Below the pieces are notes generated by a model. That model was not told the DNA's origin and did not search any database. It saw only the letters and a list, made by a program, of their open reading frames with translations. The position numbers and the translations under genes were made by a program. DNA of 64,000 nucleotides from a virus. The stretch lies in the IMG/VR virus record IMGVR_UViG_3300044701_003269, positions 110,187 through 174,186 of that record. One strand, written 5' to 3'. Of this stretch, positions 1 to 64,000 are shown piece by piece; the first letter of the stretch is position 1, and every line of letters starts with the position of its first letter.

Positions 1-1
1 A

Positions 2-385
2 AATATTGATGGTGAATCACTTCAATATACTGTGTATGGGGAAGGTGAGTATTATGGTTGGCATAATGATGCTGGACTTGCTTCTCACTACAAACCAGTT
101 TCTGCAGGTAATCGTGGAACTGGTGAAGAAATTGCTTCAGATTTCATTAATGAAAACTGTGAGAAAGTAAGAAAGTTGTCTTTCAGTTTGCTTCTTTCTG
201 ACCCAGAAACTTATGAAGGTGGAAACTTACAACTTCTTTCGGAGAATGGGAAATCTTATATTGCCCCAAGGCAAAGAGGAACGATTATTCTCTTTGATTC
301 TCGTACACAACACCGAGTTCAGAAAGTAACTAAAGGTGTTCGTAAGAGTTTGGTTGGTTGGACTGTTGGACCTCGTTGGAAGTGA
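2..385 (+). CDS. 2OG-Fe(II) oxygenase (prolyl-hydroxylase-like), 5'-truncated by the window
   Basis: WHND (HxD), RKLSFSLLLS, YEGG, distal H in HRVQKV and RKSLVGW; frame is open back to the window start. Confidence 0.85.
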   Translation, partial: NIDGESLQYTVYGEGEYYGWHNDAGLASHYKPVSAGNRGTGEEIASDFINENCEKVRKLSFSLLLSDPETYEGGNLQLLSENGKSYIAPRQRGTIILFDSRTQHRVQKVTKGVRKSLVGWTVGPRWK

Positions 386-388
386 GTT

Positions 389-1108
389 ATGGCAGAAGAA
401 ATGACACAAGAACAGATTGACTGGCAAGAAAAAGTCAATTCTGGTACATCACCAACAAATAACGAAGAGTTTGATAAGAACGGATATCTGGTTCTAAGAA
501 ATCTTTGGGATCCGAAAGATCTTTATTCAGACCCACCAGTAATCAAAGGACAATACAATTACTTTGGAAAGGTTGATAAGTTCAATCACATCCCAGTAGA
601 AAATCAAGTAGAAGGTTCAACTTCAAGGTATTATTGGCCTCCTTATAAGTTTGCTCATTCTCAAATTCGTCTCAAACTTGAGGAAGCAATTGGTAAGAAA
701 CTTTATAATACTTACTATTACGATAGGTTTTATAATCCAGGACAAGCACTGACAAATCACGCAGACAGACCAGCTTGTGAGATTTCAGTAACAGTTCATA
801 TTGGTTCTAATATCAGTACTCCTTGGCCTATTTGGATTAAGACACCAGATACTTATGATGATGCCAAAAAGAGAACTTTGGTTATAAAAAAAGGTGAAAA
901 TCGTTCAGTGATCTTAAATCCTGGTGATGGTATGATTTACAAAGGGTGTGAGAGACCACACTGGAGAGATCCAATGCCAACTGAGTATCGTAGAACTTGG
1001 TATGGTAAGAAGGTGGAAAAAGAAGGTTTATATTATCATCAAGTCTTTTTCCATTATGTTCTTGCTGATGGTACAAGAGCCCATTGTGCTAATGATATGG
1101 CATCATAA
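389..1108 (+). CDS. 2OG-Fe(II) oxygenase family protein
   Basis: HADRPACEISVT (HxD), GDGMIYKG, HWRDP, QVFFHYV: typical of phage 2OG-Fe(II) oxygenases. Confidence 0.8.
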   Translation: MAEEMTQEQIDWQEKVNSGTSPTNNEEFDKNGYLVLRNLWDPKDLYSDPPVIKGQYNYFGKVDKFNHIPVENQVEGSTSRYYWPPYKFAHSQIRLKLEEAIGKKLYNTYYYDRFYNPGQALTNHADRPACEISVTVHIGSNISTPWPIWIKTPDTYDDAKKRTLVIKKGENRSVILNPGDGMIYKGCERPHWRDPMPTEYRRTWYGKKVEKEGLYYHQVFFHYVLADGTRAHCANDMAS

Positions 1109-1123
1109 AGTGACTAAAGTTTT

Positions 1124-1261
1124 GTGAATGAAAACATTACTGATATTTTGATTGAAGCAATTGAGGATCAGCAAGAGCAAATAAATAGTCTCAAGGAAGA
1201 AAATCAATCTTTAAAAAATAAACTTTATTATGAATTTTGTAAAACTTGCATTGGAAAGTAA
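1124..1261 (+). pseudogene. Possible relic of a tail-fibre intramolecular-chaperone (peptidase S74-type) C-terminal coiled coil
   Basis: Hand translation from GTG gives VNENITDILIEAIEDQQEQINSLKEENQSLKNK, resembling the LIEAIKEQQ chaperone tail; no upstream domain present. Confidence 0.4.
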
Positions 1262-2204
1262 AGGCAGCATAAAGCCTTTACTTATTAACCCAGAAGATCT
1301 TACAGGACCATCAATTACAAATCCTTCTGTCTTTGTTTATCAAAATAAGATATTAGTCAATCTTCGCAATGTAAATTACACTTTATATCACTCAGAACTC
1401 AATAGATTTGAGCATATGTGGGGTCCGTTGTCCTACATTCACCCTGAGAATGATATGCACCTGCGAACGACTAACTACATCGCAGAACTTGATGACAACT
1501 TGGATATAGTTCATTATTCAAAGATAGATACATCTAAGTTTGATACTTACAAACCACAATGGGACTTTGTGGGACTGGAAGATGTTCGTTTAGTAGAATG
1601 GAACGATAAGTTATATGGTATTGGTGTTCGCAGAGATTTAGACACCAAAGGAACTGGAAGAATGGAAATCAGTGAACTTGAGATTTCTGGTTCTGAAGTT
1701 AAGGAAGTGTTCCGATATAGAATTCCAGGACCACCACCTGATAACGAGTACTGTATGAAGAACTGTACTCCAATCTTAGATAAACCATTTCATCTTTTAA
1801 AGTGGACCAATCCAACTTGTTTGATGAAGTTTGATATTACTGGAAAAGAAACAGGGGTATTTGAAACAAATTCATATGCACCTACAAATAATGATTTGAG
1901 AGGTGGTTCTCAGGTCATTCCTTATAAAGGTGGTTACTTGTCAATTTTACACGAAACAGACCTTTATAAGAGTGAACAAGGAAGAAAAAACGCAACTTAT
2001 AGACACCGTTTTGTGATTTGGAATAAAGATTTTCAAATTATTAAAGTATCCAAACTCTTCTCATTTATGAATATGAAGATTGAGTTTTGTTGTGGTATGG
2101 CAGAGTATAAGAATGATTATCTCATTACCTTTGGAGCTCAAGATAATGCTGGGTATATTCTAAAAGTTTCTAAGAGTGTAGTGGAGGACTTTATCAATGA
2201 GTGA
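1230..2204 (+). CDS. Putative beta-propeller glycosidase/phosphorylase-like protein (GH130/GH43-like)
   Basis: NPS, GLEDVRL, KNCTP, RGGSQ, IEFCCG and FGAQD motifs. Confidence 0.6.
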   Translation: MNFVKLALESKGSIKPLLINPEDLTGPSITNPSVFVYQNKILVNLRNVNYTLYHSELNRFEHMWGPLSYIHPENDMHLRTTNYIAELDDNLDIVHYSKIDTSKFDTYKPQWDFVGLEDVRLVEWNDKLYGIGVRRDLDTKGTGRMEISELEISGSEVKEVFRYRIPGPPPDNEYCMKNCTPILDKPFHLLKWTNPTCLMKFDITGKETGVFETNSYAPTNNDLRGGSQVIPYKGGYLSILHETDLYKSEQGRKNATYRHRFVIWNKDFQIIKVSKLFSFMNMKIEFCCGMAEYKNDYLITFGAQDNAGYILKVSKSVVEDFINE

Positions 2205-3435
2205 ACTAATTCAATTTTCTTTAGATACAGAAAATGCAGAGAAGAATTATAATCTTGCCAAATGGTATGAAAATCAGGGACATACTGCACCTGCACTTAC
2301 ATACTATTTGAGAGCATCTGAAAGGACAGAAGATAAAACATTTGCATATAAGTGTCTAATAAAAGGATATTATTGTTATAATTCTCAAAAATCAAGGGAT
2401 AATTCTGAAAAAATATTCCTTCAAAATGCAATTTCCCTTCTACCAAAAAGACCTGAGGCATATTTTCTAATTTCTCAATTTTATGAGAGACAAAAGAATT
2501 GGCAAGAATCTTACATCTATGCATCATTAGGATTAGAATGTTGTGATTTAGATTTAGAACCATTGGAAGAGAGTAATTATCCAGGAAAGTATGGCCTAAT
2601 CTTTCAAAAAGCAGTGTGTGGATATTGGTGGGGTAAGGGACAAGAGGCAAGAATTCTTTTCCAAGATTTGATTGATAATTATCAAATGGAAAAACAGTAT
2701 TATGACCTTGTAGTATCTAATATCACTAAACTTGGTTCAGGTCCGAAAGAAATTGTATTCCGACAATATACTAAAGAAAATTTAGATAAACTCAGATTTA
2801 AATTTGATGGTTGCGAAAACATAAAAGAAAATTATTCACAAGTGTACCAAGATATGTTTACTCTTTTTATGCACGATGGAAAGAGAAATGGAACATACCT
2901 TGAAGTAGGAAGTGGAGACCCATTCTGGCTAAACAATACTTACTTACTTGAGTCACAATTTAACTGGAAAGGAGTTGGTATTGAGTATAACCAATCTCTA
3001 TGTGAAAAATATACCAAAAATCGTAAAAATCCAGTTATTTGTAAAGATGCTCACCAAGTTAATTTTAGAGAACTTCTGAACTCTTCTTTTGGCACTAAAG
3101 AAATTGATTACCTACAACTTGATTGCGAACCATCAGAATCAACTTATAGAATACTGACATCATTACCCTTAGATGAATATAAGTTTGCTGTGATTACATA
3201 CGAACACGATTATTATGTTGATGTCTCAAGGACATATAGAGATAAATCAAGGGAGTATTTGAAGTCCAAAGGATATAAACTTGTGGTTTCAAATGTTTCA
3301 CCAACAACTTGGAGTTCTTTTGAAGACTGGTGGGTTCATCCGGATTTAATTTCCAAGAAAAGAATTAAACAAATTAAAAACAAAGACAAATCTGTTAAAA
3401 AAATAGACGATTATATGCTTAGTGGACAGTCATAA
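2197..3435 (+). CDS. TPR-repeat protein fused to a FkbM-like SAM methyltransferase domain
   Basis: N-terminal TPR-like helices (PKRPEAYF); C-terminal YSQVYQD, YLEVGSGDP, NNTYLLE, IDYLQLDCE, ITYEHD, FEDWWV. Confidence 0.7.
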   Translation: MSELIQFSLDTENAEKNYNLAKWYENQGHTAPALTYYLRASERTEDKTFAYKCLIKGYYCYNSQKSRDNSEKIFLQNAISLLPKRPEAYFLISQFYERQKNWQESYIYASLGLECCDLDLEPLEESNYPGKYGLIFQKAVCGYWWGKGQEARILFQDLIDNYQMEKQYYDLVVSNITKLGSGPKEIVFRQYTKENLDKLRFKFDGCENIKENYSQVYQDMFTLFMHDGKRNGTYLEVGSGDPFWLNNTYLLESQFNWKGVGIEYNQSLCEKYTKNRKNPVICKDAHQVNFRELLNSSFGTKEIDYLQLDCEPSESTYRILTSLPLDEYKFAVITYEHDYYVDVSRTYRDKSREYLKSKGYKLVVSNVSPTTWSSFEDWWVHPDLISKKRIKQIKNKDKSVKKIDDYMLSGQS

Positions 3436-3480
3436 AACTGTCACACCCTACCCCTGAAAGACCTTCAGGGGTTTTATAGT
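3425..3480 (+). promoter_or_regulatory. Early promoter module: GACAGT-N6-ACTGTC palindrome, stem-loop and -10 TATAGT
   Basis: Palindrome 3425-3442, hairpin 3450-3472, TATAGT 3475-3480. Confidence 0.6.
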
Positions 3481-3502
3481 AGCCACAGTTCACCAGATAC
3501 CA

Positions 3503-3607
3503 ATGAGGTATTCCAACCTAGACCGACTGATTTTTGTTGGTAGTTTTATTTGGGTCGCACACTGGGCGACAAAAGTATCTGAAGTCGTCCTTAAGTCTTT
3601 GTTCTGA
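3503..3607 (+). CDS. Small hypothetical membrane peptide (34 aa)
   Basis: Hand translation MRYSNLDRLIFVGSFIWVAHWATKVSEVVLKSLF; stop overlaps the next ATG. Confidence 0.5.
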   Translation: MRYSNLDRLIFVGSFIWVAHWATKVSEVVLKSLF

Positions 3608-4035
3608 TGTATTCCCTTGATATTACGGGATATAATGCCCGTAAGAGACGTGTAGAAGACACTGTGGCTTGGTTTCTTGGGAAATACTTACCACGTCATC
3701 ACATTCACGTTGAAGTGCTACATAGAGGTCTTCGTAGGGAAGAATCTTATGGGTATTGTTCTGTCTCTGGAGACATTTACAGACCCCGTGAGTTTCTGAT
3801 TGAAATTGACCCTAAACTTGACCTTGAGCTTTATACAAAGACAATCATACACGAGTTAATTCATCTTCGTCAATGGGTTCAAGGAACTCTGAAAGAACGT
3901 AGAGGAAAGATGTATTACAAGGACATTAATTGTGATGACTTAGATTACTGGGAACAACCACACGAAGTAGAAGCTCACTCACTCGAACAGATGTATTACG
4001 AAGACTACTTGACGGATACCCATAAGAGTGTGTAG
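3607..4035 (+). CDS. Zn metallopeptidase-like (HExxH) phage protein
   Basis: TIIHELIHLRQW followed by YWEQPHEVEA. Confidence 0.7.
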   Translation: MYSLDITGYNARKRRVEDTVAWFLGKYLPRHHIHVEVLHRGLRREESYGYCSVSGDIYRPREFLIEIDPKLDLELYTKTIIHELIHLRQWVQGTLKERRGKMYYKDINCDDLDYWEQPHEVEAHSLEQMYYEDYLTDTHKSV

Positions 4036-4079
4036 AATACCTTTGTCGAGGTTGATAAAAATATAGGCTCATAAAGCTC

Positions 4080-4574
4080 ATGAAAACAGTAGAAAGACAC
4101 AAATACGATAAGAATACCATCGTAAAGACAAGAAGATTAATTTTTAATCCTTATGAATATACTGAAAAGAATATGTGTCTTGTTGTGGGGTTGGTTCGTA
4201 GGAACTTAACCCCAGATTTGTTGAAAGGTAGAAAGAAACTGATGTATCCTGATGATGTAAAGACTAATCCCTGTTACGGTCATTGCTATCATTCCAGTCA
4301 AGCATTATTTTATCTTATGAATACAGACCAGTTAGTTCCAATGAGTGCAGAAGACTACAGAGGAGAAAAGCACTGGTGGTTACAGAATGGTGAAAAGATT
4401 TATGATGTAACTGCAGAGCAATATTATACTGTAGGGAAACTACCTCCTTATGCTTCTGGTAAGAAAACGGCATGGTATGGATGGAAAGGAAGACCACAAC
4501 AGATTTCATTAGATTTGATGGTTAGAGTACTTGGTGAGCGATTAGTGAGTGATGAGACATTCAAGGTCAATTAA
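4080..4574 (+). CDS. Hypothetical protein (possible Cys-His-Asp papain/transglutaminase-like triad)
   Basis: GHCY...HWWL...IYDVTAEQY; ends inside repeat copy 1. Confidence 0.6.
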   Translation: MKTVERHKYDKNTIVKTRRLIFNPYEYTEKNMCLVVGLVRRNLTPDLLKGRKKLMYPDDVKTNPCYGHCYHSSQALFYLMNTDQLVPMSAEDYRGEKHWWLQNGEKIYDVTAEQYYTVGKLPPYASGKKTAWYGWKGRPQQISLDLMVRVLGERLVSDETFKVN

Positions 4575-4604
4575 AGTTACTTAGCTCTAAAGTGGATCTA
4601 TAGT
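4569..4604 (+). repeat. 36-bp cassette-boundary repeat, copy 1
   Basis: AATTAAAGTTACTTAGCTCTAAAGTGGATCTATAGT. Confidence 0.95.
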
Positions 4605-4624
4605 GTGAGGGACAAACGGTTCAT

Positions 4625-4697
4625 ACCACTTCCTTCACTGCCACACTTGACAATGCTCTTCTGCTTTGTTATAGTAATCACGTTGGAAATTTCCAAC
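4625..4697 (+). promoter_or_regulatory. Sigma70-type promoter with upstream palindrome-like motif and a downstream perfect 16-bp palindrome
   Basis: ACCACT-N6-ACTGCC 4625-4642; TTGACA 4647-4652, 17 bp, TATAGT 4670-4675; GTTGGAAATTTCCAAC 4682-4697. Confidence 0.75.
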
Positions 4698-4738
4698 ACA
4701 ATGGTTCCGCTGCCTTAAAGCGTGTTCTTTACTTACAA

Positions 4739-5959
4739 TTGTCAATCATGACCACCGTTTCATATTCCGACAACCAGGTCGGTTCTTTTGCGCAAAAAAT
4801 CCTTGGAATTAAACTTCTAGAGGATTCTAAATTTGCGAAACTTCGTAATATGGTTGAGGATAATCTTGACCAAGTTGAGGTCATTTATCCTGAAGGAGAA
4901 TGTTCTCTCGATGTTGAAAATTTTGTTGAAAAACAAAAAAATCAAACTAATGAAAAACAAACCTATTCTGTTTCAGTTCCTGTAAATCTTATTGAATATG
5001 CTCAAGGACAAATTCGTTTAATTCAACCTAGTTTTTGTGAAGAAAATTTCACAAACTATAAATTTAAAGTAAATTTCCAGGAGTCAGAAACTCCGGTGTT
5101 TATCTTTAATGAAAAAACTGGAAGGTTTCAAGTTACTAAAAAACAACATACTACAATGCAAGCTTTGGCAATTGCATCTGCAGTAAATCCTAACATGACG
5201 ATTAGGGGTCGTGTTGTTGCTTTTAACTCAGATGTTAATCAAGAAGTCCGCGATCTTGAAGCATCTAATATTTTTTACCGAGAGGTAAAATCTATCAATA
5301 CCACAAAAGATTGGGAAAAACTTGAGCACCGCTGTCAACTTCATGAAGAAAGTGCTCTTCGTACTCGCTCCTTTTATCTGAGTATTCCTGGACTTACTTG
5401 GCAACCAGTTTCTCACGCTTATCCATTGGTGCAAAATTCTAAATGCACCATCACAAAAGTTCGTGAAATGGAACGCCTTGTTGGATGGGCTATTAACGAT
5501 GACCGTCTAGATGTTCTGAAGGAGATTGTTGAATCTCTTTCCACAGAAATCAATTGGGACAAAGAATCAGAATCTAAAGAAATTTCTTCATATCTTGTCA
5601 AAGCACTTTATAATTTTGATAAGATTATGGTTCCAATCTATGAAGAAAAAACTGGTGAAACTTTCGATACAATTGAATTTATTCGCTGGTACTTTAAGAA
5701 CAAAGTCCGTAAACAATCCATGGTGATTGGTAGCACTAAAGATACTAAAGGTGCCTGGCTTCAAGTTCTTCAAGTGTGCAATCGTGTTAACAACTACATG
5801 ACGAGTGAAGGTTTCGTTGAAGAAGCTTTCTTCACTTCAAAGAACAAATCTTTTGTTCAGTCTGTAATTAACCTCTGCAATGCAAATCGTAAAAAGGGAA
5901 ACTTGACTCCAGAAAAAGAAATCAAAGGTCAAATTACCGCTCGCTGCGATAGTTTCTAA
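4739..5959 (+). CDS. ParB/Srx-fold-like protein (DUF6551/DGQHR-like, degenerate motif); ATG start may be at 4748
   Basis: GRFQVTKKQHTT aligns by eye with VIDGQHT; followed by EASNIFYREVKSINTTKDWEK. Confidence 0.45.
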   Translation: MSIMTTVSYSDNQVGSFAQKILGIKLLEDSKFAKLRNMVEDNLDQVEVIYPEGECSLDVENFVEKQKNQTNEKQTYSVSVPVNLIEYAQGQIRLIQPSFCEENFTNYKFKVNFQESETPVFIFNEKTGRFQVTKKQHTTMQALAIASAVNPNMTIRGRVVAFNSDVNQEVRDLEASNIFYREVKSINTTKDWEKLEHRCQLHEESALRTRSFYLSIPGLTWQPVSHAYPLVQNSKCTITKVREMERLVGWAINDDRLDVLKEIVESLSTEINWDKESESKEISSYLVKALYNFDKIMVPIYEEKTGETFDTIEFIRWYFKNKVRKQSMVIGSTKDTKGAWLQVLQVCNRVNNYMTSEGFVEEAFFTSKNKSFVQSVINLCNANRKKGNLTPEKEIKGQITARCDSF

Positions 5960-6015
5960 TCCAGTAACCACACTGTCACAAGGGGTCGCTACTGACCCCT
6001 TTTTTGTTCTATAAT
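5960..6015 (+). promoter_or_regulatory. Early promoter/terminator module
   Basis: TCCAGT-N6-ACTGTC 5960-5977; hairpin AAGGGGTC/GACCCCTT plus T-run 5980-6005; TATAAT 6010-6015. Confidence 0.6.
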
Positions 6016-6036
6016 ACCTTCAGTTCTTAAAACACC

Positions 6037-6243
6037 ATGCCTACTAAGGTCAAAAAACAACTCATCAATGTTGCACCCAAGAGTTCGAAAGCGAAGAACC
6101 GCTTTTCAAATCTGATGGATAGACTTCACGCAATGGAAGTAGAGCAAGAGAATGAAACACAATTGTTTGTAGTTTCTATTAACCACCAATACTGCTTTTG
6201 GTTGAATAAGGAAAATGACCCACATTGGAACATTATTAAATAG
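6037..6243 (+). CDS. Hypothetical phage protein
   Basis: ORF directly downstream of a promoter module. Confidence 0.7.
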   Translation: MPTKVKKQLINVAPKSSKAKNRFSNLMDRLHAMEVEQENETQLFVVSINHQYCFWLNKENDPHWNIIK

Positions 6244-6260
6244 CTGTTAGTTGGAAAGTT

Positions 6261-6446
6261 ATGGTTGCCTTACTTGCTACAACTGTAATCAGCTGCTCTG
6301 ATGCTTTTAGGATTATTAATCGCATTGGAAATGTAATCGGACTTTCATATCAACAAAAGATAGAAGTCGTTAAAGTAGTCAGCCAGCACGTTCCTTCCTG
6401 TCCTCTGAAAATTATTTCTGATGAAAGACCAAAATCCAGTGATTGA
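6261..6446 (+). CDS. Hypothetical protein
   Basis: ORF track; packed gene run. Confidence 0.6.
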   Translation: MVALLATTVISCSDAFRIINRIGNVIGLSYQQKIEVVKVVSQHVPSCPLKIISDERPKSSD

Positions 6447-6615
6447 TGAAGAATCCAAAGACATAAAGTGGAATCGTGGGTTAGATTTGTTTATTGAATC
6501 AGTGCATAAACCTGATAGTGAGTTGCGACAGTGTGCTCACAATCAAAAATGCTACAATGAGTTAATGGAAGTGCGTGCTACTGTGCTAGAATATCTAAAA
6601 ACAATAAGAAGATGA
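6421..6615 (+). CDS. Hypothetical phage protein
   Basis: ORF track; ATGA overlap with the next gene. Confidence 0.7.
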   Translation: MKDQNPVIDEESKDIKWNRGLDLFIESVHKPDSELRQCAHNQKCYNELMEVRATVLEYLKTIRR

Positions 6616-6848
6616 CAGCACAATACATCTATCTCATCATCTTCTTTTGTGTTGGATATTTAATCGTTACAGATCAAAGTGTTGCAAGAGCAGTTGTATT
6701 TGTAACTCAAATCCTTAAGAATAAGTTTCTGGTGTTTAAGTGGTGGTTCATTCATAATCCCCGTCTTCCTTGGGCAAAGTATTCAATGTATAGAAACTCT
6801 ATGAAGATGGCAGAGGATCTAATGAAAGAACTTGAGGGCAGACAATAA
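6612..6848 (+). CDS. Hypothetical membrane protein
   Basis: Hydrophobic N-terminus. Confidence 0.7.
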   Translation: MTAQYIYLIIFFCVGYLIVTDQSVARAVVFVTQILKNKFLVFKWWFIHNPRLPWAKYSMYRNSMKMAEDLMKELEGRQ

Positions 6849-6893
6849 ACTGTCACACGACCCATTGATTTTTCTGTCAATGGGTCTTATAGT
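6837..6893 (+). promoter_or_regulatory. Early promoter module with -35 embedded in a stem-loop
   Basis: GGCAGA-N6-ACTGTC; hairpin GACCCATTGA/TCAATGGGTC 6859-6886; TTGATT-17-TATAGT. Confidence 0.65.
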
Positions 6894-6911
6894 ATAAACA
6901 TTGAAACACCT

Positions 6912-7343
6912 TTGAAAATGTCTTATTCTGCCGAGGTCAAATTTTCTTTTGACGCCACATTCACGCCCTCTTATAGTTCTTCATTCTCTGATGATGACTT
7001 TATCCCAGAAGAACACTATTTGATTACTGCTCCTGCTGCAGATTTGAATGCAAAGCAGTATTTCAAACTGTTTGAGAAGTTTCTGCTGTGTGTTGGTATG
7101 AACCCTGCAAGTATTCGTAGTGGTGCTATGTCTCTGGTGTTTAATGAATGGGTTATTGAAGAAGAACAGCGTAAGGTCTGTGAGGAATATGAACTGACAA
7201 TGAATGAAGACCTCCACAATAGGTTCATTGAGTGGAAGAAGAATGAAGAAGAACTTGCAGAAAAGATTGCAAACTCTGTGATTGGTGCAATGGGAACTGT
7301 ACTGTCTGAAGAAGAACTAACCAACTTGGAGGAAGGTAAGTGA
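6912..7343 (+). CDS. Hypothetical protein
   Basis: 143-aa ORF after promoter; ATG alternative at 6918. Confidence 0.7.
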   Translation: MKMSYSAEVKFSFDATFTPSYSSSFSDDDFIPEEHYLITAPAADLNAKQYFKLFEKFLLCVGMNPASIRSGAMSLVFNEWVIEEEQRKVCEEYELTMNEDLHNRFIEWKKNEEELAEKIANSVIGAMGTVLSEEELTNLEEGK

Positions 7344-7537
7344 GTGATAGGTCGCAAGAGTTTATGAGTTTCGTATGGGACCAACGAAACAATCAAGGTG
7401 CTGATACTGAAGAAAAACTGGTCGCAGCTATTCTTTCCATTGCTGCCGAATATGTAGTCTCATACAACGCACAGGATGGAAGAGTTGTATTGGATAAAAA
7501 TGACTTATTGCAACTTGCTGAGGAACTAAAGCAATGA
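7340..7537 (+). CDS. Hypothetical protein
   Basis: 4-nt overlaps with both neighbours. Confidence 0.65.
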   Translation: MSDRSQEFMSFVWDQRNNQGADTEEKLVAAILSIAAEYVVSYNAQDGRVVLDKNDLLQLAEELKQ

Positions 7538-7806
7538 AACTGATTTCTTTTAAACACCGTGAAGATTACGGGCACGAATGGTACGTTCAAGTTCTTCATA
7601 ACAAATACTGGGCGCTTCTTCAAGCATCCGTTTCTTATAATGATTTTCCGTCGTGGCCCTATATCCAAATAAAATCGGGGATGGGGTCGTTATTAAGTCT
7701 TATGGTCTGTGTTTATAAACTGGGATTTGATATTGGTATCTGTGAGCACACTTGGAACTTTGAATACCTTAATGAACTTGATGGTGAGGAAGATGAAAAA
7801 ACTTGA
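7534..7806 (+). CDS. Hypothetical protein
   Basis: ORF track; packed gene run. Confidence 0.65.
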   Translation: MKLISFKHREDYGHEWYVQVLHNKYWALLQASVSYNDFPSWPYIQIKSGMGSLLSLMVCVYKLGFDIGICEHTWNFEYLNELDGEEDEKT

Positions 7807-8041
7807 ATTTCGTCCAGTCACAATCACTTATGTGAGGACTATGATGTTCACACCAACAGCAGAAACATTTGAAGACTGGGATGTAGAACCAACACAAGAG
7901 AGTGTTTATGACTGGGCAGTAGAAGAGTTTCTCACTACAATAGAAGAAGAAGCAAAGGATGGTGAGTGGAGAAACTTTACCATTATTACAGAAGACCAAC
8001 CACCAGTAGAAGTTGAATGGGGTGAAGAAGATTATGACTGA
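7793..8041 (+). CDS. Hypothetical acidic protein (start reassigned to MKKLEF)
   Basis: GAGGA SD before ATG 7793 within ORF 7709-8041. Confidence 0.6.
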   Translation: MKKLEFRPVTITYVRTMMFTPTAETFEDWDVEPTQESVYDWAVEEFLTTIEEEAKDGEWRNFTIITEDQPPVEVEWGEEDYD

Positions 8042-8252
8042 ACGAGCACAAAAAATCTGGGATACTTACATCAACGGATATTCTGAAGCACTAATGACCC
8101 CTGTGGAGAATTTTTCTACTTATTTGGATAATGATAGTAGAAAGATTATTGCTTCTGTTCTCCGTGAAGTCATCAACCAACTCCAACAAAGCCCTGGTGT
8201 GATTATGTGTGCTGATGTGTTAGAATTGTGTGAGGAGATTGAAAACTTATGA
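8034..8252 (+). CDS. Hypothetical protein
   Basis: MTERAQ start within ORF 8013-8252. Confidence 0.6.
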   Translation: MTERAQKIWDTYINGYSEALMTPVENFSTYLDNDSRKIIASVLREVINQLQQSPGVIMCADVLELCEEIENL

Positions 8253-8539
8253 ACTCCAACATCAAAGACAATCTATTCCAAATTCAAGAGGTTGCTAACA
8301 AAGCCCTGGAACTTCATAAGAACTCCACAGAACGATTTGGTGGTGTAAATTATGCTAACCTACGAGTGGTGGATGTATGGGTGAAGTATAGTATTCACGA
8401 AGAGGATTTGGAGTATGGTGTGCTGATTGAAGAGTGCTCACCAACTGCTTATGATTTACAGGATTATATGTTAGAATACTTGAAAGATAATCTACCTAAT
8501 AATTTGGGGTGGAGCATTTATGTGGAGTTGGATTGGTAA
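8249..8539 (+). CDS. Hypothetical protein
   Basis: ORF track; GAGGAG upstream. Confidence 0.65.
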   Translation: MNSNIKDNLFQIQEVANKALELHKNSTERFGGVNYANLRVVDVWVKYSIHEEDLEYGVLIEECSPTAYDLQDYMLEYLKDNLPNNLGWSIYVELDW

Positions 8540-8703
8540 TGACTAAAACACAATCAGCATTAGAACGAGTTATTATTGAACTTGATAGTTGGTGTGATAA
8601 TTGGACTCCCACATCTTATAATGACCCTCGCATTAGTTTGAGACAGATTGCTGACCGTGCCCGTAATGTTTTAGAACAGGAGAAAACGAATGAAAGCTGC
8701 TAA
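8539..8703 (+). CDS. Hypothetical protein
   Basis: MTKTQS start coupled to the upstream stop. Confidence 0.55.
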   Translation: MTKTQSALERVIIELDSWCDNWTPTSYNDPRISLRQIADRARNVLEQEKTNESC

Positions 8704-8846
8704 TGTTATCTTTTACACTTTGGTGGGTGTTTGTGTAATGGGAATGATTTATAGTAATTCAAAACCAGACAAAACACCACAACATACTTCCACAGTTTCT
8801 GGTTCCTCTGGAGAACTTAACTGTGGTACATCTTGCACCACTAAAA

Positions 8847-9113
8847 ATGACCCTTGAAGAAATCCTAGAAGAATACGGACAGGAAGTATTAGATACTTAC
8901 TACGAACTCTTCCCAGATAAAAACCTATCAAAGTTCCCTGACCGTTTCTGTGGCCCTGTTGGTGATTATGCTGACTTTGTGTTAGACTGTTATCATTCAA
9001 CTGGTAGTGATGAGTTAGAAAGTATTGAAGACTTTGAGAACGGAGTCTTTCAAGAGTATTACTATTACTGCCACAATACCAACACTGGATTTGTATTTTA
9101 TAATGAACGATGA
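8847..9113 (+). CDS. Hypothetical acidic protein (loosely ArdA-antirestriction-like)
   Basis: Very acidic; FCGPVGDYADF...GFVF pattern. Confidence 0.5.
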   Translation: MTLEEILEEYGQEVLDTYYELFPDKNLSKFPDRFCGPVGDYADFVLDCYHSTGSDELESIEDFENGVFQEYYYYCHNTNTGFVFYNER

Positions 9114-9295
9114 CTGAACGCAACTTTACCAAAGAACTCTTATACACATATTATAATGATATGGAAGGTGGAGATGATGTTGAGAGTATTGACTATCGTT
9201 CTCTAATTCACATTATCACTGAACTTTGTGATAGAATAGAGCAGTTGGAGAAGGACAATGAACTACGGAAATCTTATGATTGGAGAGGGGTATGA
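9110..9295 (+). CDS. Hypothetical protein
   Basis: ORF track. Confidence 0.6.
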   Translation: MTERNFTKELLYTYYNDMEGGDDVESIDYRSLIHIITELCDRIEQLEKDNELRKSYDWRGV

Positions 9296-9531
9296 CTGAA
9301 GAAGATAAGTATGCTCTCAAAGAGTTATTCCGTGGTTTTGGTGTATTTGCTGGTGCCTCTGCTGTCTTTATCGTTATTATTCTTGTGCTTTCTTACTTTG
9401 CCTCAGGTGGTGAGCCATTGAAACCATCTTTTGAAGTAGTTGATGAATACAAAGGATGTGATGTAGTAAGATATGCTCCACATCAGGCAGCAGAGTACAA
9501 GTATTTCCTCTATTGTGAGAAGAATAAATGA
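9292..9531 (+). CDS. Hypothetical single-TM protein
   Basis: TM segment followed by FEVVDEYKGCDVVRY. Confidence 0.65.
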   Translation: MTEEDKYALKELFRGFGVFAGASAVFIVIILVLSYFASGGEPLKPSFEVVDEYKGCDVVRYAPHQAAEYKYFLYCEKNK

Positions 9532-10172
9532 ATGAAGATATGCCTTGGGTCAATCTCACTCAAGAAGAAATAAAAGAACTTCGTAACAAAAAACACGAAC
9601 TCACTGAATACGGCAAACAGAGATTGAAAGATCTTATGAATAATGACTTAACCTTTAAAACTAATGGGAAAGAAACATTCAGTATTCCTTCTCAAACTCT
9701 TGGAAATCTTACTCTTGGAACCAAAACACCTGAAACTAAACTTGAAGTAAAGGAAATGAGCCACGAAGAGATGTTAGAAGAGGCAGCACGAAGAGAAGCA
9801 GAAAATAAGGCACTTGCTGCTCTCGATGAACTCTATGAGAAGCACGGTGATGCTATGCTGAAACTTGCTGAGATTGAGAAGGAAGAATGGGAACGCAAAG
9901 AACGCAGTGACACTGTGCTGCGACGGTATAATCACTTCTACAATGAAGAATGTTCTGGTCTTCCTCACGGCACACCAATAACCCCAGAACATATGCAAGC
10001 AATGGCACTTGAATGTATGATTGATGCTCTCCTTTGTGAGAATATGAATGTAGAGTATAATGCTATTGCTATTGATGATATTAAGGATTTGATTGCACGA
10101 TTATATCAACAGAGTAATGAGTTTCTAAAGAGAGTACAAGAATTCAAAGATAGTGCTGATGGAGTAGCATAA
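9528..10172 (+). CDS. Hypothetical protein
   Basis: 214-aa ORF. Confidence 0.7.
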   Translation: MNEDMPWVNLTQEEIKELRNKKHELTEYGKQRLKDLMNNDLTFKTNGKETFSIPSQTLGNLTLGTKTPETKLEVKEMSHEEMLEEAARREAENKALAALDELYEKHGDAMLKLAEIEKEEWERKERSDTVLRRYNHFYNEECSGLPHGTPITPEHMQAMALECMIDALLCENMNVEYNAIAIDDIKDLIARLYQQSNEFLKRVQEFKDSADGVA

Positions 10173-10319
10173 TGGACCTCACATTTAGACAACACATTTT
10201 GTTATTATCTGCAATCACGGTATTTTATGATGAGGTTGCAAAGACTGATAATTCTGAAATGAAACACGAAATTATGGAACTTGCTGATATTATCCAAGAG
10301 TCCGCAGAGAAGATGAAAA

Positions 10320-10592
10320 ATGCCTGAAATAGACATATCAAAAGTTCTTATAGAAGGTGATACTGCAACCATTATGGGTGTAGAATATAAAAGAATGGAG
10401 AACAAAATGAGTCGCTTCACTGAAAATCCTGATGAGATTGTGTTGAAGAATATTGATCTATTTCACCTGGAAAGTATGAATGAAAGAACACTATGGATTG
10501 GTGTATATGGTAAGGATGGTAAAATCTATCACTTAAACATTTCTGCAGATGGTGATAAACTAAAATACTATTGGAGTCAAGAGGCACCATAA
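10320..10592 (+). CDS. Hypothetical protein
   Basis: ORF track. Confidence 0.6.
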   Translation: MPEIDISKVLIEGDTATIMGVEYKRMENKMSRFTENPDEIVLKNIDLFHLESMNERTLWIGVYGKDGKIYHLNISADGDKLKYYWSQEAP

Positions 10593-10623
10593 ATAACAAT
10601 ACCTGTAAGTCGCATTATAGGTG

Positions 10624-10651
10624 GAAAAGGTGCTTTCGGGCACCTTTTCTT
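10624..10651 (+). terminator. UUCG-tetraloop hairpin terminator
   Basis: GAAAAGGTGCT-TTCG-GGCACCTTTTC. Confidence 0.75.
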
Positions 10652-10652
10652 A

Positions 10653-10660
10653 TATAAATA
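10653..10660 (+). promoter_or_regulatory. T4-type late promoter
   Basis: TATAAATA 25 nt before the ATG at 10686. Confidence 0.75.
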
Positions 10661-10685
10661 GTATTGCGACTTACAGAGTAGAACT

Positions 10686-11303
10686 ATGACTTCACAAAGT
10701 CCAAGAATATACACATATAAGATTACCTTTGAAGAAGTTCCTTACTATTACTATGGAGTTCATAAGGAAAAAAAGTTTGATGAGGAGTATTGGGGAACAC
10801 CAGTAACAAATAAATGGTGTTGGGAACTTTATACACCAAAGAAACAAATATTGGAAGTGTTTGATTATACTGATAATGGATGGGTGGAAGCAAATAGAAT
10901 TGAAAAAATAATAATCAAACAATTTTATAATACAGATAGATGGTGTTTGAATGAAAGTTGTGGTGGGGATATTTCGTTAGATATAAGAAGAAAAACTGGT
11001 AAAATAATCGGTAAAATGGTAGGCAAGAAAAATGCTAAAAGAAACAAAGAACTTGGTGTTGCTATTTTTTCACTCACACCAGAACAATTGAGTGAAAATG
11101 GTAAAAAAGGAGCAGCAAAAGTAAAAGAACTTGGTCTTGGGATATTTGGAATGACTATGGAGCAAAAATTAAATGCCGCAAAAACTACAAACTCTCAAAG
11201 GTGGATGTGTGTTGAAACTGGTTTTATTACATCTTCTGGACCACTTACCAGATATCAACAAAAAAGAAATATAGACACTTCTAAACGAGTTAGAATATCA
11301 TAA
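10686..11303 (+). CDS. GIY-YIG (Seg-like) free-standing homing endonuclease
   Basis: IYTYKIT...YYYGVH...YWGT...E...CLNESCGG nuclease domain; basic repeated C-terminal DNA-binding region; lower GC than neighbours. Confidence 0.75.
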   Translation: MTSQSPRIYTYKITFEEVPYYYYGVHKEKKFDEEYWGTPVTNKWCWELYTPKKQILEVFDYTDNGWVEANRIEKIIIKQFYNTDRWCLNESCGGDISLDIRRKTGKIIGKMVGKKNAKRNKELGVAIFSLTPEQLSENGKKGAAKVKELGLGIFGMTMEQKLNAAKTTNSQRWMCVETGFITSSGPLTRYQQKRNIDTSKRVRIS

Positions 11304-11304
11304 G

Positions 11305-11361
11305 GACACTTGAAGAACTGGCATAAAGGCACTTTACAGGTGCCCTTTTTGATGATATTAT
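11305..11361 (+). promoter_or_regulatory. Early promoter module
   Basis: GACACT-N6-ACTGGC; hairpin GGCAC/GTGCC around TTTACA; 17 bp; TATTAT. Confidence 0.55.
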
Positions 11362-11383
11362 ACTTTTATAAGCAACCAAACTG

Positions 11384-11557
11384 ATGAACTACCTTTGTCT
11401 TGTTGATGGTCTTGTTGAGTATAGTAGCACCAGTTTGACTGATTTTGCTCATTACCAACTGATGTATGCCGAAGAACATCGTGATGCTAATGTAGAGTAT
11501 CTTACTCTGACCGATGAAGAGTTTGATGCTTTGTTCCCTGTGGAGGATGAAGAGTGA
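11384..11557 (+). CDS. Small acidic hypothetical protein (57 aa)
   Basis: Hand translation MNYLCLVDGLVEYS...; GTGA overlap with the next ORF. Confidence 0.6.
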   Translation: MNYLCLVDGLVEYSSTSLTDFAHYQLMYAEEHRDANVEYLTLTDEEFDALFPVEDEE

Positions 11558-11892
11558 GACTTGAAGAACCAACAAAATGGGAATATTTCCTTGATGGTTT
11601 CCGCAACATTCTGTGTATTATTGATTGTTATAATGACGGTGATGAATGGGGTTATGATGAGTTCTGGGAAAGTTTAAGTATTGGTTGGTATAGAGAATAT
11701 ATCTTTCCTTATGATGACCCATACAATCTAACTATCAGCCCAGAACGTAAGTTGAGATTAGCACAAGAACTACCAACATTTTATGTTTCAGAAGAAGCAT
11801 ATGATGAACTGATAGAAGCAATTAATAGTCCTCCAAAACCATCACAGGGACTGATTAACCTTATGAACCGTAAAGTACCTTGGGAAGAATGA
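11554..11892 (+). CDS. Hypothetical protein with DUF1778/TacA-like C-terminal segment
   Basis: VSEEAYDELIEAINSPPKPSQGLINLM. Confidence 0.55.
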   Translation: MRLEEPTKWEYFLDGFRNILCIIDCYNDGDEWGYDEFWESLSIGWYREYIFPYDDPYNLTISPERKLRLAQELPTFYVSEEAYDELIEAINSPPKPSQGLINLMNRKVPWEE

Positions 11893-12062
11893 CTGATAAA
11901 TCTAAAATGTTCTACAACATTTGGTGTTGTGCTTATAACCGACGAACACTATATAAAGGAACTGCAAGAGAACACAGAGAACACGAAACCGTGAGAATGT
12001 GTTTAGATATGAAAGACGTGAAGTTCTATCAGTTTGATACAGAAAGACCGCACTACATCTAA
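11889..12062 (+). CDS. Hypothetical protein
   Basis: MTDKSK start. Confidence 0.6.
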   Translation: MTDKSKMFYNIWCCAYNRRTLYKGTAREHREHETVRMCLDMKDVKFYQFDTERPHYI

Positions 12063-12361
12063 TGACCTGGCCTCAATACATCTTCCAACACCTTATACCA
12101 ACTTGGTTCTTTTCCTTTAAGCATAACTTTAGGATTTGGAGTGACTTGATGACTTCAAATTATGAGAGTTATGCACTAATGCGAGAAGATGACCCAGAGG
12201 AAGAATGTAAAGAATGGTTCTGGACTTCTCTGAATGAAGACGACACATATTCAAAAGATTTTCTTGAGTATCTACAGCAAATGGTAGATGATATTGAAAG
12301 TGGAAAGGTTAAGACTTATACTTTAGATGAGATAAGTGACCTTTTTAAGGAGGAAGACTGA
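12062..12361 (+). CDS. Hypothetical protein
   Basis: ORF track. Confidence 0.65.
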   Translation: MTWPQYIFQHLIPTWFFSFKHNFRIWSDLMTSNYESYALMREDDPEEECKEWFWTSLNEDDTYSKDFLEYLQQMVDDIESGKVKTYTLDEISDLFKEED

Positions 12362-12756
12362 TGGGAATGTATGATACTATCCGTTCTTCATATGACTTGG
12401 GAGAACAATTTACAAATGTAGAGTTACAAACAAAGGATATTGAAGAATGTTATGGTGGCACAATGACTGACTACTGGATAGACCCAGCAGGTTATTTGTG
12501 GTGCGGTGATTATACTAACACTGCTGCTATGGAAATCTATGAGGAAGGACACCCAAAGTATAATGCTGATAAGTCGTGGTTGAACTTTGAGTGGATACCT
12601 ACAGGAATTCACGGTAAGTATAGAGTTCATCCAATTACAAAATACGTAGAGATTTACGCTGCTAAATGGGACGGTGAATGGGCTGACTGGCCCCGTTGCA
12701 GAATCCACTTCAAGTATGGTAGAGTGGTTGAGCACGAACATCTCCCCAGAAATTGA
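12361..12756 (+). CDS. Conserved hypothetical phage protein (MGMYD...QTKD family)
   Basis: MGMYDTI...LQTKDI motif; AGGAGG SD. Confidence 0.7.
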   Translation: MGMYDTIRSSYDLGEQFTNVELQTKDIEECYGGTMTDYWIDPAGYLWCGDYTNTAAMEIYEEGHPKYNADKSWLNFEWIPTGIHGKYRVHPITKYVEIYAAKWDGEWADWPRCRIHFKYGRVVEHEHLPRN

Positions 12757-13070
12757 TTTCTACAGAACTATTCCCCTACGAAAATCACCCATACAGATTA
12801 GAGTTTGGTGAAAAGAAAAACCCTACAGTCTGTTTCTTTTCGTGTGAAGAACACTTGCAAAAATACCTCACACGGTATAAACTGGATGAGAGAACTATTA
12901 AACTTGATTACCGTGATGGAGAACCCGTTGAGTCTGGTAAAAAACAGCAGAACAGTATACAGAAAAGACCTAGAAAGACCAGTGACCGAAGTTCTGGTAC
13001 AAGTAAAGGACGAACCACCCTCGTGGATTCCCCTAGAAACACTACTAGCCCTACAAAGCGTAAGAAATGA
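12753..13070 (+). CDS. Hypothetical protein
   Basis: ORF track; tail overlaps the next gene. Confidence 0.55.
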   Translation: MISTELFPYENHPYRLEFGEKKNPTVCFFSCEEHLQKYLTRYKLDERTIKLDYRDGEPVESGKKQQNSIQKRPRKTSDRSSGTSKGRTTLVDSPRNTTSPTKRKK

Positions 13071-13083
13071 CATCCAAAACTAA
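12916..13083 (+). CDS. Hypothetical protein (MENPLSLVKN...)
   Basis: Protein-like composition in the second frame. Confidence 0.5.
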   Translation: MENPLSLVKNSRTVYRKDLERPVTEVLVQVKDEPPSWIPLETLLALQSVRNDIQN

Positions 13084-13214
13084 TCTTATTCTTGCTCTGC
13101 AGCAAGTAGAAAACATTGGTAATCTTGTGCGAGAGAATAACTATGAAGCATTTTTTACTTCACATCTTTTGCCTATTAAATTTGAACTTGAACGACAACT
13201 AACACTACAAAAGA

Positions 13215-13421
13215 ATGGAAAAGAAACTATATGATGATGCCTTCTATGTGGAGGAAAAGAAGTATGGGCTTTGGACCTCATCAGATAAAGAAGGTAATGG
13301 TATTATCACATCACTAACTGAGGAGCAGTGTGTTAGGTCTACACGATGGTATTTGAAAGCAAAGCAGGAGGGATTTGAGGAAACGCAAACATACGATGGC
13401 GAAGTAGGAGGCAAACTCTAA
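13215..13421 (+). CDS. Hypothetical phage protein
   Basis: Ends in VGGKL. Confidence 0.65.
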   Translation: MEKKLYDDAFYVEEKKYGLWTSSDKEGNGIITSLTEEQCVRSTRWYLKAKQEGFEETQTYDGEVGGKL

Positions 13422-13431
13422 ATATCAGAAG

Positions 13432-13656
13432 ATGCCTATTCTTCGGATGGAAGAACTGCATAAAGGAGATACCGTTAAGTTTGTTGGTTGCTCCAAAGAA
13501 CAGATAAACTGGGGCAACAATGATGACCCAAATAAACTACTTTTCGTTGGTGATAAGTATATCATTGAAAAAGTAGAAGTCCATTCATACCACACAAAAT
13601 TGACACTTCGCGGTGTTTATGGTAGATTTAACTCAACTTGTTTTAAAAAAGTATGA
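13432..13656 (+). CDS. Hypothetical SH3-like small protein
   Basis: ORF track. Confidence 0.6.
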   Translation: MPILRMEELHKGDTVKFVGCSKEQINWGNNDDPNKLLFVGDKYIIEKVEVHSYHTKLTLRGVYGRFNSTCFKKV

Positions 13657-13761
13657 CTACAAGAACTTTTATTGACAAAAATGGAAACAGTTGGGAGTGG
13701 GAAGAAACTCCCGAAACTGTTGAAGCACTCAAACAATTACATAATACTGTGAAGCAAGTAA

Positions 13762-13992
13762 ATGAACAGCAAACCACTAACGCCTGAAGAAGTCCAGGTA
13801 GCAGCAGAGCAATTCTTTCCACTATTTGATATTGTTCGCAATCGTATGCCCGAAAGTGCTACTATAGAAGACACACTGAAAGTAATGGAAACTGTCTGTG
13901 GTCTCGCACACAAACTTCGAGCAGAGGAAGAGAAAATCAAGTTCGGATTTAATAAGAATGAAACTAACACCGAACCAGCAACTGTGGGCTGA
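13762..13992 (+). CDS. Hypothetical protein
   Basis: ORF track. Confidence 0.65.
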   Translation: MNSKPLTPEEVQVAAEQFFPLFDIVRNRMPESATIEDTLKVMETVCGLAHKLRAEEEKIKFGFNKNETNTEPATVG

Positions 13993-14276
13993 TGTGTTTA
14001 GATGTGCTGTCTATCGGTCTAATCTTTACTTTGAAGAGAAAGACCTTGATAGGCACGCAAGAGAGCACACAACAGCAATTTTAGCACTTCAAAAGGGTGA
14101 AAAATTTTGGATGAAATTTCTGTAGAGTATCAATACCACGTTTTTGATGAAACAACTCCTTGGTATGAATGGTTAATGTATTGTGAAATCTGCCATCAAT
14201 TAGACGTTCCAGGTCAACCTTCCCTGGGACGTTTTATGGCATATCGTAGATATTTAAAATCTGTTGGATTATTATA

Positions 14277-14501
14277 ATGATTCGTAAATTTATCAAATGG
14301 TTTATCACACCTTCACCTAAGCCTATTGTTGAAGATGTTGACTTGTATGCTAAAATTGTAGAACTTGAGAATCGGATTGCAGACCTAGAATGTGAAAATG
14401 TGGAGACATCAAATTGTCTTTATGAACTATCAAATCATATTGAGGCAGTTGATGCTCGTATAGATATTTTGTCCGTTGAAGCATTTACAAAAAATGTATG
14501 A
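14277..14501 (+). CDS. Hypothetical coiled-coil protein
   Basis: ORF track. Confidence 0.65.
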   Translation: MIRKFIKWFITPSPKPIVEDVDLYAKIVELENRIADLECENVETSNCLYELSNHIEAVDARIDILSVEAFTKNV

Positions 14502-14667
14502 ACTCGACGATTTTGAAAAAGCACTGTCACATTTTGGAAAAAGAGTTGAAATCATTATTGCACTTGAAATGGGTGGAAAGTTAAATGCTGAAGCTGCTTA
14601 CAAGAATATTAAATATGAACTCAGAGAACTCAAAAAACTTAGAAAGAAGCACAACAAGGAGATGTAG
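14494..14667 (+). CDS. Hypothetical protein
   Basis: MYELDDFE start. Confidence 0.6.
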   Translation: MYELDDFEKALSHFGKRVEIIIALEMGGKLNAEAAYKNIKYELRELKKLRKKHNKEM

Positions 14668-14781
14668 TAATTGTGGTGAAGTAAAACCACTTGATGAAAA
14701 TCACTACCAACCTCTAAAACATTTCAAAGAACACTTTTCGTTCTATTGCAACGAGTGTAACAAACCCAAACCCAAAGAAGA

Positions 14782-15579
14782 TTGATTATGACTGACTTTG
14801 ATTATAAAAAGTATTCACTTGAAAAACTTGAAACTTGGGTGAGAGATGCTGTGTCTTCTGCAGAAGCATCTCCGCACGAAATTTATGAAACCATCACAAA
14901 AGTTGTGAAGGACGAATACTATTACTTCAAAAACCAAACAAGTCGTCTTTATGAACTTCTTAGTTTATTGAATGGTTTTGGTAAGAGTCAATATGAATCT
15001 ATTTCTGACCCTGACTTGTGGGATACTATTAAAGATAGAGAATATTATGAAGGATGGGATTATAAATTAACTTGTGATAAAGATGATAAGTCTCCCGAGT
15101 GTCAAAAAGCCTGGAATGATTTCTGGGAAGAGAACTATTATCCTGAAGAACATTCGCAATACTCTAAAGAAACAGTAGATGATGGTATGCGTCCTTGGGG
15201 TCATAGTGATTTGGAATATCTTGCCAACTCTGTTCTAACTGAAGACCGCATTAGTAATTTTCCTGGAGAACAATACTCTGAAGAAGAACTAAACGCGATG
15301 TGTGATAGAGCAGCATCGCAACAAGAGAAAGAAAAGTGCCGTGAATATAACCTACGGGAAGCAGAGTATTATGATAAGAGAGCAAAGCTTGACGCAGAGC
15401 AAGATAAAGTGGTAAAATGGCAACTACCTGTTGAAGTTGACGGATTAACTGGTGATTGTTTTATTCAATTCCCAGATGATTTGTTGGAAGCAGCGAATCT
15501 AAAAGAAGGCGACCAAGTAGAATGGGTTGACCTTAAAAATGGTAATTATGAATTGAGGAAAGTAAATGGCACTAAGTGA
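14782..15579 (+). CDS. Acidic protein with C-terminal AbrB/MazE-like DNA-binding domain
   Basis: FIQFPDDLLEAANLKEGDQVEW...NGNYELRK. Confidence 0.65.
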   Translation: MIMTDFDYKKYSLEKLETWVRDAVSSAEASPHEIYETITKVVKDEYYYFKNQTSRLYELLSLLNGFGKSQYESISDPDLWDTIKDREYYEGWDYKLTCDKDDKSPECQKAWNDFWEENYYPEEHSQYSKETVDDGMRPWGHSDLEYLANSVLTEDRISNFPGEQYSEEELNAMCDRAASQQEKEKCREYNLREAEYYDKRAKLDAEQDKVVKWQLPVEVDGLTGDCFIQFPDDLLEAANLKEGDQVEWVDLKNGNYELRKVNGTK

Positions 15580-15796
15580 ATCCGTAGAACAAAGCTTAAA
15601 AGAAGCAGAATCAAATTTGAGAAATGCTCTTGCATATTCTGCAAGACAAGAAAAACCTTTTGTAAGTCGTGAGATTTCGGAGATGATTTGTCGAATTGAT
15701 AGTCTAATCAAAACCGACCAACTCCTAGATACACTTGAAAATAGAATGAAAGGATTGGGTGATGATAAAGGTTCTTTTGGAACTTTCTTTAGTTAA
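15566..15796 (+). CDS. Hypothetical phage protein
   Basis: ORF track; GAGG SD. Confidence 0.7.
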   Translation: MALSESVEQSLKEAESNLRNALAYSARQEKPFVSREISEMICRIDSLIKTDQLLDTLENRMKGLGDDKGSFGTFFS

Positions 15797-15890
15797 GAAC
15801 TGTTAATACACTCTAAAGACAATATTAAGAAACCGCACATCTTGCTTAAATACTGTTAGGATATGAAGACAAACGCGGGAGCAAAACAGT

Positions 15891-16055
15891 ATGACTCTTC
15901 CATCAAGGGGACAAGAGAATCTAACAGAAGATGAATGGTATAGAATGACCGCACTTAAAAATGTAATCAATCAAAGACCAGCAGCAGTTGTCCCAGAAAA
16001 AATGGAAGAGTTTACTGAGTATTTGGTGAGAAGTTTAAAAGAAAAGGGTGGTTGA
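15891..16055 (+). CDS. Small hypothetical protein (54 aa)
   Basis: Hand-called ORF; TGA overlaps repeat copy 2. Confidence 0.55.
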   Translation: MTLPSRGQENLTEDEWYRMTALKNVINQRPAAVVPEKMEEFTEYLVRSLKEKGG

Positions 16056-16090
16056 ATTAAAGTTACTTAGCTCCAAAGTGGACCTATAGT
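16055..16090 (+). repeat. 36-bp repeat, copy 2
   Basis: AATTAAAGTTACTTAGCTCCAAAGTGGACCTATAGT. Confidence 0.95.
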
Positions 16091-16107
16091 GTAAGCACAT
16101 CATTGAA

Positions 16108-16518
16108 ATGGCAACTCGCGGACGAATCGGACTGGAACTGAAAGACGGTTCTATTCTTTCGGTTTATCATCATTGGGACTCTTATGAATCCTGGTTGGGT
16201 CGTATTCTCACCACTCACTACAACTCTTATGAGAAAGCTGCAGAGTTGATTGATGGTGGAGATATGAGTTCTGCGTGGACTAATGCAGGTTTCAACAATG
16301 AAACTGTCGCACAAGGTCCGCTGTATTATTCTCAACGCGGTGATGATTGCCCCCCTCGCCTTGATGCTGACCTCTGTGAGTTTCTGCTGCCTGATAATAG
16401 CGAAGAGTATGCCTATGTCTTCCGCAATAGTGAGTGGGTATGCTATAATATGAATCAGTTTGACGACAGCAAACTGCCTGAAGTTGTTGAAATCCCTAGT
16501 GGAGCACTTGCAGTATGA
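16108..16518 (+). CDS. Conserved hypothetical phage protein (MxTRxRIG...YxHWD family)
   Basis: MATRGRIG, VYHHWDSY, LIDGGDMS, EEYAYVF. Confidence 0.75.
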   Translation: MATRGRIGLELKDGSILSVYHHWDSYESWLGRILTTHYNSYEKAAELIDGGDMSSAWTNAGFNNETVAQGPLYYSQRGDDCPPRLDADLCEFLLPDNSEEYAYVFRNSEWVCYNMNQFDDSKLPEVVEIPSGALAV

Positions 16519-16667
16519 ATACTTATGAGTTTTGGAATGAATCTGCAGACGAAACTATTGAGATTGAAGCTGATGGATTTGAGGAAGCATCGACCATTAT
16601 GTTTGGCGATGGAGAATACGATTCCAAAGATTGGACCCTTCTAACTGTAAACGGTCAGTATTGAACT

Positions 16668-16859
16668 ATGAAAACTTCTACTGCTATTGGCGTTATTATT
16701 GGTGCTATTGCTATTGTAACTGCCAGCATCTTATTTGAAGCAGCATTGCTTGGATTGATTTTGTCTTGGTTCAACGTATCCTTGACCTTCTGGCAGAACC
16801 TTGCTATTGTGGTTCTTGCTAATATGATTTTCAAAAACACTGGGAGTTCTTCTAAGTGA
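16668..16859 (+). CDS. Small membrane protein
   Basis: Two hydrophobic segments. Confidence 0.65.
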   Translation: MKTSTAIGVIIGAIAIVTASILFEAALLGLILSWFNVSLTFWQNLAIVVLANMIFKNTGSSSK

Positions 16860-17315
16860 ATCGCAAATACATTATCACTTTTGCATTGGGATTCCTTGCA
16901 ATCATTGGATGGAATGTGTTTCTAATCCAACGTGATGAGAAACTCTATGATTCATACTATCGCGCAAAAGCGATGGAGAATCTAAAGAAACCACCTTCTG
17001 CTGAAATACGGTGATTTACTTTCTTCTTATTTCTGCAGCATTTGGGTGGTTCTTTTATGTCCTATTCTCCAAACATTTTGATTACTTAGACGAGAGAAAA
17101 AACAAATGATTCCTAAACTACTTCGAGAGCTGATTATGAACGCCGAACGCGAAAAAGTTGCCCGTGATTTTTGGGACGAGATTGAGCGTCTTGCTGCCGA
17201 AAAAGAAGTGACTGTCGATTATTTCTTAGCTGAGTTTTACTGATGATTTTTATTGCTGGATTTGGTCTTGGTATTCTAGTCACAATCGGAGTTGCACTTA
17301 TTGTCTCTGGTGATA

Positions 17316-17344
17316 TTGACAACAACACTGATTTTCGTTAAACT
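17316..17344 (+). promoter_or_regulatory. Sigma70-type promoter
   Basis: TTGACA-17-TAAACT upstream of AAGGAG and ORF 17368. Confidence 0.6.
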
Positions 17345-17367
17345 TAAGGAGTAATTTACAAACAACA

Positions 17368-17610
17368 ATGGCACAAAAGTTTCTCTACATTGTAGACCAC
17401 TACATTCCTTTTCCTTCTAGTGAATATGGCGGACTTTGGAATGTAATTGCAGAAGATGATAACGAATGTTTTGATTTGATTTCTGCAGAAGATGATGGTA
17501 ATTTCTACGAACAGCACTATACTGTTCTTCGTGAAAACATCTTAAATGCAAGAACTTATGCACTTGCCGAAGACTTGCAATCCACTGTTGTTGAAAGCTT
17601 TACGACCTGA
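17368..17610 (+). CDS. Hypothetical phage protein
   Basis: YIVDHYIPFPSSEYGGLW. Confidence 0.7.
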   Translation: MAQKFLYIVDHYIPFPSSEYGGLWNVIAEDDNECFDLISAEDDGNFYEQHYTVLRENILNARTYALAEDLQSTVVESFTT

Positions 17611-17760
17611 TGATTAATACTACAATCAACCGCCTGGAATTCGATTTGAAAGAACAGTACCAGGCACAAATTAATCGTCTTCAAAATAAGATTAGCGAGC
17701 AGGAACAAGAGATTGCCAAACTCAAAACACTGATTTCTCTTCTTACTATTGAACGAGAGT

Positions 17761-18042
17761 ATGATTGCTGAATTTCCGCACAAAGCCCCAAAAGATTATA
17801 GTTATGAGTTCGAAGAGTTTAAACGTGGCGTGGTCTCTATTTGGTTGCGTTGTCATCGCAAGTTTGATTACAATAATGGTGCCTCAACCAGAACCATCTG
17901 GGGGTTTTGGTCAAAAAAAGATAGGAAGTTCTATTCTCCTGTAAATAGCAAAACTATTGGAAAAGAAATTGCGATTGATAAAACAACCCCATATACATCT
18001 ATGCCATTAAAACTTACTCCTTTGGAAGCAGCATTTTTTTAG
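17761..18042 (+). CDS. Hypothetical phage protein
   Basis: MIAEFPHKAP...TIWGF...TTPYTSM. Confidence 0.7.
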   Translation: MIAEFPHKAPKDYSYEFEEFKRGVVSIWLRCHRKFDYNNGASTRTIWGFWSKKDRKFYSPVNSKTIGKEIAIDKTTPYTSMPLKLTPLEAAFF

Positions 18043-18046
18043 GTGT

Positions 18047-18135
18047 GGGGCATCAACTTGTGTCTTGGCGGATTATAGTTGTGTAAGACCCCTTAAGTAT
18101 GGTATAATAAATACATATGTCTCGCCAAGGCACAA
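18047..18135 (+). ncRNA. Structured leader element, copy A (stem-loop whose loop is complementary to the nuclease start region), containing late promoter ATAAATA
   Basis: GGGG..CAACT-loop-AGTTG..CCCC; TTGTGTCTTGGCG 18058-18070 pairs with CGCCAAGGCACAA 18123-18135. Confidence 0.6.
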
Positions 18136-18633
18136 ATGTATTACACTTACGCATATCTACGAGAAGATGGAACTCCTTACTACATCGGTAAAGGAACTGG
18201 TTATAGAATAAACGACAAAAAAAGAAAAAACATTAGTGTTCCACCAAGAAATAGAAGATTAATTCTCAAAACATTTTCTAATGAAAAAGATGCCTTCAAA
18301 CACGAAATCTATATGATAAGTGTTTATGGTCGCAAAGATAAGAAAACAGGTATTTTGAGAAACCTGACAGATGGTGGTGAAGGAACTACAAATGTTATTC
18401 GCAGTAAAGAACATTTAAATGCCTTAAGTGAAGGTAGAAAACACATTTACACTGAAGAACATTCTAAAAAAATTAGCAAAACTCTAAAAGAAAAAAATAT
18501 CAAACCACCCATACAAACAGGTAAAAAATGGTGGTATAATGGTGAAAAAACTACATTATCAAAAGAATGTCCAGGTCTCGGTTGGAAGCTTGGAAGACCC
18601 TCTGTAAATAATTGGAGTGTTTTGAACAAATGA
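18136..18633 (+). CDS. GIY-YIG family homing endonuclease with NUMOD-type C-terminus
   Basis: YYTYAY...PYYIGKG..R...E...LRNLTDGGEG; HSKKISKTLK; KWWYNG. Confidence 0.8.
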   Translation: MYYTYAYLREDGTPYYIGKGTGYRINDKKRKNISVPPRNRRLILKTFSNEKDAFKHEIYMISVYGRKDKKTGILRNLTDGGEGTTNVIRSKEHLNALSEGRKHIYTEEHSKKISKTLKEKNIKPPIQTGKKWWYNGEKTTLSKECPGLGWKLGRPSVNNWSVLNK

Positions 18634-18893
18634 CATATGAACCACAAGTTAATGACTACGTTGTATGGTCGAAAGGTGTGGAAGGATGGGTTTATTTCAA
18701 AGACAGAGAATACATTACCATTGAGTATATTGTTCGACCAAAGGATGAAGTAAACCTTGAATGTTGCCCCATTCACAAAAATGAAAGATTACTTGTGATT
18801 TGTTATGCCCAGCAATGGAAAGAATTAAAATATATCAAGTCTCGTCAATCAATACATGAAAAAACAGAAAACTGCTTGGCGATTGCTTGCTAA
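18630..18893 (+). CDS. Hypothetical phage protein
   Basis: MTYEPQVNDYV start overlapping the nuclease stop. Confidence 0.65.
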   Translation: MTYEPQVNDYVVWSKGVEGWVYFKDREYITIEYIVRPKDEVNLECCPIHKNERLLVICYAQQWKELKYIKSRQSIHEKTENCLAIAC

Positions 18894-19134
18894 AGCACTT
18901 GGAGAGAAAGCAAGTAAATGTGATAAGGAAGCAGATAAAGTAGCACTCATCCGTCTACTGATTACCATACAAATTCTTGTCACTAACTTCTTTATCATCT
19001 ATGGTGTAATTCGTGTTAATCACTTCCCAATAGATAGACAACAAAAAGTTGAAGTTGTAATTGATGGTTCTGTGCTCCCAGAGTATCAACCTCCGCCAAG
19101 GAGAGGACTAAACAAACCACTTGAATTTGAATGA
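18856..19134 (+). CDS. Hypothetical membrane protein
   Basis: AKALGEKA...ADKVALIR plus TM segment; stop overlaps repeat copy 3. Confidence 0.65.
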   Translation: MKKQKTAWRLLAKALGEKASKCDKEADKVALIRLLITIQILVTNFFIIYGVIRVNHFPIDRQQKVEVVIDGSVLPEYQPPPRRGLNKPLEFE

Positions 19135-19169
19135 ATTAAAGTTACTTAGCTCTAAACTGGACCTATAGT
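19134..19169 (+). repeat. 36-bp repeat, copy 3
   Basis: AATTAAAGTTACTTAGCTCTAAACTGGACCTATAGT. Confidence 0.95.
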
Positions 19170-19175
19170 GTAAGG

Positions 19176-19322
19176 ATGAATGATTCTATGGACTGCTTTG
19201 ATGACATCCAAATTGAAGAAACTTCAGGTTTTGATTTCATCGAACAAGATTTGTCGGACCTCATTGAAGAGGAAAACAATTTCAATATGAATGATTACCT
19301 CAACGGAAACTACGATTACTGA
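19176..19322 (+). CDS. Small highly acidic protein
   Basis: Hand-called ORF MNDSMDCFDDIQIEE... Confidence 0.55.
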   Translation: MNDSMDCFDDIQIEETSGFDFIEQDLSDLIEEENNFNMNDYLNGNYDY

Positions 19323-19499
19323 TTATGACTGAAACAAGCAACTATTGGACTCCCAAACTCAACAATGCAACAAATCGTCGTATTGAGAAACTTGAAAGTG
19401 AGGGTGTAAAGATTAACACAAGCACACACGAAGGACGCAAGGTTATTGGTTACAATTACCTAGAACTTGCAAAAGACTGAACCTTAACTTATCAAAACA

Positions 19500-19709
19500 A
19501 TGACCGAACACATCCCTAACGTCCTGCCCTACATCCGAGAACTGAAAGATACTTGGCGTCGTCAAGATTTCTCCTTCACTAAACAACAGCAAGAAGAATA
19601 TGACATTCTAATTGCTACTCGCCGCGAACGTGTTAAGTATTTCTATGACAATGATATGGTCTGCAAGATTAGTAAATCGGCACAAGATAAACTGAAAGAA
19701 GATAATTAG
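19500..19709 (+). CDS. Hypothetical protein
   Basis: ORF track. Confidence 0.65.
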   Translation: MTEHIPNVLPYIRELKDTWRRQDFSFTKQQQEEYDILIATRRERVKYFYDNDMVCKISKSAQDKLKEDN

Positions 19710-19716
19710 TAAGGTT

Positions 19717-19745
19717 GGGTCCAGTTGAGAGGCTGGACCCTTTCT
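19717..19745 (+). terminator. Hairpin terminator
   Basis: GGGTCCAGT-TGAGAG-GCTGGACCC-TTTCT. Confidence 0.6.
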
Positions 19746-19784
19746 ATTGACTAAATACCTGAAAAGGGTTTATAGTCAATAAAG

Positions 19785-20468
19785 ATGAGAAGTTTTCAGC
19801 AGTTCATGTCTATTTGTGAGGAAGTTGAAGACAAGTCAAAGAGACTTGGATTTGCTGCTACAATTAAGACTGCACAAGCAGGTGGTAGGGTTCGCCCAGA
19901 ACGTAAGAAAACACCTGCCGAAATACGCAGAATGAAAGCTGTGGGTGGTGGTAAGATGGAACCTGTTGGTCCATACAAACCCCGCAAAGATATTGGAACT
20001 CAAAAGACTGCTGCTCAACGTCAGCAACAACCAGAGAAAGAGCGTGGAAGTAAGGAAGTCGCACAATCTTATGCTGAAAAAGTAAAAGCAGAACGTAGAG
20101 CAGCAGCACAAGCAAGAGCAGCAGCTAAGAAAGGTGGTTCTGCAACAACCACAGCAAAAGCAAAACCCAAAGACTTATCAAAACAAGCATCTCAACTTCT
20201 TTCAACAAAGAAAGCAGAAGAGAAACCAGCAACCCGCACAAATAGAAAGTGGAGAACTGAAACTGGTGCTGGTATGACAAAGAGCGAAAGAGCTAGTGCA
20301 AGAGGTAAAGAGAAAACTGCAAAAGCACAAGAAACTAAGAAATCTTCTAGTGAAATTCTTGCCAAGATGCGTAAAGAGTATGAAGAAGGTGGTGGTAAGT
20401 GGAGCAATGCTGTTGCAGTTAGAATGAGAGCAAAGGCAAAAGCAGCAGCACAAGCATCAGGAAGCTGA
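19785..20468 (+). CDS. Lys/Ala-rich late protein, candidate internal head protein
   Basis: Late-promoter-like CTAAATA 19751-19757; N-terminus MRSFQQFMSICEE resembles the T4 capsid-targeting sequence. Confidence 0.6.
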   Translation: MRSFQQFMSICEEVEDKSKRLGFAATIKTAQAGGRVRPERKKTPAEIRRMKAVGGGKMEPVGPYKPRKDIGTQKTAAQRQQQPEKERGSKEVAQSYAEKVKAERRAAAQARAAAKKGGSATTTAKAKPKDLSKQASQLLSTKKAEEKPATRTNRKWRTETGAGMTKSERASARGKEKTAKAQETKKSSSEILAKMRKEYEEGGGKWSNAVAVRMRAKAKAAAQASGS

Positions 20469-20473
20469 GGGGC

Positions 20474-20509
20474 AATTAAAGTTACTTAGCTCCAAAGTGG
20501 ACCTATAGT
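20474..20509 (+). repeat. 36-bp repeat, copy 4
   Basis: Consensus copy followed directly by ATG. Confidence 0.95.
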
Positions 20510-20752
20510 ATGACCGACAACATTATGAAAGTTTCTGAAAAACCCCAAATCATTAACGGTATGGAACATATGGTTACTACTGTTAATGGTTTGGACCGAG
20601 TGGAAATTAACAACAAACTTCATCATCTTGGCGACCAACTTATGAAACTCAAGTTGGAACAAGACCAACTTATTCAAATGCGGAATATGATTGACCGCCA
20701 GAATGAATTGAGTGAGATGAATAACTTATTCGACGAAATGTTCGGCGGTTGA
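20510..20752 (+). CDS. Hypothetical coiled-coil protein
   Basis: ORF track. Confidence 0.65.
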   Translation: MTDNIMKVSEKPQIINGMEHMVTTVNGLDRVEINNKLHHLGDQLMKLKLEQDQLIQMRNMIDRQNELSEMNNLFDEMFGG

Positions 20753-20764
20753 TTAAATAAAAAT

Positions 20765-20857
20765 GTGGGCAGCAACTGTAGGTCTTGGCGGAAATATAGT
20801 TGCGTAAGTCCCACTTTTATTGTATAATAAATAGATATAGTCTCGCCAAGACCTACA
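20765..20857 (+). ncRNA. Structured leader element, copy B
   Basis: GTGGG..GCAACT-loop-AGTTGC..CCCAC; TGTAGGTCTTGGCG 20777-20790 is the exact complement of CGCCAAGACCTACA 20844-20857. Confidence 0.6.
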
Positions 20858-21274
20858 ATGAATAATAAAGAAGCGCAATGTGTGATGTGTGGTCGCACAT
20901 ATAAAAAGTATAGAAATAATCAGTTATATTGTTCTAGGATTTGTTGTGGTAAATCCGATAGAATAAAAAATGGTTATCAACATTCTTTAGAACATTTAAC
21001 AAAAGGCAAAATGGGTTCCATATCTGAACTTGAAGTTTGTACTTATTATCTAAAGCAAGGTTATGAAGTTTTTAGAAATGTAACCCAAGATGGTCTTGTT
21101 GATATCGTTATTTGGAAAAAGGAAACTAATGAAATCCATTTAATAGATGTCAAAACTTATCTTAAGAAAACTGACCCACAAAACTACATAAAGCAAATAG
21201 AGGAAAAAAATGATTTTGGTGTAAAAGTTGTTCCATACAATCATATAACTAAAGAAGTTTTAAGAGACCTCTAA
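20858..21274 (+). CDS. Zn-finger plus PD-(D/E)XK endonuclease (Hjc/I-Ssp6803I-like)
   Basis: CxxC...YCSxxC; GSISE...GYEVF...VDIVI...IDVKT; AT-rich. Confidence 0.7.
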   Translation: MNNKEAQCVMCGRTYKKYRNNQLYCSRICCGKSDRIKNGYQHSLEHLTKGKMGSISELEVCTYYLKQGYEVFRNVTQDGLVDIVIWKKETNEIHLIDVKTYLKKTDPQNYIKQIEEKNDFGVKVVPYNHITKEVLRDL

Positions 21275-21337
21275 ACACTTCTACAAGCGCCTCTAACACC
21301 ATTCTTCTTGTCTTTAGATACCAAACCACTGAGAACT

Positions 21338-21535
21338 ATGAATTATATTCAAATCCCTGATTTTGTGCTGGATAGTATCATCAACTCTCTTCAGCAAGGT
21401 TATGATGTTTGTGCTGGAGTTGATTATTCTTCCGATGAAACTGAGAAGAGACCAGAGTATGCAACTGGATACAGTCGTCCTACAATGTGGGATGTAATTG
21501 TGCGATTGAAGCAATACCAAGAGAAGACCAATTAA
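21338..21535 (+). CDS. Hypothetical protein
   Basis: MNYIQIP start; stop lies within repeat copy 5. Confidence 0.6.
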   Translation: MNYIQIPDFVLDSIINSLQQGYDVCAGVDYSSDETEKRPEYATGYSRPTMWDVIVRLKQYQEKTN

Positions 21536-21565
21536 AGTTACTTAGCTCCAAAGTGACCCTATAGT
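21530..21565 (+). repeat. 36-bp repeat, copy 5
   Basis: AATTAAAGTTACTTAGCTCCAAAGTGACCCTATAGT. Confidence 0.95.
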
Positions 21566-22813
21566 ATGACCGACAACATTATGCAAATCCAACTCCGTCC
21601 TCACCAAGAACGTGGCGTTGCTGCTATGCAAAAGCACGCCAAAGGTCAAATCATTGTTCCTACTGGTGGTGGAAAAACGCTGAAGATGATTTACGATGCT
21701 CTGCGCGAGTTGCAGTCTAAAACTCCTCAGACCATTGTTGTTGTTGCTCCTCGCATCTTGCTTGCAGAGCAGCTGTCTTCTGAGTTCCTAGAGTTTATCA
21801 CCAATGCCGAAGTGATGCACGTTCACAGTGGCGAAACTCACCACTTCAGTTCCACTCGTCCTGGTGAAATTCGCAACTGGGTTGAGAGCAATGCCGACAA
21901 TCATCGCCTGATTGTAACCACCTACAACTCCCTGTCGCGTCTTCAAGTGGCAGAGATTGATGTGGATACCATCTACTTTGATGAGGCACATAACTCAGTT
22001 CAGCGTCACTTTTTCCCTGCAACAGAGCACTTTGCTGCTAATGCACGTCGCTGCTATTTCTTCACTGCTACACCCAAGCACAGTCTAGCTGTAGGCAAAG
22101 CAGGTATGAATGATGCTGCAGTCTACGGTCAAGTAATCTGCAAAGTTCCTGCTCCTGAGTTGGTTGAAGGTGGTTACATTGTGCCTCCTAAAGTGGTTGT
22201 CAAGCAACTGGAGATGGTACAGGGCAAGCAGACCAACTTCGACCGCGACGCTGAGAATCTGCTGGAAACGATTGATGACAACAAGGTTGGCAAGATTCTG
22301 ATTTGTGCTAAGGCAACCAAGCAAATCGTCTCTCTGGTGACTGAAACTGATTTCTGCTTCCAGTTGGAATGTCGCGGTTATTCTTGGATGTATATTACTG
22401 CCAAGACTGGTGCAGTTATTGACGGTCAGAAGGTCAACCGTGAGGTATTCTTTGACACCCTAAGTGCCTGGGGCAAGGATAACTCTAAGAAGTTTGTGGT
22501 TCTTCACCACAGCATCCTAGCTGAAGGTATCAACGTCAGCGGTTTGGAAGCAGTGCTTTTCCTCCGCAATATGGACTTCATTGGTATCTCTCAGACCATC
22601 GGACGTTGCATCCGTTTGCACCACGATGATGCCCAAGGTATGCGCGATGGACGTATCGAACCTGGCAACCTCAGTCAGTATAGCAAATCGTTCGGTCTTG
22701 TGTGTATCCCTGTCTACAGCAGGGTTGGTATCACTACCGCCAAAGCTGTGCAGTCGGTTGTTGATACCATCTTTCAGAAGGGAGAACCTGCCATCTCGGT
22801 GGTTCGCAGGTAA
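21566..22813 (+). CDS. SF2 DEAH helicase (type III restriction Res-like ATPase)
   Basis: LRPHQ, PTGGGKT (Walker A), DEAH, TATP, LAEGINV, QTIGRCIR. Confidence 0.9.
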   Translation: MTDNIMQIQLRPHQERGVAAMQKHAKGQIIVPTGGGKTLKMIYDALRELQSKTPQTIVVVAPRILLAEQLSSEFLEFITNAEVMHVHSGETHHFSSTRPGEIRNWVESNADNHRLIVTTYNSLSRLQVAEIDVDTIYFDEAHNSVQRHFFPATEHFAANARRCYFFTATPKHSLAVGKAGMNDAAVYGQVICKVPAPELVEGGYIVPPKVVVKQLEMVQGKQTNFDRDAENLLETIDDNKVGKILICAKATKQIVSLVTETDFCFQLECRGYSWMYITAKTGAVIDGQKVNREVFFDTLSAWGKDNSKKFVVLHHSILAEGINVSGLEAVLFLRNMDFIGISQTIGRCIRLHHDDAQGMRDGRIEPGNLSQYSKSFGLVCIPVYSRVGITTAKAVQSVVDTIFQKGEPAISVVRR

Positions 22814-22925
22814 GTCTCACTGAGACCCCAGGCCACCACTGGGGTCAAAACCGGATTTTTCTGCAATTTTACGTCACAGACCCTATGGGTCATCCACCGC
22901 AACCAAATTCACGATTTTTCTCAAA

Positions 22926-23456
22926 GTGAACCCAAAGAACTGGAAAGCTTACTGCCAAACTACATTCAACTCATTGGCAGCAAATGTAGACAACTGGGGA
23001 GACCCTGATTTCTTCCGACCCATCACACGTTTGTTCTACATTGGCGTGTTCGATTGTGGGCAAGTGAATCATCTTGGTCTGATAAGTGAAGAAGCAAAAG
23101 ATAATGCTAAGGAGCGCACACACGACCATTGTTTGTCACCACAATTTATCGGTCGGATGATTATGGATAACCCAGACAAATACCTGTCTGATTATGATGT
23201 ATTTGAGAACCTGTTTTGGTTATCTTGCTCTACGATTACAGTGACCAAGGATGAGAATAGGAGACTAAGTATGCTGACAGAGAATGATGGCACAAACTAC
23301 AAAGTTCACGTTCCAACTAATCTCAAGTATCAGCATCTTGGCATCAAACTATATCAGAAGAATGGTGCAAGATGGGATAATGCTGTAGAATATGATGACA
23401 ACATTATTCCAGCACCTGTAGATTTGTTGGAATATGAGAAGAGGTTTCTAGTATGA
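22926..23456 (+). CDS. Hypothetical protein, possible HNH-like nuclease fold
   Basis: THDHCLSP...TITVTKDENRRL. Confidence 0.55.
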   Translation: MNPKNWKAYCQTTFNSLAANVDNWGDPDFFRPITRLFYIGVFDCGQVNHLGLISEEAKDNAKERTHDHCLSPQFIGRMIMDNPDKYLSDYDVFENLFWLSCSTITVTKDENRRLSMLTENDGTNYKVHVPTNLKYQHLGIKLYQKNGARWDNAVEYDDNIIPAPVDLLEYEKRFLV

Positions 23457-23629
23457 AAGAAGGATTTATTGTTGGCAAAGGTAACTATGCAGCCGTGCCC
23501 TATGGTAATCAACTGATGATCATTCACAACGGAGAGCAACTCAAAGTGTGTAGGACCGAAGCATCAGCACGAAAATTTATTGACGACCACAAAAAGGGTA
23601 AATCACAGGCAAAGCTTCCTGTCGATTAA
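23453..23629 (+). CDS. Small hypothetical protein (58 aa)
   Basis: Hand-called ORF MKEGFIVGKGNYAAVPYG...; TAA inside repeat copy 6. Confidence 0.65.
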   Translation: MKEGFIVGKGNYAAVPYGNQLMIIHNGEQLKVCRTEASARKFIDDHKKGKSQAKLPVD

Positions 23630-23659
23630 AGTTACTTAGCTCCAAAGCGGACCTATTGC
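23624..23659 (+). repeat. 36-bp repeat, copy 6
   Basis: GATTAAAGTTACTTAGCTCCAAAGCGGACCTATTGC. Confidence 0.9.
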
Positions 23660-23676
23660 ATGATCACCCAATTTCA

Positions 23677-24282
23677 ATGACTTTCCCACAACAACTCATT
23701 GATGCCGTTAATTATCTTTCTGGCATTGTAACAATCAGTGAGAATCACGAGGATGGTCGTGTGAATAGTATCACAGATGAAGATACTGTAATTGATCTCC
23801 TCATTGAAAAATATGGTGAAGAAAATGTACAAAAACCAGCAGCACGTTGCTGGTGGGATGTAAAATTATTTGGTTATCCTCTCAACATTAAGTCTTCCGA
23901 CTTTGCTAAGGGTGCATCAGACAACTTTTCATCTAAAGCAGCAATTCTTTATGCTTTGACTGATCTTCCCGAGGATAAAGTGATTGTTTCCTCCTGGGGT
24001 AAGTTTCAGGATGCCCTGAAGAATCATGGCGGAAAAGAAAATGACCGCGATTATTATATCATTGCAGTTGATAAGGGGACTCGCGAAGTTTATTTGCAGA
24101 GTCTTAAATCTCTGAACAAGCTAACTCCTAACGGCAACAATCTTCCATTCCAAATCAAGTGGAAAGATAACATTCAACCTGTTCAACGTGACTATGGACA
24201 ATCGTATGAGTTTCTGATAGAATGTTACAAGGAATCAGTACGCCGTAAGATTAACGCACACGATGGTTTTGAACAACTTTGA
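23677..24282 (+). CDS. Putative type II restriction endonuclease
   Basis: PD-(D/E)XK-like WWDVKLFGYPLNIKS; NGNNLPFQIKW; overlaps a DNA methyltransferase gene. Confidence 0.6.
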   Translation: MTFPQQLIDAVNYLSGIVTISENHEDGRVNSITDEDTVIDLLIEKYGEENVQKPAARCWWDVKLFGYPLNIKSSDFAKGASDNFSSKAAILYALTDLPEDKVIVSSWGKFQDALKNHGGKENDRDYYIIAVDKGTREVYLQSLKSLNKLTPNGNNLPFQIKWKDNIQPVQRDYGQSYEFLIECYKESVRRKINAHDGFEQL

Positions 24283-25033
24283 TCTGCAATTTGGGGATTG
24301 TTTGGAGTTGATGCAATCAATTCCAGACGAATCTATTGATTTTATTTGTTGCGATCCTCCTTATGGAACTACTAGCATTAAGTGGGATTCTGTTCTCGAT
24401 TTCAACGAGATGTGGGAACAGTATGGTAGAATCATTAAACCGAAAGGTATAATTTGTCTGTTTGGTTCTCAACCTTTCTCTGCACAACTTATCTGCTCAA
24501 AGATTAACTGGTTCAGGTACGAATTAGTATGGAACAAAAACAAATGTGGGTCGCCTGGACTTGCCAAATACAGACCAATGAAGACCCACGAGAATATAAT
24601 GATCTTCTCCAAAGAATCAGGTGGAACTTACAACCCACAGATGGAAAAAGGAGAACCATACTCAAGAACAAGTAAAAATCCTGAGGGTTACGTTGGGAGA
24701 AAAAATGATCACGGTTATGGTATGAAACCTCGCAAATCATTCTCCAATGATGGTACTAGGTATCCAAAGTCAGTTCTCAACATTTCTAGAGATTTCAGTG
24801 CTCAGCAACAAGTTCATCCAACACAAAAACCTGTTCCTCTGATGGAATGGTTGATCAAGACTTATTCTAACGAAGGTGAAACTGTACTTGACAATTGTAT
24901 GGGATCTGGATCAACTGGTGTAGCAGCTGTTAAACTTGGTCGCAAGTTTATTGGAATGGATAGTGATCCTGGATACTTTGAAATTGCTCAAGATAGAATC
25001 ACTCAGATTCCCGTGGATGTTACCTCATTCTAG
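24263..25033 (+). CDS. DNA amino-methyltransferase (N6-A/N4-C, beta class)
   Basis: GDCLE, CDPPYG, HPTQKP, LDNCMGSGSTG; catalytic motif precedes the SAM-binding motif. Confidence 0.92.
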   Translation: MVLNNFDLQFGDCLELMQSIPDESIDFICCDPPYGTTSIKWDSVLDFNEMWEQYGRIIKPKGIICLFGSQPFSAQLICSKINWFRYELVWNKNKCGSPGLAKYRPMKTHENIMIFSKESGGTYNPQMEKGEPYSRTSKNPEGYVGRKNDHGYGMKPRKSFSNDGTRYPKSVLNISRDFSAQQQVHPTQKPVPLMEWLIKTYSNEGETVLDNCMGSGSTGVAAVKLGRKFIGMDSDPGYFEIAQDRITQIPVDVTSF

Positions 25034-25046
25034 CAAACTTTTATCA

Positions 25047-25082
25047 AATTAAAGTTACTTAGCTCCAAAGCGGACCTGTAGT
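25047..25082 (+). repeat. 36-bp repeat, copy 7
   Basis: AATTAAAGTTACTTAGCTCCAAAGCGGACCTGTAGT. Confidence 0.95.
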
Positions 25083-26006
25083 ATGAAGACCAAACCGATG
25101 CAAAACAAGCACCTAGAGCACCCAGAAGATGAGATTTTGACTGGCAATCTGTCAGTGCTTGATTGGTTCTCTGAGGTAGAATCTACTATCAGTGTGAAGA
25201 TGGATGGTGCCCCAGCTATTGTGTGGGGAACTAATCCTCAGAATGGTAAGTTCTTTGTCTGCACCAAAGCAGCATTTAACAAGAAAAAGATTCGCCTTTG
25301 CTATAACGAAGATGACATCTTCACCCATTTCGGTGGACAACCAAGGGTAACACAGATTCTCATTTTCTGCCTAGATTTCCTGCCTCGCACTCAACAAGTG
25401 ATGCAAGGTGATTGGATTGGTTTTGGTGGTGGGTTGGATACATTTACTCCCAATACGATTACTTACAAGTTCCCTGCGCCAGTTCGCCAGGATATTGTTA
25501 TCGCTCCACATACAATCTACAGCGGTTCCGATGACATTCGTGAGATGACTGCTGCTCCTCTGACTAGCAAACTCATCAGCACTAAGCATTGCTTGTTCGT
25601 GCAGCCTGAAGTCGAACTTAACCCTTTCCGTGAGGATTTGGAGGATGTGTGTAAGTTTGCCAAGCAAATGTCTACTCTGTGTGAGTTTGTGAGCGATAAG
25701 AAAGCATCACAAATCAAAAAAGAGATTAACGCTTGCATCCGTGAGGAAAAGGTCGTGGATGAAAATGAAATTGCAGAAAAATGTGATTGTGACAAGTATC
25801 TCATCTCTTTGTGGAAACTGGTGAAGTCTATCAAGGATGATTTGTTCCTTTTCATTCACGAACTGGATGAGATTGAGTGCTCTATTGGTGATGAGGTAAG
25901 TTTCCACGAAGGTTATGTCATTCGCAACAAGTTTGGTACTTACAAAGTCGTTGACCGTGAAACATTCTCTCACGCAAACTTTACCATCGCCAAGAATTGG
26001 GGGTGA
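25083..26006 (+). CDS. DUF6267-like protein with ligase/nucleotidyltransferase motifs
   Basis: HLEHPED, SVKMDGAP (motif I KxDG), QGD, HEGYV, YKVVDR. Confidence 0.65.
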   Translation: MKTKPMQNKHLEHPEDEILTGNLSVLDWFSEVESTISVKMDGAPAIVWGTNPQNGKFFVCTKAAFNKKKIRLCYNEDDIFTHFGGQPRVTQILIFCLDFLPRTQQVMQGDWIGFGGGLDTFTPNTITYKFPAPVRQDIVIAPHTIYSGSDDIREMTAAPLTSKLISTKHCLFVQPEVELNPFREDLEDVCKFAKQMSTLCEFVSDKKASQIKKEINACIREEKVVDENEIAEKCDCDKYLISLWKLVKSIKDDLFLFIHELDEIECSIGDEVSFHEGYVIRNKFGTYKVVDRETFSHANFTIAKNWG

Positions 26007-26040
26007 TTAAAGTTGCTTAGCTTCAAAGTGGACTTATAGT
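26005..26040 (+). repeat. 36-bp repeat, copy 8
   Basis: GATTAAAGTTGCTTAGCTTCAAAGTGGACTTATAGT. Confidence 0.9.
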
Positions 26041-26283
26041 ATGACAACCACTGAAATGACCGACACTATTAACGACCTTACAGTAACACGTTCCCTGCGC
26101 CTGCTGCGTGATGGTTTCAAAAGTGATTTTGCGACCTTTGCTTACAATGACGAAAGGATGACAGAACTTATAGCACAACTTGCAAGTGAGTTTGTAGAAT
26201 CAAACATTCCTGTGATTGATGAAGACAACCAGATGGAACTTTCTATGATGCTGTTGGAATCCCTGGAGATTATTGTACGATGA
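26041..26283 (+). CDS. Hypothetical protein
   Basis: ORF abutting the repeat. Confidence 0.65.
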   Translation: MTTTEMTDTINDLTVTRSLRLLRDGFKSDFATFAYNDERMTELIAQLASEFVESNIPVIDEDNQMELSMMLLESLEIIVR

Positions 26284-26537
26284 AACTCTTTCAATACGAT
26301 AAAAAAGTTTGGGAAGGTGGTGAAACTTCACGCACTTGGCAGTTTGGTATCTTCAAAAATCATTCATTTCTGTGGGTGAATTATGAGAACCCCAGTTGTC
26401 AAGTTTATCCTTCTGGTGGTCTTCATATCCTACTCTCATTTTTTACCAGTTCTTTATTTGGAGTAGATTTTCAGATTGGTAAATATGATTTGAGTTTTAA
26501 CTTTTTTACTGAATACTTTGAGGGGTGGAATGAATGA
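26280..26537 (+). CDS. Hypothetical protein
   Basis: ORF track; similar character to ORF 7534. Confidence 0.6.
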   Translation: MKLFQYDKKVWEGGETSRTWQFGIFKNHSFLWVNYENPSCQVYPSGGLHILLSFFTSSLFGVDFQIGKYDLSFNFFTEYFEGWNE

Positions 26538-26788
26538 CTTACTCTAATCTCTCAAAGATTCGTCCTAAACTTCGTACTGAAGGTCGCATAACTGGAAATT
26601 GGGGAAAACCAAAGGTTTCTGCGGGTTCTACACTCAACGACATCGGTGGTGATGGTAACATAGGAGCAACACAAGACGAATACTTAAATCGTCTGTATTA
26701 TGCTTTTGATAACACTACCGACCCCAAACTTCAACGCTTCATTTACTCTGAAATCCGTAAAATTCACATTCAAAGAGGTACTTGGTAA
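26534..26788 (+). CDS. Hypothetical phage protein
   Basis: ORF track. Confidence 0.65.
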   Translation: MTYSNLSKIRPKLRTEGRITGNWGKPKVSAGSTLNDIGGDGNIGATQDEYLNRLYYAFDNTTDPKLQRFIYSEIRKIHIQRGTW

Positions 26789-27273
26789 TGGCAACTTGGC
26801 GAGCAGATGTATTCGTAAACTCCCGCGTCGGACGTATCACGACTGAGGTTCAAGCTTCGACATTCTCTGGTGCAAAAGAGCAAATCTATGCAAAGCACGG
26901 TGACGTTCAACAAATTGCTAATCTGAGAGAGGTTAGAAATAGTGGCAGTTCTTCAGGTTCTGATTTTGGTAGTATTGGTGGAACTGTAGGACTCATCGGA
27001 TTGGTTGCAGCTGCATGGGCATTTGTATCATTCACTCCCTGGATTTTGATGGGTTTAGGTGGTGCTTTCGGAACTTGGGTTGGTGAGAAAGTAACAGGAC
27101 AAAGCATCGAAGAATATAACGAACGTGATGATGATTTGGGACACTCAAAGGCAGCAATCGTTCTTGCACTTGCACTTATTCTAGGTGGACTTGGTTTCGT
27201 CAAAGGTGATGAAATCAAAAAAGGATTTGATGTCCCTGATGCACCTGCAGAAGTGAAAAGTACGCAGAATTAA
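26788..27273 (+). CDS. Hypothetical membrane protein
   Basis: Gly-rich TM segments; stop within repeat copy 9. Confidence 0.7.
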   Translation: MATWRADVFVNSRVGRITTEVQASTFSGAKEQIYAKHGDVQQIANLREVRNSGSSSGSDFGSIGGTVGLIGLVAAAWAFVSFTPWILMGLGGAFGTWVGEKVTGQSIEEYNERDDDLGHSKAAIVLALALILGGLGFVKGDEIKKGFDVPDAPAEVKSTQN

Positions 27274-27303
27274 AGTTACTTAGCTCCAAAGTGGACCTAT
27301 AGT
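27268..27303 (+). repeat. 36-bp repeat, copy 9
   Basis: Consensus copy. Confidence 0.95.
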
Positions 27304-27528
27304 ATGAACATCACTGAAATGCCCGAAGTCTACCACTATCACACCAACTGGAAAGAAGGTAAAGTGAATCAAATGTGGATTCAGCAAGTGAATGACAAGT
27401 TCGTTGCTATTGCATACAACCCCGAAAAGAATGTTTCGATGCCTATGTCGAAACCCCGCACTTCCTACGATGAAACTCTACAATGGGTTCGCAAATGGTG
27501 CGGCACTTTCTGTATCCTTCCTGCCTGA
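27304..27528 (+). CDS. Hypothetical protein
   Basis: ORF abutting the repeat. Confidence 0.65.
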   Translation: MNITEMPEVYHYHTNWKEGKVNQMWIQQVNDKFVAIAYNPEKNVSMPMSKPRTSYDETLQWVRKWCGTFCILPA

Positions 27529-27531
27529 TTG

Positions 27532-27693
27532 ATGATGACTAACATAACCGAACTTGAGGATTTTTTGCGCGAAAAGTGTATGGAAAGTCCTGCACTTCTT
27601 GCTGTAGTGATTGGTGAATACATTAAGAGTTTGAATAAATCTCAAATCACTCAGCTTGAGGACTTCCTTATCGACAACTTCGGTGACAATTAA
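27532..27693 (+). CDS. Small hypothetical protein
   Basis: Hand-called; TAA within repeat copy 10. Confidence 0.55.
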   Translation: MMTNITELEDFLREKCMESPALLAVVIGEYIKSLNKSQITQLEDFLIDNFGDN

Positions 27694-27723
27694 AGTTACT
27701 TAGCTCTAAAGTGGACCTATAGT
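27688..27723 (+). repeat. 36-bp repeat, copy 10
   Basis: AATTAAAGTTACTTAGCTCTAAAGTGGACCTATAGT. Confidence 0.95.
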
Positions 27724-27906
27724 ATGACAAACACCAATCCCTACGTTCAAAACCTCATCGAAATGGGTTACGATGAGAAAGACTGCCAAATGGTTGCTGA
27801 TGCTGGGCGTCAGAAAGTTACCTACCCTCGTACCATTCACGGTCGCACTTTTGCTACTGAAACTGAGTACAAAGAAGCACTCGCAGACTTCATCAACGGT
27901 CTGTGA
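27724..27906 (+). CDS. Hypothetical protein (single-gene cassette)
   Basis: Fills exactly the interval between repeat copies 10 and 11. Confidence 0.7.
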   Translation: MTNTNPYVQNLIEMGYDEKDCQMVADAGRQKVTYPRTIHGRTFATETEYKEALADFINGL

Positions 27907-27941
27907 ATTAAAGTTACTTAGCTCCAAAGCGGACCTATAGT
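27906..27941 (+). repeat. 36-bp repeat, copy 11
   Basis: AATTAAAGTTACTTAGCTCCAAAGCGGACCTATAGT. Confidence 0.95.
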
Positions 27942-28109
27942 ATGACTAACACTTTCACCGTCCGTTTCGAGTCTCCTTCACTCAACTCTCCCGAGTATAT
28001 TGGACCTTTCTACTCTGAAGATGATGCACAAGATTATGCTGATGACCGCAACAGTTCGTTAGCATTATCGGGTATTCCTTCCTCTGTTGCTTGTTACTCT
28101 GTTGTTTGA
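27942..28109 (+). CDS. Small hypothetical protein (55 aa)
   Basis: Hand-called MTNTFTVRFES...YIGPFYSEDDAQDYA. Confidence 0.6.
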   Translation: MTNTFTVRFESPSLNSPEYIGPFYSEDDAQDYADDRNSSLALSGIPSSVACYSVV

Positions 28110-28115
28110 TTGATT

Positions 28116-28280
28116 ATGACACAAACCACTCTCACTTTTGAGGAGATTGATGCTCTTCTGGTACTCATTGAACATCACACAAAAGAAAGTTGGCATGAAA
28201 TGGTTGAGATTACTGGTTACGATGTAGGCATCTGCAGAGATCTTTATGACAAACTCACTGAAATGCAGGATGAAGTCTGA
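28116..28280 (+). CDS. Small hypothetical protein
   Basis: Hand-called MTQTTLTFEEIDALL... Confidence 0.55.
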   Translation: MTQTTLTFEEIDALLVLIEHHTKESWHEMVEITGYDVGICRDLYDKLTEMQDEV

Positions 28281-28414
28281 TGAGAATTGCTTTTCTGATT
28301 GCAACTTTAGCACTGGGACTTCGCCTTGGTTTGAGTGCTCATGCTACAGTGAATGAGTATCAAGAACAGCAAGCAGATCGCTTCTGTCAGATAGATCCAA
28401 GCTACTGCAATTAA
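28280..28414 (+). CDS. Small secreted/membrane peptide
   Basis: Hand-called MRIAFLIATLALG...; TAA within the truncated repeat. Confidence 0.55.
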   Translation: MRIAFLIATLALGLRLGLSAHATVNEYQEQQADRFCQIDPSYCN

Positions 28415-28424
28415 AGTTACTTAG
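28409..28424 (+). repeat. Truncated (left-half) repeat copy
   Basis: AATTAAAGTTACTTAG then diverges. Confidence 0.85.
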
Positions 28425-28434
28425 GACTCACATT

Positions 28435-28611
28435 ATGACTAACAATGCTTTCATTCTCAACGACACTGCAAAGAATGATGCTGCAGTGCAACTTGCAATG
28501 GCAAATTATGTCAAACAGTTGGAGCGTGAAGAAGCACGTAGGCAAGCAATTCTCTCTGGGAAGTATATTCCTTGCCCCGAAACTGTTTGGAACATCTCTG
28601 ACCGCGATTGA
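28435..28611 (+). CDS. Small hypothetical protein
   Basis: Hand-called MTNNAFILNDTAKND... Confidence 0.55.
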   Translation: MTNNAFILNDTAKNDAAVQLAMANYVKQLEREEARRQAILSGKYIPCPETVWNISDRD

Positions 28612-28752
28612 TGGCAAGGAGACTAACACTTAGGAATCCATCGAAAGTGAAAACGATTGCACTTGTCTTCATCGTTGCAATGATACTCTCACCAGGAGTT
28701 CGCAACACAACATCCAACACACTACACACATTAGCAGACATTATTTCGACCA

Positions 28753-28893
28753 ATGATTGAGACTGAGTTCTTTCTTCTGAATGAGGAACAATTCAATGAG
28801 TATAGCACACTTGCAGATGAAGCTGGTGTGAATATTGACTATTACTTGTCAGAGTTTTGTGATGTGATTGGACCTGATGTTATCGTCAATTAA
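28753..28893 (+). CDS. Small acidic hypothetical protein
   Basis: Hand-called; TAA within repeat copy 12. Confidence 0.55.
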   Translation: MIETEFFLLNEEQFNEYSTLADEAGVNIDYYLSEFCDVIGPDVIVN

Positions 28894-28923
28894 AGTTACT
28901 TAGCTCCAAAGCGGACCTATAGT
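28888..28923 (+). repeat. 36-bp repeat, copy 12
   Basis: GCGG variant. Confidence 0.95.
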
Positions 28924-29211
28924 ATGAACATCACTGACCTCTTCGACTCCATCAAACTCAGCGAGCAGATTGCTCTCGAACACTATCAACAACTCAACGG
29001 TGTTGTTGATTATCGGTTGCCCGGAGTTTGTAACCACTACTTCGCAAAGTATGATTTGCAAGGTACACGAGATGGCGAAATCTGCCTGACCTGTAAAGTT
29101 GCCAAGACTGTAAAAGGTCAGTTGCGTTATACCTTCCAAATCAACGGTAAGCGTATCGCAGAAAAGCAAATTGCTGCTGAGTTTAATGCTCTCGGTGCTT
29201 TCACTCACTGA
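28924..29211 (+). CDS. Hypothetical protein
   Basis: ORF abutting the repeat. Confidence 0.7.
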   Translation: MNITDLFDSIKLSEQIALEHYQQLNGVVDYRLPGVCNHYFAKYDLQGTRDGEICLTCKVAKTVKGQLRYTFQINGKRIAEKQIAAEFNALGAFTH

Positions 29212-29217
29212 CATCAA

Positions 29218-29403
29218 ATGAACAATCAAACTAACATTGAAGCAACAGTATTTGCAGCAGTTGTAGGCATTATCATCATCGCACTTGCCTTTGCTATTTT
29301 ACACTTTCGCAATCCACAAATCGAAGCAAAGTGTATTGCAAAAGGAGGACAAGTTCTTGTTACTCCAGGTCGCATCAGTTCTTGTCTTTATCCGAGCAGG
29401 TAA
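29218..29403 (+). CDS. Small TM protein
   Basis: Hydrophobic N-terminus; stop overlaps repeat copy 13. Confidence 0.6.
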   Translation: MNNQTNIEATVFAAVVGIIIIALAFAILHFRNPQIEAKCIAKGGQVLVTPGRISSCLYPSR

Positions 29404-29437
29404 TTAAAGTTACTTAGCTCCAAAGCGGACCTATAGT
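29402..29437 (+). repeat. 36-bp repeat, copy 13
   Basis: GCGG variant. Confidence 0.95.
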
Positions 29438-29461
29438 ATCACCACACATAACCAAAACCAA

Positions 29462-29773
29462 ATGCGAGTTATCGAACGCCAAATGAATAAAGCAATCAGC
29501 ACTGAGACTGATTGGAAGAAAGACAACACACAAGTTGTCAACATCGAAGGTGTCAGCTTTGTCTATCTGTATAACAATCTGATTGCAATGGTAGGTGATA
29601 CTTGGTTGGAATTGTTTGATGGTGGATATAAGTCTGCCACGACTAAATCGCGTCTCAATGCTATTCTTGCAGAGCACGGGAATAGCGAGTATGTCTATCA
29701 GAAAAACTTTGAATGGTTTGTGTCTACTAAGTATGGAGATGTTCCTTTCTACAATACCATCAAGTTGAACTGA
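29462..29773 (+). CDS. Conserved hypothetical phage protein (MRxIE...TTKSRLNA family)
   Basis: DGGYKSATTKSRLNAIL...VYQKNFEW. Confidence 0.75.
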   Translation: MRVIERQMNKAISTETDWKKDNTQVVNIEGVSFVYLYNNLIAMVGDTWLELFDGGYKSATTKSRLNAILAEHGNSEYVYQKNFEWFVSTKYGDVPFYNTIKLN

Positions 29774-29808
29774 ATTAAAGTTACTTAGCTCCAAAGCGGA
29801 CCTATAGT
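29773..29808 (+). repeat. 36-bp repeat, copy 14
   Basis: GCGG variant. Confidence 0.95.
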
Positions 29809-29979
29809 ATGACTGACACTCAAATGACTACCAAGCAAAAGGAAACCTTCCGCGATCTCTTCACTGAAGACCAGTGGGATATGATCTACAACTTCGTCGG
29901 AAATGCACTCGATGATGATGATTTTGATGCAGAAGATGTGTATAGCATCCGCAACAAGATTCACGCACTGTTTAACTGA
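29809..29979 (+). CDS. Small hypothetical protein
   Basis: Hand-called MTDTQMTTKQKETFRDLFTEDQW... Confidence 0.6.
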   Translation: MTDTQMTTKQKETFRDLFTEDQWDMIYNFVGNALDDDDFDAEDVYSIRNKIHALFN

Positions 29980-29990
29980 AACTCACTGAA

Positions 29991-30182
29991 ATGACAATGA
30001 CATTTACTGAAGCACTTATCGCATCTGGTTATTACTTCCAACCTGAATGTGGTGCATTTCATAAAGCAGATGCCAATGGAAATGAGCACTCTTATGTAGA
30101 GCAAGATGAGAACACTTGGTCCTATGAAAAGTATAACCAAGACGGTCAACTTGTGTCTTCTAAAGTATTCTCACTGGACTGA
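29991..30182 (+). CDS. Hypothetical protein
   Basis: Stop overlaps repeat copy 15. Confidence 0.65.
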   Translation: MTMTFTEALIASGYYFQPECGAFHKADANGNEHSYVEQDENTWSYEKYNQDGQLVSSKVFSLD

Positions 30183-30217
30183 ATTAAAGTTACTTAGCTC
30201 CAAAGTGGACCTATAGT
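30182..30217 (+). repeat. 36-bp repeat, copy 15
   Basis: Consensus copy. Confidence 0.95.
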
Positions 30218-30397
30218 ATGAGCAACCAACTTCAGCAAATCTGCCTAGACAAAGCACAACAAATTGCCAATGAAATCAACGGTGATTTGTATTATGTCCC
30301 ACAAGAAGACATCGACCAACTGTTATCTCAACTCACCGAAGATAATGTAGATGATGTTGCTGAAGAACTTGCCGAATTAGCACACTGGTTTAACTAA
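30218..30397 (+). CDS. Small acidic hypothetical protein (59 aa)
   Basis: Hand-called MSNQLQQICLDKAQQIANEING... Confidence 0.6.
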   Translation: MSNQLQQICLDKAQQIANEINGDLYYVPQEDIDQLLSQLTEDNVDDVAEELAELAHWFN

Positions 30398-30589
30398 ATG
30401 ACCGAACAACAAAAGGATACAATGCTCGCAAACATCCTAGAGCAAGTCCAATCTCAAATCGAACATTTAGTCGATCAAGATTTAATCGAAGAGTCTTATG
30501 CTCTGTATAAAGAATGGGAAGAACATTTCGATCCTAATGTTAAACAACTAGAAATCATTACTGTTATCGATCTCACTACTATTCAATGA
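30398..30589 (+). CDS. Hypothetical protein
   Basis: ORF track. Confidence 0.6.
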   Translation: MTEQQKDTMLANILEQVQSQIEHLVDQDLIEESYALYKEWEEHFDPNVKQLEIITVIDLTTIQ

Positions 30590-30792
30590 AACCTTTTCTA
30601 AACATCACGTTTGCTGTTGAACTTCTAGTCCTCACTTGTCTTGCTACAGTAGCAGTCAATGCACAATCAAACAATAACGAAAACGTCAACAAGTTCTGTG
30701 CCTATGTTGTAGGAATACCATATGCATCAGATAACTTTACTGATGAAGAATGGGAGAGGTTCAAGTATTGTAGAGACACACTCAATCAGTAA
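30586..30792 (+). CDS. Hypothetical secreted/membrane protein
   Basis: Signal-like N-terminus. Confidence 0.6.
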   Translation: MKPFLNITFAVELLVLTCLATVAVNAQSNNNENVNKFCAYVVGIPYASDNFTDEEWERFKYCRDTLNQ

Positions 30793-30908
30793 CACATAGT
30801 GAGGAAGGAGTTTGCCTCATCTACAAAAGAAAGTGACTCTGTAAAGTGATAGATAATTCCTATTCATTTGGTGGCGCTTGCGCTCCCCCTTCGGGAGTTG
30901 GATTATAG

Positions 30909-30937
30909 AGAGAGGGAGTGGTTACCCTCTCTTTTTT
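30909..30937 (+). terminator. Rho-independent terminator
   Basis: AGAGAGGG..CCCTCTCT-TTTTT. Confidence 0.7.
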
Positions 30938-31161
30938 ATTGCCAAAAAACGTTATTTTAATGCTTAAATGTTATGAAATCAATAAAAAAGCCTTTTTTAA
31001 TTATAGCTAAGCGGTTTATTTGTTCTCAATAAGATGTTAGTTATTGAGAATCAATAAGGGTTCTAATTGAGAATTAGTGACCTTTTATACCCTATTAAAC
31101 CCTTCTAGACCTGACACTTATACCCTTTTAAATGTGCTGAGACCTTGTGATCTTTGCCTGC

Positions 31162-31190
31162 AAGCTATCACACACGCGCACAAATGTCAA
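31162..31190 (-). promoter_or_regulatory. Leftward sigma70-type promoter
   Basis: Minus strand TTGACA-17-TAGCTT with extended TGn. Confidence 0.55.
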
Positions 31191-31263
31191 GCACCCCCGC
31201 GTTATCAAATCCCCACACATACCTCATAAAATCTCCACGCCCCGAATAAATACCCCCAAGGAC

Positions 31264-31292
31264 TTGACAACAATTCCCAGGCATCTTACAAT
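31264..31292 (+). promoter_or_regulatory. Sigma70-type promoter
   Basis: TTGACA-17-TACAAT. Confidence 0.75.
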
Positions 31293-31321
31293 ACCTACAG
31301 TAACACTCAAGGAGCACACTT

Positions 31322-31495
31322 ATGTCGGTTGCGTATCAGAAAGCTCAGAAGCAGCGTTATAGAGTCACCCTAGAACTTGAGGTCTTCGAAGACTTCGACC
31401 CGCACCAACTTGACTGGGAGAAAGTATTTAAGTTGGAACCAGCTGAGAAGGTAGAAGCATACGTAGAAGACCTAAGTAGACCTGATAGGTGGTAA
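31322..31495 (+). CDS. Small hypothetical protein (57 aa)
   Basis: AAGGAG SD; MSVAYQKAQKQRYRVTLELEVFEDFDPHQLDWEK...; own promoter and terminator. Confidence 0.7.
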   Translation: MSVAYQKAQKQRYRVTLELEVFEDFDPHQLDWEKVFKLEPAEKVEAYVEDLSRPDRW

Positions 31496-31522
31496 CTTAT
31501 AAAACCTCATATACACTCCTTG

Positions 31523-31547
31523 AAAGACTCCTAGTGGGGTCTTTTTT
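31523..31547 (+). terminator. Rho-independent terminator
   Basis: AAAGACTCC-TAGT-GGGGTCTTT-TTT. Confidence 0.7.
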
Positions 31548-31553
31548 AATGCC

Positions 31554-31582
31554 TTGACATACCTTACTGTTTCTGATACAAT
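31554..31582 (+). promoter_or_regulatory. Sigma70-type promoter
   Basis: TTGACA-17-TACAAT with extended TG. Confidence 0.7.
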
Positions 31583-31730
31583 TACCTTTGTGGAGGTTAA
31601 TAAGGGAACTATGAGTAAGCTTAAGCCACCAGTCTTATTATACACCAGAGAACACCGTTAGGTAATCACGAACGTAGTGAGTGATTGAGTAGAGAACTGT
31701 AAGGACCTAAGTGATACGTAGAGATGCACC

Positions 31731-31766
31731 AAATAAAGTTGCTTAGCTGCAAAGTGGACTTATAGT
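31731..31766 (+). repeat. 36-bp repeat, copy 16 (divergent)
   Basis: AAATAAAGTTGCTTAGCTGCAAAGTGGACTTATAGT. Confidence 0.85.
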
Positions 31767-31813
31767 ATGAGGGGCACACAACTCACCCCGAAAGATTCAC
31801 TAACTAACCACCA

Positions 31814-32068
31814 ATGACTGTTACTTACCAACGCAATCTCCTCTCCACTGAGTATAATGGTTGGGAGAATTATGAGACCTGGAATGTTGCTCTGTGGATC
31901 AACAATGATGAGGGTTTGTATCACCTTGCTGCTGAGTGTGGTGATTATGAGTCATTCATCACCACACTGTTTCTGATGGGTTATCCCGAACATAACCCCG
32001 ATGGCGTATCTTGGGGATCCCCTAAAGTTAACAGGATTCAGATTAACTCAGACGTGTTCGATTTCTAG
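31814..32068 (+). CDS. Conserved hypothetical phage protein (YNGWxNYETW family)
   Basis: YNGWENYETWNVALWINNDEGLY. Confidence 0.75.
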   Translation: MTVTYQRNLLSTEYNGWENYETWNVALWINNDEGLYHLAAECGDYESFITTLFLMGYPEHNPDGVSWGSPKVNRIQINSDVFDF

Positions 32069-32109
32069 TCTTAAGTATCACTCACTCCATGTTCGTTTCT
32101 AACACTCAA

Positions 32110-32271
32110 ATGACACAATCACGCACCGTCACCTTCACTAACGTACAAGACAATGTGGAGCGTACTGTAGAGTTTCCCACTATCAATCAAGCAATGCAAT
32201 TTGTCAACACTTTGCATATCGCTGGAGTGCAAGCAGTAGTTAATCTTCTCCCTGAAGATATCGCTGCCTGA
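32110..32271 (+). CDS. Small hypothetical protein
   Basis: MTQSRTVTF start. Confidence 0.55.
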   Translation: MTQSRTVTFTNVQDNVERTVEFPTINQAMQFVNTLHIAGVQAVVNLLPEDIAA

Positions 32272-32489
32272 TATAACTTACTCCTGTCACAAGAGTATAA
32301 ACTAGGCACCTCACAGTTACTAACACACAACAACACAAAATGTCTAAGCAAGTTCTCCTTTCCCTTCTGGCTCAAGGTAACACTGGCACTGAGATTCTTT
32401 CGATTCTTGATGCACTCGTTGCAGACCAAGCTTCGGAGGGTTATGATAACGAACCCACTGCAGATATGATCGAGTTCTGATACTAACTG

Positions 32490-32530
32490 TGCGTGCTCTG
32501 GTTGACACTGGGGCACGCATATGTTATGAT
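32490..32530 (+). promoter_or_regulatory. Sigma70-type promoter with -35 in a hairpin loop
   Basis: TGCGTGCTC..TTGACA..GGGCACGCA; TTGACA 32502-32507, 17 bp, TATGAT 32525-32530. Confidence 0.65.
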
Positions 32531-32676
32531 GTATTCGTGTCAGTATTCGGCAGTTATATTGGCGCGTTGTTTATATCGCCGCGCGGCGTTGCGTTATAAA
32601 AATGCCTAACTACCCTAACCTACAGAGGTGACAAATCGACCTCGAAGTATCACATTCATAAAAATTTTCCGGAAGT

Positions 32677-32835
32677 ATGAGAGCACTTAAAAACCGCCGC
32701 ACAACGCCCTACTGGAATTTCTGGAGAGTGATACTCGCAGGTTGGATAATCAGATATCCAAAGAGTATGGGAAGAATTGTATTCATCCCCCTCGGATTTT
32801 TGATTGTGATGATATATAATGCGTTAGTAAATTAA
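32677..32835 (+). CDS. Small membrane protein (52 aa)
   Basis: Hand-called ...TPYWNFWRVILAGWIIRYPK... Confidence 0.55.
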   Translation: MRALKNRRTTPYWNFWRVILAGWIIRYPKSMGRIVFIPLGFLIVMIYNALVN

Positions 32836-32870
32836 AGTTTACTAAAAAAATTCCCGGGTATATTTTTTAT

Positions 32871-33062
32871 ATGGAAAAGGTTTATCACATATACGCAAAG
32901 GATAAGTGTTTATTTCACTCTATCAAAGAAGAAGATTTTCATACAACATGGAATACTCTCAATAATATGGTAGGCTTAATGAAGACTGACTATAATGTTG
33001 ATGATTTGACATATGAAGAGTTATATGTGAATAAAGATACTATTTTGAATTCTTCACATTAA
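32871..33062 (+). CDS. Hypothetical phage protein
   Basis: ORF track. Confidence 0.7.
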   Translation: MEKVYHIYAKDKCLFHSIKEEDFHTTWNTLNNMVGLMKTDYNVDDLTYEELYVNKDTILNSSH

Positions 33063-33130
33063 CTCTAAGGGGGGCATTGACAAAGGCATATATAGACTGA
33101 TAAAATTTGAACTGAAGGTTTAATTTTCTT

Positions 33131-33898
33131 ATGGCAAAAGGATTTACAGTAAAAGCAAATGCACCTGCACCCAAAGAACAAGAATGGGATATTGCAGCAA
33201 TTAAAGAACGTATGCGAGGGAAGAGTATTGTATTCTGTCTTCCTGGACGTGGATGTTCTTTTACTTTTCTGAAGAATTTCGTACAACTATGTTTTGACAT
33301 GGTTCAGAATGGAATGAGTATTCAGATTTCACAAGATTATTCTTCTATGGTAAACTTTGCACGTTGTAAAGTTTTGGGTGCAAATGTACTTCGTGGTCCG
33401 AAGCAAATTCCTTGGGATGGTAGATTGGAGTATGATTATCAACTTTGGATTGACTCGGATATTGTCTTTGACACGAACAAGTTCTGGCAGCTCTGTGATC
33501 TTGCTCTGAACGAAGAAGGTGAAGAGAAGGAAATTGTTGCTGGTTGGTATGCAACAGAAGATGGTCACACAACCTCTGTCGCACACTGGTTAGAAGAAGA
33601 TGATTTCCGCAAGAATGGTGGAGTCATGAATCATGAAACCGTAGAGTCTATTTCAAAGCGTAGAAAGCCTTTCACAGTTGATTACACTGGATTTGGTTGG
33701 GTATTGATTAAGAAGGGAGTCTTTGAGAATCTCGAATATCCTTGGTTTGCTCCTAAGATGCAAGTCTTTGAATCTGGCAATGTTCAGGATATGTGTGGTG
33801 AGGATGTTTCATTCTGTCTTGATGCTAAAGAGGAAGGTTTTGAAATCTGGTGCGATCCTCGTATTAGAGTGGGGCATGAAAAAACTCGCGTAATCTAA
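33131..33898 (+). CDS. GT-A fold glycosyltransferase (GT2-like)
   Basis: LWIDSDIVF (DxD), TGFGWVLIK, GEDVSFC, VGHEK; promoter TTGACA-18-TAAAAT at 33077-33106. Confidence 0.8.
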   Translation: MAKGFTVKANAPAPKEQEWDIAAIKERMRGKSIVFCLPGRGCSFTFLKNFVQLCFDMVQNGMSIQISQDYSSMVNFARCKVLGANVLRGPKQIPWDGRLEYDYQLWIDSDIVFDTNKFWQLCDLALNEEGEEKEIVAGWYATEDGHTTSVAHWLEEDDFRKNGGVMNHETVESISKRRKPFTVDYTGFGWVLIKKGVFENLEYPWFAPKMQVFESGNVQDMCGEDVSFCLDAKEEGFEIWCDPRIRVGHEKTRVI

Positions 33899-34050
33899 TG
33901 GAAAAGAGATACAATCTTTTGTATAACGGTAGAAAACTTTATACTGACCTCAGTGCAGAAGAATGTACTGAGGTTCTTCAAGAACTTTCAGAAGATTATT
34001 TTTCTGAAATTGATATTGATCCTAATTTAATCGAACTGGAGGAAATCTAA
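33898..34050 (+). CDS. Small hypothetical protein
   Basis: Hand-called; coupled to both neighbours. Confidence 0.6.
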   Translation: MEKRYNLLYNGRKLYTDLSAEECTEVLQELSEDYFSEIDIDPNLIELEEI

Positions 34051-34181
34051 TGGCACTTAATAAAACTATTTTTGAACCCGGAGCACCAAAGAAGACTCGC
34101 CAAGGCCGTTCTCCTCGCACATTACTTAGTGCAACCTCTCGCAATGGTAAGAAGAAAAAGTATCGCGGCCAAGGTAAATAG
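34050..34181 (+). CDS. Small basic protein (43 aa, ...KKKYRGQGK)
   Basis: GGAGG SD; MALNKTIFEPGAPKKTRQGRS... Confidence 0.65.
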   Translation: MALNKTIFEPGAPKKTRQGRSPRTLLSATSRNGKKKKYRGQGK

Positions 34182-34202
34182 ATAACAGATGTAAGTTTAC
34201 AT

Positions 34203-34802
34203 ATGTACCACTTAGATTGTTTGGATGAGTGGAATTCAATTCATTCAGATGATTTGTGGGTATATAGTAAGTTAATTCTAAATCATCGTCTAGGGCATCT
34301 CTGTGGACCTACAGGGGTGCCTGTTCCATATCCAGGGTATTATATCGTCCGACCAAGTATTAATTTACTTGGTATGGGACGATTTTCTCGTATAGAATGG
34401 ATTGATGAAGACACAGAATACTTTCATCCTTCTGAGTTTTGGTGTGAAATATTCAAAGGAGATCATCTAAGTGTTGATTATCAAAATAGAGAGACGAAAT
34501 TGGTTGTATTGGGTGAAAAAGATGATGAAGATCCTTTCTATAGATGGAAAAAATGGACTAAAATTGACTGTAAGGTAGATTTTCCTCTTATATTAAATAG
34601 TCTAAAGGGTGATTATGAGTGGATTAACTGCGAATTTATTGGAAATCACCTTATAGAAGTGCATTTTAGAAGAAATCCGGACTTTAGATATGGAAATTCA
34701 GTAGCAATACCTGTCTGGAATGATGAAAAAGTAGAAAATATTAAAAATTTGGAGTTTATTGAGGATAAAGATTACTTAAGAAGAGGTTTTTATATTGATT
34801 AA
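34203..34802 (+). CDS. Hypothetical protein (possible ATP-grasp-like)
   Basis: YIVRP..N..GMG, FWCEIFKGDHLSVD, INCEFIG..LIEVHFRRNPD. Confidence 0.65.
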   Translation: MYHLDCLDEWNSIHSDDLWVYSKLILNHRLGHLCGPTGVPVPYPGYYIVRPSINLLGMGRFSRIEWIDEDTEYFHPSEFWCEIFKGDHLSVDYQNRETKLVVLGEKDDEDPFYRWKKWTKIDCKVDFPLILNSLKGDYEWINCEFIGNHLIEVHFRRNPDFRYGNSVAIPVWNDEKVENIKNLEFIEDKDYLRRGFYID

Positions 34803-34853
34803 CGGGATAGCAACCCCGTAAAAAGTTCTGATTTAACAAATCAGGAGGGCAAA

Positions 34854-35015
34854 ATGGACCAAAAAATGCTTCGAGAGATCAATAATGACGATTTGACTCC
34901 CAAAAAACATGATTTTCACACTCAAAACGAAATCCATGAGAAAATTCGCAATGATGAGGATTATGATGACTGGGAATATGGCACTGAACCCCTTTATGAA
35001 TCAAAAAAACCGTAA
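34854..35015 (+). CDS. Small acidic hypothetical protein
   Basis: AGGAGG SD; hand-called. Confidence 0.55.
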   Translation: MDQKMLREINNDDLTPKKHDFHTQNEIHEKIRNDEDYDDWEYGTEPLYESKKP

Positions 35016-35051
35016 TAAATAACAATATATTATAGTCTTACCAGTCTAAAA

Positions 35052-35453
35052 ATGCCTATTGAAAGGATAAGCAAAGAATTTAAAGATATTAGTTTATCCT
35101 TTCAGGTGAATCCCCTGAATTTTGACTTGATTGCGATAAAAAATGAAACTGCAATTGCAAGATCAGTAAGAAATCTTGTATTAACTCAACCTGGAGAAAG
35201 ATTTTTTAATCCAATTTTGGGTTCTAAAGTGAATAGATCTCTTTTTGAGAATATTGATGAGATAAGTGCTTCTATTATTAAAGATGAGATTGAGAATACG
35301 ATAAGAAATTATGAGCCAAGAGTGAGTTTGATTGATGTAACAGTTACACCAAAATTTGATGATTATGAGTTTGACGTTAGAGTAAGGTATAACATAATTG
35401 GCGCAGATTTATTGCCTCAGCAGTTATCATTTGCATTACAACCGACACGATAA
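35052..35453 (+). CDS. gp25: Baseplate wedge subunit gp25
   Basis: FKDISLSF, SVRNLVLT.PGERFF, NYEPRV; late-promoter-like ATAAATA 35015-35021. Confidence 0.92.
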   Translation: MPIERISKEFKDISLSFQVNPLNFDLIAIKNETAIARSVRNLVLTQPGERFFNPILGSKVNRSLFENIDEISASIIKDEIENTIRNYEPRVSLIDVTVTPKFDDYEFDVRVRYNIIGADLLPQQLSFALQPTR

Positions 35454-37364
35454 ATGACACTAGTAAATTTTACAAATCTAGATTTTAATCAGATAAAAAC
35501 TTCAATTAGGGATTATCTGAGATCAAACTCAAATTTTACTGATTATGATTTTGAGGGGTCAAACCTTTCGACAATCATTGATGTTCTTGCATACAATACA
35601 TACATCTCTTCATATAATGCTAACATGGTTAGCAATGAGGTATTCATTGACAGTGCAACATTGAGAGAAAATGTTGTTTCTATCGCAAGAAGTATTGGAT
35701 ACACACCTAAATCTAGAATTGCATCGAAAGCTAATATTTCTTTTTTCGTAGATACTTCTCTAACGCCACTTCCAAGAAAACCACTTACTCTGACGCTTAA
35801 AAAAGGTATTATTGCGACTTCTTCAGGTTCTTTTGGAAATCAAAATTTTGTTTATTCTATTCCCGATGATATAACAGTTCCCGTTGTAAACGGAATTGCA
35901 GAATTTAATAATATTGTAATATATGAAGGCACATATATTACAAATAAATTTACAGTAGATTCCCTAAATCCAAATCAGAAGTATATTCTGGATAATGCAA
36001 ATATCGATAGTTCTTTAATTAGAGTTGAAGTTAGAGATGGCCAACTTGGAATAAGAAAAAAATATATTCAGGCAAATAATATTTTAGATATAGATTCTGA
36101 ATCTAGAATATTTTTTATTCAAGAAATAGAAGATCAAAGATATGAATTAATATTTGGTGATGGTGTATTTGGTAAAAGATTGATTAACGAAAATATTGTC
36201 GAAGCTTCTTATATTGTTACTAGTGGGGAAAGCGCAAATGGCGTATCTTCATTCTTGTTTAATGGGACTATAGTTGATAATACCAATCTAGATGTTTCGG
36301 GAGGAATTTCACTCCTAACAACAAATATTGCTTCAGGTGGAGGAAAAGAAATTGAATCGGTAGATTCTATCAAAAAATATGCAACAAGAATATATGCAGC
36401 TCAGAATAGAGCAGTTACTGCAAACGATTATGAAGCGATAATACCAATAATATATCCAGAGGCAGAATCAGTTTCTGCATTTGGTGGAGAAGATTTAGAT
36501 CCCCCTCAATTTGGAAAAGTTTTTATTAGTATCAAGCCAGAAGGTGGATTTTTTATATCAAACGGAGTTAAGGATAATATTAAAAGAGAATTGAAGAAAT
36601 ATGCAGTTGGTGGAATATTGCCCGAAATAATAGATCTAAAATATCTCTCGATTGAAATTCAAAGTAAAATTTATTATGATAACAATCTTGCACCTTCTTC
36701 AAGTTTTGTTTCGGATACTGTTTATAAAAATATACAAAAATATGCAAATTCTTCAGAACTGAACAAATATGGTGCAAGATTTAAGTATAGTAAGTTTTTA
36801 AAAATAATCGATGACAGTGACGAATCAATAACTTCAAACATAACTACGGTTCAAATCAGACGTAATTTAAAACCATTGTTAAATAGTTTAGCGACATATG
36901 AAATATGCTTTGGTAACAAATTTTACATAAAAAATTCTGGTGGTTTTAATATAAAATCTTCTGGATTTTTTATTGGGGGTATTCAAGATCCTGTTTACTT
37001 TACAGATTTCCCCAATCAAGGTGAAAAGACAGGAATTATAAGTATCTTCAGAAAAGATTCACTTGATGGTTTTAAAATTATTATTGAAAATGCGGGAACA
37101 ATTGATTATGAAAAGGGCGAAATAAATATAGATTCTATTGAAATTTTAAATACATCTAAAGAAGACGGTGAACCAATTATTGAAATTTCAGCCATTCCAG
37201 ATTCTAATGATATTATTGGATTGCAAGATCTTTATTTAAATCTGAGTATAAATGATGTAAAACTTGAAGTAATACAAGATAAAATATCTTCTGGAGAAGA
37301 TAGATCTGGTTCAACCTACATAAAAACAACAAGTTACAGTAATGGTTCTATCATAAGAGAATAA
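35454..37364 (+). CDS. gp6: Baseplate wedge subunit gp6
   Basis: LDFNQIK, FTDYDFEGS, DSATLRENVVS, FGDGVFG, QNRAVTANDY. Confidence 0.95.
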   Translation: MTLVNFTNLDFNQIKTSIRDYLRSNSNFTDYDFEGSNLSTIIDVLAYNTYISSYNANMVSNEVFIDSATLRENVVSIARSIGYTPKSRIASKANISFFVDTSLTPLPRKPLTLTLKKGIIATSSGSFGNQNFVYSIPDDITVPVVNGIAEFNNIVIYEGTYITNKFTVDSLNPNQKYILDNANIDSSLIRVEVRDGQLGIRKKYIQANNILDIDSESRIFFIQEIEDQRYELIFGDGVFGKRLINENIVEASYIVTSGESANGVSSFLFNGTIVDNTNLDVSGGISLLTTNIASGGGKEIESVDSIKKYATRIYAAQNRAVTANDYEAIIPIIYPEAESVSAFGGEDLDPPQFGKVFISIKPEGGFFISNGVKDNIKRELKKYAVGGILPEIIDLKYLSIEIQSKIYYDNNLAPSSSFVSDTVYKNIQKYANSSELNKYGARFKYSKFLKIIDDSDESITSNITTVQIRRNLKPLLNSLATYEICFGNKFYIKNSGGFNIKSSGFFIGGIQDPVYFTDFPNQGEKTGIISIFRKDSLDGFKIIIENAGTIDYEKGEINIDSIEILNTSKEDGEPIIEISAIPDSNDIIGLQDLYLNLSINDVKLEVIQDKISSGEDRSGSTYIKTTSYSNGSIIRE

Positions 37365-37365
37365 T

Positions 37366-40300
37366 ATGTCAAATACGAGAGTTAAAATTGCTTCAATTGT
37401 ACAAAGTCAACTTCCCGATTTTGTTAGAGAGGAATATCCACTTGTAAGTGAATTTTTAAAAGAATATTACAATTCTCTTGAAGTATCGGGAGGAACCTTG
37501 GATGTTCTTCAGAATATTGACAGATATGTTAAAATTGACGAATTAACAAAATCTCTTTCTGGTAGAATAATTACTGTAAGAATACAGGATCCGCAATCAT
37601 TCTTTACTATAAGTGGTGGATTTTCGGTTAATGAATTGATCGTATTTAAAAACGGAACCAGACTACTTTTAAATACTGACTACTTTGTATTTTCAAGTAC
37701 TGAACTGTCATTAGTAGAAGAATGTATTAATGGAGATATTTTGGAGTTTTATATCCAAACTCCATCCACAACATTTTTGAAAAGTGAAGTTGGTTTTACT
37801 GATGATGTGATAAATGTTGAATCAACTTACGGGTTCCCAGAATCGAATGGAATAATAAAAATTGATTCTGAAATTATTTTATATAAAAGCAAAACGGAAA
37901 CTTCTTTTGTAGATTGTAAAAGAGGTTTTAGTGGAATAACATCATATAGGACAGAAAATACGACAGATCAATTAACTTTTTCAACTTCTCAAGTAGAGAA
38001 TCATGAAAATAATTCTTCTGTAGAAAATTTAAGCCTTTTGCTGCTAAAGGAATTTTTATTAAAAATTAAAAAACAACTAACTCCGGGATTTGAAAACAAA
38101 ACTTTTGTTGATGGAGTAAATCAAAGTACTTTTATAAAGCAAGTAAAGGATTTTTATAGTTCAAAAGGAACTGAAGATTCCTATCAGGTTATATTTAAAG
38201 CACTTTTTGGTGAAAATATTGAAATTTTAAGACCAAGAGATTATTTGTTTAAACCTTCTGATGCAAACTATAGAATAACAAGAGATTTGGTAGTAGAATC
38301 TGTATCAGGGGATCCAATGTCTCTCCTTAACAGAACTCTATATCAAGATGAATCTGGATCAGAAGAATCTCAGTTTTTCTCTAAAGCATATGGGACTATT
38401 ACAAGAGTAGAAAAAATACAAAGATTAAATAAAAATTATTATGTACTGAGTTTGGATGCAGACTATTCTAAAGATCTGACAGTTGATGGAACTGTTTACG
38501 GAAATTTTAAGATACATCCAAGTACAAAATTAACTACAAATGCTGACTTAAATTCTGCAGTCTTGACTGTAGATTCTACAATCGGATTTCCAAAAACTGG
38601 TGAATTGACGTATTCTGTTAATGGTCAAGAATACATCAATTCATATATAATAGAAAATATTACACAATTTTCTTTATTTGGTACAACTGATGTAGAAATA
38701 CCAAAAGGAACTGATATAAAAATAAACAATTTTGCTTACTCTGAATTTGGTGGGAATATTGTAAAAGTAAGAATCACCGGAGTTATCTCCGATGTTTCTT
38801 TTGATAAAAATAACTATTTGATGTCAAAGGGAGAGACTTTTAAAGTCAATACACTAGGATATCCTGCAAAAGGTGTTCTTGCTAACAATTGGATATTCAA
38901 TATTGCCAATAAGTTTAAAGTAAAACAAATTATAGGACCAAAATCCTCTAACGCATCTTTAAATTTATTTTCATATGAAGTTATAACCATAGATAAAAAT
39001 AATTTTTATATTGGTGATATTGTTAAACTAATTTCATCTGATGGAAATATTAATGATTATACCATAAGGGGAATTAACAATGAAAATTCTGTAAGTATAG
39101 AAGGTCCTTCAATAGGAAATTTAAATTTAAAATTTTTGATAGAGAGGAGCATAGTAAAACCAAAATTTACTAACTTTGATTACATAAATCAATACTCTGC
39201 TAATGTCCAAAATGTTTATATACCAAATTCCAATGAGAATGCAGGAATTTTTGTCGCTTCAAATTCACTGCCAAATTATTTAAATGAAAATATTGATATA
39301 AAAAACCCCGATATTGTTTTTTCCGGCACTTTCGGTGGAGAAATTTTAGACCTTAGCTCAGGAAATCCAAATAATTATCATGGACTTTATACTGGAGACT
39401 CCGTAATTTACAAAGATACAAATACTTCTGACCTACGAAATAATCTGGGAATTCTGAGTAAAGTATATTATGTTGAAAAAGTCGATAATACGAGAATAAA
39501 ACTTGCCAATAGCAAATTAGATCTTTTCAAAAAAAGATATGTTTCTATCGAAAATAATGTATCAGTAACTAATAATATATTCTCAAAAAATAAAATAAAA
39601 TTTTCTACCTTTTCTTCGCAAAATTTTATAAAAAATATATCAAAACCCGTAAATGGGAAAAAATTTGAAACTCCTGTTGGTCCTGTTGGAATATTTGTTA
39701 ATGGTGTTGAAGCTTTTAGTTATAAATCAGAAGATAAAGTTTATTATGGTGGAATTGATAAAATCAATGTAATAGATGGTGGAGATGACTATGATGTAAT
39801 CAATCCTCCAAATATTGAAATATTGGATGAAAACGGTTCAAATGCAACTGCATATGTTCAAGTTACTGGTGAATTAAATTCTATTGATATTATTGATCCT
39901 GGATTTGATTATATTTCAGATCCAATAGTAACCATCTCTGGAGGAAATGGTTCTGGAGCGGTTGCAAAAGTAAATCTAACTAGTTTCAGGCATAAAGTTT
40001 CATTTAATTCTATTGAGTCTTCACTATTCGTCAATTTATCTACAAATACAATAGGATTTTCCACTTATCACAAATTTAGAGATAATGAACAAGTGATATA
40101 TTTGCCAAATGGACAAACTCCTGTTGGTGGATTGACATCCAAAGCACAATATTATGTAAACGTTCAGGATTCTTTTAATATTAGATTGCATAAAACTTTA
40201 AATGATTCTGTTTCCGGAATTAACACGATAAATTTAACTTCATATGGAGTAGGTGTTCATGAATTTGAAGCAACTTCTATTAAGAGAAAAATTTCTAGTT

Positions 40301-43300
40301 TTTCTATAATTGATAGAGGTTCTAACTATTCGAATAAAAAGACTTCATGTTTTTCTTCCGGAGTAAGCACTACTTCTAATATAATAAACATTCCAGAACA
40401 CGGGTATAAAACTGGTGAAATATTGAAATATACTTCAACCAGTCTACCGATAGGTGGACTGGAGAATGGTAAGTCTTATTATGCAATAAAAGTAAATGAT
40501 AATCAATTTAGGTTATCTGAGGTTGGAATTGGATCAACATCTAAAGATTTTTATTTTAGAACAAATCAAACTGTAAATTTGACATCAATAGGATCTTCAG
40601 AACACATTTTTAATTATGAAGATATTGTGGTATCTGTTGATGGAATTGTGGGAGTTTCCACGAGGACTGGTCAAGATTTTAATGCAGTAATTCAACCAAT
40701 TTTTAGGGGTTCAATCAGTAAAGTATTTGTTAACAATTCTGGTGTTGGGTATGGTTCATCCGAAATTATAAATTATGAAAGACAACCTAATGTTGTATTG
40801 GGAATTGGAACGGGGGCTCAACTTTCTCCGATAGTTAATAATGGAAGAATAACTCAAGTTTTAGTTTTGAATGGTGGAAGTAATTATAATTCACCGCCAG
40901 ATATTAGTATTTTTGGAAATAGTACAACAGCAAGTTTGGTTCCGGTAATTAGTAATGGTAGAATAGTTGATGTTAAAGTTCAAAATTCTGGAGTTGGATT
41001 TAGTACAATTGGAACATCGCTTGAAGTTTTTACTCCCGGAAATGGGTTTAAATATGATTGTAAGATAAAATCTTGGACTATTAATAAAGTTGAGAAAAAT
41101 TTAAATTCCAATAAAATATTAGAAGATGATGGAGTCCTCGATAGATATCAAGGAACACAAAAAGGACTGCAATATTGTCATTTTTATGCACCAAGAAAAT
41201 TAAGGAGAAGCGTTTTTGGTACAGATTTTGTAAATGGTAAGAAAGTTTTAATACAAGATTTAAATATTGTTAGAAATGTTGAGGTAAGGTCAAAAGCCCA
41301 TTCTCCAATAATAGGTTGGGCTTATGATGGAAATCCGATATATGGACCATACGGATTCTCGTCTCCTTCGGGTGGCGTTGTTAGAGAGATGAAACCTGGA
41401 TATATACAAAAAATTTCTGAAGATAGACCAGATCCAATATCGGAGTCTGCTGGAAGAATTTACCCTCCTGGATTTTTTGTAGAAGATTATCAATTTAATA
41501 ATTCGAGTGATAGTGATCTGGATGAACATAATGGAAGATTTTGTATAACACCCGAATTTCCAGAAGGAACTTATGCCTATTTTGCAACAATTAGTGATGG
41601 TTCCACAGAAACTTCTGGAATATTTAAAAATTATAAAAAACCAGTATTCCCATATCTTGTGGGTAATACTTTTAATTCTATCCCAAATACACAAAATTAT
41701 CAAATAAATTTTACATCACAACAAAATTCATCTATATTCTCCGAGTTTAGTCTACTTAGAAATACTTCTCCATATAACCTTTCTAGTGAAAATTCACAAT
41801 ACGATTTTGTATTTAATCCTTTAAAAATAAAGGAACCTTTGATTAAAATAGAATCAACTTTATTATCCGGAATTGATGATGTTGAAATAACTTCTGGTGG
41901 AACCGGTTATAAAGTTGGCGATAAAGCAATATTTGATAATACAAATACAAGTGGTTCAGATGCTTATGCCAGAGTTTCTTTCTTAGAAGGAAAAGAAGTA
42001 ACTTCTATAAGTTGTGCATCTACAACTTATAATGATGTGGAATTTTATCCAATAAATTCTGGATCTTTTGTAGCTTTCAGTACAATACCACATAATTTCC
42101 TCAATAATGATATTGTATCGATTGGTGGATTAAGTACAAGTACTCAATTTCTTAATGCAGTATTGCAAATAGGTGTTCGCTCAGATACTCTCACTCTATC
42201 TAAAAATGTTGATGCTCCGTCTGCAACTGGCATTGTTACATATTTTGATGTAAATGGTTCTCTAGATTTTCCCAAAATTAGAGAAAATGATATTTATGAA
42301 TTGGATACAGAAAAAATTAAAATCTTATCAGTTGATAAATTATCATCTAGAATTAAAGTACTAAGAGAGTTTGATTCTTCCGTAGGTACTTCACATACAA
42401 TATCTACTGTTTTATTTGAAAAAACAAGAAAATTTACATTTAGCATAGAAAAAGATCCGAAGATAAATTTTAACCTTAATAAAGAAATATATTTTAATCC
42501 AAAGGAATCGGTTTCTTTGGGAACTGGATCGACTTTATCTTTTTCAAATCCTGGAGCGGGAATAACAATTATTTCTACACCAGCTAAAACAATTTATCTA
42601 CCAAATCATAAGTTAGAAACTGGAAATGAATTAATTTATTCAACCAATGGAGGATCTCCAATATTTGTTTCTGATGATAATATAACTAGTTTCCAATTAT
42701 TAGATAATCAAATTGTTTATGCAGCGAAAGTCTCAGAAGATTTAATTGGCATCTCAACTAATCTAGTTGGACTCGGTTCAACAGGATCTTTTGTTGGTAT
42801 TGATAGTAGCATTACAACTTCCATCTTATTCTTTACTAATGTTGGATCTGGTGATAATCATAGTTTTAAAACAAATTATTCAAACAGTTTAACAGGAGAA
42901 GTTACTAAAAATGTTGTTACTGTATCAACAGCAGAAACTCATGGACTAAAAGTGAATGACATAGTTTTCTTTGAAGCCCTTCCTGGCATTACTACTACTG
43001 TAGTGGTAAAATATAATGATAAGAATAGTAGATTACTAATTAATCCAAAATCTTTTACCTCTTCTGATGTTGATATTACAAATAATATCATCTTTATAAA
43101 AAATCACGGTTATTCTACCGGAGAAAAAGTAGTATATACTGCAGAAAGTTCTCCAATTGGTGGGGTATCAAATAATGAAATATATTATATTGTCAGATTT
43201 AGTAAAGATAAAATTAAACTGTCTTCAAGTTATTACAATTCAATTAAGAATATTCCGGAAGTAATTGATTTTACTAGTGCTTCTGATGGAACTTTGTCTT

Positions 43301-46300
43301 TAGTAAATCCAAGAATTTTTGCAGTTTCCAATCAATTTATAAAGTTTGATCTTTCAGATGAATCTCTTTCTTATAGTATAGAATCGGTCCCATATCCAGC
43401 TTTTGAATTTGTATTATATAAAGATTCTAATTTTACTGAAGAGTTTATCAAGGTAGAAGATTCTGAAATTTCCAGATTAAATGTTACTAAAGTTGGAAGG
43501 ATAGGAGTTGATGAAAATGCATCTGTTACTCTAAGAACAGAAAATTTAGATTTTGATTTGTATTATAGACTAGTTCCAGTTGATTTGGAAAATAACTCTT
43601 TTCTTAAAAAGAATATCATAGTAGATGATCAGAATATTATAGAAAATAATAAAATACTTTTGGGAAAAAGCGGTTATTTTGGATTCCACTTATTATCTTC
43701 AGTCCAAGATAGTTCGTTTAACTTTAACATATTCAGTTTTCCTGAAATTGATTCATATTCTAAGTTTGACGGAAATTTTGTTTATTCTACCAATTCCAAA
43801 AATGCAGTTGGTGGAATAAAAGAATTAGAAATAACATCTAGAGGTAGATATTATGATACTTCTCCGGGTATAAGTTCAGTATTTTCTGAAAATGGAAAAA
43901 ATGCTATTTTGGATCCCATTTCCTCAAGTATTGGTAAAATTACAAATTTTGAGATTGAAGATATTGGATTTAATTATCCTGCCGACCAAACTTTATACCC
44001 ATCAGCTAAATTACCCCAGATAATAAAGGTAAATCCTCTCTCAAGATTTAAAAATATTGGAGTATCTTCTGTAGGTATTGATTATAGTATATCTCCAGAC
44101 CTCATAGTGATAGATTCAACAACAAATAACGTTGTCAATGACGTTGAATTAAATTATGATGTAGAAACAAATACTGTAAAAATTATAAGAAATACTGAGG
44201 GAATTTTTAATTCAAAACCAACAATATTGCCAGTAAATAACTCAAATGGAGTTCCAATTAAAGAAATAACTTTTGATGAAATTTCTAAAAATGTTACTAT
44301 TGAACTTGATAAATCTTATAGTTTTGGCCAGGTTTTCCCATTCAACGTTGGTGATAAAGTATTAGTTGAGAATGTAAATATTGATATTGATTCTGGAAAA
44401 GGTTTCAATTCAAAAGAATATGGATATAAGTTATTTACCTTAACTTCAGTTAATCCACTATTTGGAGGAACTGGAGCAAATATTGTTTATAATCTCAGTC
44501 AAGATTTGTTAGACTCGGAAGTTCCTGGAAGTTTTGATTCTAATAATTCTGCAGGAATTGTTACTCCGGAAAAATATTTTCCAATATTTGATCCGGTTTT
44601 GGAAAAGTTTAGTTTCTTAAGAGGAGAAGTTGCGAAAACTCAATCTCAAAGAGGTATAGTCTTAAATTGGAATAAAAATGTAGAACTATTGAAATTATCT
44701 ACTTCTGATGACTTTGAATTGAATTCAATTATAGTTGGCGAATCTTCTAATGCGAAGGGAATTATTACTCGTATAGATTCAAACTTTGATGCAGTTTATA
44801 ATATTGAATCATCAGCAATAGTTAAAAAAGGATGGGAACTAGAAACCGGATTTTTAAATAATCAATTCCAGGTCATAGCTGATAATGATTACTATCAAAA
44901 TTTCTCATATTCAATAAAATCTAAAGTAGATTATGATACTTGGAACGACTCTATAGGAAATTTAAATCATACATCTGGATTTAAAAAGTTTGGAGATTTG
45001 GTAGTAGAATCTATCGATTCAATTTCAAGCGGAATATCTACAGACCAAAATGAAGGTGATTTTTCTGGCTTAGTAGAGTTTGTAAGGGAAATTGATTTAA
45101 ATTGTGTAAACGATTTTGATCTTGTAAGGGAAAGAACTTTAAATATTAATTCGCAATTATTTTCTAAAGAATTTGTATTTAATTCCCGTTCTTTACAAGA
45201 TGAATTTATATCAATTGGAAATAGAGTTCTTTCTATAGATGATATTGGCAATAGATTCTCCAGCGAACAGTCATCTCAAATTTTTTCAATTGTAGATACA
45301 TTTAGATTAACTGATTTTAGATCGAAAAAATATATAACTTATGTTAAAGATAAAAACTCTACGGAGCTGAGAGAGTCGTCATTAGTTACACTAATACATG
45401 ACAACAATGAAGTATTTCTGAATGAATACTCGGGTCTTAATACCGGAACTGATTTAGGATCATTTGAATTTTCTATCTTTAGTGTTGAGGGAACATTAAG
45501 ATATTTTCCAAATAATTTTACATCAGATGATTATACTATTAATGTTATATCATATGGAATAAAAGATGACAATACTGGTATCGGAAGTACATCGATAGGA
45601 AATTTGGTAGATTTAAGATCTTCGACTACAATAATTCCTTCAGGAACTTCTTCTCAAACAAATATTGTTGGTATTGGCTCAACATATTCTACTTCAAAAG
45701 TTTTAGTTCAGTTTACATCTTCCGACGAAACTTATTATCAGTTTGAAGAAATAACTTTATTAAGTGATGGTAATAACGTCAGTATTTTGGAATACGGACA
45801 ACTTTCAAATGCAACAAGAGTTGGATATTCTACGGGTGGAATAGGAACATATAGTGCTTATATATCCGGATCAACGATAAATCTAGATTTTACTCCAAAT
45901 GTAAGTTTGGCAACAACGTATATTGTCAATACTTTAAGAGTTTCTATTGCAAGCACTAATGTTGGAATTACCACTTCTTCATTGGAGTTTAATACTTGCG
46001 AAATAAGTTCGAATTTTGTAGCAATATCATCCTCACCTTCGCCAACACAAATAGGAATATCAACTTTCTCTACAGATTATGAAAGTTCATATTATATTGT
46101 GTCTGTTGAGGATGTTACAAATGGAGATTATCAAGCATCAGAAATTCTAGTTATTAATGATGGATCAAACGCATATATCTCTGAGTTTGGTGGAATAGGA
46201 ACTTCTTCTGGTTTGGGAACTTTTGGTGCAAATTATGATGTAATTTCTGGAACTACATTAAACTTTACTCCAATTGCTGATGCTTCTATAAATGTAAAAA

Positions 46301-49300
46301 TTTATAGAAATGCATTAAGAGTAGTTGATACTGGTAATGATTTTACATCCTTAAACCTAACAAATGCAAATATTGAATCTGATTTTTCAGAATTTGATGG
46401 TGTTTCAAATTCTATTAGAAAATCATTTGACCTACTTCACAGAGGAGTACCAATCTTCCAAAGATCATTCCAATCTTCAGACCCAAACATCGTCAATATT
46501 GAAAATAATAGAATTAAAATTACAAATAATTTTTATGTAGGGGGTGAAGAACTTAAATATGATTTTGGTCAAGGGGATCCTGTTGGAATAGAAACAACAA
46601 CGATAGCTGGCATTGGTTTAACGGATAAATTACCATCGACGGTTTATGTTATAAAATTAAATGATGTGAGCATCAGACTTGCATCATCTCCAGAAAATAG
46701 TCTCAAACCAGTTCCAGAACCGTTAATTATTAATTCTGTTGGTGTTGGAATACATACATTTACTTCAACAAGACAAAATGCAAGATGTCTAATAACAATA
46801 GATAACCATATTCAATCACCAATAGTTTCGACTGCAGTAACCACAACTTTAGCATCAGGTTCCTCATCCAGTGAAGAGCAAATAACAATATCTGACATAA
46901 CTTCCATTTTTAGTGGAGATTTGTTGAAGATAAATGATGAAATTATTAGAGTAAACTCTGTTGGAGTTGGATCTACAAATTCTCTATTAGTTGATCGTGG
47001 TTTTGTTGGAACAAATGCGGAAAGTCATTCTATAGGAAGTACAGTTACAAAAGTACTAGGAAACTATAATATAGTAAACAACACAATTAATTTTGCAGAT
47101 GCTCCATACGGAAACACTCCAACAAGTGACGAAACAAATAGACCTGACCAAAGAGATTATATTGGCATTACAACAAGGTCCACTTTTGGTGGAAGAGTAT
47201 TTTTGAGATCTGGTATTAATACAACCTCAGGTGTATTTGTAGACACATATTCTACTAACTACGTTTTAGATAGTTTATCCGATCAATTTGATGGAGTTAC
47301 CAAAGAATTTGTTCTAAAGTCTTCTGGACAAGATGTTACGGGTATTTCTACTAGCAACGCAATTGTTTTAATTAATAATGTATTCCAAGAGCCAAAAAGA
47401 ACAGGTTCTGTAAGTATTGTAGGAAATTATGAAATATCGGAAAATGCAGGTATTAGTACGATAGAATTCATTGGTGGAATATCATCTGCATCTTATGATA
47501 TTAATAATTCAAGTATTCCTAGAGGTGGTGTTATAGTTTCTGTAGCGTCAACAACAGGATTTGGATATCAACCATTAATTTCTGCTGGTGGAACTTCTAT
47601 AGTTTCTAGTGCAGGAACGATTTCTAATATTAGTGTGGGATATTCTGGTTCAGGTTATAGATCTCTAGAAAAATATGAAATAATTACAAAAACTTCTTCA
47701 ACTATTAGTTCTGGAAGTACAATAATTTACATAGACAATCAAAATGGAATATTTGAGAAATTGGCGTATTCAAGTTCAAATTCCATAGGAATAGGTTCAC
47801 AAAATGTTCCTATTTTGGGAATTGGAAATAGCTATGTTTTGATAGGATCTGGAAGCACTATTTCCCAATCTATAGAATCCGAAAAGTCTGTTTTGGTATC
47901 TCTAAACTCTCCTTATGTTGGATTAGTTGATGTTGGCGTCAAAACATCTAGTAATGGAATATTAAATTATGAATTTATAGGATTTGCAACAGTAATTCCA
48001 GGAACTGGTAACATTTCATCAAATATTAATATCACAAATCCCGGTTCTGGATATACATCAGCAAATCCTCCAATAGTTGTTTTTGATGGTCCAAATAATT
48101 ACGATAATATTCCACTAATATATTCTTCTGGATCTTCTGGATTAGGAACCGAAGCAACTGTTAATATTATAGTTGGACAAAATTCCAGTGTAATTGATTT
48201 TGAATTGGAAAATTTGGGATATGGATACAATACCTCACAAATTTTGACAGTACCTACTGGTGGATTAACTGGAATACCAACTGATGCATCAAAACCATTT
48301 ATTAATTTTGAATTAACTATAGATGAAATATTCTCTGATATTTTCTACGGGTGGTCTATAGGGGATCTTCAAGTTATTGACAAAATTGAAAATCTATTTG
48401 ATGGTGTAAGGAGGAATTTCCCAATAAAAATTAATGGAATTCAATCATCAATTAGATCTAGAACAGGATCAAATGTTGAGATTCAATATACACTATTAAT
48501 ATTTTTGAATGATATACTACAAGTTCCGGATGTTTCTTATACATTTAATGGAGGAAGTACTTTTACTTTCTTAGATGCTCCAAATGTTGGCGATACTTGC
48601 AAAATACTATTCTATAAAGGAACGGGTAACGTTGATGTTTTAAGTGAAGATGTTTTGCAGACTATTAAGATTGGAGATCTTGTTAGGGTAACTAGTGATA
48701 TTGCAGAGCAAAACCAAAATAATAGGTTAATTACAGATATTATATCTTCTGATCTTTTGATAACAAATCCATATACTGGTGCAGGATTATTTGAAGATGA
48801 AACTATATTAAGACCACTACTTTGGTGTAGGCAAACAGAAGACTTGATAATAAGTGGACAGGAAATTGGTAAAGATAGAGAAATATATGAGCCATTAATT
48901 CAACCTGCAACAAATATTATACAAAATGTTGGATCTGCTTCAACTGAAATTTTTGTCCAGAGTGTCAAAATATTCTTTGACGATTTTAGAGAAAATACTA
49001 GCCAAACACTCAAATCAGAAATTATCTTGATATCACAAGATCCACAGGAAGGTTCTTACGCAACCGCTAATGTTTCCACATCTGGCACAATTTCTTCTCT
49101 AAATTTAGTTGAAGGTGGAATAGGATTTACAACAGATCCAGTCGTCAAAATTAGCAATCCTGTTGGATTTGGATCAACGTCTACTGCCATTGCTTCTATT
49201 TCTTCGGGAATTGTTACCTCACTTACTATTATAAATCCAGGATCTGGGTACACAACTTCAAATCCTCCACAAGTTTTAATTGAATATCCAAAGGTTATCG

Positions 49301-49875
49301 TAGAGGAAATTGTAGATGTTGATTATGAAGGAGATTTTGGAATAGTTGTTGGAGTTTCAACAACATCAGTTGGAGTGGCATCTACAGCTGTAGTTTTTGA
49401 TTTGTTTATCCCAACAGAGTCTTATTTGAGAAATACTAATATCAATGTTGGAATTGCAACTACAGGGATTAGCGGGATAAAAACAGATTATTACTTTACA
49501 ATTTTCAATTCAAATATTGGTTTTGGTCTAACATCTTTAGATTCTACAAATAATATCGTTGGAGTTGGAACTTCATGCCTTGATAATGTTTATAAAGCCT
49601 CTAGTGTTTCTATAGCACAAACTAGCGTCCTTGGAATCGGAATAACAGATGTGACCCGAGTTGTTGTAAGTGTTTTAGATTATAATGGTTTGGTTGGTTA
49701 TGGATACAGCGGTTTTTATGGAGAATTCAGTTGGGGTAGATTAAGTAATTTCATTAGAAAAAATCCGTTAAACTTTAATTCTTACAATACCAACGGAATT
49801 TCGGGATTAAATACATCAACTCTAGTACAAAGATTAAATCCACTAAGTTATATTGGATACTCAACAACTTTATAA
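37366..49875 (+). CDS. gp7: Giant baseplate wedge initiator (gp7-like, 4169 aa) with internal YHYH-like domain and repeated beta modules
   Basis: Position between gp6 and gp8; QLPDFVREEYP, DFYSSKGT, DNDYYQNFSYSIKS, HTSGFKKFG. Confidence 0.8.
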   Translation: MSNTRVKIASIVQSQLPDFVREEYPLVSEFLKEYYNSLEVSGGTLDVLQNIDRYVKIDELTKSLSGRIITVRIQDPQSFFTISGGFSVNELIVFKNGTRLLLNTDYFVFSSTELSLVEECINGDILEFYIQTPSTTFLKSEVGFTDDVINVESTYGFPESNGIIKIDSEIILYKSKTETSFVDCKRGFSGITSYRTENTTDQLTFSTSQVENHENNSSVENLSLLLLKEFLLKIKKQLTPGFENKTFVDGVNQSTFIKQVKDFYSSKGTEDSYQVIFKALFGENIEILRPRDYLFKPSDANYRITRDLVVESVSGDPMSLLNRTLYQDESGSEESQFFSKAYGTITRVEKIQRLNKNYYVLSLDADYSKDLTVDGTVYGNFKIHPSTKLTTNADLNSAVLTVDSTIGFPKTGELTYSVNGQEYINSYIIENITQFSLFGTTDVEIPKGTDIKINNFAYSEFGGNIVKVRITGVISDVSFDKNNYLMSKGETFKVNTLGYPAKGVLANNWIFNIANKFKVKQIIGPKSSNASLNLFSYEVITIDKNNFYIGDIVKLISSDGNINDYTIRGINNENSVSIEGPSIGNLNLKFLIERSIVKPKFTNFDYINQYSANVQNVYIPNSNENAGIFVASNSLPNYLNENIDIKNPDIVFSGTFGGEILDLSSGNPNNYHGLYTGDSVIYKDTNTSDLRNNLGILSKVYYVEKVDNTRIKLANSKLDLFKKRYVSIENNVSVTNNIFSKNKIKFSTFSSQNFIKNISKPVNGKKFETPVGPVGIFVNGVEAFSYKSEDKVYYGGIDKINVIDGGDDYDVINPPNIEILDENGSNATAYVQVTGELNSIDIIDPGFDYISDPIVTISGGNGSGAVAKVNLTSFRHKVSFNSIESSLFVNLSTNTIGFSTYHKFRDNEQVIYLPNGQTPVGGLTSKAQYYVNVQDSFNIRLHKTLNDSVSGINTINLTSYGVGVHEFEATSIKRKISSFSIIDRGSNYSNKKTSCFSSGVSTTSNIINIPEHGYKTGEILKYTSTSLPIGGLENGKSYYAIKVNDNQFRLSEVGIGSTSKDFYFRTNQTVNLTSIGSSEHIFNYEDIVVSVDGIVGVSTRTGQDFNAVIQPIFRGSISKVFVNNSGVGYGSSEIINYERQPNVVLGIGTGAQLSPIVNNGRITQVLVLNGGSNYNSPPDISIFGNSTTASLVPVISNGRIVDVKVQNSGVGFSTIGTSLEVFTPGNGFKYDCKIKSWTINKVEKNLNSNKILEDDGVLDRYQGTQKGLQYCHFYAPRKLRRSVFGTDFVNGKKVLIQDLNIVRNVEVRSKAHSPIIGWAYDGNPIYGPYGFSSPSGGVVREMKPGYIQKISEDRPDPISESAGRIYPPGFFVEDYQFNNSSDSDLDEHNGRFCITPEFPEGTYAYFATISDGSTETSGIFKNYKKPVFPYLVGNTFNSIPNTQNYQINFTSQQNSSIFSEFSLLRNTSPYNLSSENSQYDFVFNPLKIKEPLIKIESTLLSGIDDVEITSGGTGYKVGDKAIFDNTNTSGSDAYARVSFLEGKEVTSISCASTTYNDVEFYPINSGSFVAFSTIPHNFLNNDIVSIGGLSTSTQFLNAVLQIGVRSDTLTLSKNVDAPSATGIVTYFDVNGSLDFPKIRENDIYELDTEKIKILSVDKLSSRIKVLREFDSSVGTSHTISTVLFEKTRKFTFSIEKDPKINFNLNKEIYFNPKESVSLGTGSTLSFSNPGAGITIISTPAKTIYLPNHKLETGNELIYSTNGGSPIFVSDDNITSFQLLDNQIVYAAKVSEDLIGISTNLVGLGSTGSFVGIDSSITTSILFFTNVGSGDNHSFKTNYSNSLTGEVTKNVVTVSTAETHGLKVNDIVFFEALPGITTTVVVKYNDKNSRLLINPKSFTSSDVDITNNIIFIKNHGYSTGEKVVYTAESSPIGGVSNNEIYYIVRFSKDKIKLSSSYYNSIKNIPEVIDFTSASDGTLSLVNPRIFAVSNQFIKFDLSDESLSYSIESVPYPAFEFVLYKDSNFTEEFIKVEDSEISRLNVTKVGRIGVDENASVTLRTENLDFDLYYRLVPVDLENNSFLKKNIIVDDQNIIENNKILLGKSGYFGFHLLSSVQDSSFNFNIFSFPEIDSYSKFDGNFVYSTNSKNAVGGIKELEITSRGRYYDTSPGISSVFSENGKNAILDPISSSIGKITNFEIEDIGFNYPADQTLYPSAKLPQIIKVNPLSRFKNIGVSSVGIDYSISPDLIVIDSTTNNVVNDVELNYDVETNTVKIIRNTEGIFNSKPTILPVNNSNGVPIKEITFDEISKNVTIELDKSYSFGQVFPFNVGDKVLVENVNIDIDSGKGFNSKEYGYKLFTLTSVNPLFGGTGANIVYNLSQDLLDSEVPGSFDSNNSAGIVTPEKYFPIFDPVLEKFSFLRGEVAKTQSQRGIVLNWNKNVELLKLSTSDDFELNSIIVGESSNAKGIITRIDSNFDAVYNIESSAIVKKGWELETGFLNNQFQVIADNDYYQNFSYSIKSKVDYDTWNDSIGNLNHTSGFKKFGDLVVESIDSISSGISTDQNEGDFSGLVEFVREIDLNCVNDFDLVRERTLNINSQLFSKEFVFNSRSLQDEFISIGNRVLSIDDIGNRFSSEQSSQIFSIVDTFRLTDFRSKKYITYVKDKNSTELRESSLVTLIHDNNEVFLNEYSGLNTGTDLGSFEFSIFSVEGTLRYFPNNFTSDDYTINVISYGIKDDNTGIGSTSIGNLVDLRSSTTIIPSGTSSQTNIVGIGSTYSTSKVLVQFTSSDETYYQFEEITLLSDGNNVSILEYGQLSNATRVGYSTGGIGTYSAYISGSTINLDFTPNVSLATTYIVNTLRVSIASTNVGITTSSLEFNTCEISSNFVAISSSPSPTQIGISTFSTDYESSYYIVSVEDVTNGDYQASEILVINDGSNAYISEFGGIGTSSGLGTFGANYDVISGTTLNFTPIADASINVKIYRNALRVVDTGNDFTSLNLTNANIESDFSEFDGVSNSIRKSFDLLHRGVPIFQRSFQSSDPNIVNIENNRIKITNNFYVGGEELKYDFGQGDPVGIETTTIAGIGLTDKLPSTVYVIKLNDVSIRLASSPENSLKPVPEPLIINSVGVGIHTFTSTRQNARCLITIDNHIQSPIVSTAVTTTLASGSSSSEEQITISDITSIFSGDLLKINDEIIRVNSVGVGSTNSLLVDRGFVGTNAESHSIGSTVTKVLGNYNIVNNTINFADAPYGNTPTSDETNRPDQRDYIGITTRSTFGGRVFLRSGINTTSGVFVDTYSTNYVLDSLSDQFDGVTKEFVLKSSGQDVTGISTSNAIVLINNVFQEPKRTGSVSIVGNYEISENAGISTIEFIGGISSASYDINNSSIPRGGVIVSVASTTGFGYQPLISAGGTSIVSSAGTISNISVGYSGSGYRSLEKYEIITKTSSTISSGSTIIYIDNQNGIFEKLAYSSSNSIGIGSQNVPILGIGNSYVLIGSGSTISQSIESEKSVLVSLNSPYVGLVDVGVKTSSNGILNYEFIGFATVIPGTGNISSNINITNPGSGYTSANPPIVVFDGPNNYDNIPLIYSSGSSGLGTEATVNIIVGQNSSVIDFELENLGYGYNTSQILTVPTGGLTGIPTDASKPFINFELTIDEIFSDIFYGWSIGDLQVIDKIENLFDGVRRNFPIKINGIQSSIRSRTGSNVEIQYTLLIFLNDILQVPDVSYTFNGGSTFTFLDAPNVGDTCKILFYKGTGNVDVLSEDVLQTIKIGDLVRVTSDIAEQNQNNRLITDIISSDLLITNPYTGAGLFEDETILRPLLWCRQTEDLIISGQEIGKDREIYEPLIQPATNIIQNVGSASTEIFVQSVKIFFDDFRENTSQTLKSEIILISQDPQEGSYATANVSTSGTISSLNLVEGGIGFTTDPVVKISNPVGFGSTSTAIASISSGIVTSLTIINPGSGYTTSNPPQVLIEYPKVIVEEIVDVDYEGDFGIVVGVSTTSVGVASTAVVFDLFIPTESYLRNTNINVGIATTGISGIKTDYYFTIFNSNIGFGLTSLDSTNNIVGVGTSCLDNVYKASSVSIAQTSVLGIGITDVTRVVVSVLDYNGLVGYGYSGFYGEFSWGRLSNFIRKNPLNFNSYNTNGISGLNTSTLVQRLNPLSYIGYSTTL

Positions 49876-49882
49876 AAACAAC

Positions 49883-49890
49883 TATAAATA
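49883..49890 (+). promoter_or_regulatory. T4-type late promoter
   Basis: TATAAATA upstream of gp8. Confidence 0.8.
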
Positions 49891-49910
49891 GATAAAAAAA
49901 TGACAAAAAA

Positions 49911-51467
49911 ATGTCTGCGATTATAACTGATCAACTTAGAATATTAAATGCCAAAAACTTTGTTTCGGCAGCAACGTCAACTACAAATAATTATTATACT
50001 TTTGTTGGATTAACAAATGCAACAGATTATGATTCCAATTGGGACTCATTACCTCCTGCGCCAAAAGATAATTTTGACCAGGAAAATGAATATTGGGATA
50101 CAATGATTGCATTGAAAAAAATTACAAGTGGGGACGTTAGGCAGGTAGTTAGAAAGAATATTTGGAAGACTGGAACTACTTATGATATGTATAGCAATGA
50201 TATTAGCAGAACTAATTTAGCTATCCCATCAAACTCCACAAGTTTATATTCTTCTAACTTTTACGTTGTAAATAGTGATTTTAGAGTTTATATTTGCTTG
50301 TATAATGGTATTGATCCGGAAAATCCATCGGGTAGACCTTCTTTAGATGAACCAAGATTCACAGATTTGGAACCTAGGCCTGCAGGAGATAGTGAAGACG
50401 GTTATATTTGGAAATACTTATATACTATTAAACCAAGTGAATTGATAAAATTTGATTCTACTAATTTTATTCCTGTTCCTATAGATTGGGAAACAAACTC
50501 AGACTATGCTCCAATAAGGGATAATGCAATAAATGGTGGGCAGATTAAAATCATAAGAGTTTTGGATAGAGGTATTGGTATTGGAACTGCAAATAGGACA
50601 TACACAAATGTTCCAATATATGGGGATGGTTCTGGTGCAGAGTGTACTATAGTTGTTAACAGCGATTCTGTAGTAGAATCTGCAATTGTAACTAGTGGTG
50701 GGTCAGGATATACATATGGAACTGTTGATTTAGTTTCTGGTGGAGTTCCTTCTGGTTCATCTTCTCCATCTTTTAAAGTTATTATACCACCGCAGAGAGG
50801 TCACGGATATGACATTTATAGAGAATTGGGAGCGTATAGAGTACTGATCTATTCAAGATTAGAAAATGATGTAGAAAATCCAGACTTTATCATTGGAAAT
50901 AAAGTAGCAAGAGTTGGAATTGTAGAAAATCCCCTATCGTTTAATTCTGATGATGCTTTAGCACTAAGCAAAGCAAGTGCCTTATCAGCTCTTAAATTGG
51001 TTGGAGTTGGATATAGTTCTGCAAATTTTCCAGAAAATTCTTACTTCACTCAGACAGTTGGATTAGGTTCAACTGCATTTGGGAGAGTAGTATCTTATGA
51101 TAAAAACACAGGTGTTTTAAAATATTGGCAGGATAGAACACTAGTTGGTTTTAATAGTAATGGTACATCGAATGCAAATCCACTTTATGGTTTTAATCGT
51201 AACTTATTTACCGCAAATCCGGGTGATGGTGGTTCAATAATTATTGAATCTCCTAATGTAAGTGGACTCGGAATAGATACATCTTTTACTGGTGTAACTA
51301 CTACAATAAATAATAGAAAATATTTTCTTGGCCAAAATTTTGTTGATGGTGTTGCTAATCCCGAAGTGGAAAAGCACTCAGGAAATATAATTTATGTTGA
51401 TAATAGACCTTCAATAACAAGGTCATCAAATCAAAAAGAAGATATCAAAGTCATCTTGCAGTTTTAG
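49911..51467 (+). CDS. gp8: Baseplate wedge subunit gp8
   Basis: MSAIITDQLRILNA, RVYICLYNG, DGYIWKYLYTI, QKEDIKVILQF. Confidence 0.92.
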   Translation: MSAIITDQLRILNAKNFVSAATSTTNNYYTFVGLTNATDYDSNWDSLPPAPKDNFDQENEYWDTMIALKKITSGDVRQVVRKNIWKTGTTYDMYSNDISRTNLAIPSNSTSLYSSNFYVVNSDFRVYICLYNGIDPENPSGRPSLDEPRFTDLEPRPAGDSEDGYIWKYLYTIKPSELIKFDSTNFIPVPIDWETNSDYAPIRDNAINGGQIKIIRVLDRGIGIGTANRTYTNVPIYGDGSGAECTIVVNSDSVVESAIVTSGGSGYTYGTVDLVSGGVPSGSSSPSFKVIIPPQRGHGYDIYRELGAYRVLIYSRLENDVENPDFIIGNKVARVGIVENPLSFNSDDALALSKASALSALKLVGVGYSSANFPENSYFTQTVGLGSTAFGRVVSYDKNTGVLKYWQDRTLVGFNSNGTSNANPLYGFNRNLFTANPGDGGSIIIESPNVSGLGIDTSFTGVTTTINNRKYFLGQNFVDGVANPEVEKHSGNIIYVDNRPSITRSSNQKEDIKVILQF

Positions 51468-51472
51468 AAATT

Positions 51473-54400
51473 ATGCCACAGCAAACTAATCTAGACGTAT
51501 CGCCATATTTTGACGACTTTGATAAGGAAAATCAATACTACAGGGTTCTTTTTAAACCTGGACAACCCGTTCAAGCAAGAGAGCTAACAACCCTACAGTC
51601 AATTCTCCAAAACCAAATTGAACAATTTGGAGATCACTTCTTTAAAGAAGGTTCTATTATAATTCCAGGAAATATAAATTATATCGATAATTATTATGCA
51701 GTAGAGATTCAAGAAAGTTATCTTGGGTCTCTGGTACTATCTTATCTTCCATATTTAATCGGAAAGACTATTAGAGGATCGAATAGTGGAGTAAGAGCTA
51801 TTGTAGTTGGAGTTATTACTGCAGATAATTCAGTAAGAGGAACTGATACTTTATATGTCAATTTTTTAAATTCAGATACTTCTACTAATAGTTTTCAGGG
51901 ATTTTCTTCAGCAGAAACTTTGATTTTAGAGCAATCATTAATTGAAAATAGTACAATTGAAGATGATTTGGAAATTATTATTCCAGCAAATCAAGGTTTT
52001 GCTTTAACTATTGAAGGCAATCCAAACTCAATTGGTTCTGCTGTTAGTTTATCGGAGGGTGTCTATTACTTAAGGGGGCATTTTGTCACTGTTGAAGATC
52101 AAGTAATTATACTTGATCAGTATTCAAACACTCCAAGTTATAGAATAGGATTTGAAATTTTTGAAACTATAGAATCTTCATCTGATAATTTTGATCTTAA
52201 TGATAATGCTAGTGGATTTACTAATTTTTCTGCACCCGGTGCTGATCGTTTAGTAATAGATGCAGTATTAACAAAAATTCCATTAAATGAACCTATAAAG
52301 ACTTCATCTGTAAATTTTGTACAGATTTTGGAAGTTAGAAATGGAGTTTTACAAAGACAAATTAATAATCCAGATTATAATGAAATAGAAAAGGAATTTG
52401 CAAGAAGAACATTTGATGAATCCGGAAATTATTATGTAAAATCTCCTTCAGTTTTTGTAAAAGAGACTTTAGACAATCTAAAAGGAAACAATGGAGTATT
52501 TAAAGAAAATCAATTAACTTACAATAGCAATGCAGCATCGGAAGATTTGGGAACATATGTTATTTCCCCACTTAAAGCATTTGTTAGTGGTTTTGAAATT
52601 GATGTTTTGGGGACTACATATCTTGACTTTGAAAAACCAAGACAAACAAAACTTTTGCAGGGTCAGAGTTTAAATTATGTGACTGGCCCAACATATACTC
52701 TCAATAGAGTTCACGGGTCTCCTTCATTGGGAATTTCTACCTCATATTCTTTGAGTCTAAGAAATTCTAGAGTTGGGACAAGTTCTATAAATGCCGCAGG
52801 AAAAGAAATTGGACTTGCTAGAGTTTATGATTTCGCACTAGAATCTGGTTCATATAATACTTCAGTACCAGATGCAAATGAATGGGATATTTCTTTATAT
52901 GATATTCAAACTTATACTGAAATTTCACTCAATGAACCAATAACACTAACTGCACCGACATATATTAAAGGAAAATCTAGTGGAGCTGTAGGATTTTTAA
53001 GATTTAATGCATCCAATTCGGGTATTATTACTGCATATAATACAAAGGGTACTTTTGTTGTTGGTGAAAGATTTATATTTGATGGAATAGAAAACAGTAG
53101 AGTTTCTACGGCAATAACTGCATATTCAACAAATGACGTAAAATCTCTTTATGGAATTGTTGGTGGAGCATCAACATTTACTGCAGATGTTAAGCAATCT
53201 ACTTTAAGAAATGTTGGCCCTGTAGAAATTACTGCAGGTGCAGGTGGAATAAGTACAGTAACTTCATCAGATTTTATTTTCACTGGAATTGCAACCTCCG
53301 GAAATACTGTCGCATTTTCAAATCCGGGACTATCTGTTGTTTCTTTTGCAAAAATTGAAACAGTATCTGATAGCGAACTAACAATTTCTGGAATAGCAAC
53401 TGTATCTGGCGTATGTGATGGTGGTTTGCCTACCACAGATATTACACCAAGTGATTTTAGAATCCTATTTTCCAATTTTCAATCTTCATCTGATAATACA
53501 TTATATACAACTCTACCTAGTAGAAATATTGCATCGGTAGATCTAACAAGTTCTACATTAACTATAAGAAAGCAATATGATGTTACTATTAGTAGTAATG
53601 CAACCAATACAATTATTGCAGAATCAGATGAGACATTTTTACCATATGATGAAGAAAGATATGTTTTAATTTCAACTGACGGAACTACTGAAAGACTAAG
53701 TTCAGATAAACTTATATTCTCCAGTGGTGGGAGAGAATTGACAGTATTTGGACTAGAAACTTCTTCTGGAACAGGTAAATTAATTGCCACACTAAGAAAG
53801 ACTGATATTGACTCTAAAGTCAAAAACAAAAACAGAGTTCAATCTATCATTGTTGACAAATCTAAGTATGGTTATTCTGGAACTGGTTCAACCACAAACA
53901 ATGACGGATTAGTCTTTGGTACATATCCATATGGTACTAGAGTTCAGGACGAGGAAATTTGTTTATTGCAACCAGATGTAACATTCGTTTATGGAATTTA
54001 TGAGTCAAATGATACTTCGGATCCAGAACTTCCAAATCTAATATTAACATCTATAAATGGTCCAACAGCAAAAACCGATGATTTATTAATTGGTGAAGAG
54101 TTTGTTGGTTCTTTTAGTGGTGCAGTTGGAGTATATGCAGAAAGATTAAATTCTTTGAAAATTTCATATGTATCCAGAAATTCCAATACATTTAGAATAA
54201 ATGAACCTATAACATTTAAAGAGTCTGGTATAACAGCCACAATTACTGGTATTGATGCTGGAGATAACAATATTATTTCAAATTATACCTTTGATAACGG
54301 ACAGAGAGAAACAATTTATGATTATTCTAGGATAATCAGAAAATCAACTTCAAAAGAACCAACTAGAAAAATAAAAGTCGTATTTGAATCTGCTAGTTTT

Positions 54401-57199
54401 TCTTCATCAGATACAGGAGATCTAACTACAGCAAGTTCATACAATCAATTTGATTATTGCGATATTTCTGCGGTTAATGGAATAAGAAATACTGATATAA
54501 TTGATATTAGACCAAGGGTTTCTAACTTTACAGTTACAGACTCTTCACTATCTCCTTTCGAATTTAGTGCAAGAAACTTCACAAGCAGTGGTTCTTCTTC
54601 AAGCATTTTAGCATCAGATGAGTCTATTCTTCTAGACTATTCATATTACTTACCAAGGGTTGATAAAATTTATCTAACAAAAGATGGAGTTTTCCAATTA
54701 AATAAAGGAGAACCTGCGGATAATCCGCAACCACCTGCAGATATTGATGACGCTTTAAATATAGCAACTATCACATTACCAGCTTATCTTTGCAATGTTA
54801 GTGAGGCAACTTTGAATCTTGCCGAACATAAAAGATATAGAATGAAAGATATTAAAGTTCTTGAGGATAGGATTAAAAATCTAGAGTACTATACTTCTTT
54901 ATCATTACTAGAATCTGATACTTCAAATCTCTTTATCAGAGATACGAATGGACTGAATAGGTTTAAGTCTGGATTTTTTGTAGATGATTTTTCTACCACT
55001 TCTTCTCAGAAAAAAGTAACTATAGTAAAAAATAGTATTGATGTAGTTAATTCAGAATTAAGACCAGCTCCATATACGACGCAAGTTGATTTAATTTTGG
55101 GGTCAAATTCTCTCATCAGATTGGGAAATAACTTAGATGCAAATCCCGATGCAAATTTTGTAAATGATTTAATTGGTACAAATGTTTCAAAAACTGGAAG
55201 TTTAATAACATTAGATTATTTTGAAGTTGAGGAAATAAATCAACCTTTTGCAACAAGAACAGAATCTGTATCTCCATTTAGAGTTGGATTCTATGGCGGA
55301 ACAATTAAACTTACACCTTCATCAGATATTTGGGTGGACGTTATTAGATTAGAAGCCAATAGTACTGAAGTTGCTACTAATTACATTCAATCAGAATCTC
55401 AAATTTTAGCTTCCGAATTAGATAACCAAAGTGGATTTGGGCCCGTAACTTGGGGTTCTTGGGAAACTGTTTGGACTGGTTCTTCTACAGTAAAAGACTC
55501 CAGAACAGTTAATGTTGGATATTATATTATTAAAGAAGATTTAGAAACAGTAACTAGAACTGGTACTTCTACAAGAAATGGAATTCGAAAAATAACCAAA
55601 GATGAATTTAAAAATGTTTCTCTTGGTGATACTGTATTAAGCACCGAAATAAGTGCTTTTATGAGATCTAGAAATGTCGAATTTGTCGCTCAGAGACTAA
55701 AACCATTTACCAGAGTTTATTCATTCTTTAATGGCATAGACGTAAATAATTTTATTGTACCCAAACTTCTTGAAATTCAAATGTCAACAGGGGTATTTGA
55801 AGTTGGAGAGACCGTAGAGGGTATTGTTGATATACCTGCTAACTTCTCTTCCTTAACTATATCTCCAGTTAGACCATATCCAAAAATAACTTTTAGAGTC
55901 GCTAATTCGAATCATAAGTATGGTCCATTTAATGCACCAACTCAAGTGTTTAGTGCAAATCCATATGAGGTAGGTCAACCAATTCCGGAAGCGTATTCTT
56001 CAACATCAACTATTCTGAATGTAGATACATTTAGTCTCTCACTCCAAGCACAGGGAGATTATTTTGGATATGTTGATGTGGGAATGAAATTGAGAGGATT
56101 GACTAGTGGATCTGAAGCTGTAGTAACAAATCTAAGATTAATCACTGATAAGATTGGTGTTGTAATAGGATCTTTCTATATTCCAAATCCAAATATATTT
56201 GGCAACCCAAGATTTGAAACTGGTCCAAAATTATTCCGAATTACAAATAGTTCCACAAATTCTACTATTGAACCTGCGTTAACCAGTGCCGAAGAAAGGT
56301 ATTTCTCTGAAGGAAAGGTTAATAAGGTTCAGGAAAATATTCTCTCAGTAAGAACTGTGAGAACAGAAACACAAACTGTAATAGAAAGTAGACCAGAAAG
56401 CATAACCGGACCAACAGCAGTTGTGGCAACTACAATTGTTGGAAATACTTTACCGCCAATTGTTCCATTAAGCCCACCACCTCCTGTTGTTCCTGAAGAT
56501 CCACAAGAAGAAATAGACTTCGAACAAGAAATTCCAGAACCTACATTCCCAGAACCAATTGAGACTCCATCCTTTGACTTCCCATCACCAGAACCATTTA
56601 TTCCTGATTTTGGTGGTGGTGACGATTTCCCAATATCTCCACTACCTGAACCTGAACCTGAACCTGATCCTGAACCTATAGGAGAAGATAATGACACGCA
56701 GAGAATTGATGAACCAAGGGGAGGCCGAAAAAATAAGCCTAAAAATACTGGTAAGAGATTTATCAATATTGTAGGTCTTGATGGTAAACCTGGAAATTCT
56801 AAAGGTCCTGCGAAAACCTTTAGGCGGTCAGTTGCAGTTAACACAGTTAATGGTAAGACTTACCTTGAGACTAAATCCAAAGTTGGAGCCAAAAAAGCTA
56901 ACAAGATATTTAAAAATGCAGAGGTTAAAGTAACAAAATCTGATAGGGGAAGGAATGTACCAATAGGACGCGGATTTTCAGTTATTGCGAGTACAACCAA
57001 GGCGCCGAAATTTAATTTACCTAATGTAGGTGTACAATCTCAAAGAAAACTTGCCGTACAACAAGTAAGGGATAAACTTCTAACACCAAGACAGGTGGGA
57101 GGAGTAGGCAACTTGATAACAAATAATAGGCGAACACCAACCCAACCTCAAGCAAATAGAGGTCAAAGTAATAATACTAGGAATAGGAATAGGAGATAA
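51473..57199 (+). CDS. Virion structural protein, VrlC/DUF4815-like, N-terminal part
   Basis: MPQQTNLDVSPYFDDF, QARELTTLQ, ARRTFDESGNY, RIKNLEYYTSLSLLE, RFKSGFFVDDF. Confidence 0.85.
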   Translation: MPQQTNLDVSPYFDDFDKENQYYRVLFKPGQPVQARELTTLQSILQNQIEQFGDHFFKEGSIIIPGNINYIDNYYAVEIQESYLGSLVLSYLPYLIGKTIRGSNSGVRAIVVGVITADNSVRGTDTLYVNFLNSDTSTNSFQGFSSAETLILEQSLIENSTIEDDLEIIIPANQGFALTIEGNPNSIGSAVSLSEGVYYLRGHFVTVEDQVIILDQYSNTPSYRIGFEIFETIESSSDNFDLNDNASGFTNFSAPGADRLVIDAVLTKIPLNEPIKTSSVNFVQILEVRNGVLQRQINNPDYNEIEKEFARRTFDESGNYYVKSPSVFVKETLDNLKGNNGVFKENQLTYNSNAASEDLGTYVISPLKAFVSGFEIDVLGTTYLDFEKPRQTKLLQGQSLNYVTGPTYTLNRVHGSPSLGISTSYSLSLRNSRVGTSSINAAGKEIGLARVYDFALESGSYNTSVPDANEWDISLYDIQTYTEISLNEPITLTAPTYIKGKSSGAVGFLRFNASNSGIITAYNTKGTFVVGERFIFDGIENSRVSTAITAYSTNDVKSLYGIVGGASTFTADVKQSTLRNVGPVEITAGAGGISTVTSSDFIFTGIATSGNTVAFSNPGLSVVSFAKIETVSDSELTISGIATVSGVCDGGLPTTDITPSDFRILFSNFQSSSDNTLYTTLPSRNIASVDLTSSTLTIRKQYDVTISSNATNTIIAESDETFLPYDEERYVLISTDGTTERLSSDKLIFSSGGRELTVFGLETSSGTGKLIATLRKTDIDSKVKNKNRVQSIIVDKSKYGYSGTGSTTNNDGLVFGTYPYGTRVQDEEICLLQPDVTFVYGIYESNDTSDPELPNLILTSINGPTAKTDDLLIGEEFVGSFSGAVGVYAERLNSLKISYVSRNSNTFRINEPITFKESGITATITGIDAGDNNIISNYTFDNGQRETIYDYSRIIRKSTSKEPTRKIKVVFESASFSSSDTGDLTTASSYNQFDYCDISAVNGIRNTDIIDIRPRVSNFTVTDSSLSPFEFSARNFTSSGSSSSILASDESILLDYSYYLPRVDKIYLTKDGVFQLNKGEPADNPQPPADIDDALNIATITLPAYLCNVSEATLNLAEHKRYRMKDIKVLEDRIKNLEYYTSLSLLESDTSNLFIRDTNGLNRFKSGFFVDDFSTTSSQKKVTIVKNSIDVVNSELRPAPYTTQVDLILGSNSLIRLGNNLDANPDANFVNDLIGTNVSKTGSLITLDYFEVEEINQPFATRTESVSPFRVGFYGGTIKLTPSSDIWVDVIRLEANSTEVATNYIQSESQILASELDNQSGFGPVTWGSWETVWTGSSTVKDSRTVNVGYYIIKEDLETVTRTGTSTRNGIRKITKDEFKNVSLGDTVLSTEISAFMRSRNVEFVAQRLKPFTRVYSFFNGIDVNNFIVPKLLEIQMSTGVFEVGETVEGIVDIPANFSSLTISPVRPYPKITFRVANSNHKYGPFNAPTQVFSANPYEVGQPIPEAYSSTSTILNVDTFSLSLQAQGDYFGYVDVGMKLRGLTSGSEAVVTNLRLITDKIGVVIGSFYIPNPNIFGNPRFETGPKLFRITNSSTNSTIEPALTSAEERYFSEGKVNKVQENILSVRTVRTETQTVIESRPESITGPTAVVATTIVGNTLPPIVPLSPPPPVVPEDPQEEIDFEQEIPEPTFPEPIETPSFDFPSPEPFIPDFGGGDDFPISPLPEPEPEPDPEPIGEDNDTQRIDEPRGGRKNKPKNTGKRFINIVGLDGKPGNSKGPAKTFRRSVAVNTVNGKTYLETKSKVGAKKANKIFKNAEVKVTKSDRGRNVPIGRGFSVIASTTKAPKFNLPNVGVQSQRKLAVQQVRDKLLTPRQVGGVGNLITNNRRTPTQPQANRGQSNNTRNRNRR
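56645..56677 (+). repeat. (CCTGAA)n hexamer repeat encoding PEPEPEPDPEP
   Basis: Direct reading. Confidence 0.9.
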
Positions 57200-57207
57200 A
57201 AGTGTAC

Positions 57208-57215
57208 TATAAATA
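57208..57215 (+). promoter_or_regulatory. T4-type late promoter
   Basis: TATAAATA. Confidence 0.75.
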
Positions 57216-57254
57216 TAATATAAATGGGTCAGAAAAATAGGATAAAGAAATAAA

Positions 57255-59759
57255 ATGAAACTAGTAGATCCTTTAGCACAGTCTTTTTATGTTGAACCGG
57301 AAAGTGGCATTTTTGCCACTTCGGTAGACTTATATTTTTTCTCCAGAGACCCAGAGTTGCCAGTTACCGTTCAATTAAGACCTATGCAATTAGGTCTTCC
57401 AACTAATGAAGTTTACCCATTCAGTGAGGTAGTAATTGATCCTAAGGATATTCAAATCTCTTCTGATGCATCCTTACCAACTAGAGTTACTTTTGAGTCG
57501 CCGGTTTATCTTGCAGGAAAACAATTTCACGCATTAGCTATATTATCTGCATCAAATATCTATAATGTATGGATATCTAGACTGACGGAAATTGATGTTA
57601 GCACAAATAATTTGGAAGATGAGGAGCAAGTTTTAGTTTCAAAGCAACCATTAACAGGTTCTTTATTCAAATCACAAAATGGTGTTACTTGGAATCCAAG
57701 TCAACTTGAAGATCTAAAATTCAAATTAAACAGAGCTAATTTTGTCGGTAGTGGTAATATAAACTTCTATAACCCAGATCTTAGTCTTGGAAATAATCAA
57801 ATAGCAACCTTAGTCAAAGATTCTTTGGAATTAAATTCCAAAAAAATAAAGGTGGGTATAGGAACAACTATTGCAAATTCAAAATTACCTTCTTTGGGAA
57901 ATACGATTATTCAAGCAAATAGTAATGGAACGGGCAATTTTGTAGGTTCAGCGGGATCTGCATTTGGGGATCTTGGTATAATTAATTCCGGTATAGGATA
58001 TACACCATCATCTGGAGCTTTTGTCTTTAATAATGTTTCTCTAAGATCTATAACAGGTAGTGGAAGAGATGCAAAAGCAAATATTACAATTGAAAATGGA
58101 GTTGCTATTGCCGCGACTATTTCTAATGGGGGAATGGGATATTCTGCCGGAGATGTTGTTGGCATAACTAGCATAGGATCTCAAAATTTGGGAACAAATC
58201 TAAGACTATCTGTTTCTGAAATTTCCGGAGTTAACGAATTAATTATAGATCAAGTTCAGGGAGAATATATAACAGGAGTAGGAAATACTTTAAGATTTAT
58301 TAATAATGCCGGAGTAACTACAGATTTAAATGGTACTGGAGCAAATGTTATTATTCCTGCCGATGGAATTGAAGTTATAAATGATGGATTGAACATTAAG
58401 GTATATCATAAAAATCATGGAATGAACTCAACTCAAAATTTGGTATCAATAAGTAATGTTGCTTCTGATTTAAAACCTACTAAACTATCTTTTGATTATA
58501 GTTCTACATCAACAGACTCTATCTCAATAGAAAGTGTCGAAATCGCAAGTTTTGATATTTTTGAAAATGTATCTGTGGCAGCAACAAATCCTGGATATAT
58601 TAGAATAGAAAATGAAATTATTTCGTATACTGGAGTTAATACTTCAGTATCTCCACCAGTCCTAACAGGAATTACTAGAGCAGTAGATCAAACAAATTCG
58701 TTTAACTACACTGCAGGAACTCCTGTATACAAATACGAACTTTCATCAGTATCTTTACGCAGAATTAATAAAACTCACAACTTTGAGGACGTTACTATTG
58801 CTGATCCATATGATTTGGATTTTTACAATATAAAATTGGATATGAGTGATCAAGATGGTAGAATGGCAAATAGGACTTTATCTGTTGGACTTCCCAAATT
58901 ATTTTTAAACGAATCAAAATCTGCAGGTGGTTCTGAAATCAATGCCACACAAAATATACCATTTGAATTGGTAAGACCAGTAGTTCAAACACTAACATTA
59001 AGAGGTACAAATATAAATGCTTCTTTGAGAACGGTTAGCGGAAGTAGTATATCTGGTAATGAAATACCTTTTATTGATCAAGGATTTGAACCTATTAGTT
59101 TGGACGCAACTAATTATTTTTCAACACCAAGATTGGTTGGAGCAAAGATAAATGAAAATCTAAGAAATACAAATTTACCAGCTAATAAATCACTAACATT
59201 AAATTTAAATCTATCAACAACCAACTCTTATATTTCTCCGGTTATTGATTTGGATAGGGTTGGTATGATCTTTACTTCAAACAGAGTCAATAGTCCAATA
59301 TTAGACTATGCTACAGATGATAGAGTTTCTACTTTGAAAGATGATCCAACTGCTTTTGTTTATGCAACTAAACCAATTTCCCTAGAAACACCAGCATCTT
59401 CTATTAAGATAATTCTGACAGCATATATCAATACCTATAGTGATTTAAGATGCTTCTACTCAATAACGCAAGAACCAAATTCAGAATTAATTTATTTCCC
59501 ATTCCCAGGGCATACAAATTTAACTCCAAGCGGAGATGTAATTAATGTAGCGGACAGTAATGGTTTATCGGATAGAAGAGTTTCGAAGACAGATCAAGTT
59601 GGATTTGACAACGATTCTCTAACAGACTTTAAAGAATATGAATTTACCGTAGAAAATTTACCTTCCTTTAGATATTTTGGTATTAAGTTAATTGGAACTT
59701 CAACAAATCAGGCTTATCCACCAAGAGTAAAAGATTTAAGGGTAATTGCATTAGCATGA
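57255..59759 (+). CDS. Virion structural protein, VrlC-like C-terminal part
   Basis: DPLAQSF, GSLFKSQNG.TW, EDLKF, SPVIDL, PRVKDLRVIALA. Confidence 0.85.
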   Translation: MKLVDPLAQSFYVEPESGIFATSVDLYFFSRDPELPVTVQLRPMQLGLPTNEVYPFSEVVIDPKDIQISSDASLPTRVTFESPVYLAGKQFHALAILSASNIYNVWISRLTEIDVSTNNLEDEEQVLVSKQPLTGSLFKSQNGVTWNPSQLEDLKFKLNRANFVGSGNINFYNPDLSLGNNQIATLVKDSLELNSKKIKVGIGTTIANSKLPSLGNTIIQANSNGTGNFVGSAGSAFGDLGIINSGIGYTPSSGAFVFNNVSLRSITGSGRDAKANITIENGVAIAATISNGGMGYSAGDVVGITSIGSQNLGTNLRLSVSEISGVNELIIDQVQGEYITGVGNTLRFINNAGVTTDLNGTGANVIIPADGIEVINDGLNIKVYHKNHGMNSTQNLVSISNVASDLKPTKLSFDYSSTSTDSISIESVEIASFDIFENVSVAATNPGYIRIENEIISYTGVNTSVSPPVLTGITRAVDQTNSFNYTAGTPVYKYELSSVSLRRINKTHNFEDVTIADPYDLDFYNIKLDMSDQDGRMANRTLSVGLPKLFLNESKSAGGSEINATQNIPFELVRPVVQTLTLRGTNINASLRTVSGSSISGNEIPFIDQGFEPISLDATNYFSTPRLVGAKINENLRNTNLPANKSLTLNLNLSTTNSYISPVIDLDRVGMIFTSNRVNSPILDYATDDRVSTLKDDPTAFVYATKPISLETPASSIKIILTAYINTYSDLRCFYSITQEPNSELIYFPFPGHTNLTPSGDVINVADSNGLSDRRVSKTDQVGFDNDSLTDFKEYEFTVENLPSFRYFGIKLIGTSTNQAYPPRVKDLRVIALA

Positions 59760-59765
59760 TAAATC

Positions 59766-59990
59766 ATGAACAAATCAAAAGTAGAAGGACACTCAAATCT
59801 AATTAGAGATGGTGAAACTAAAGCAATTATTAATACGAGCATGACGGACTATAACAACTATATTATGCAAAAAAAGTTAAAGGAAAAGGAAACTCAAAAA
59901 ATAAATTCAATTGAAAAAGAAGTTTCAAATATAAAAGATGACTTAAATGAAATTAAAAATCTTCTAAGGAGACTGGCAAATGAATCCTGA
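59766..59990 (+). CDS. Conserved small coiled-coil protein
   Basis: KVEGHSNLIRD...AIIN, typical upstream of neck genes. Confidence 0.75.
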   Translation: MNKSKVEGHSNLIRDGETKAIINTSMTDYNNYIMQKKLKEKETQKINSIEKEVSNIKDDLNEIKNLLRRLANES

Positions 59991-60144
59991 GCAACTTGTA
60001 TTGGAAGATTTAAGTAAAAATTTTGAATATTTTAAAATGGCAGCGGAAATAGATTCTCTAGAAAATATTGAGGATGTTAAAAATGTTGCAAAATGTTATT
60101 TCAAATTGTACTTAAAGCAACAAGAAATTATTTCCAAATTTTAA
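59980..60144 (+). CDS. Small hypothetical protein (54 aa)
   Basis: AGGAG SD; hand-called MNPEQLVLEDLSKNFEY... Confidence 0.6.
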   Translation: MNPEQLVLEDLSKNFEYFKMAAEIDSLENIEDVKNVAKCYFKLYLKQQEIISKF

Positions 60145-60192
60145 GTCATACTATATGATATTTTTACTAAATACTTCTAAAAGTAGAAATAA

Positions 60193-61041
60193 ATGGCTCA
60201 ACCATCTACCAGACAAGAATTAATTGATTATTGTAAGAGAAAACTAGGTGCTCCCGTTCTGGAAATTAATGTGGCAGACGAGCAAATAGAAGACTTGGTA
60301 GATGATGCTATTCAATTTTTCCAAGAGAGGCATTTTGATGGAGTTTACCCTACTTTTTTTAAATACAAATTAACTCAAAATGATATTGAAAGAGGAAGAG
60401 CAAGGGGAATAAATTCTTCTACTATTGGTATAACAACTACTAGTGTTTCAACATCGATTGCTGGTATTTCTACTACATTTAATTATGAAGAAAATGGAAA
60501 TTATTTACAAATGCCACCTTCAGTGATAGGAGTAAATAAGATTTTCCTTTTTGATGGTGCAAATAATATTACCAATAATATGTTCAGTGTTAAGTATCAA
60601 TTATTTTTAAATGATATTTATTATTGGGGGACGACTGAACTTCTGACTTATGCAATGGTAAAAACTTACCTCGAAGATTTAGATTTTCTCCTTAATACAC
60701 AAAAACAAATCAGATTTAATAAAAGGCAAGATAGATTATACTTAGATATTGATTGGTCTTCAGTAAGAAATGACCAGTATATTATAATAGACTGTTATGC
60801 AACTTTGGATCCAAATAGTTACAGTCAAGTTTGGAATGATTCTTTTATTAAACCATATCTAACTTCTCTGATTAAAAGACAGTGGGGACAAAATATGATG
60901 AAATTTAATGGAGTTAGACTTCCAGGTGGAGTGGAATTGAATGGAAGACAGATGTATGATGATGCTCAGAGAGAAATTGATATGTTGATGGAAAGAATGT
61001 CTAATACTTATGAATTACCACCTTATGATATGATAGGTTAA
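60193..61041 (+). CDS. gp13: Neck protein gp13
   Basis: LIDYCKRKLGAPVLEINV, ERHFDG, KRQWGQN, LPGGV. Confidence 0.95.
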   Translation: MAQPSTRQELIDYCKRKLGAPVLEINVADEQIEDLVDDAIQFFQERHFDGVYPTFFKYKLTQNDIERGRARGINSSTIGITTTSVSTSIAGISTTFNYEENGNYLQMPPSVIGVNKIFLFDGANNITNNMFSVKYQLFLNDIYYWGTTELLTYAMVKTYLEDLDFLLNTQKQIRFNKRQDRLYLDIDWSSVRNDQYIIIDCYATLDPNSYSQVWNDSFIKPYLTSLIKRQWGQNMMKFNGVRLPGGVELNGRQMYDDAQREIDMLMERMSNTYELPPYDMIG

Positions 61042-61045
61042 TCAT

Positions 61046-62428
61046 ATGCTTAATCCATTTTTTCAACAAGGTTCTTTTGGTGAACAAAGTTTAATTCAGG
61101 ATTTAATTAACGAACAACTTAAAATATATGGCGTAGATGTATACTATCTTCCAAGAAAGTATATAACGGAAAAAACTGTAATTAAAGAAGTAATAGAATC
61201 AAAATTTGATATATCGCACCCCATTGAGGCTTACATCGATAATTATGAAGGTTACGGTGGCAATGGAACAATTTTATCTAAGTTTGGAATTCAAGATGTT
61301 GATGACTTGACCTTGATTATTTCTAAAGATAGATTTGACACTTATATTGCCCCTTTAATTAGAAATAATCCTAATATAAAGTTAGGAAATAGACCAAAGG
61401 AGGGTGACTTAATTTATTTTCCTCTTGGCGATAGACTATTTGAGATAAAATATGTAGAACACGAAAAACCATTTTATCAACTTCAAAAAAATTATGTTTA
61501 TGAATTGAGATGCGAACTATTCAGATATGAAGATGAAGATTTAGATACTAGCATTGATTTTATAGATGATAATGTAGTAAATGAAGGCTATATTCAAACT
61601 TTAACTTTAATTGGAGCTGGAGTAACTGCAACTGCCATAACCTCAGTAGTTAATGGTGGAGTAAGATCTATTAGAGTTACTAATAGAGGAAATGGATATA
61701 CATCCACACCACAAGTAGCAATATCTTCAGCACCTTTCGGTGGCAGGAATGCTGTTGGGGTTGCAACTATGATTAATAGTTTAGTTGATTGTGTTGGAAT
61801 AAAATCTTCAAGAGTTCAAGGTGTAGAACTTATAAATCCTGGAATTGGATATACTTTAGCTCCAAATGTAGTTTTTGTTGGTGGCGGCGGATCTGGAGCT
61901 GCAGCAACATCTGTGATAGGAAATGGATTGGTTGGAATTGTAACAATAACAAATGGTGGTTCTGGATATACTAATATTTCACCACCAACTGTTACTTTTA
62001 GCGGTCCAGGAATAGGGACAACAGCTATTGGATATGCGGTAGTAAATTCTTCGGGTTCTATATCGCAGATTAGAATTTTAGATGCTGGGGTTGGATATAC
62101 GACAGCACCTACTATAACAATCGAATCTCCATATTCATCTGGTATTGGCACATATAAATTTAATGAAGAAATTATTGGATCCATAAGTGGTTCTTCTGCA
62201 AAAGTTAAGTCGTGGAACGTTGTCAGTAGAGAATTAAAAGTTTCAATAATTACTGGAACTTTTGTTCCGGGAGAAATAATAACTGGACAAGATAGTGGTG
62301 CTACTTATGAATTGCGTGTATTAAATACTGATAATATTGTTGATCCATATGCCGATAATGATAATATAGAGGAACTTGCTGACACTATAATAGATTTCAG
62401 TGAAAATAACCCATTTGGAATGCCATAA
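61046..62428 (+). CDS. gp14: Neck protein gp14 with an inserted repeat domain
   Basis: EQLKIYGVDVYYLPR, RPKEGDLIYFP, PFYQL, DFSENNPFG. Confidence 0.92.
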   Translation: MLNPFFQQGSFGEQSLIQDLINEQLKIYGVDVYYLPRKYITEKTVIKEVIESKFDISHPIEAYIDNYEGYGGNGTILSKFGIQDVDDLTLIISKDRFDTYIAPLIRNNPNIKLGNRPKEGDLIYFPLGDRLFEIKYVEHEKPFYQLQKNYVYELRCELFRYEDEDLDTSIDFIDDNVVNEGYIQTLTLIGAGVTATAITSVVNGGVRSIRVTNRGNGYTSTPQVAISSAPFGGRNAVGVATMINSLVDCVGIKSSRVQGVELINPGIGYTLAPNVVFVGGGGSGAAATSVIGNGLVGIVTITNGGSGYTNISPPTVTFSGPGIGTTAIGYAVVNSSGSISQIRILDAGVGYTTAPTITIESPYSSGIGTYKFNEEIIGSISGSSAKVKSWNVVSRELKVSIITGTFVPGEIITGQDSGATYELRVLNTDNIVDPYADNDNIEELADTIIDFSENNPFGMP

Positions 62429-62475
62429 ATATATTTTATTATAACTAAATTATAGTATTAACGAAGGATATAAAA

Positions 62476-63477
62476 ATGTTTGAATACTTTTACTACGAAA
62501 TCTTAAGAAGAACTGTTGTTTCCTTCGGTTCTTTGTTTAATAACATAACAATTAAACACGCAGATAATAGTGGTAATACTACTAGTATTATGAAGGTTCC
62601 TTTAGCTTATGGACCAACTCAAAAGTTTTTAGCTAGATTAGAACAGTCACCAAATTTAAATAAACCAGTTCAAATGAGTTTGCCTAGAATGTCATTTGAA
62701 CTTATTGGTTTATCATATGACTCTGCTAGAAAATCTACAACTACTCAAACTTTTATAACTTCACCAACATCAAATAAAAAACAAGAGAAAAAAGCATATT
62801 TACCTGTTCCATATAATTTGGATTTTGAACTAAGTGTGATGACCAAACTAAATGACGATATGCTACAAATAGTAGAACAGATTTTGCCATATTTTCAACC
62901 CTCATACACTATTACAATTGATCTAGTAAAGGAAATTGGTGAGAAAAGGGATGTTCCTGTTGTTTTGAATAGCATTAGTATGTCAGATGATTATGAAGGT
63001 GATTTTTCAACCAGAAGAGCACTAATTTATACACTAAGATTTACAGCAAAAACTTATCTCTTTGGACCAATTTCTACTGCATCTTCCGATATCATCAAAA
63101 AAGTATCTGTTGGATTTGTTGCTGGACACAAAACAGATACTCCATCTAGAGATCTTGTTTATAGTGTTGAAAAGAGAGCAATAAAAGACTATACGGGAGA
63201 AGTTACAACTACTCTATCCACAAATATTTCAGAAATTGATACCATCATTGAAGTTACTGATGCAACAAATATTCCTGAGAATAGTTATATTTACATCGAT
63301 GAGGAAGAAATTTTTGTAGATTCAAAAACAGGAAATAAACTAACGGTAATTAGAGGTGCAGACAATACGACAGCTGCAGAACATGTATCTGGAACTGGAG
63401 TTAAAAAGATAACTCAAGAAGATAATCAATTAATAGAAGTTGGTGACGATTTTGGATTTAGTGGTTCGCTATCATGA
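62476..63477 (+). CDS. gp15: Tail sheath stabiliser/terminator gp15
   Basis: FGSLFN, VPLAYGPTQKFL, LPRMSFE, EQILPYFQP, DDYEGDF. Confidence 0.95.
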   Translation: MFEYFYYEILRRTVVSFGSLFNNITIKHADNSGNTTSIMKVPLAYGPTQKFLARLEQSPNLNKPVQMSLPRMSFELIGLSYDSARKSTTTQTFITSPTSNKKQEKKAYLPVPYNLDFELSVMTKLNDDMLQIVEQILPYFQPSYTITIDLVKEIGEKRDVPVVLNSISMSDDYEGDFSTRRALIYTLRFTAKTYLFGPISTASSDIIKKVSVGFVAGHKTDTPSRDLVYSVEKRAIKDYTGEVTTTLSTNISEIDTIIEVTDATNIPENSYIYIDEEEIFVDSKTGNKLTVIRGADNTTAAEHVSGTGVKKITQEDNQLIEVGDDFGFSGSLS

Positions 63478-63905
63478 AAATGACTAAAAAATTTGAAGAT
63501 TTAAACGAAACTTTTAATGTTTCCGGAGAAATAGTAGAAACAGAAAAAGTTTCTGAAATAAGCGTTCAAGAAAATAAAAATCCAGTTGATGATGTAAAAA
63601 AAGATTATGAGTATACAAGAGGAAATCTTTATTCCCTAATAGAGAAAGGTCAAGAGGCTATAAATGGAATTCTAGAACTAGCACAAGAAAGTGAAATGCC
63701 TAGAGCATATGAAGTTGCGGGTCAATTAATTAAAAATGTTGCAGATGCCACAGATAAATTGATGGACCTTCAAAAGAAATTAAAAGATGTTGAAGAAGAA
63801 AAAGTATCAAGGGGCCCAACTACAGTAAATAATGCACTGTTTGTTGGTTCGACTGCAGATTTGGCAAAGTTTCTAAAACAACAAACTGAAAATGAAAACA
63901 TTTAG
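63474..63905 (+). CDS. gp16: Terminase small subunit gp16
   Basis: DYEYTRGNL, PRAYEVAGQLIK, NNALFVGST. Confidence 0.92.
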   Translation: MKMTKKFEDLNETFNVSGEIVETEKVSEISVQENKNPVDDVKKDYEYTRGNLYSLIEKGQEAINGILELAQESEMPRAYEVAGQLIKNVADATDKLMDLQKKLKDVEEEKVSRGPTTVNNALFVGSTADLAKFLKQQTENENI

Positions 63906-64000
63906 GCAGTTTAAAGAAGAGTGGACTAATAAATATAAAAAGAGTATTGATTGCTCAAACCCAAAAGGTTTTTCTCAACGTGCTCACTGTGCGGCAAGAA
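63892..64000 (+). CDS. Hypothetical protein, 3'-truncated by the window
   Basis: MKTFRQFKEEWTNKYKKSIDCSNPKGFSQRAHCAAR. Confidence 0.65.
   Translation, partial: MKTFRQFKEEWTNKYKKSIDCSNPKGFSQRAHCAAR

Follow-up and report, generated by a model that had tools for sequence, protein, structure and literature searches.

The window analysed here, a 64,000-nucleotide stretch of a virus contig of 174,186 bp (83% complete), contains a block of small open reading frames (ORFs) in which a 36-bp repeat recurs on a single strand. The first-pass annotation had listed 16 same-strand copies, and all of them, each on the + strand, are confirmed: a pattern search recovers 14 at three mismatches or fewer, as against none expected from shuffled sequence, and the copies at 26005 and 31731 carry four mismatches each. 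No other intact copy was found in the whole 174,186-bp contig, and a decayed 17th copy lies at a junction where a relative (L005) has it intact. The genes run in the direction of all 17 copies, and the small-ORF block that holds them sits just upstream of baseplate-wedge genes. Within a block of about 37 genes (19-32 kb), most junctions other than the repeat-bearing ones abut or overlap, and the non-coding DNA is supplied mostly by the repeat copies. The features are listed below, with repeat positions numbered from 1 to 36 and plus signs giving offsets from position 37.

4569..4604, + strand: copy 1, GTG class; leads the array; the next 11.5 kb or so hold small ORFs and no other copy
16055..16090, + strand: copy 2, GTA class; the gene starts with the ATG at +17 (16108)
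19134..19169, + strand: copy 3, GTA class; two ATGs follow, one at +6 and one at +18
19717..19776, + strand: separate canonical unit; terminator hairpin (19717-19740), then TTGACT-18-TATAGT
20474..20509, + strand: copy 4; ATG at 37 and in-frame ATG at +15
21530..21565, + strand: copy 5; heads the helicase gene; extra copy-flanked cassettes here in the relatives L007, L010 and L011
23624..23659, + strand: copy 6, box degenerate (TATTGC); bounds the R-M cassette slot on the left; a 6-codon mini-ORF begins at its ATG and ends in a TGA that shares an ATGA with the gene start at 23677
25047..25082, + strand: copy 7, with the TGTAGT variant; bounds the R-M slot on the right; at the head of the DUF6267 gene
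26005..26040, + strand: copy 8, four mismatches; left border of a cassette missing from L012
27268..27303, + strand: copy 9; 1266-bp copy-flanked cassette here in L005/L013; 27307-27687 missing in L137/L138
27688..27723, + strand: copy 10; heads a 60-aa gene whose sole available start is the ATG at 37
27906..27941, + strand: copy 11; sole start codon is the ATG at 37
28409..28438, + strand: decayed 17th copy; box mutated and 10 bp deleted internally
28888..28923, + strand: copy 12; left border of a cassette missing from L014
29402..29437, + strand: copy 13, ATC class; at the head of the Kyano_Gp96 gene, whose ATG lies at +24
29773..29808, + strand: copy 14; ATG at 37 and in-frame ATG at +15
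30182..30217, + strand: copy 15; sole start codon is the ATG at 37
31731..31766, + strand: copy 16, four mismatches; a 16-codon mini-ORF (31767-31817) begins at its ATG and ends in an ATGA shared with the gene start at 31814

What had been described of the fit between repeat and genes also stands. In 13 of the 16 copies the stop codon of the upstream gene overlaps or lies inside repeat bases -2 to 6 (the exceptions being 20474, 25047 and 31731), an ATG follows base 36 directly in 12 and opens the downstream gene in ten of these, and the ORF at 27724-27906 exactly fills the gap between two copies. The cargo is as claimed, comprising a ResIII/DEAD helicase, an N6_N4 methylase, which has a weakly matching ThaI-like endonuclease as its neighbour, and a DUF6267 protein.

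The window repeat is one lineage's version of a family motif, AATTAAAGTTACT-N4-TCYAAAGTG-N6-TAGTRT, which was detected in two cultured phages, SynMITS9220M01 and S-B05, as well as in at least 115 IMG/VR stretches, and in none of the 185,579 prokaryote genomes searched; it is thus both widespread and phage-private. In a logo built on 253 unique instances from at least 115 IMG/VR stretches, the positions that the motif leaves unconstrained at -10 to -6, 1-7 and 37-40 are conserved and the N6 (27-32) is not, and the conserved unit is longer than 36 bp, extending from a weak AAnTT (-10 to -6) through RTRA (37-40) and remaining A/C-rich to about position 47. T33, A34 and T38 are near-invariant, fitting TAnnnT, and position 43 is A in 79% of instances. 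The box at 31-36 reads AGTAGT in about 40% of the family, where in consequence only TAGTRT (33-38) works, with GTTACT 19 bp away, and the majority variant of the family, CACC, is without the TAG at 14-16. Other phages carry other boxes: mixed arrays with different private boxes occur in L014, L038, L021 and L081; in ACG-2014a the R-M pair and the helicase each follow a different box, with the ATG about 19 nt after it; and Syn9, which has no copy of the family motif, shares with ACG-2014a a different repeated box, ...ACTATAAGAGTCAAAGG..., of which Syn9 has five copies and which, in the one case of the ACG-2014a R-M pair, directly follows a terminator hairpin.

The geometry of the window copies, with AATTAAA at 1-7, GTTACT at 8-13, a 17-bp spacer and TATAGT at 31-36, points, together with the upstream A/T tracts, toward a duplicated early promoter. 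We regard it as probable that each copy is an early-gene promoter module of T4-like cyanomyovirus accessory genes, and to the same degree that the module resembles a PeSL (promoter-early stem-loop) that lacks the stem-loop. The A/T tracts (AAnTT at -10 to -6 and AATTAAA at 1-7) would stand in place of UP-element subsites, GTTACT would occupy the -35 position and TATAGT, after its 17-bp spacer, would serve as the -10, the invariant -10-like hexamer across the family being TAGTRT at 33-38. Transcription by host RNA polymerase would accordingly begin at about positions 43-46, leaving only a very short leader, with no Shine-Dalgarno sequence, ahead of the ancestral gene ATG 15-21 nt past the box. 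Where an ATG directly abuts the box, as in 12 copies, it is formed by the final bases of the -10-like hexamer; ribosomes would meet it at least on transcripts that read through from copies upstream. The positions of the start codons are consistent with this ancestral arrangement: in the 145 instances without an abutting ATG the gene ATG lies at +15 to +21, with a peak at 17-18, 64 of 161 instances with an abutting ATG retain a further, in-frame one at exactly +15, and the ancestral N-terminus of the helicase, MQIQLRPHQ, begins at the second ATG.

As the first-pass annotation had noted, the repeat departs from the textbook TTGACA promoter: only three of the six bases of GTTACT agree with TTGACA, and a consensus scan did not call the repeat as a sigma-70 site. 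Host-type promoters are also used by this genome, as the canonical unit at 19717..19776 indicates, and canonical TTGACA-17-TAnnnT sites occur in the window outside the array. Besides the AGTAGT variant of the box, two features sit less easily with an ordinary promoter. The 26-bp upstream block holds far more information than a -35 box and UP element require and, because it is also absent from the 185,579 prokaryote genomes, a dedicated reader protein may exist; moreover, the sole start codon of four window genes (27724, 27942, 28924 and 30218) is the ATG inside the -10-like box, so that a start at 43-46 of their own copy could not serve them.

These features bear on the strongest alternative, which we nevertheless consider unlikely, namely that the promoter-type module starts transcription at or just upstream of the ATG at 37, giving leaderless mRNAs or mRNAs with leaders of at most 5 nt, with block 1-26 acting as the site of a putative phage-specific factor, possibly delivered by the virion, that positions host RNA polymerase. 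The repeat would then belong to a dedicated early-transcription specificity system and would not be a sigma-70 look-alike. Such a start is favoured by the purine found at position 37, after T36, in 253 of 253 instances, and by the abutting ATG, in frame with a long ORF in 161 of 170 cases, of which 69 offer no other start codon; the in-frame bias is, however, also explained by read-through from upstream copies. The 60-aa gene at 27724 keeps its abutting ATG in every orthologue, including that of SynMITS9220M01, with synonymous third-position changes beginning four codons past it, and the ATG is followed by an A/C-rich stretch. The block is also private to phages and conserved even where the N6 drifts. 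On the other side, no TAnnnT is present at -12 to -7 of position 37, positions 25-30 being the least conserved, and the alternative -10, YAAAGT (20-25), has no final T in 6 of the window's 16 copies. In 46% of the family GTA or ATA replaces the ATG and the gene starts 15-21 nt later, the mixed arrays of private boxes argue against a strictly box-specific reader, and no candidate factor has been identified. It is with due reserve that we raise the unlikely prospect of a cyanomyovirus clade with a private early code. The 26-bp block AATTAAAGTTACTCACCTCYAAAGTG would be recognised by a putative phage protein, which may enter the cell along with the DNA and would position host RNA polymerase such that many early mRNAs start at their AUG or a few bases from it. 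If true, this would amount to a leaderless early regulon, a functional analogue of T4 MotA/AsiA at time zero, and recombination among these signals would double as an engine of accessory-gene shuffling.

Still less probable, in our estimation, is an intercistronic element that would act at the RNA level on long polycistronic early transcripts and have no promoter activity of its own, whether by providing a stop in every frame, by supporting re-initiation or ribosome loading with its built-in AUG, or as a processing site. The window variant does carry stops in three frames (TAA 4-6, TAG 14-16 and TAG 33-35), 13 of the 16 upstream genes terminate within its opening bases, genes are in frame with the ATG at 37, and the two out-of-frame ATGs open the mini-ORFs of copies 6 and 16, which end in an ATGA overlap with the real start. 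Against this, the TAG at 14-16 is missing from the majority CACC variant, a Shine-Dalgarno sequence is missing, and array-leading and isolated copies exist (4569 and 16055), while conservation runs upstream into the last codons of the preceding gene with an UP-like A/T phasing, and most of the ~37-gene block would lack an evident promoter without the copies. RNAalifold predicts 0 pairs for 39 diverse copies, and no Rfam family matches, so the RNA-processing role suggested earlier finds no support.

At orthologous junctions of the window and L014 the flanks are 77-94% identical and only 25-29 of the 36 repeat bases match (7-11 differ), the differences falling at positions 14, 16 and 27-32 and being uniform within each contig, a pattern that shows the copies to be evolving in concert. 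The phage's own homologous recombination would keep the copies uniform and would make them preferred, non-exclusive sites of crossover, by which gene blocks are deleted, inserted, replaced or reordered, since about 40-55 bp are identical at many junctions. The proposal that the repeat is a standardised joint heading gene groups is supported, and a comparison of indels among relatives shows that gene blocks are gained, lost, replaced and reordered at it. The 37 unique events yield 61 breakpoints, of which 32 fall at a repeat, as against an expected share of 37% (14 of 38 junctions carry a repeat; p=0.009), an enrichment that is modest and is to be read in light of the non-independence of the events and of the capacity of metagenome assemblies to mis-join at repeats. 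Of the 37 events, 10 touch no repeat, and the repeat is accordingly not required for gene flux. The events include five repeat-to-repeat deletions or replacements (among them 23656-25047, 26048-27269, 27307-27687 and 28942-29403), four insertions flanked by two copies (with 21530 and 27268 among their sites) and one gene-order swap. Overlaps at the event junctions measure 41-59 bp, fitting homologous exchange across the whole repeat.

The analogy with integrons that had been drawn earlier is not sustained, and the array is not integron-like, because it has neither a tyrosine or serine recombinase, nor an attC-like hairpin, nor an Rfam match: the 174-kb contig (83% complete) gave no match to PF00589 or PF00239 in a search whose control was positive in 14 of 14 genomes, the RNAalifold result above holds no hairpin, and the absence of an inverted attC core-site pair is confirmed. 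The likeness to attC/attI arrays lies in same-orientation short sites between very different cassettes, R-M genes included; the difference lies in the missing integrase, palindrome and core sites, in the -35/-10-like boxes and A/T tracts of each copy, by which the cassettes would not be promoterless, and in an exchange that looks homologous. That the repeat is nonetheless a dedicated site-specific recombination site, served by a recombinase encoded elsewhere or of unknown type, is very improbable: the copy-bounded cassettes, the alternative cargoes at one slot, the precise two-copies-to-one deletions, the gene-order swap and the incompleteness of the contig speak for it, and the missing recombinase, core sites and hairpin, the events without a repeat, the long junction overlaps and the highly recombinogenic nature of T4-type phages, in which PeSL circles arise by homologous crossover at varying points (PMC2839356), speak against it.

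The closest known counterparts of the putative promoter modules are the PeSLs of the T4-type phages RB49/phi1, T4/PST and KVP40/nt-1 (Arbiol et al. 2010, PMC2839356; Comeau et al. 2014, PMC4122927), at which recombination has been shown experimentally in T4-type coliphages. Both are dense, same-strand, conserved promoter-type intergenic modules concentrated among the small ORFs of the hyperplastic region of a T4-like genome, a placement that recurs in SynMITS9220M01, where the array likewise lies just upstream of baseplate-wedge genes; both have an AT-rich tract and then, at N17, boxes of -35/-10 type, which in the repeat are no more than -35/-10-like, followed by a start codon; and in both, close relatives differ in small ORFs that have been inserted, deleted or replaced at the modules, the contrast of two flanking copies with a single one included, the topology of the present events matching that of RB49/phi1 (PMC2839356). 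Unlike PeSLs, the copies described here have no stem-loop or terminator before the promoter part (a scan found no terminator-like site adjoining any copy) and the stop codon of the upstream gene lies right at the element; the match to a -35 box is poor, the Shine-Dalgarno sequence is missing, the start codon lies at 0 or at +15 to +21 and is often fused to the -10-like box, and a 26-bp block that includes the spacer is conserved over hundreds of copies in many phages. Doron et al. reportedly described, in 2016, a novel regulatory element, conserved and unlike host signals, that precedes early genes of T4-like cyanophages and is abundant both in genomes and in metagenomes, with host-like TTGACA-type promoters driving other genes. 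In the window, too, a conserved and putatively early signal unlike those of the host is accompanied by canonical sites outside the array, whereas Syn9 has no copy of the window motif and carries the different ACTATAAGAGTCAAAGG box. The repeat is most likely the start signal for early genes that is peculiar to its lineage; recombination would keep it uniform, and it often marks the places at which relatives have exchanged blocks of genes.

The repeat is a 36-bp element that heads accessory gene groups between 4569 and 31766, and all of its copies lie on the plus strand. A pattern search of the window returned 14 matches at no more than three mismatches, against zero in shuffles, and the copies at 26005 and 31731 carry four mismatches apiece. 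Neither pattern search nor an nhmmer profile found an intact copy beyond these 16 in the whole 174,186-bp contig, of which the window spans bases 110187-174186; a decayed copy at 28409-28438 has lost 10 internal bases together with the -10-like hexamer (the box), and the same junction is intact in L005, a related contig. We re-derived two counts of the first-pass annotation, namely that the upstream stop codon lies in or touches the first bases of the repeat in 13 of 16 copies, and that an ATG follows directly in 12 of 16, opening a gene in 10 of them. The remaining two abutting ATGs begin mini-ORFs of 6 and 16 codons, whose TGA shares bases with the real start (ATGA):

23660-23680 and 31767-31817, mini-ORFs from a repeat-fused ATG, each ending in an ATGA overlap with the start of the real gene

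Similar leaders, RTGAGGGRCACA..., follow several copies in related contigs (L137 at 4387, 4960 and 5245). By column counts conservation extends beyond the 36 bp, taking in a weak AAnTT at -10 to -6, RTRA at 37-40 and an A/C-rich stretch to about position 47. The cargo comprises a ResIII/DEAD helicase, an N6_N4 methylase with a weak ThaI-like neighbour, and DUF6267, and the repeat-bearing block lies directly upstream of the baseplate-wedge genes of this T4-like cyanomyovirus; in its roughly 37-gene part at 19-32 kb the copies make up most of the non-coding DNA, because most other junctions abut or overlap. Two further features frame the array, and by position the 4169-aa ORF corresponds to the large gene of the cultured phage SynMITS9220M01 annotated 'baseplate wedge initiator':

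389-1108, ORF upstream of the array that strongly matches phage families annotated as ferrochelatase (phrog_2954, E=2e-57) and may be an auxiliary metabolic gene related to tetrapyrroles
37366-49875 (4169 aa) and 51473-57199 (1908 aa), a pair of very long ORFs that come after gp25/gp6-like baseplate-wedge genes

The repeat belongs to a wider family. The window's exact variant occurs in several copies each in 16 IMG/VR stretches, and the relaxed pattern GTTACT-N4-TCYAAAGTG-N6-TAGT matched at least 115. The family logo was built from 253 unique instances among the matches listed; in these, several positions left free are nonetheless conserved (AATTAAA at 1-7, R37, T38, R39, A40, sCAMCAC and the upstream AAnTT), while N6 (27-32) varies almost freely; N4 reads CACC in 88% of instances and TAGC, the form found in the window, in 12%. 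Among the same listed matches TATAGT at 31-36 is not general, about 40% having AGTAGT, while all have TAGTRT at 33-38. Of the cultured phages, SynMITS9220M01 carries 11 copies (38.9-50.0 kb), likewise upstream of baseplate genes; a few copies occur in S-B05 and its relatives, and Syn9 has none. The 21-base core was missing from 185,579 prokaryote species, each represented by a single genome, except for a single chance match in a Lysinibacillus, which rules out a host promoter class. Rfam gave no match to the repeat, and literature searches gave only unrelated primers for the motif letters and no usable account of the cyanophage early element. In the majority family variant, positions 12-20 contain TCACCTCC, the same sequence as the anti-Shine-Dalgarno tail at the 3' end of 16S rRNA, a likeness that is probably coincidental because the window's TAGC variant lacks it.

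Judged on its sequence, the repeat is, with moderate confidence, an early-gene promoter module in which transcription would start at positions 43-46. The A/T tracts would occupy the places of the distal and proximal UP subsites, and GTTACT would take the -35 position, followed by a 17-bp spacer and then TATAGT; the A at position 43 is conserved. Since GTTACT matches the -35 hexamer at only three of six bases, a consensus scan makes no sigma-70 call on the repeat. Canonical sites exist alongside it, so that two styles of promoter are in use in this genome:

19717-19776, terminator hairpin (GGGTCCAG...CTGGACCC plus T-run) and then TTGACT-18-TATAGT (site 19747), with a gene directly after at 19785
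30907-30934, terminator adjoining the far side of the dense array
31264-31292, 31554-31582 and 32502-32530, canonical TTGACA-17-TAnnnT sites outside the array (consensus scan; two with TG)

The first of these is a classical unit resembling the promoter-early stem-loops (PeSLs) of T4-type phages, inside the array and separate from the repeat. The three near-consensus host-type promoters and the terminator at 30907-30934 sit just beyond the dense array, where they may mark a switch to another temporal class. A split between two promoter styles was reportedly described in 2016 by Doron et al. for T4-like cyanophages, with a novel element at early genes and host-like promoters at middle genes. A box with the same layout but a different sequence, ...A(T/C)ACTATAAGAGTCAAAGG..., precedes the ATG by about 17-19 nt in ACG-2014a and Syn9 and is possibly the early element of those lineages:

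ACG-2014a (contig L135), 1990-2075 and 3428-3515, ahead of the R-M pair and the helicase; the copy of the R-M pair directly follows a terminator hairpin
Syn9, 46339, 47254, 48608, 51050 and 53046, five copies

Start codons, tallied over 315 instances among the matches listed, bear on where such a promoter would begin its message. The box is followed by GTA or ATA in 46%, with the gene's ATG 15-21 nt downstream (peak 17-18), and by ATG in 54%, with an in-frame ATG retained at exactly +15 in 64 of 161; the conserved N-terminus of the helicase starts at this second ATG. The ancestral module is therefore a box followed by a short A/C-rich leader and then an ATG. The box-fused ATG is in the gene's frame in 161 of 170 cases among the matches listed and the sole possible start in 69, it is the only possible start of four window genes, and the 60-aa gene at 27724 keeps it in every orthologue, SynMITS9220M01 included, so that ribosomes evidently see it. 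With transcription starting at 43-46, the box-fused ATG therefore needs read-through from upstream copies, which is plausible across a terminator-free array, and some copies then could not serve their own gene. Transcription starting at or just before position 37, yielding leaderless messages, is unlikely: it accords with the purine found at that position in 253 of 253 listed instances, but no TAnnnT hexamer lies at the right distance, and such a start would require the 26-bp block to be recognised by a non-standard reader.

The copies also evolve together. N4 and N6 variants differ from contig to contig (GACCTA, TCCTAG, TACCTA and CCACAG, among others), and at six or more orthologous junctions between the window and L014 the flanks are 77-94% identical while the repeats share only 25-29 of their 36 bases, with differences that are uniform within each contig. 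Flanks so alike beside repeats that are divergent and contig-uniform show concerted evolution, which implies frequent exchange among copies. The notion that a trans-acting factor reads the contig-private N4/N6 box is weakened by mixed arrays (L014 in its first copy, L038, L021 and L081), which together with heterogeneous N6 within the lineages L027, L044 and L119 suggest that this box is neutral and not read by a specific factor. Other candidates fell away: a -10 at TAAAGT (4-9) is not conserved by SynMITS9220M01, one at YAAAGT (20-25) lacks the T in 6 of 16 window copies, a sigma-28-like -35 (TAAAGTTT) has no -10 to match, and a T7/T3-like promoter likeness is unsupported, with no PF00940 match, though the PF00940 control matched nowhere either.

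Besides its probable role as an early-promoter module, the repeat is a site of gene turnover. Comparison of the window with 19 related contigs, the extra relatives being metagenome contigs, gave 37 unique indel or replacement events with 61 breakpoints, of which 32 fall at the repeat, present at 14 of 38 junctions (binomial p=0.009, for events that are not independent and among which selection retains only those at gene boundaries). Mis-joins by assemblers are possible at 40-55-bp repeats, yet several topologies recur in independent samples. The events include the following:

21530 (three alleles) and 27268, copy-flanked insertions
23656-25047, R-M slot with at least two other cargoes among relatives (about 310 bp and about 1740 bp)
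26048-27269 (L012), 27307-27687 (L137/L138) and 28942-29403 (L014), precise two-copies-to-one losses
20757-21305, 22917-23453, 26283-26534, 28119-28280 and 28611-28754, clean single-gene losses without the repeat

The insertion at 27268 (L005 540-1801, the same in L013) brings an uncharacterised 179-aa gene and a methylase 48% identical to that of the window, and this two-gene cassette may be a second R-M-like system of other specificity in a close relative; genes 29218-29403 and 29462-29773 stand in reversed order in L137/L138. The event topologies at the repeat match those at the PeSLs of RB49/phi1, for which circles were demonstrated by inverse PCR (PMC2839356). To the question raised in the first-pass annotation, whether breakpoints fall at the repeat, the answer is thus a partial yes, 32 of 61 being above expectation; ten of the 37 events touch no repeat, which makes it a favoured seam and not a required one. 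Several repeat-free presence/absence junctions in relatives coincide with ATGA-type overlaps, and a second, microhomology-based route of gene gain and loss is suggested at such junctions.

T4-like cyanophages account for a large part of picocyanobacterial mortality in marine and fresh waters, yet to our knowledge little is understood of how their early transcription begins in the absence of MotA/AsiA. The family described here is information-rich (a 26-bp conserved block plus the box), phage-private and spread over at least 115 uncultured contigs, and its presence in the cultured SynMITS9220M01 makes start site, reader and timing directly testable. The repeat also provides a specific mechanism by which the early accessory region comes by its microdiversity, which includes alternative restriction-modification-like cassettes in different slots of otherwise close relatives. 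That promoter modules act as recombination seams is a principle already established in coliphages of the T4 type and in vibriophages, and only proof of a dedicated reader or of leaderless initiation would make the advance more than incremental; new here are the family-wide logo, the motif's absence from cellular genomes, the SynMITS9220M01 link, the concerted evolution proved at orthologous junctions, and a quantified, only partial breakpoint association.

As to class, the integron-like array of the first-pass annotation does not hold, failing on the defining features of integrons: neither a tyrosine nor a serine recombinase turned up in the contig, an attC-type palindrome is lacking, and the cassettes would not be promoterless, each copy having a promoter-like signal. 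A hairpin or other RNA structure was likewise rejected, RNAalifold giving zero consensus pairs on 39 diverse copies and the N4 and N6 variants being without covariation. PeSLs resemble the repeat in location, promoter-like content and indel association, but differ from it in having a stem-loop and a Shine-Dalgarno sequence, both missing here. With these features partly present and partly absent, we therefore file the repeat as a PeSL-like variant; the PeSLs are already known examples of this kind, and the early element that Doron et al. described in cyanophages is probably another.
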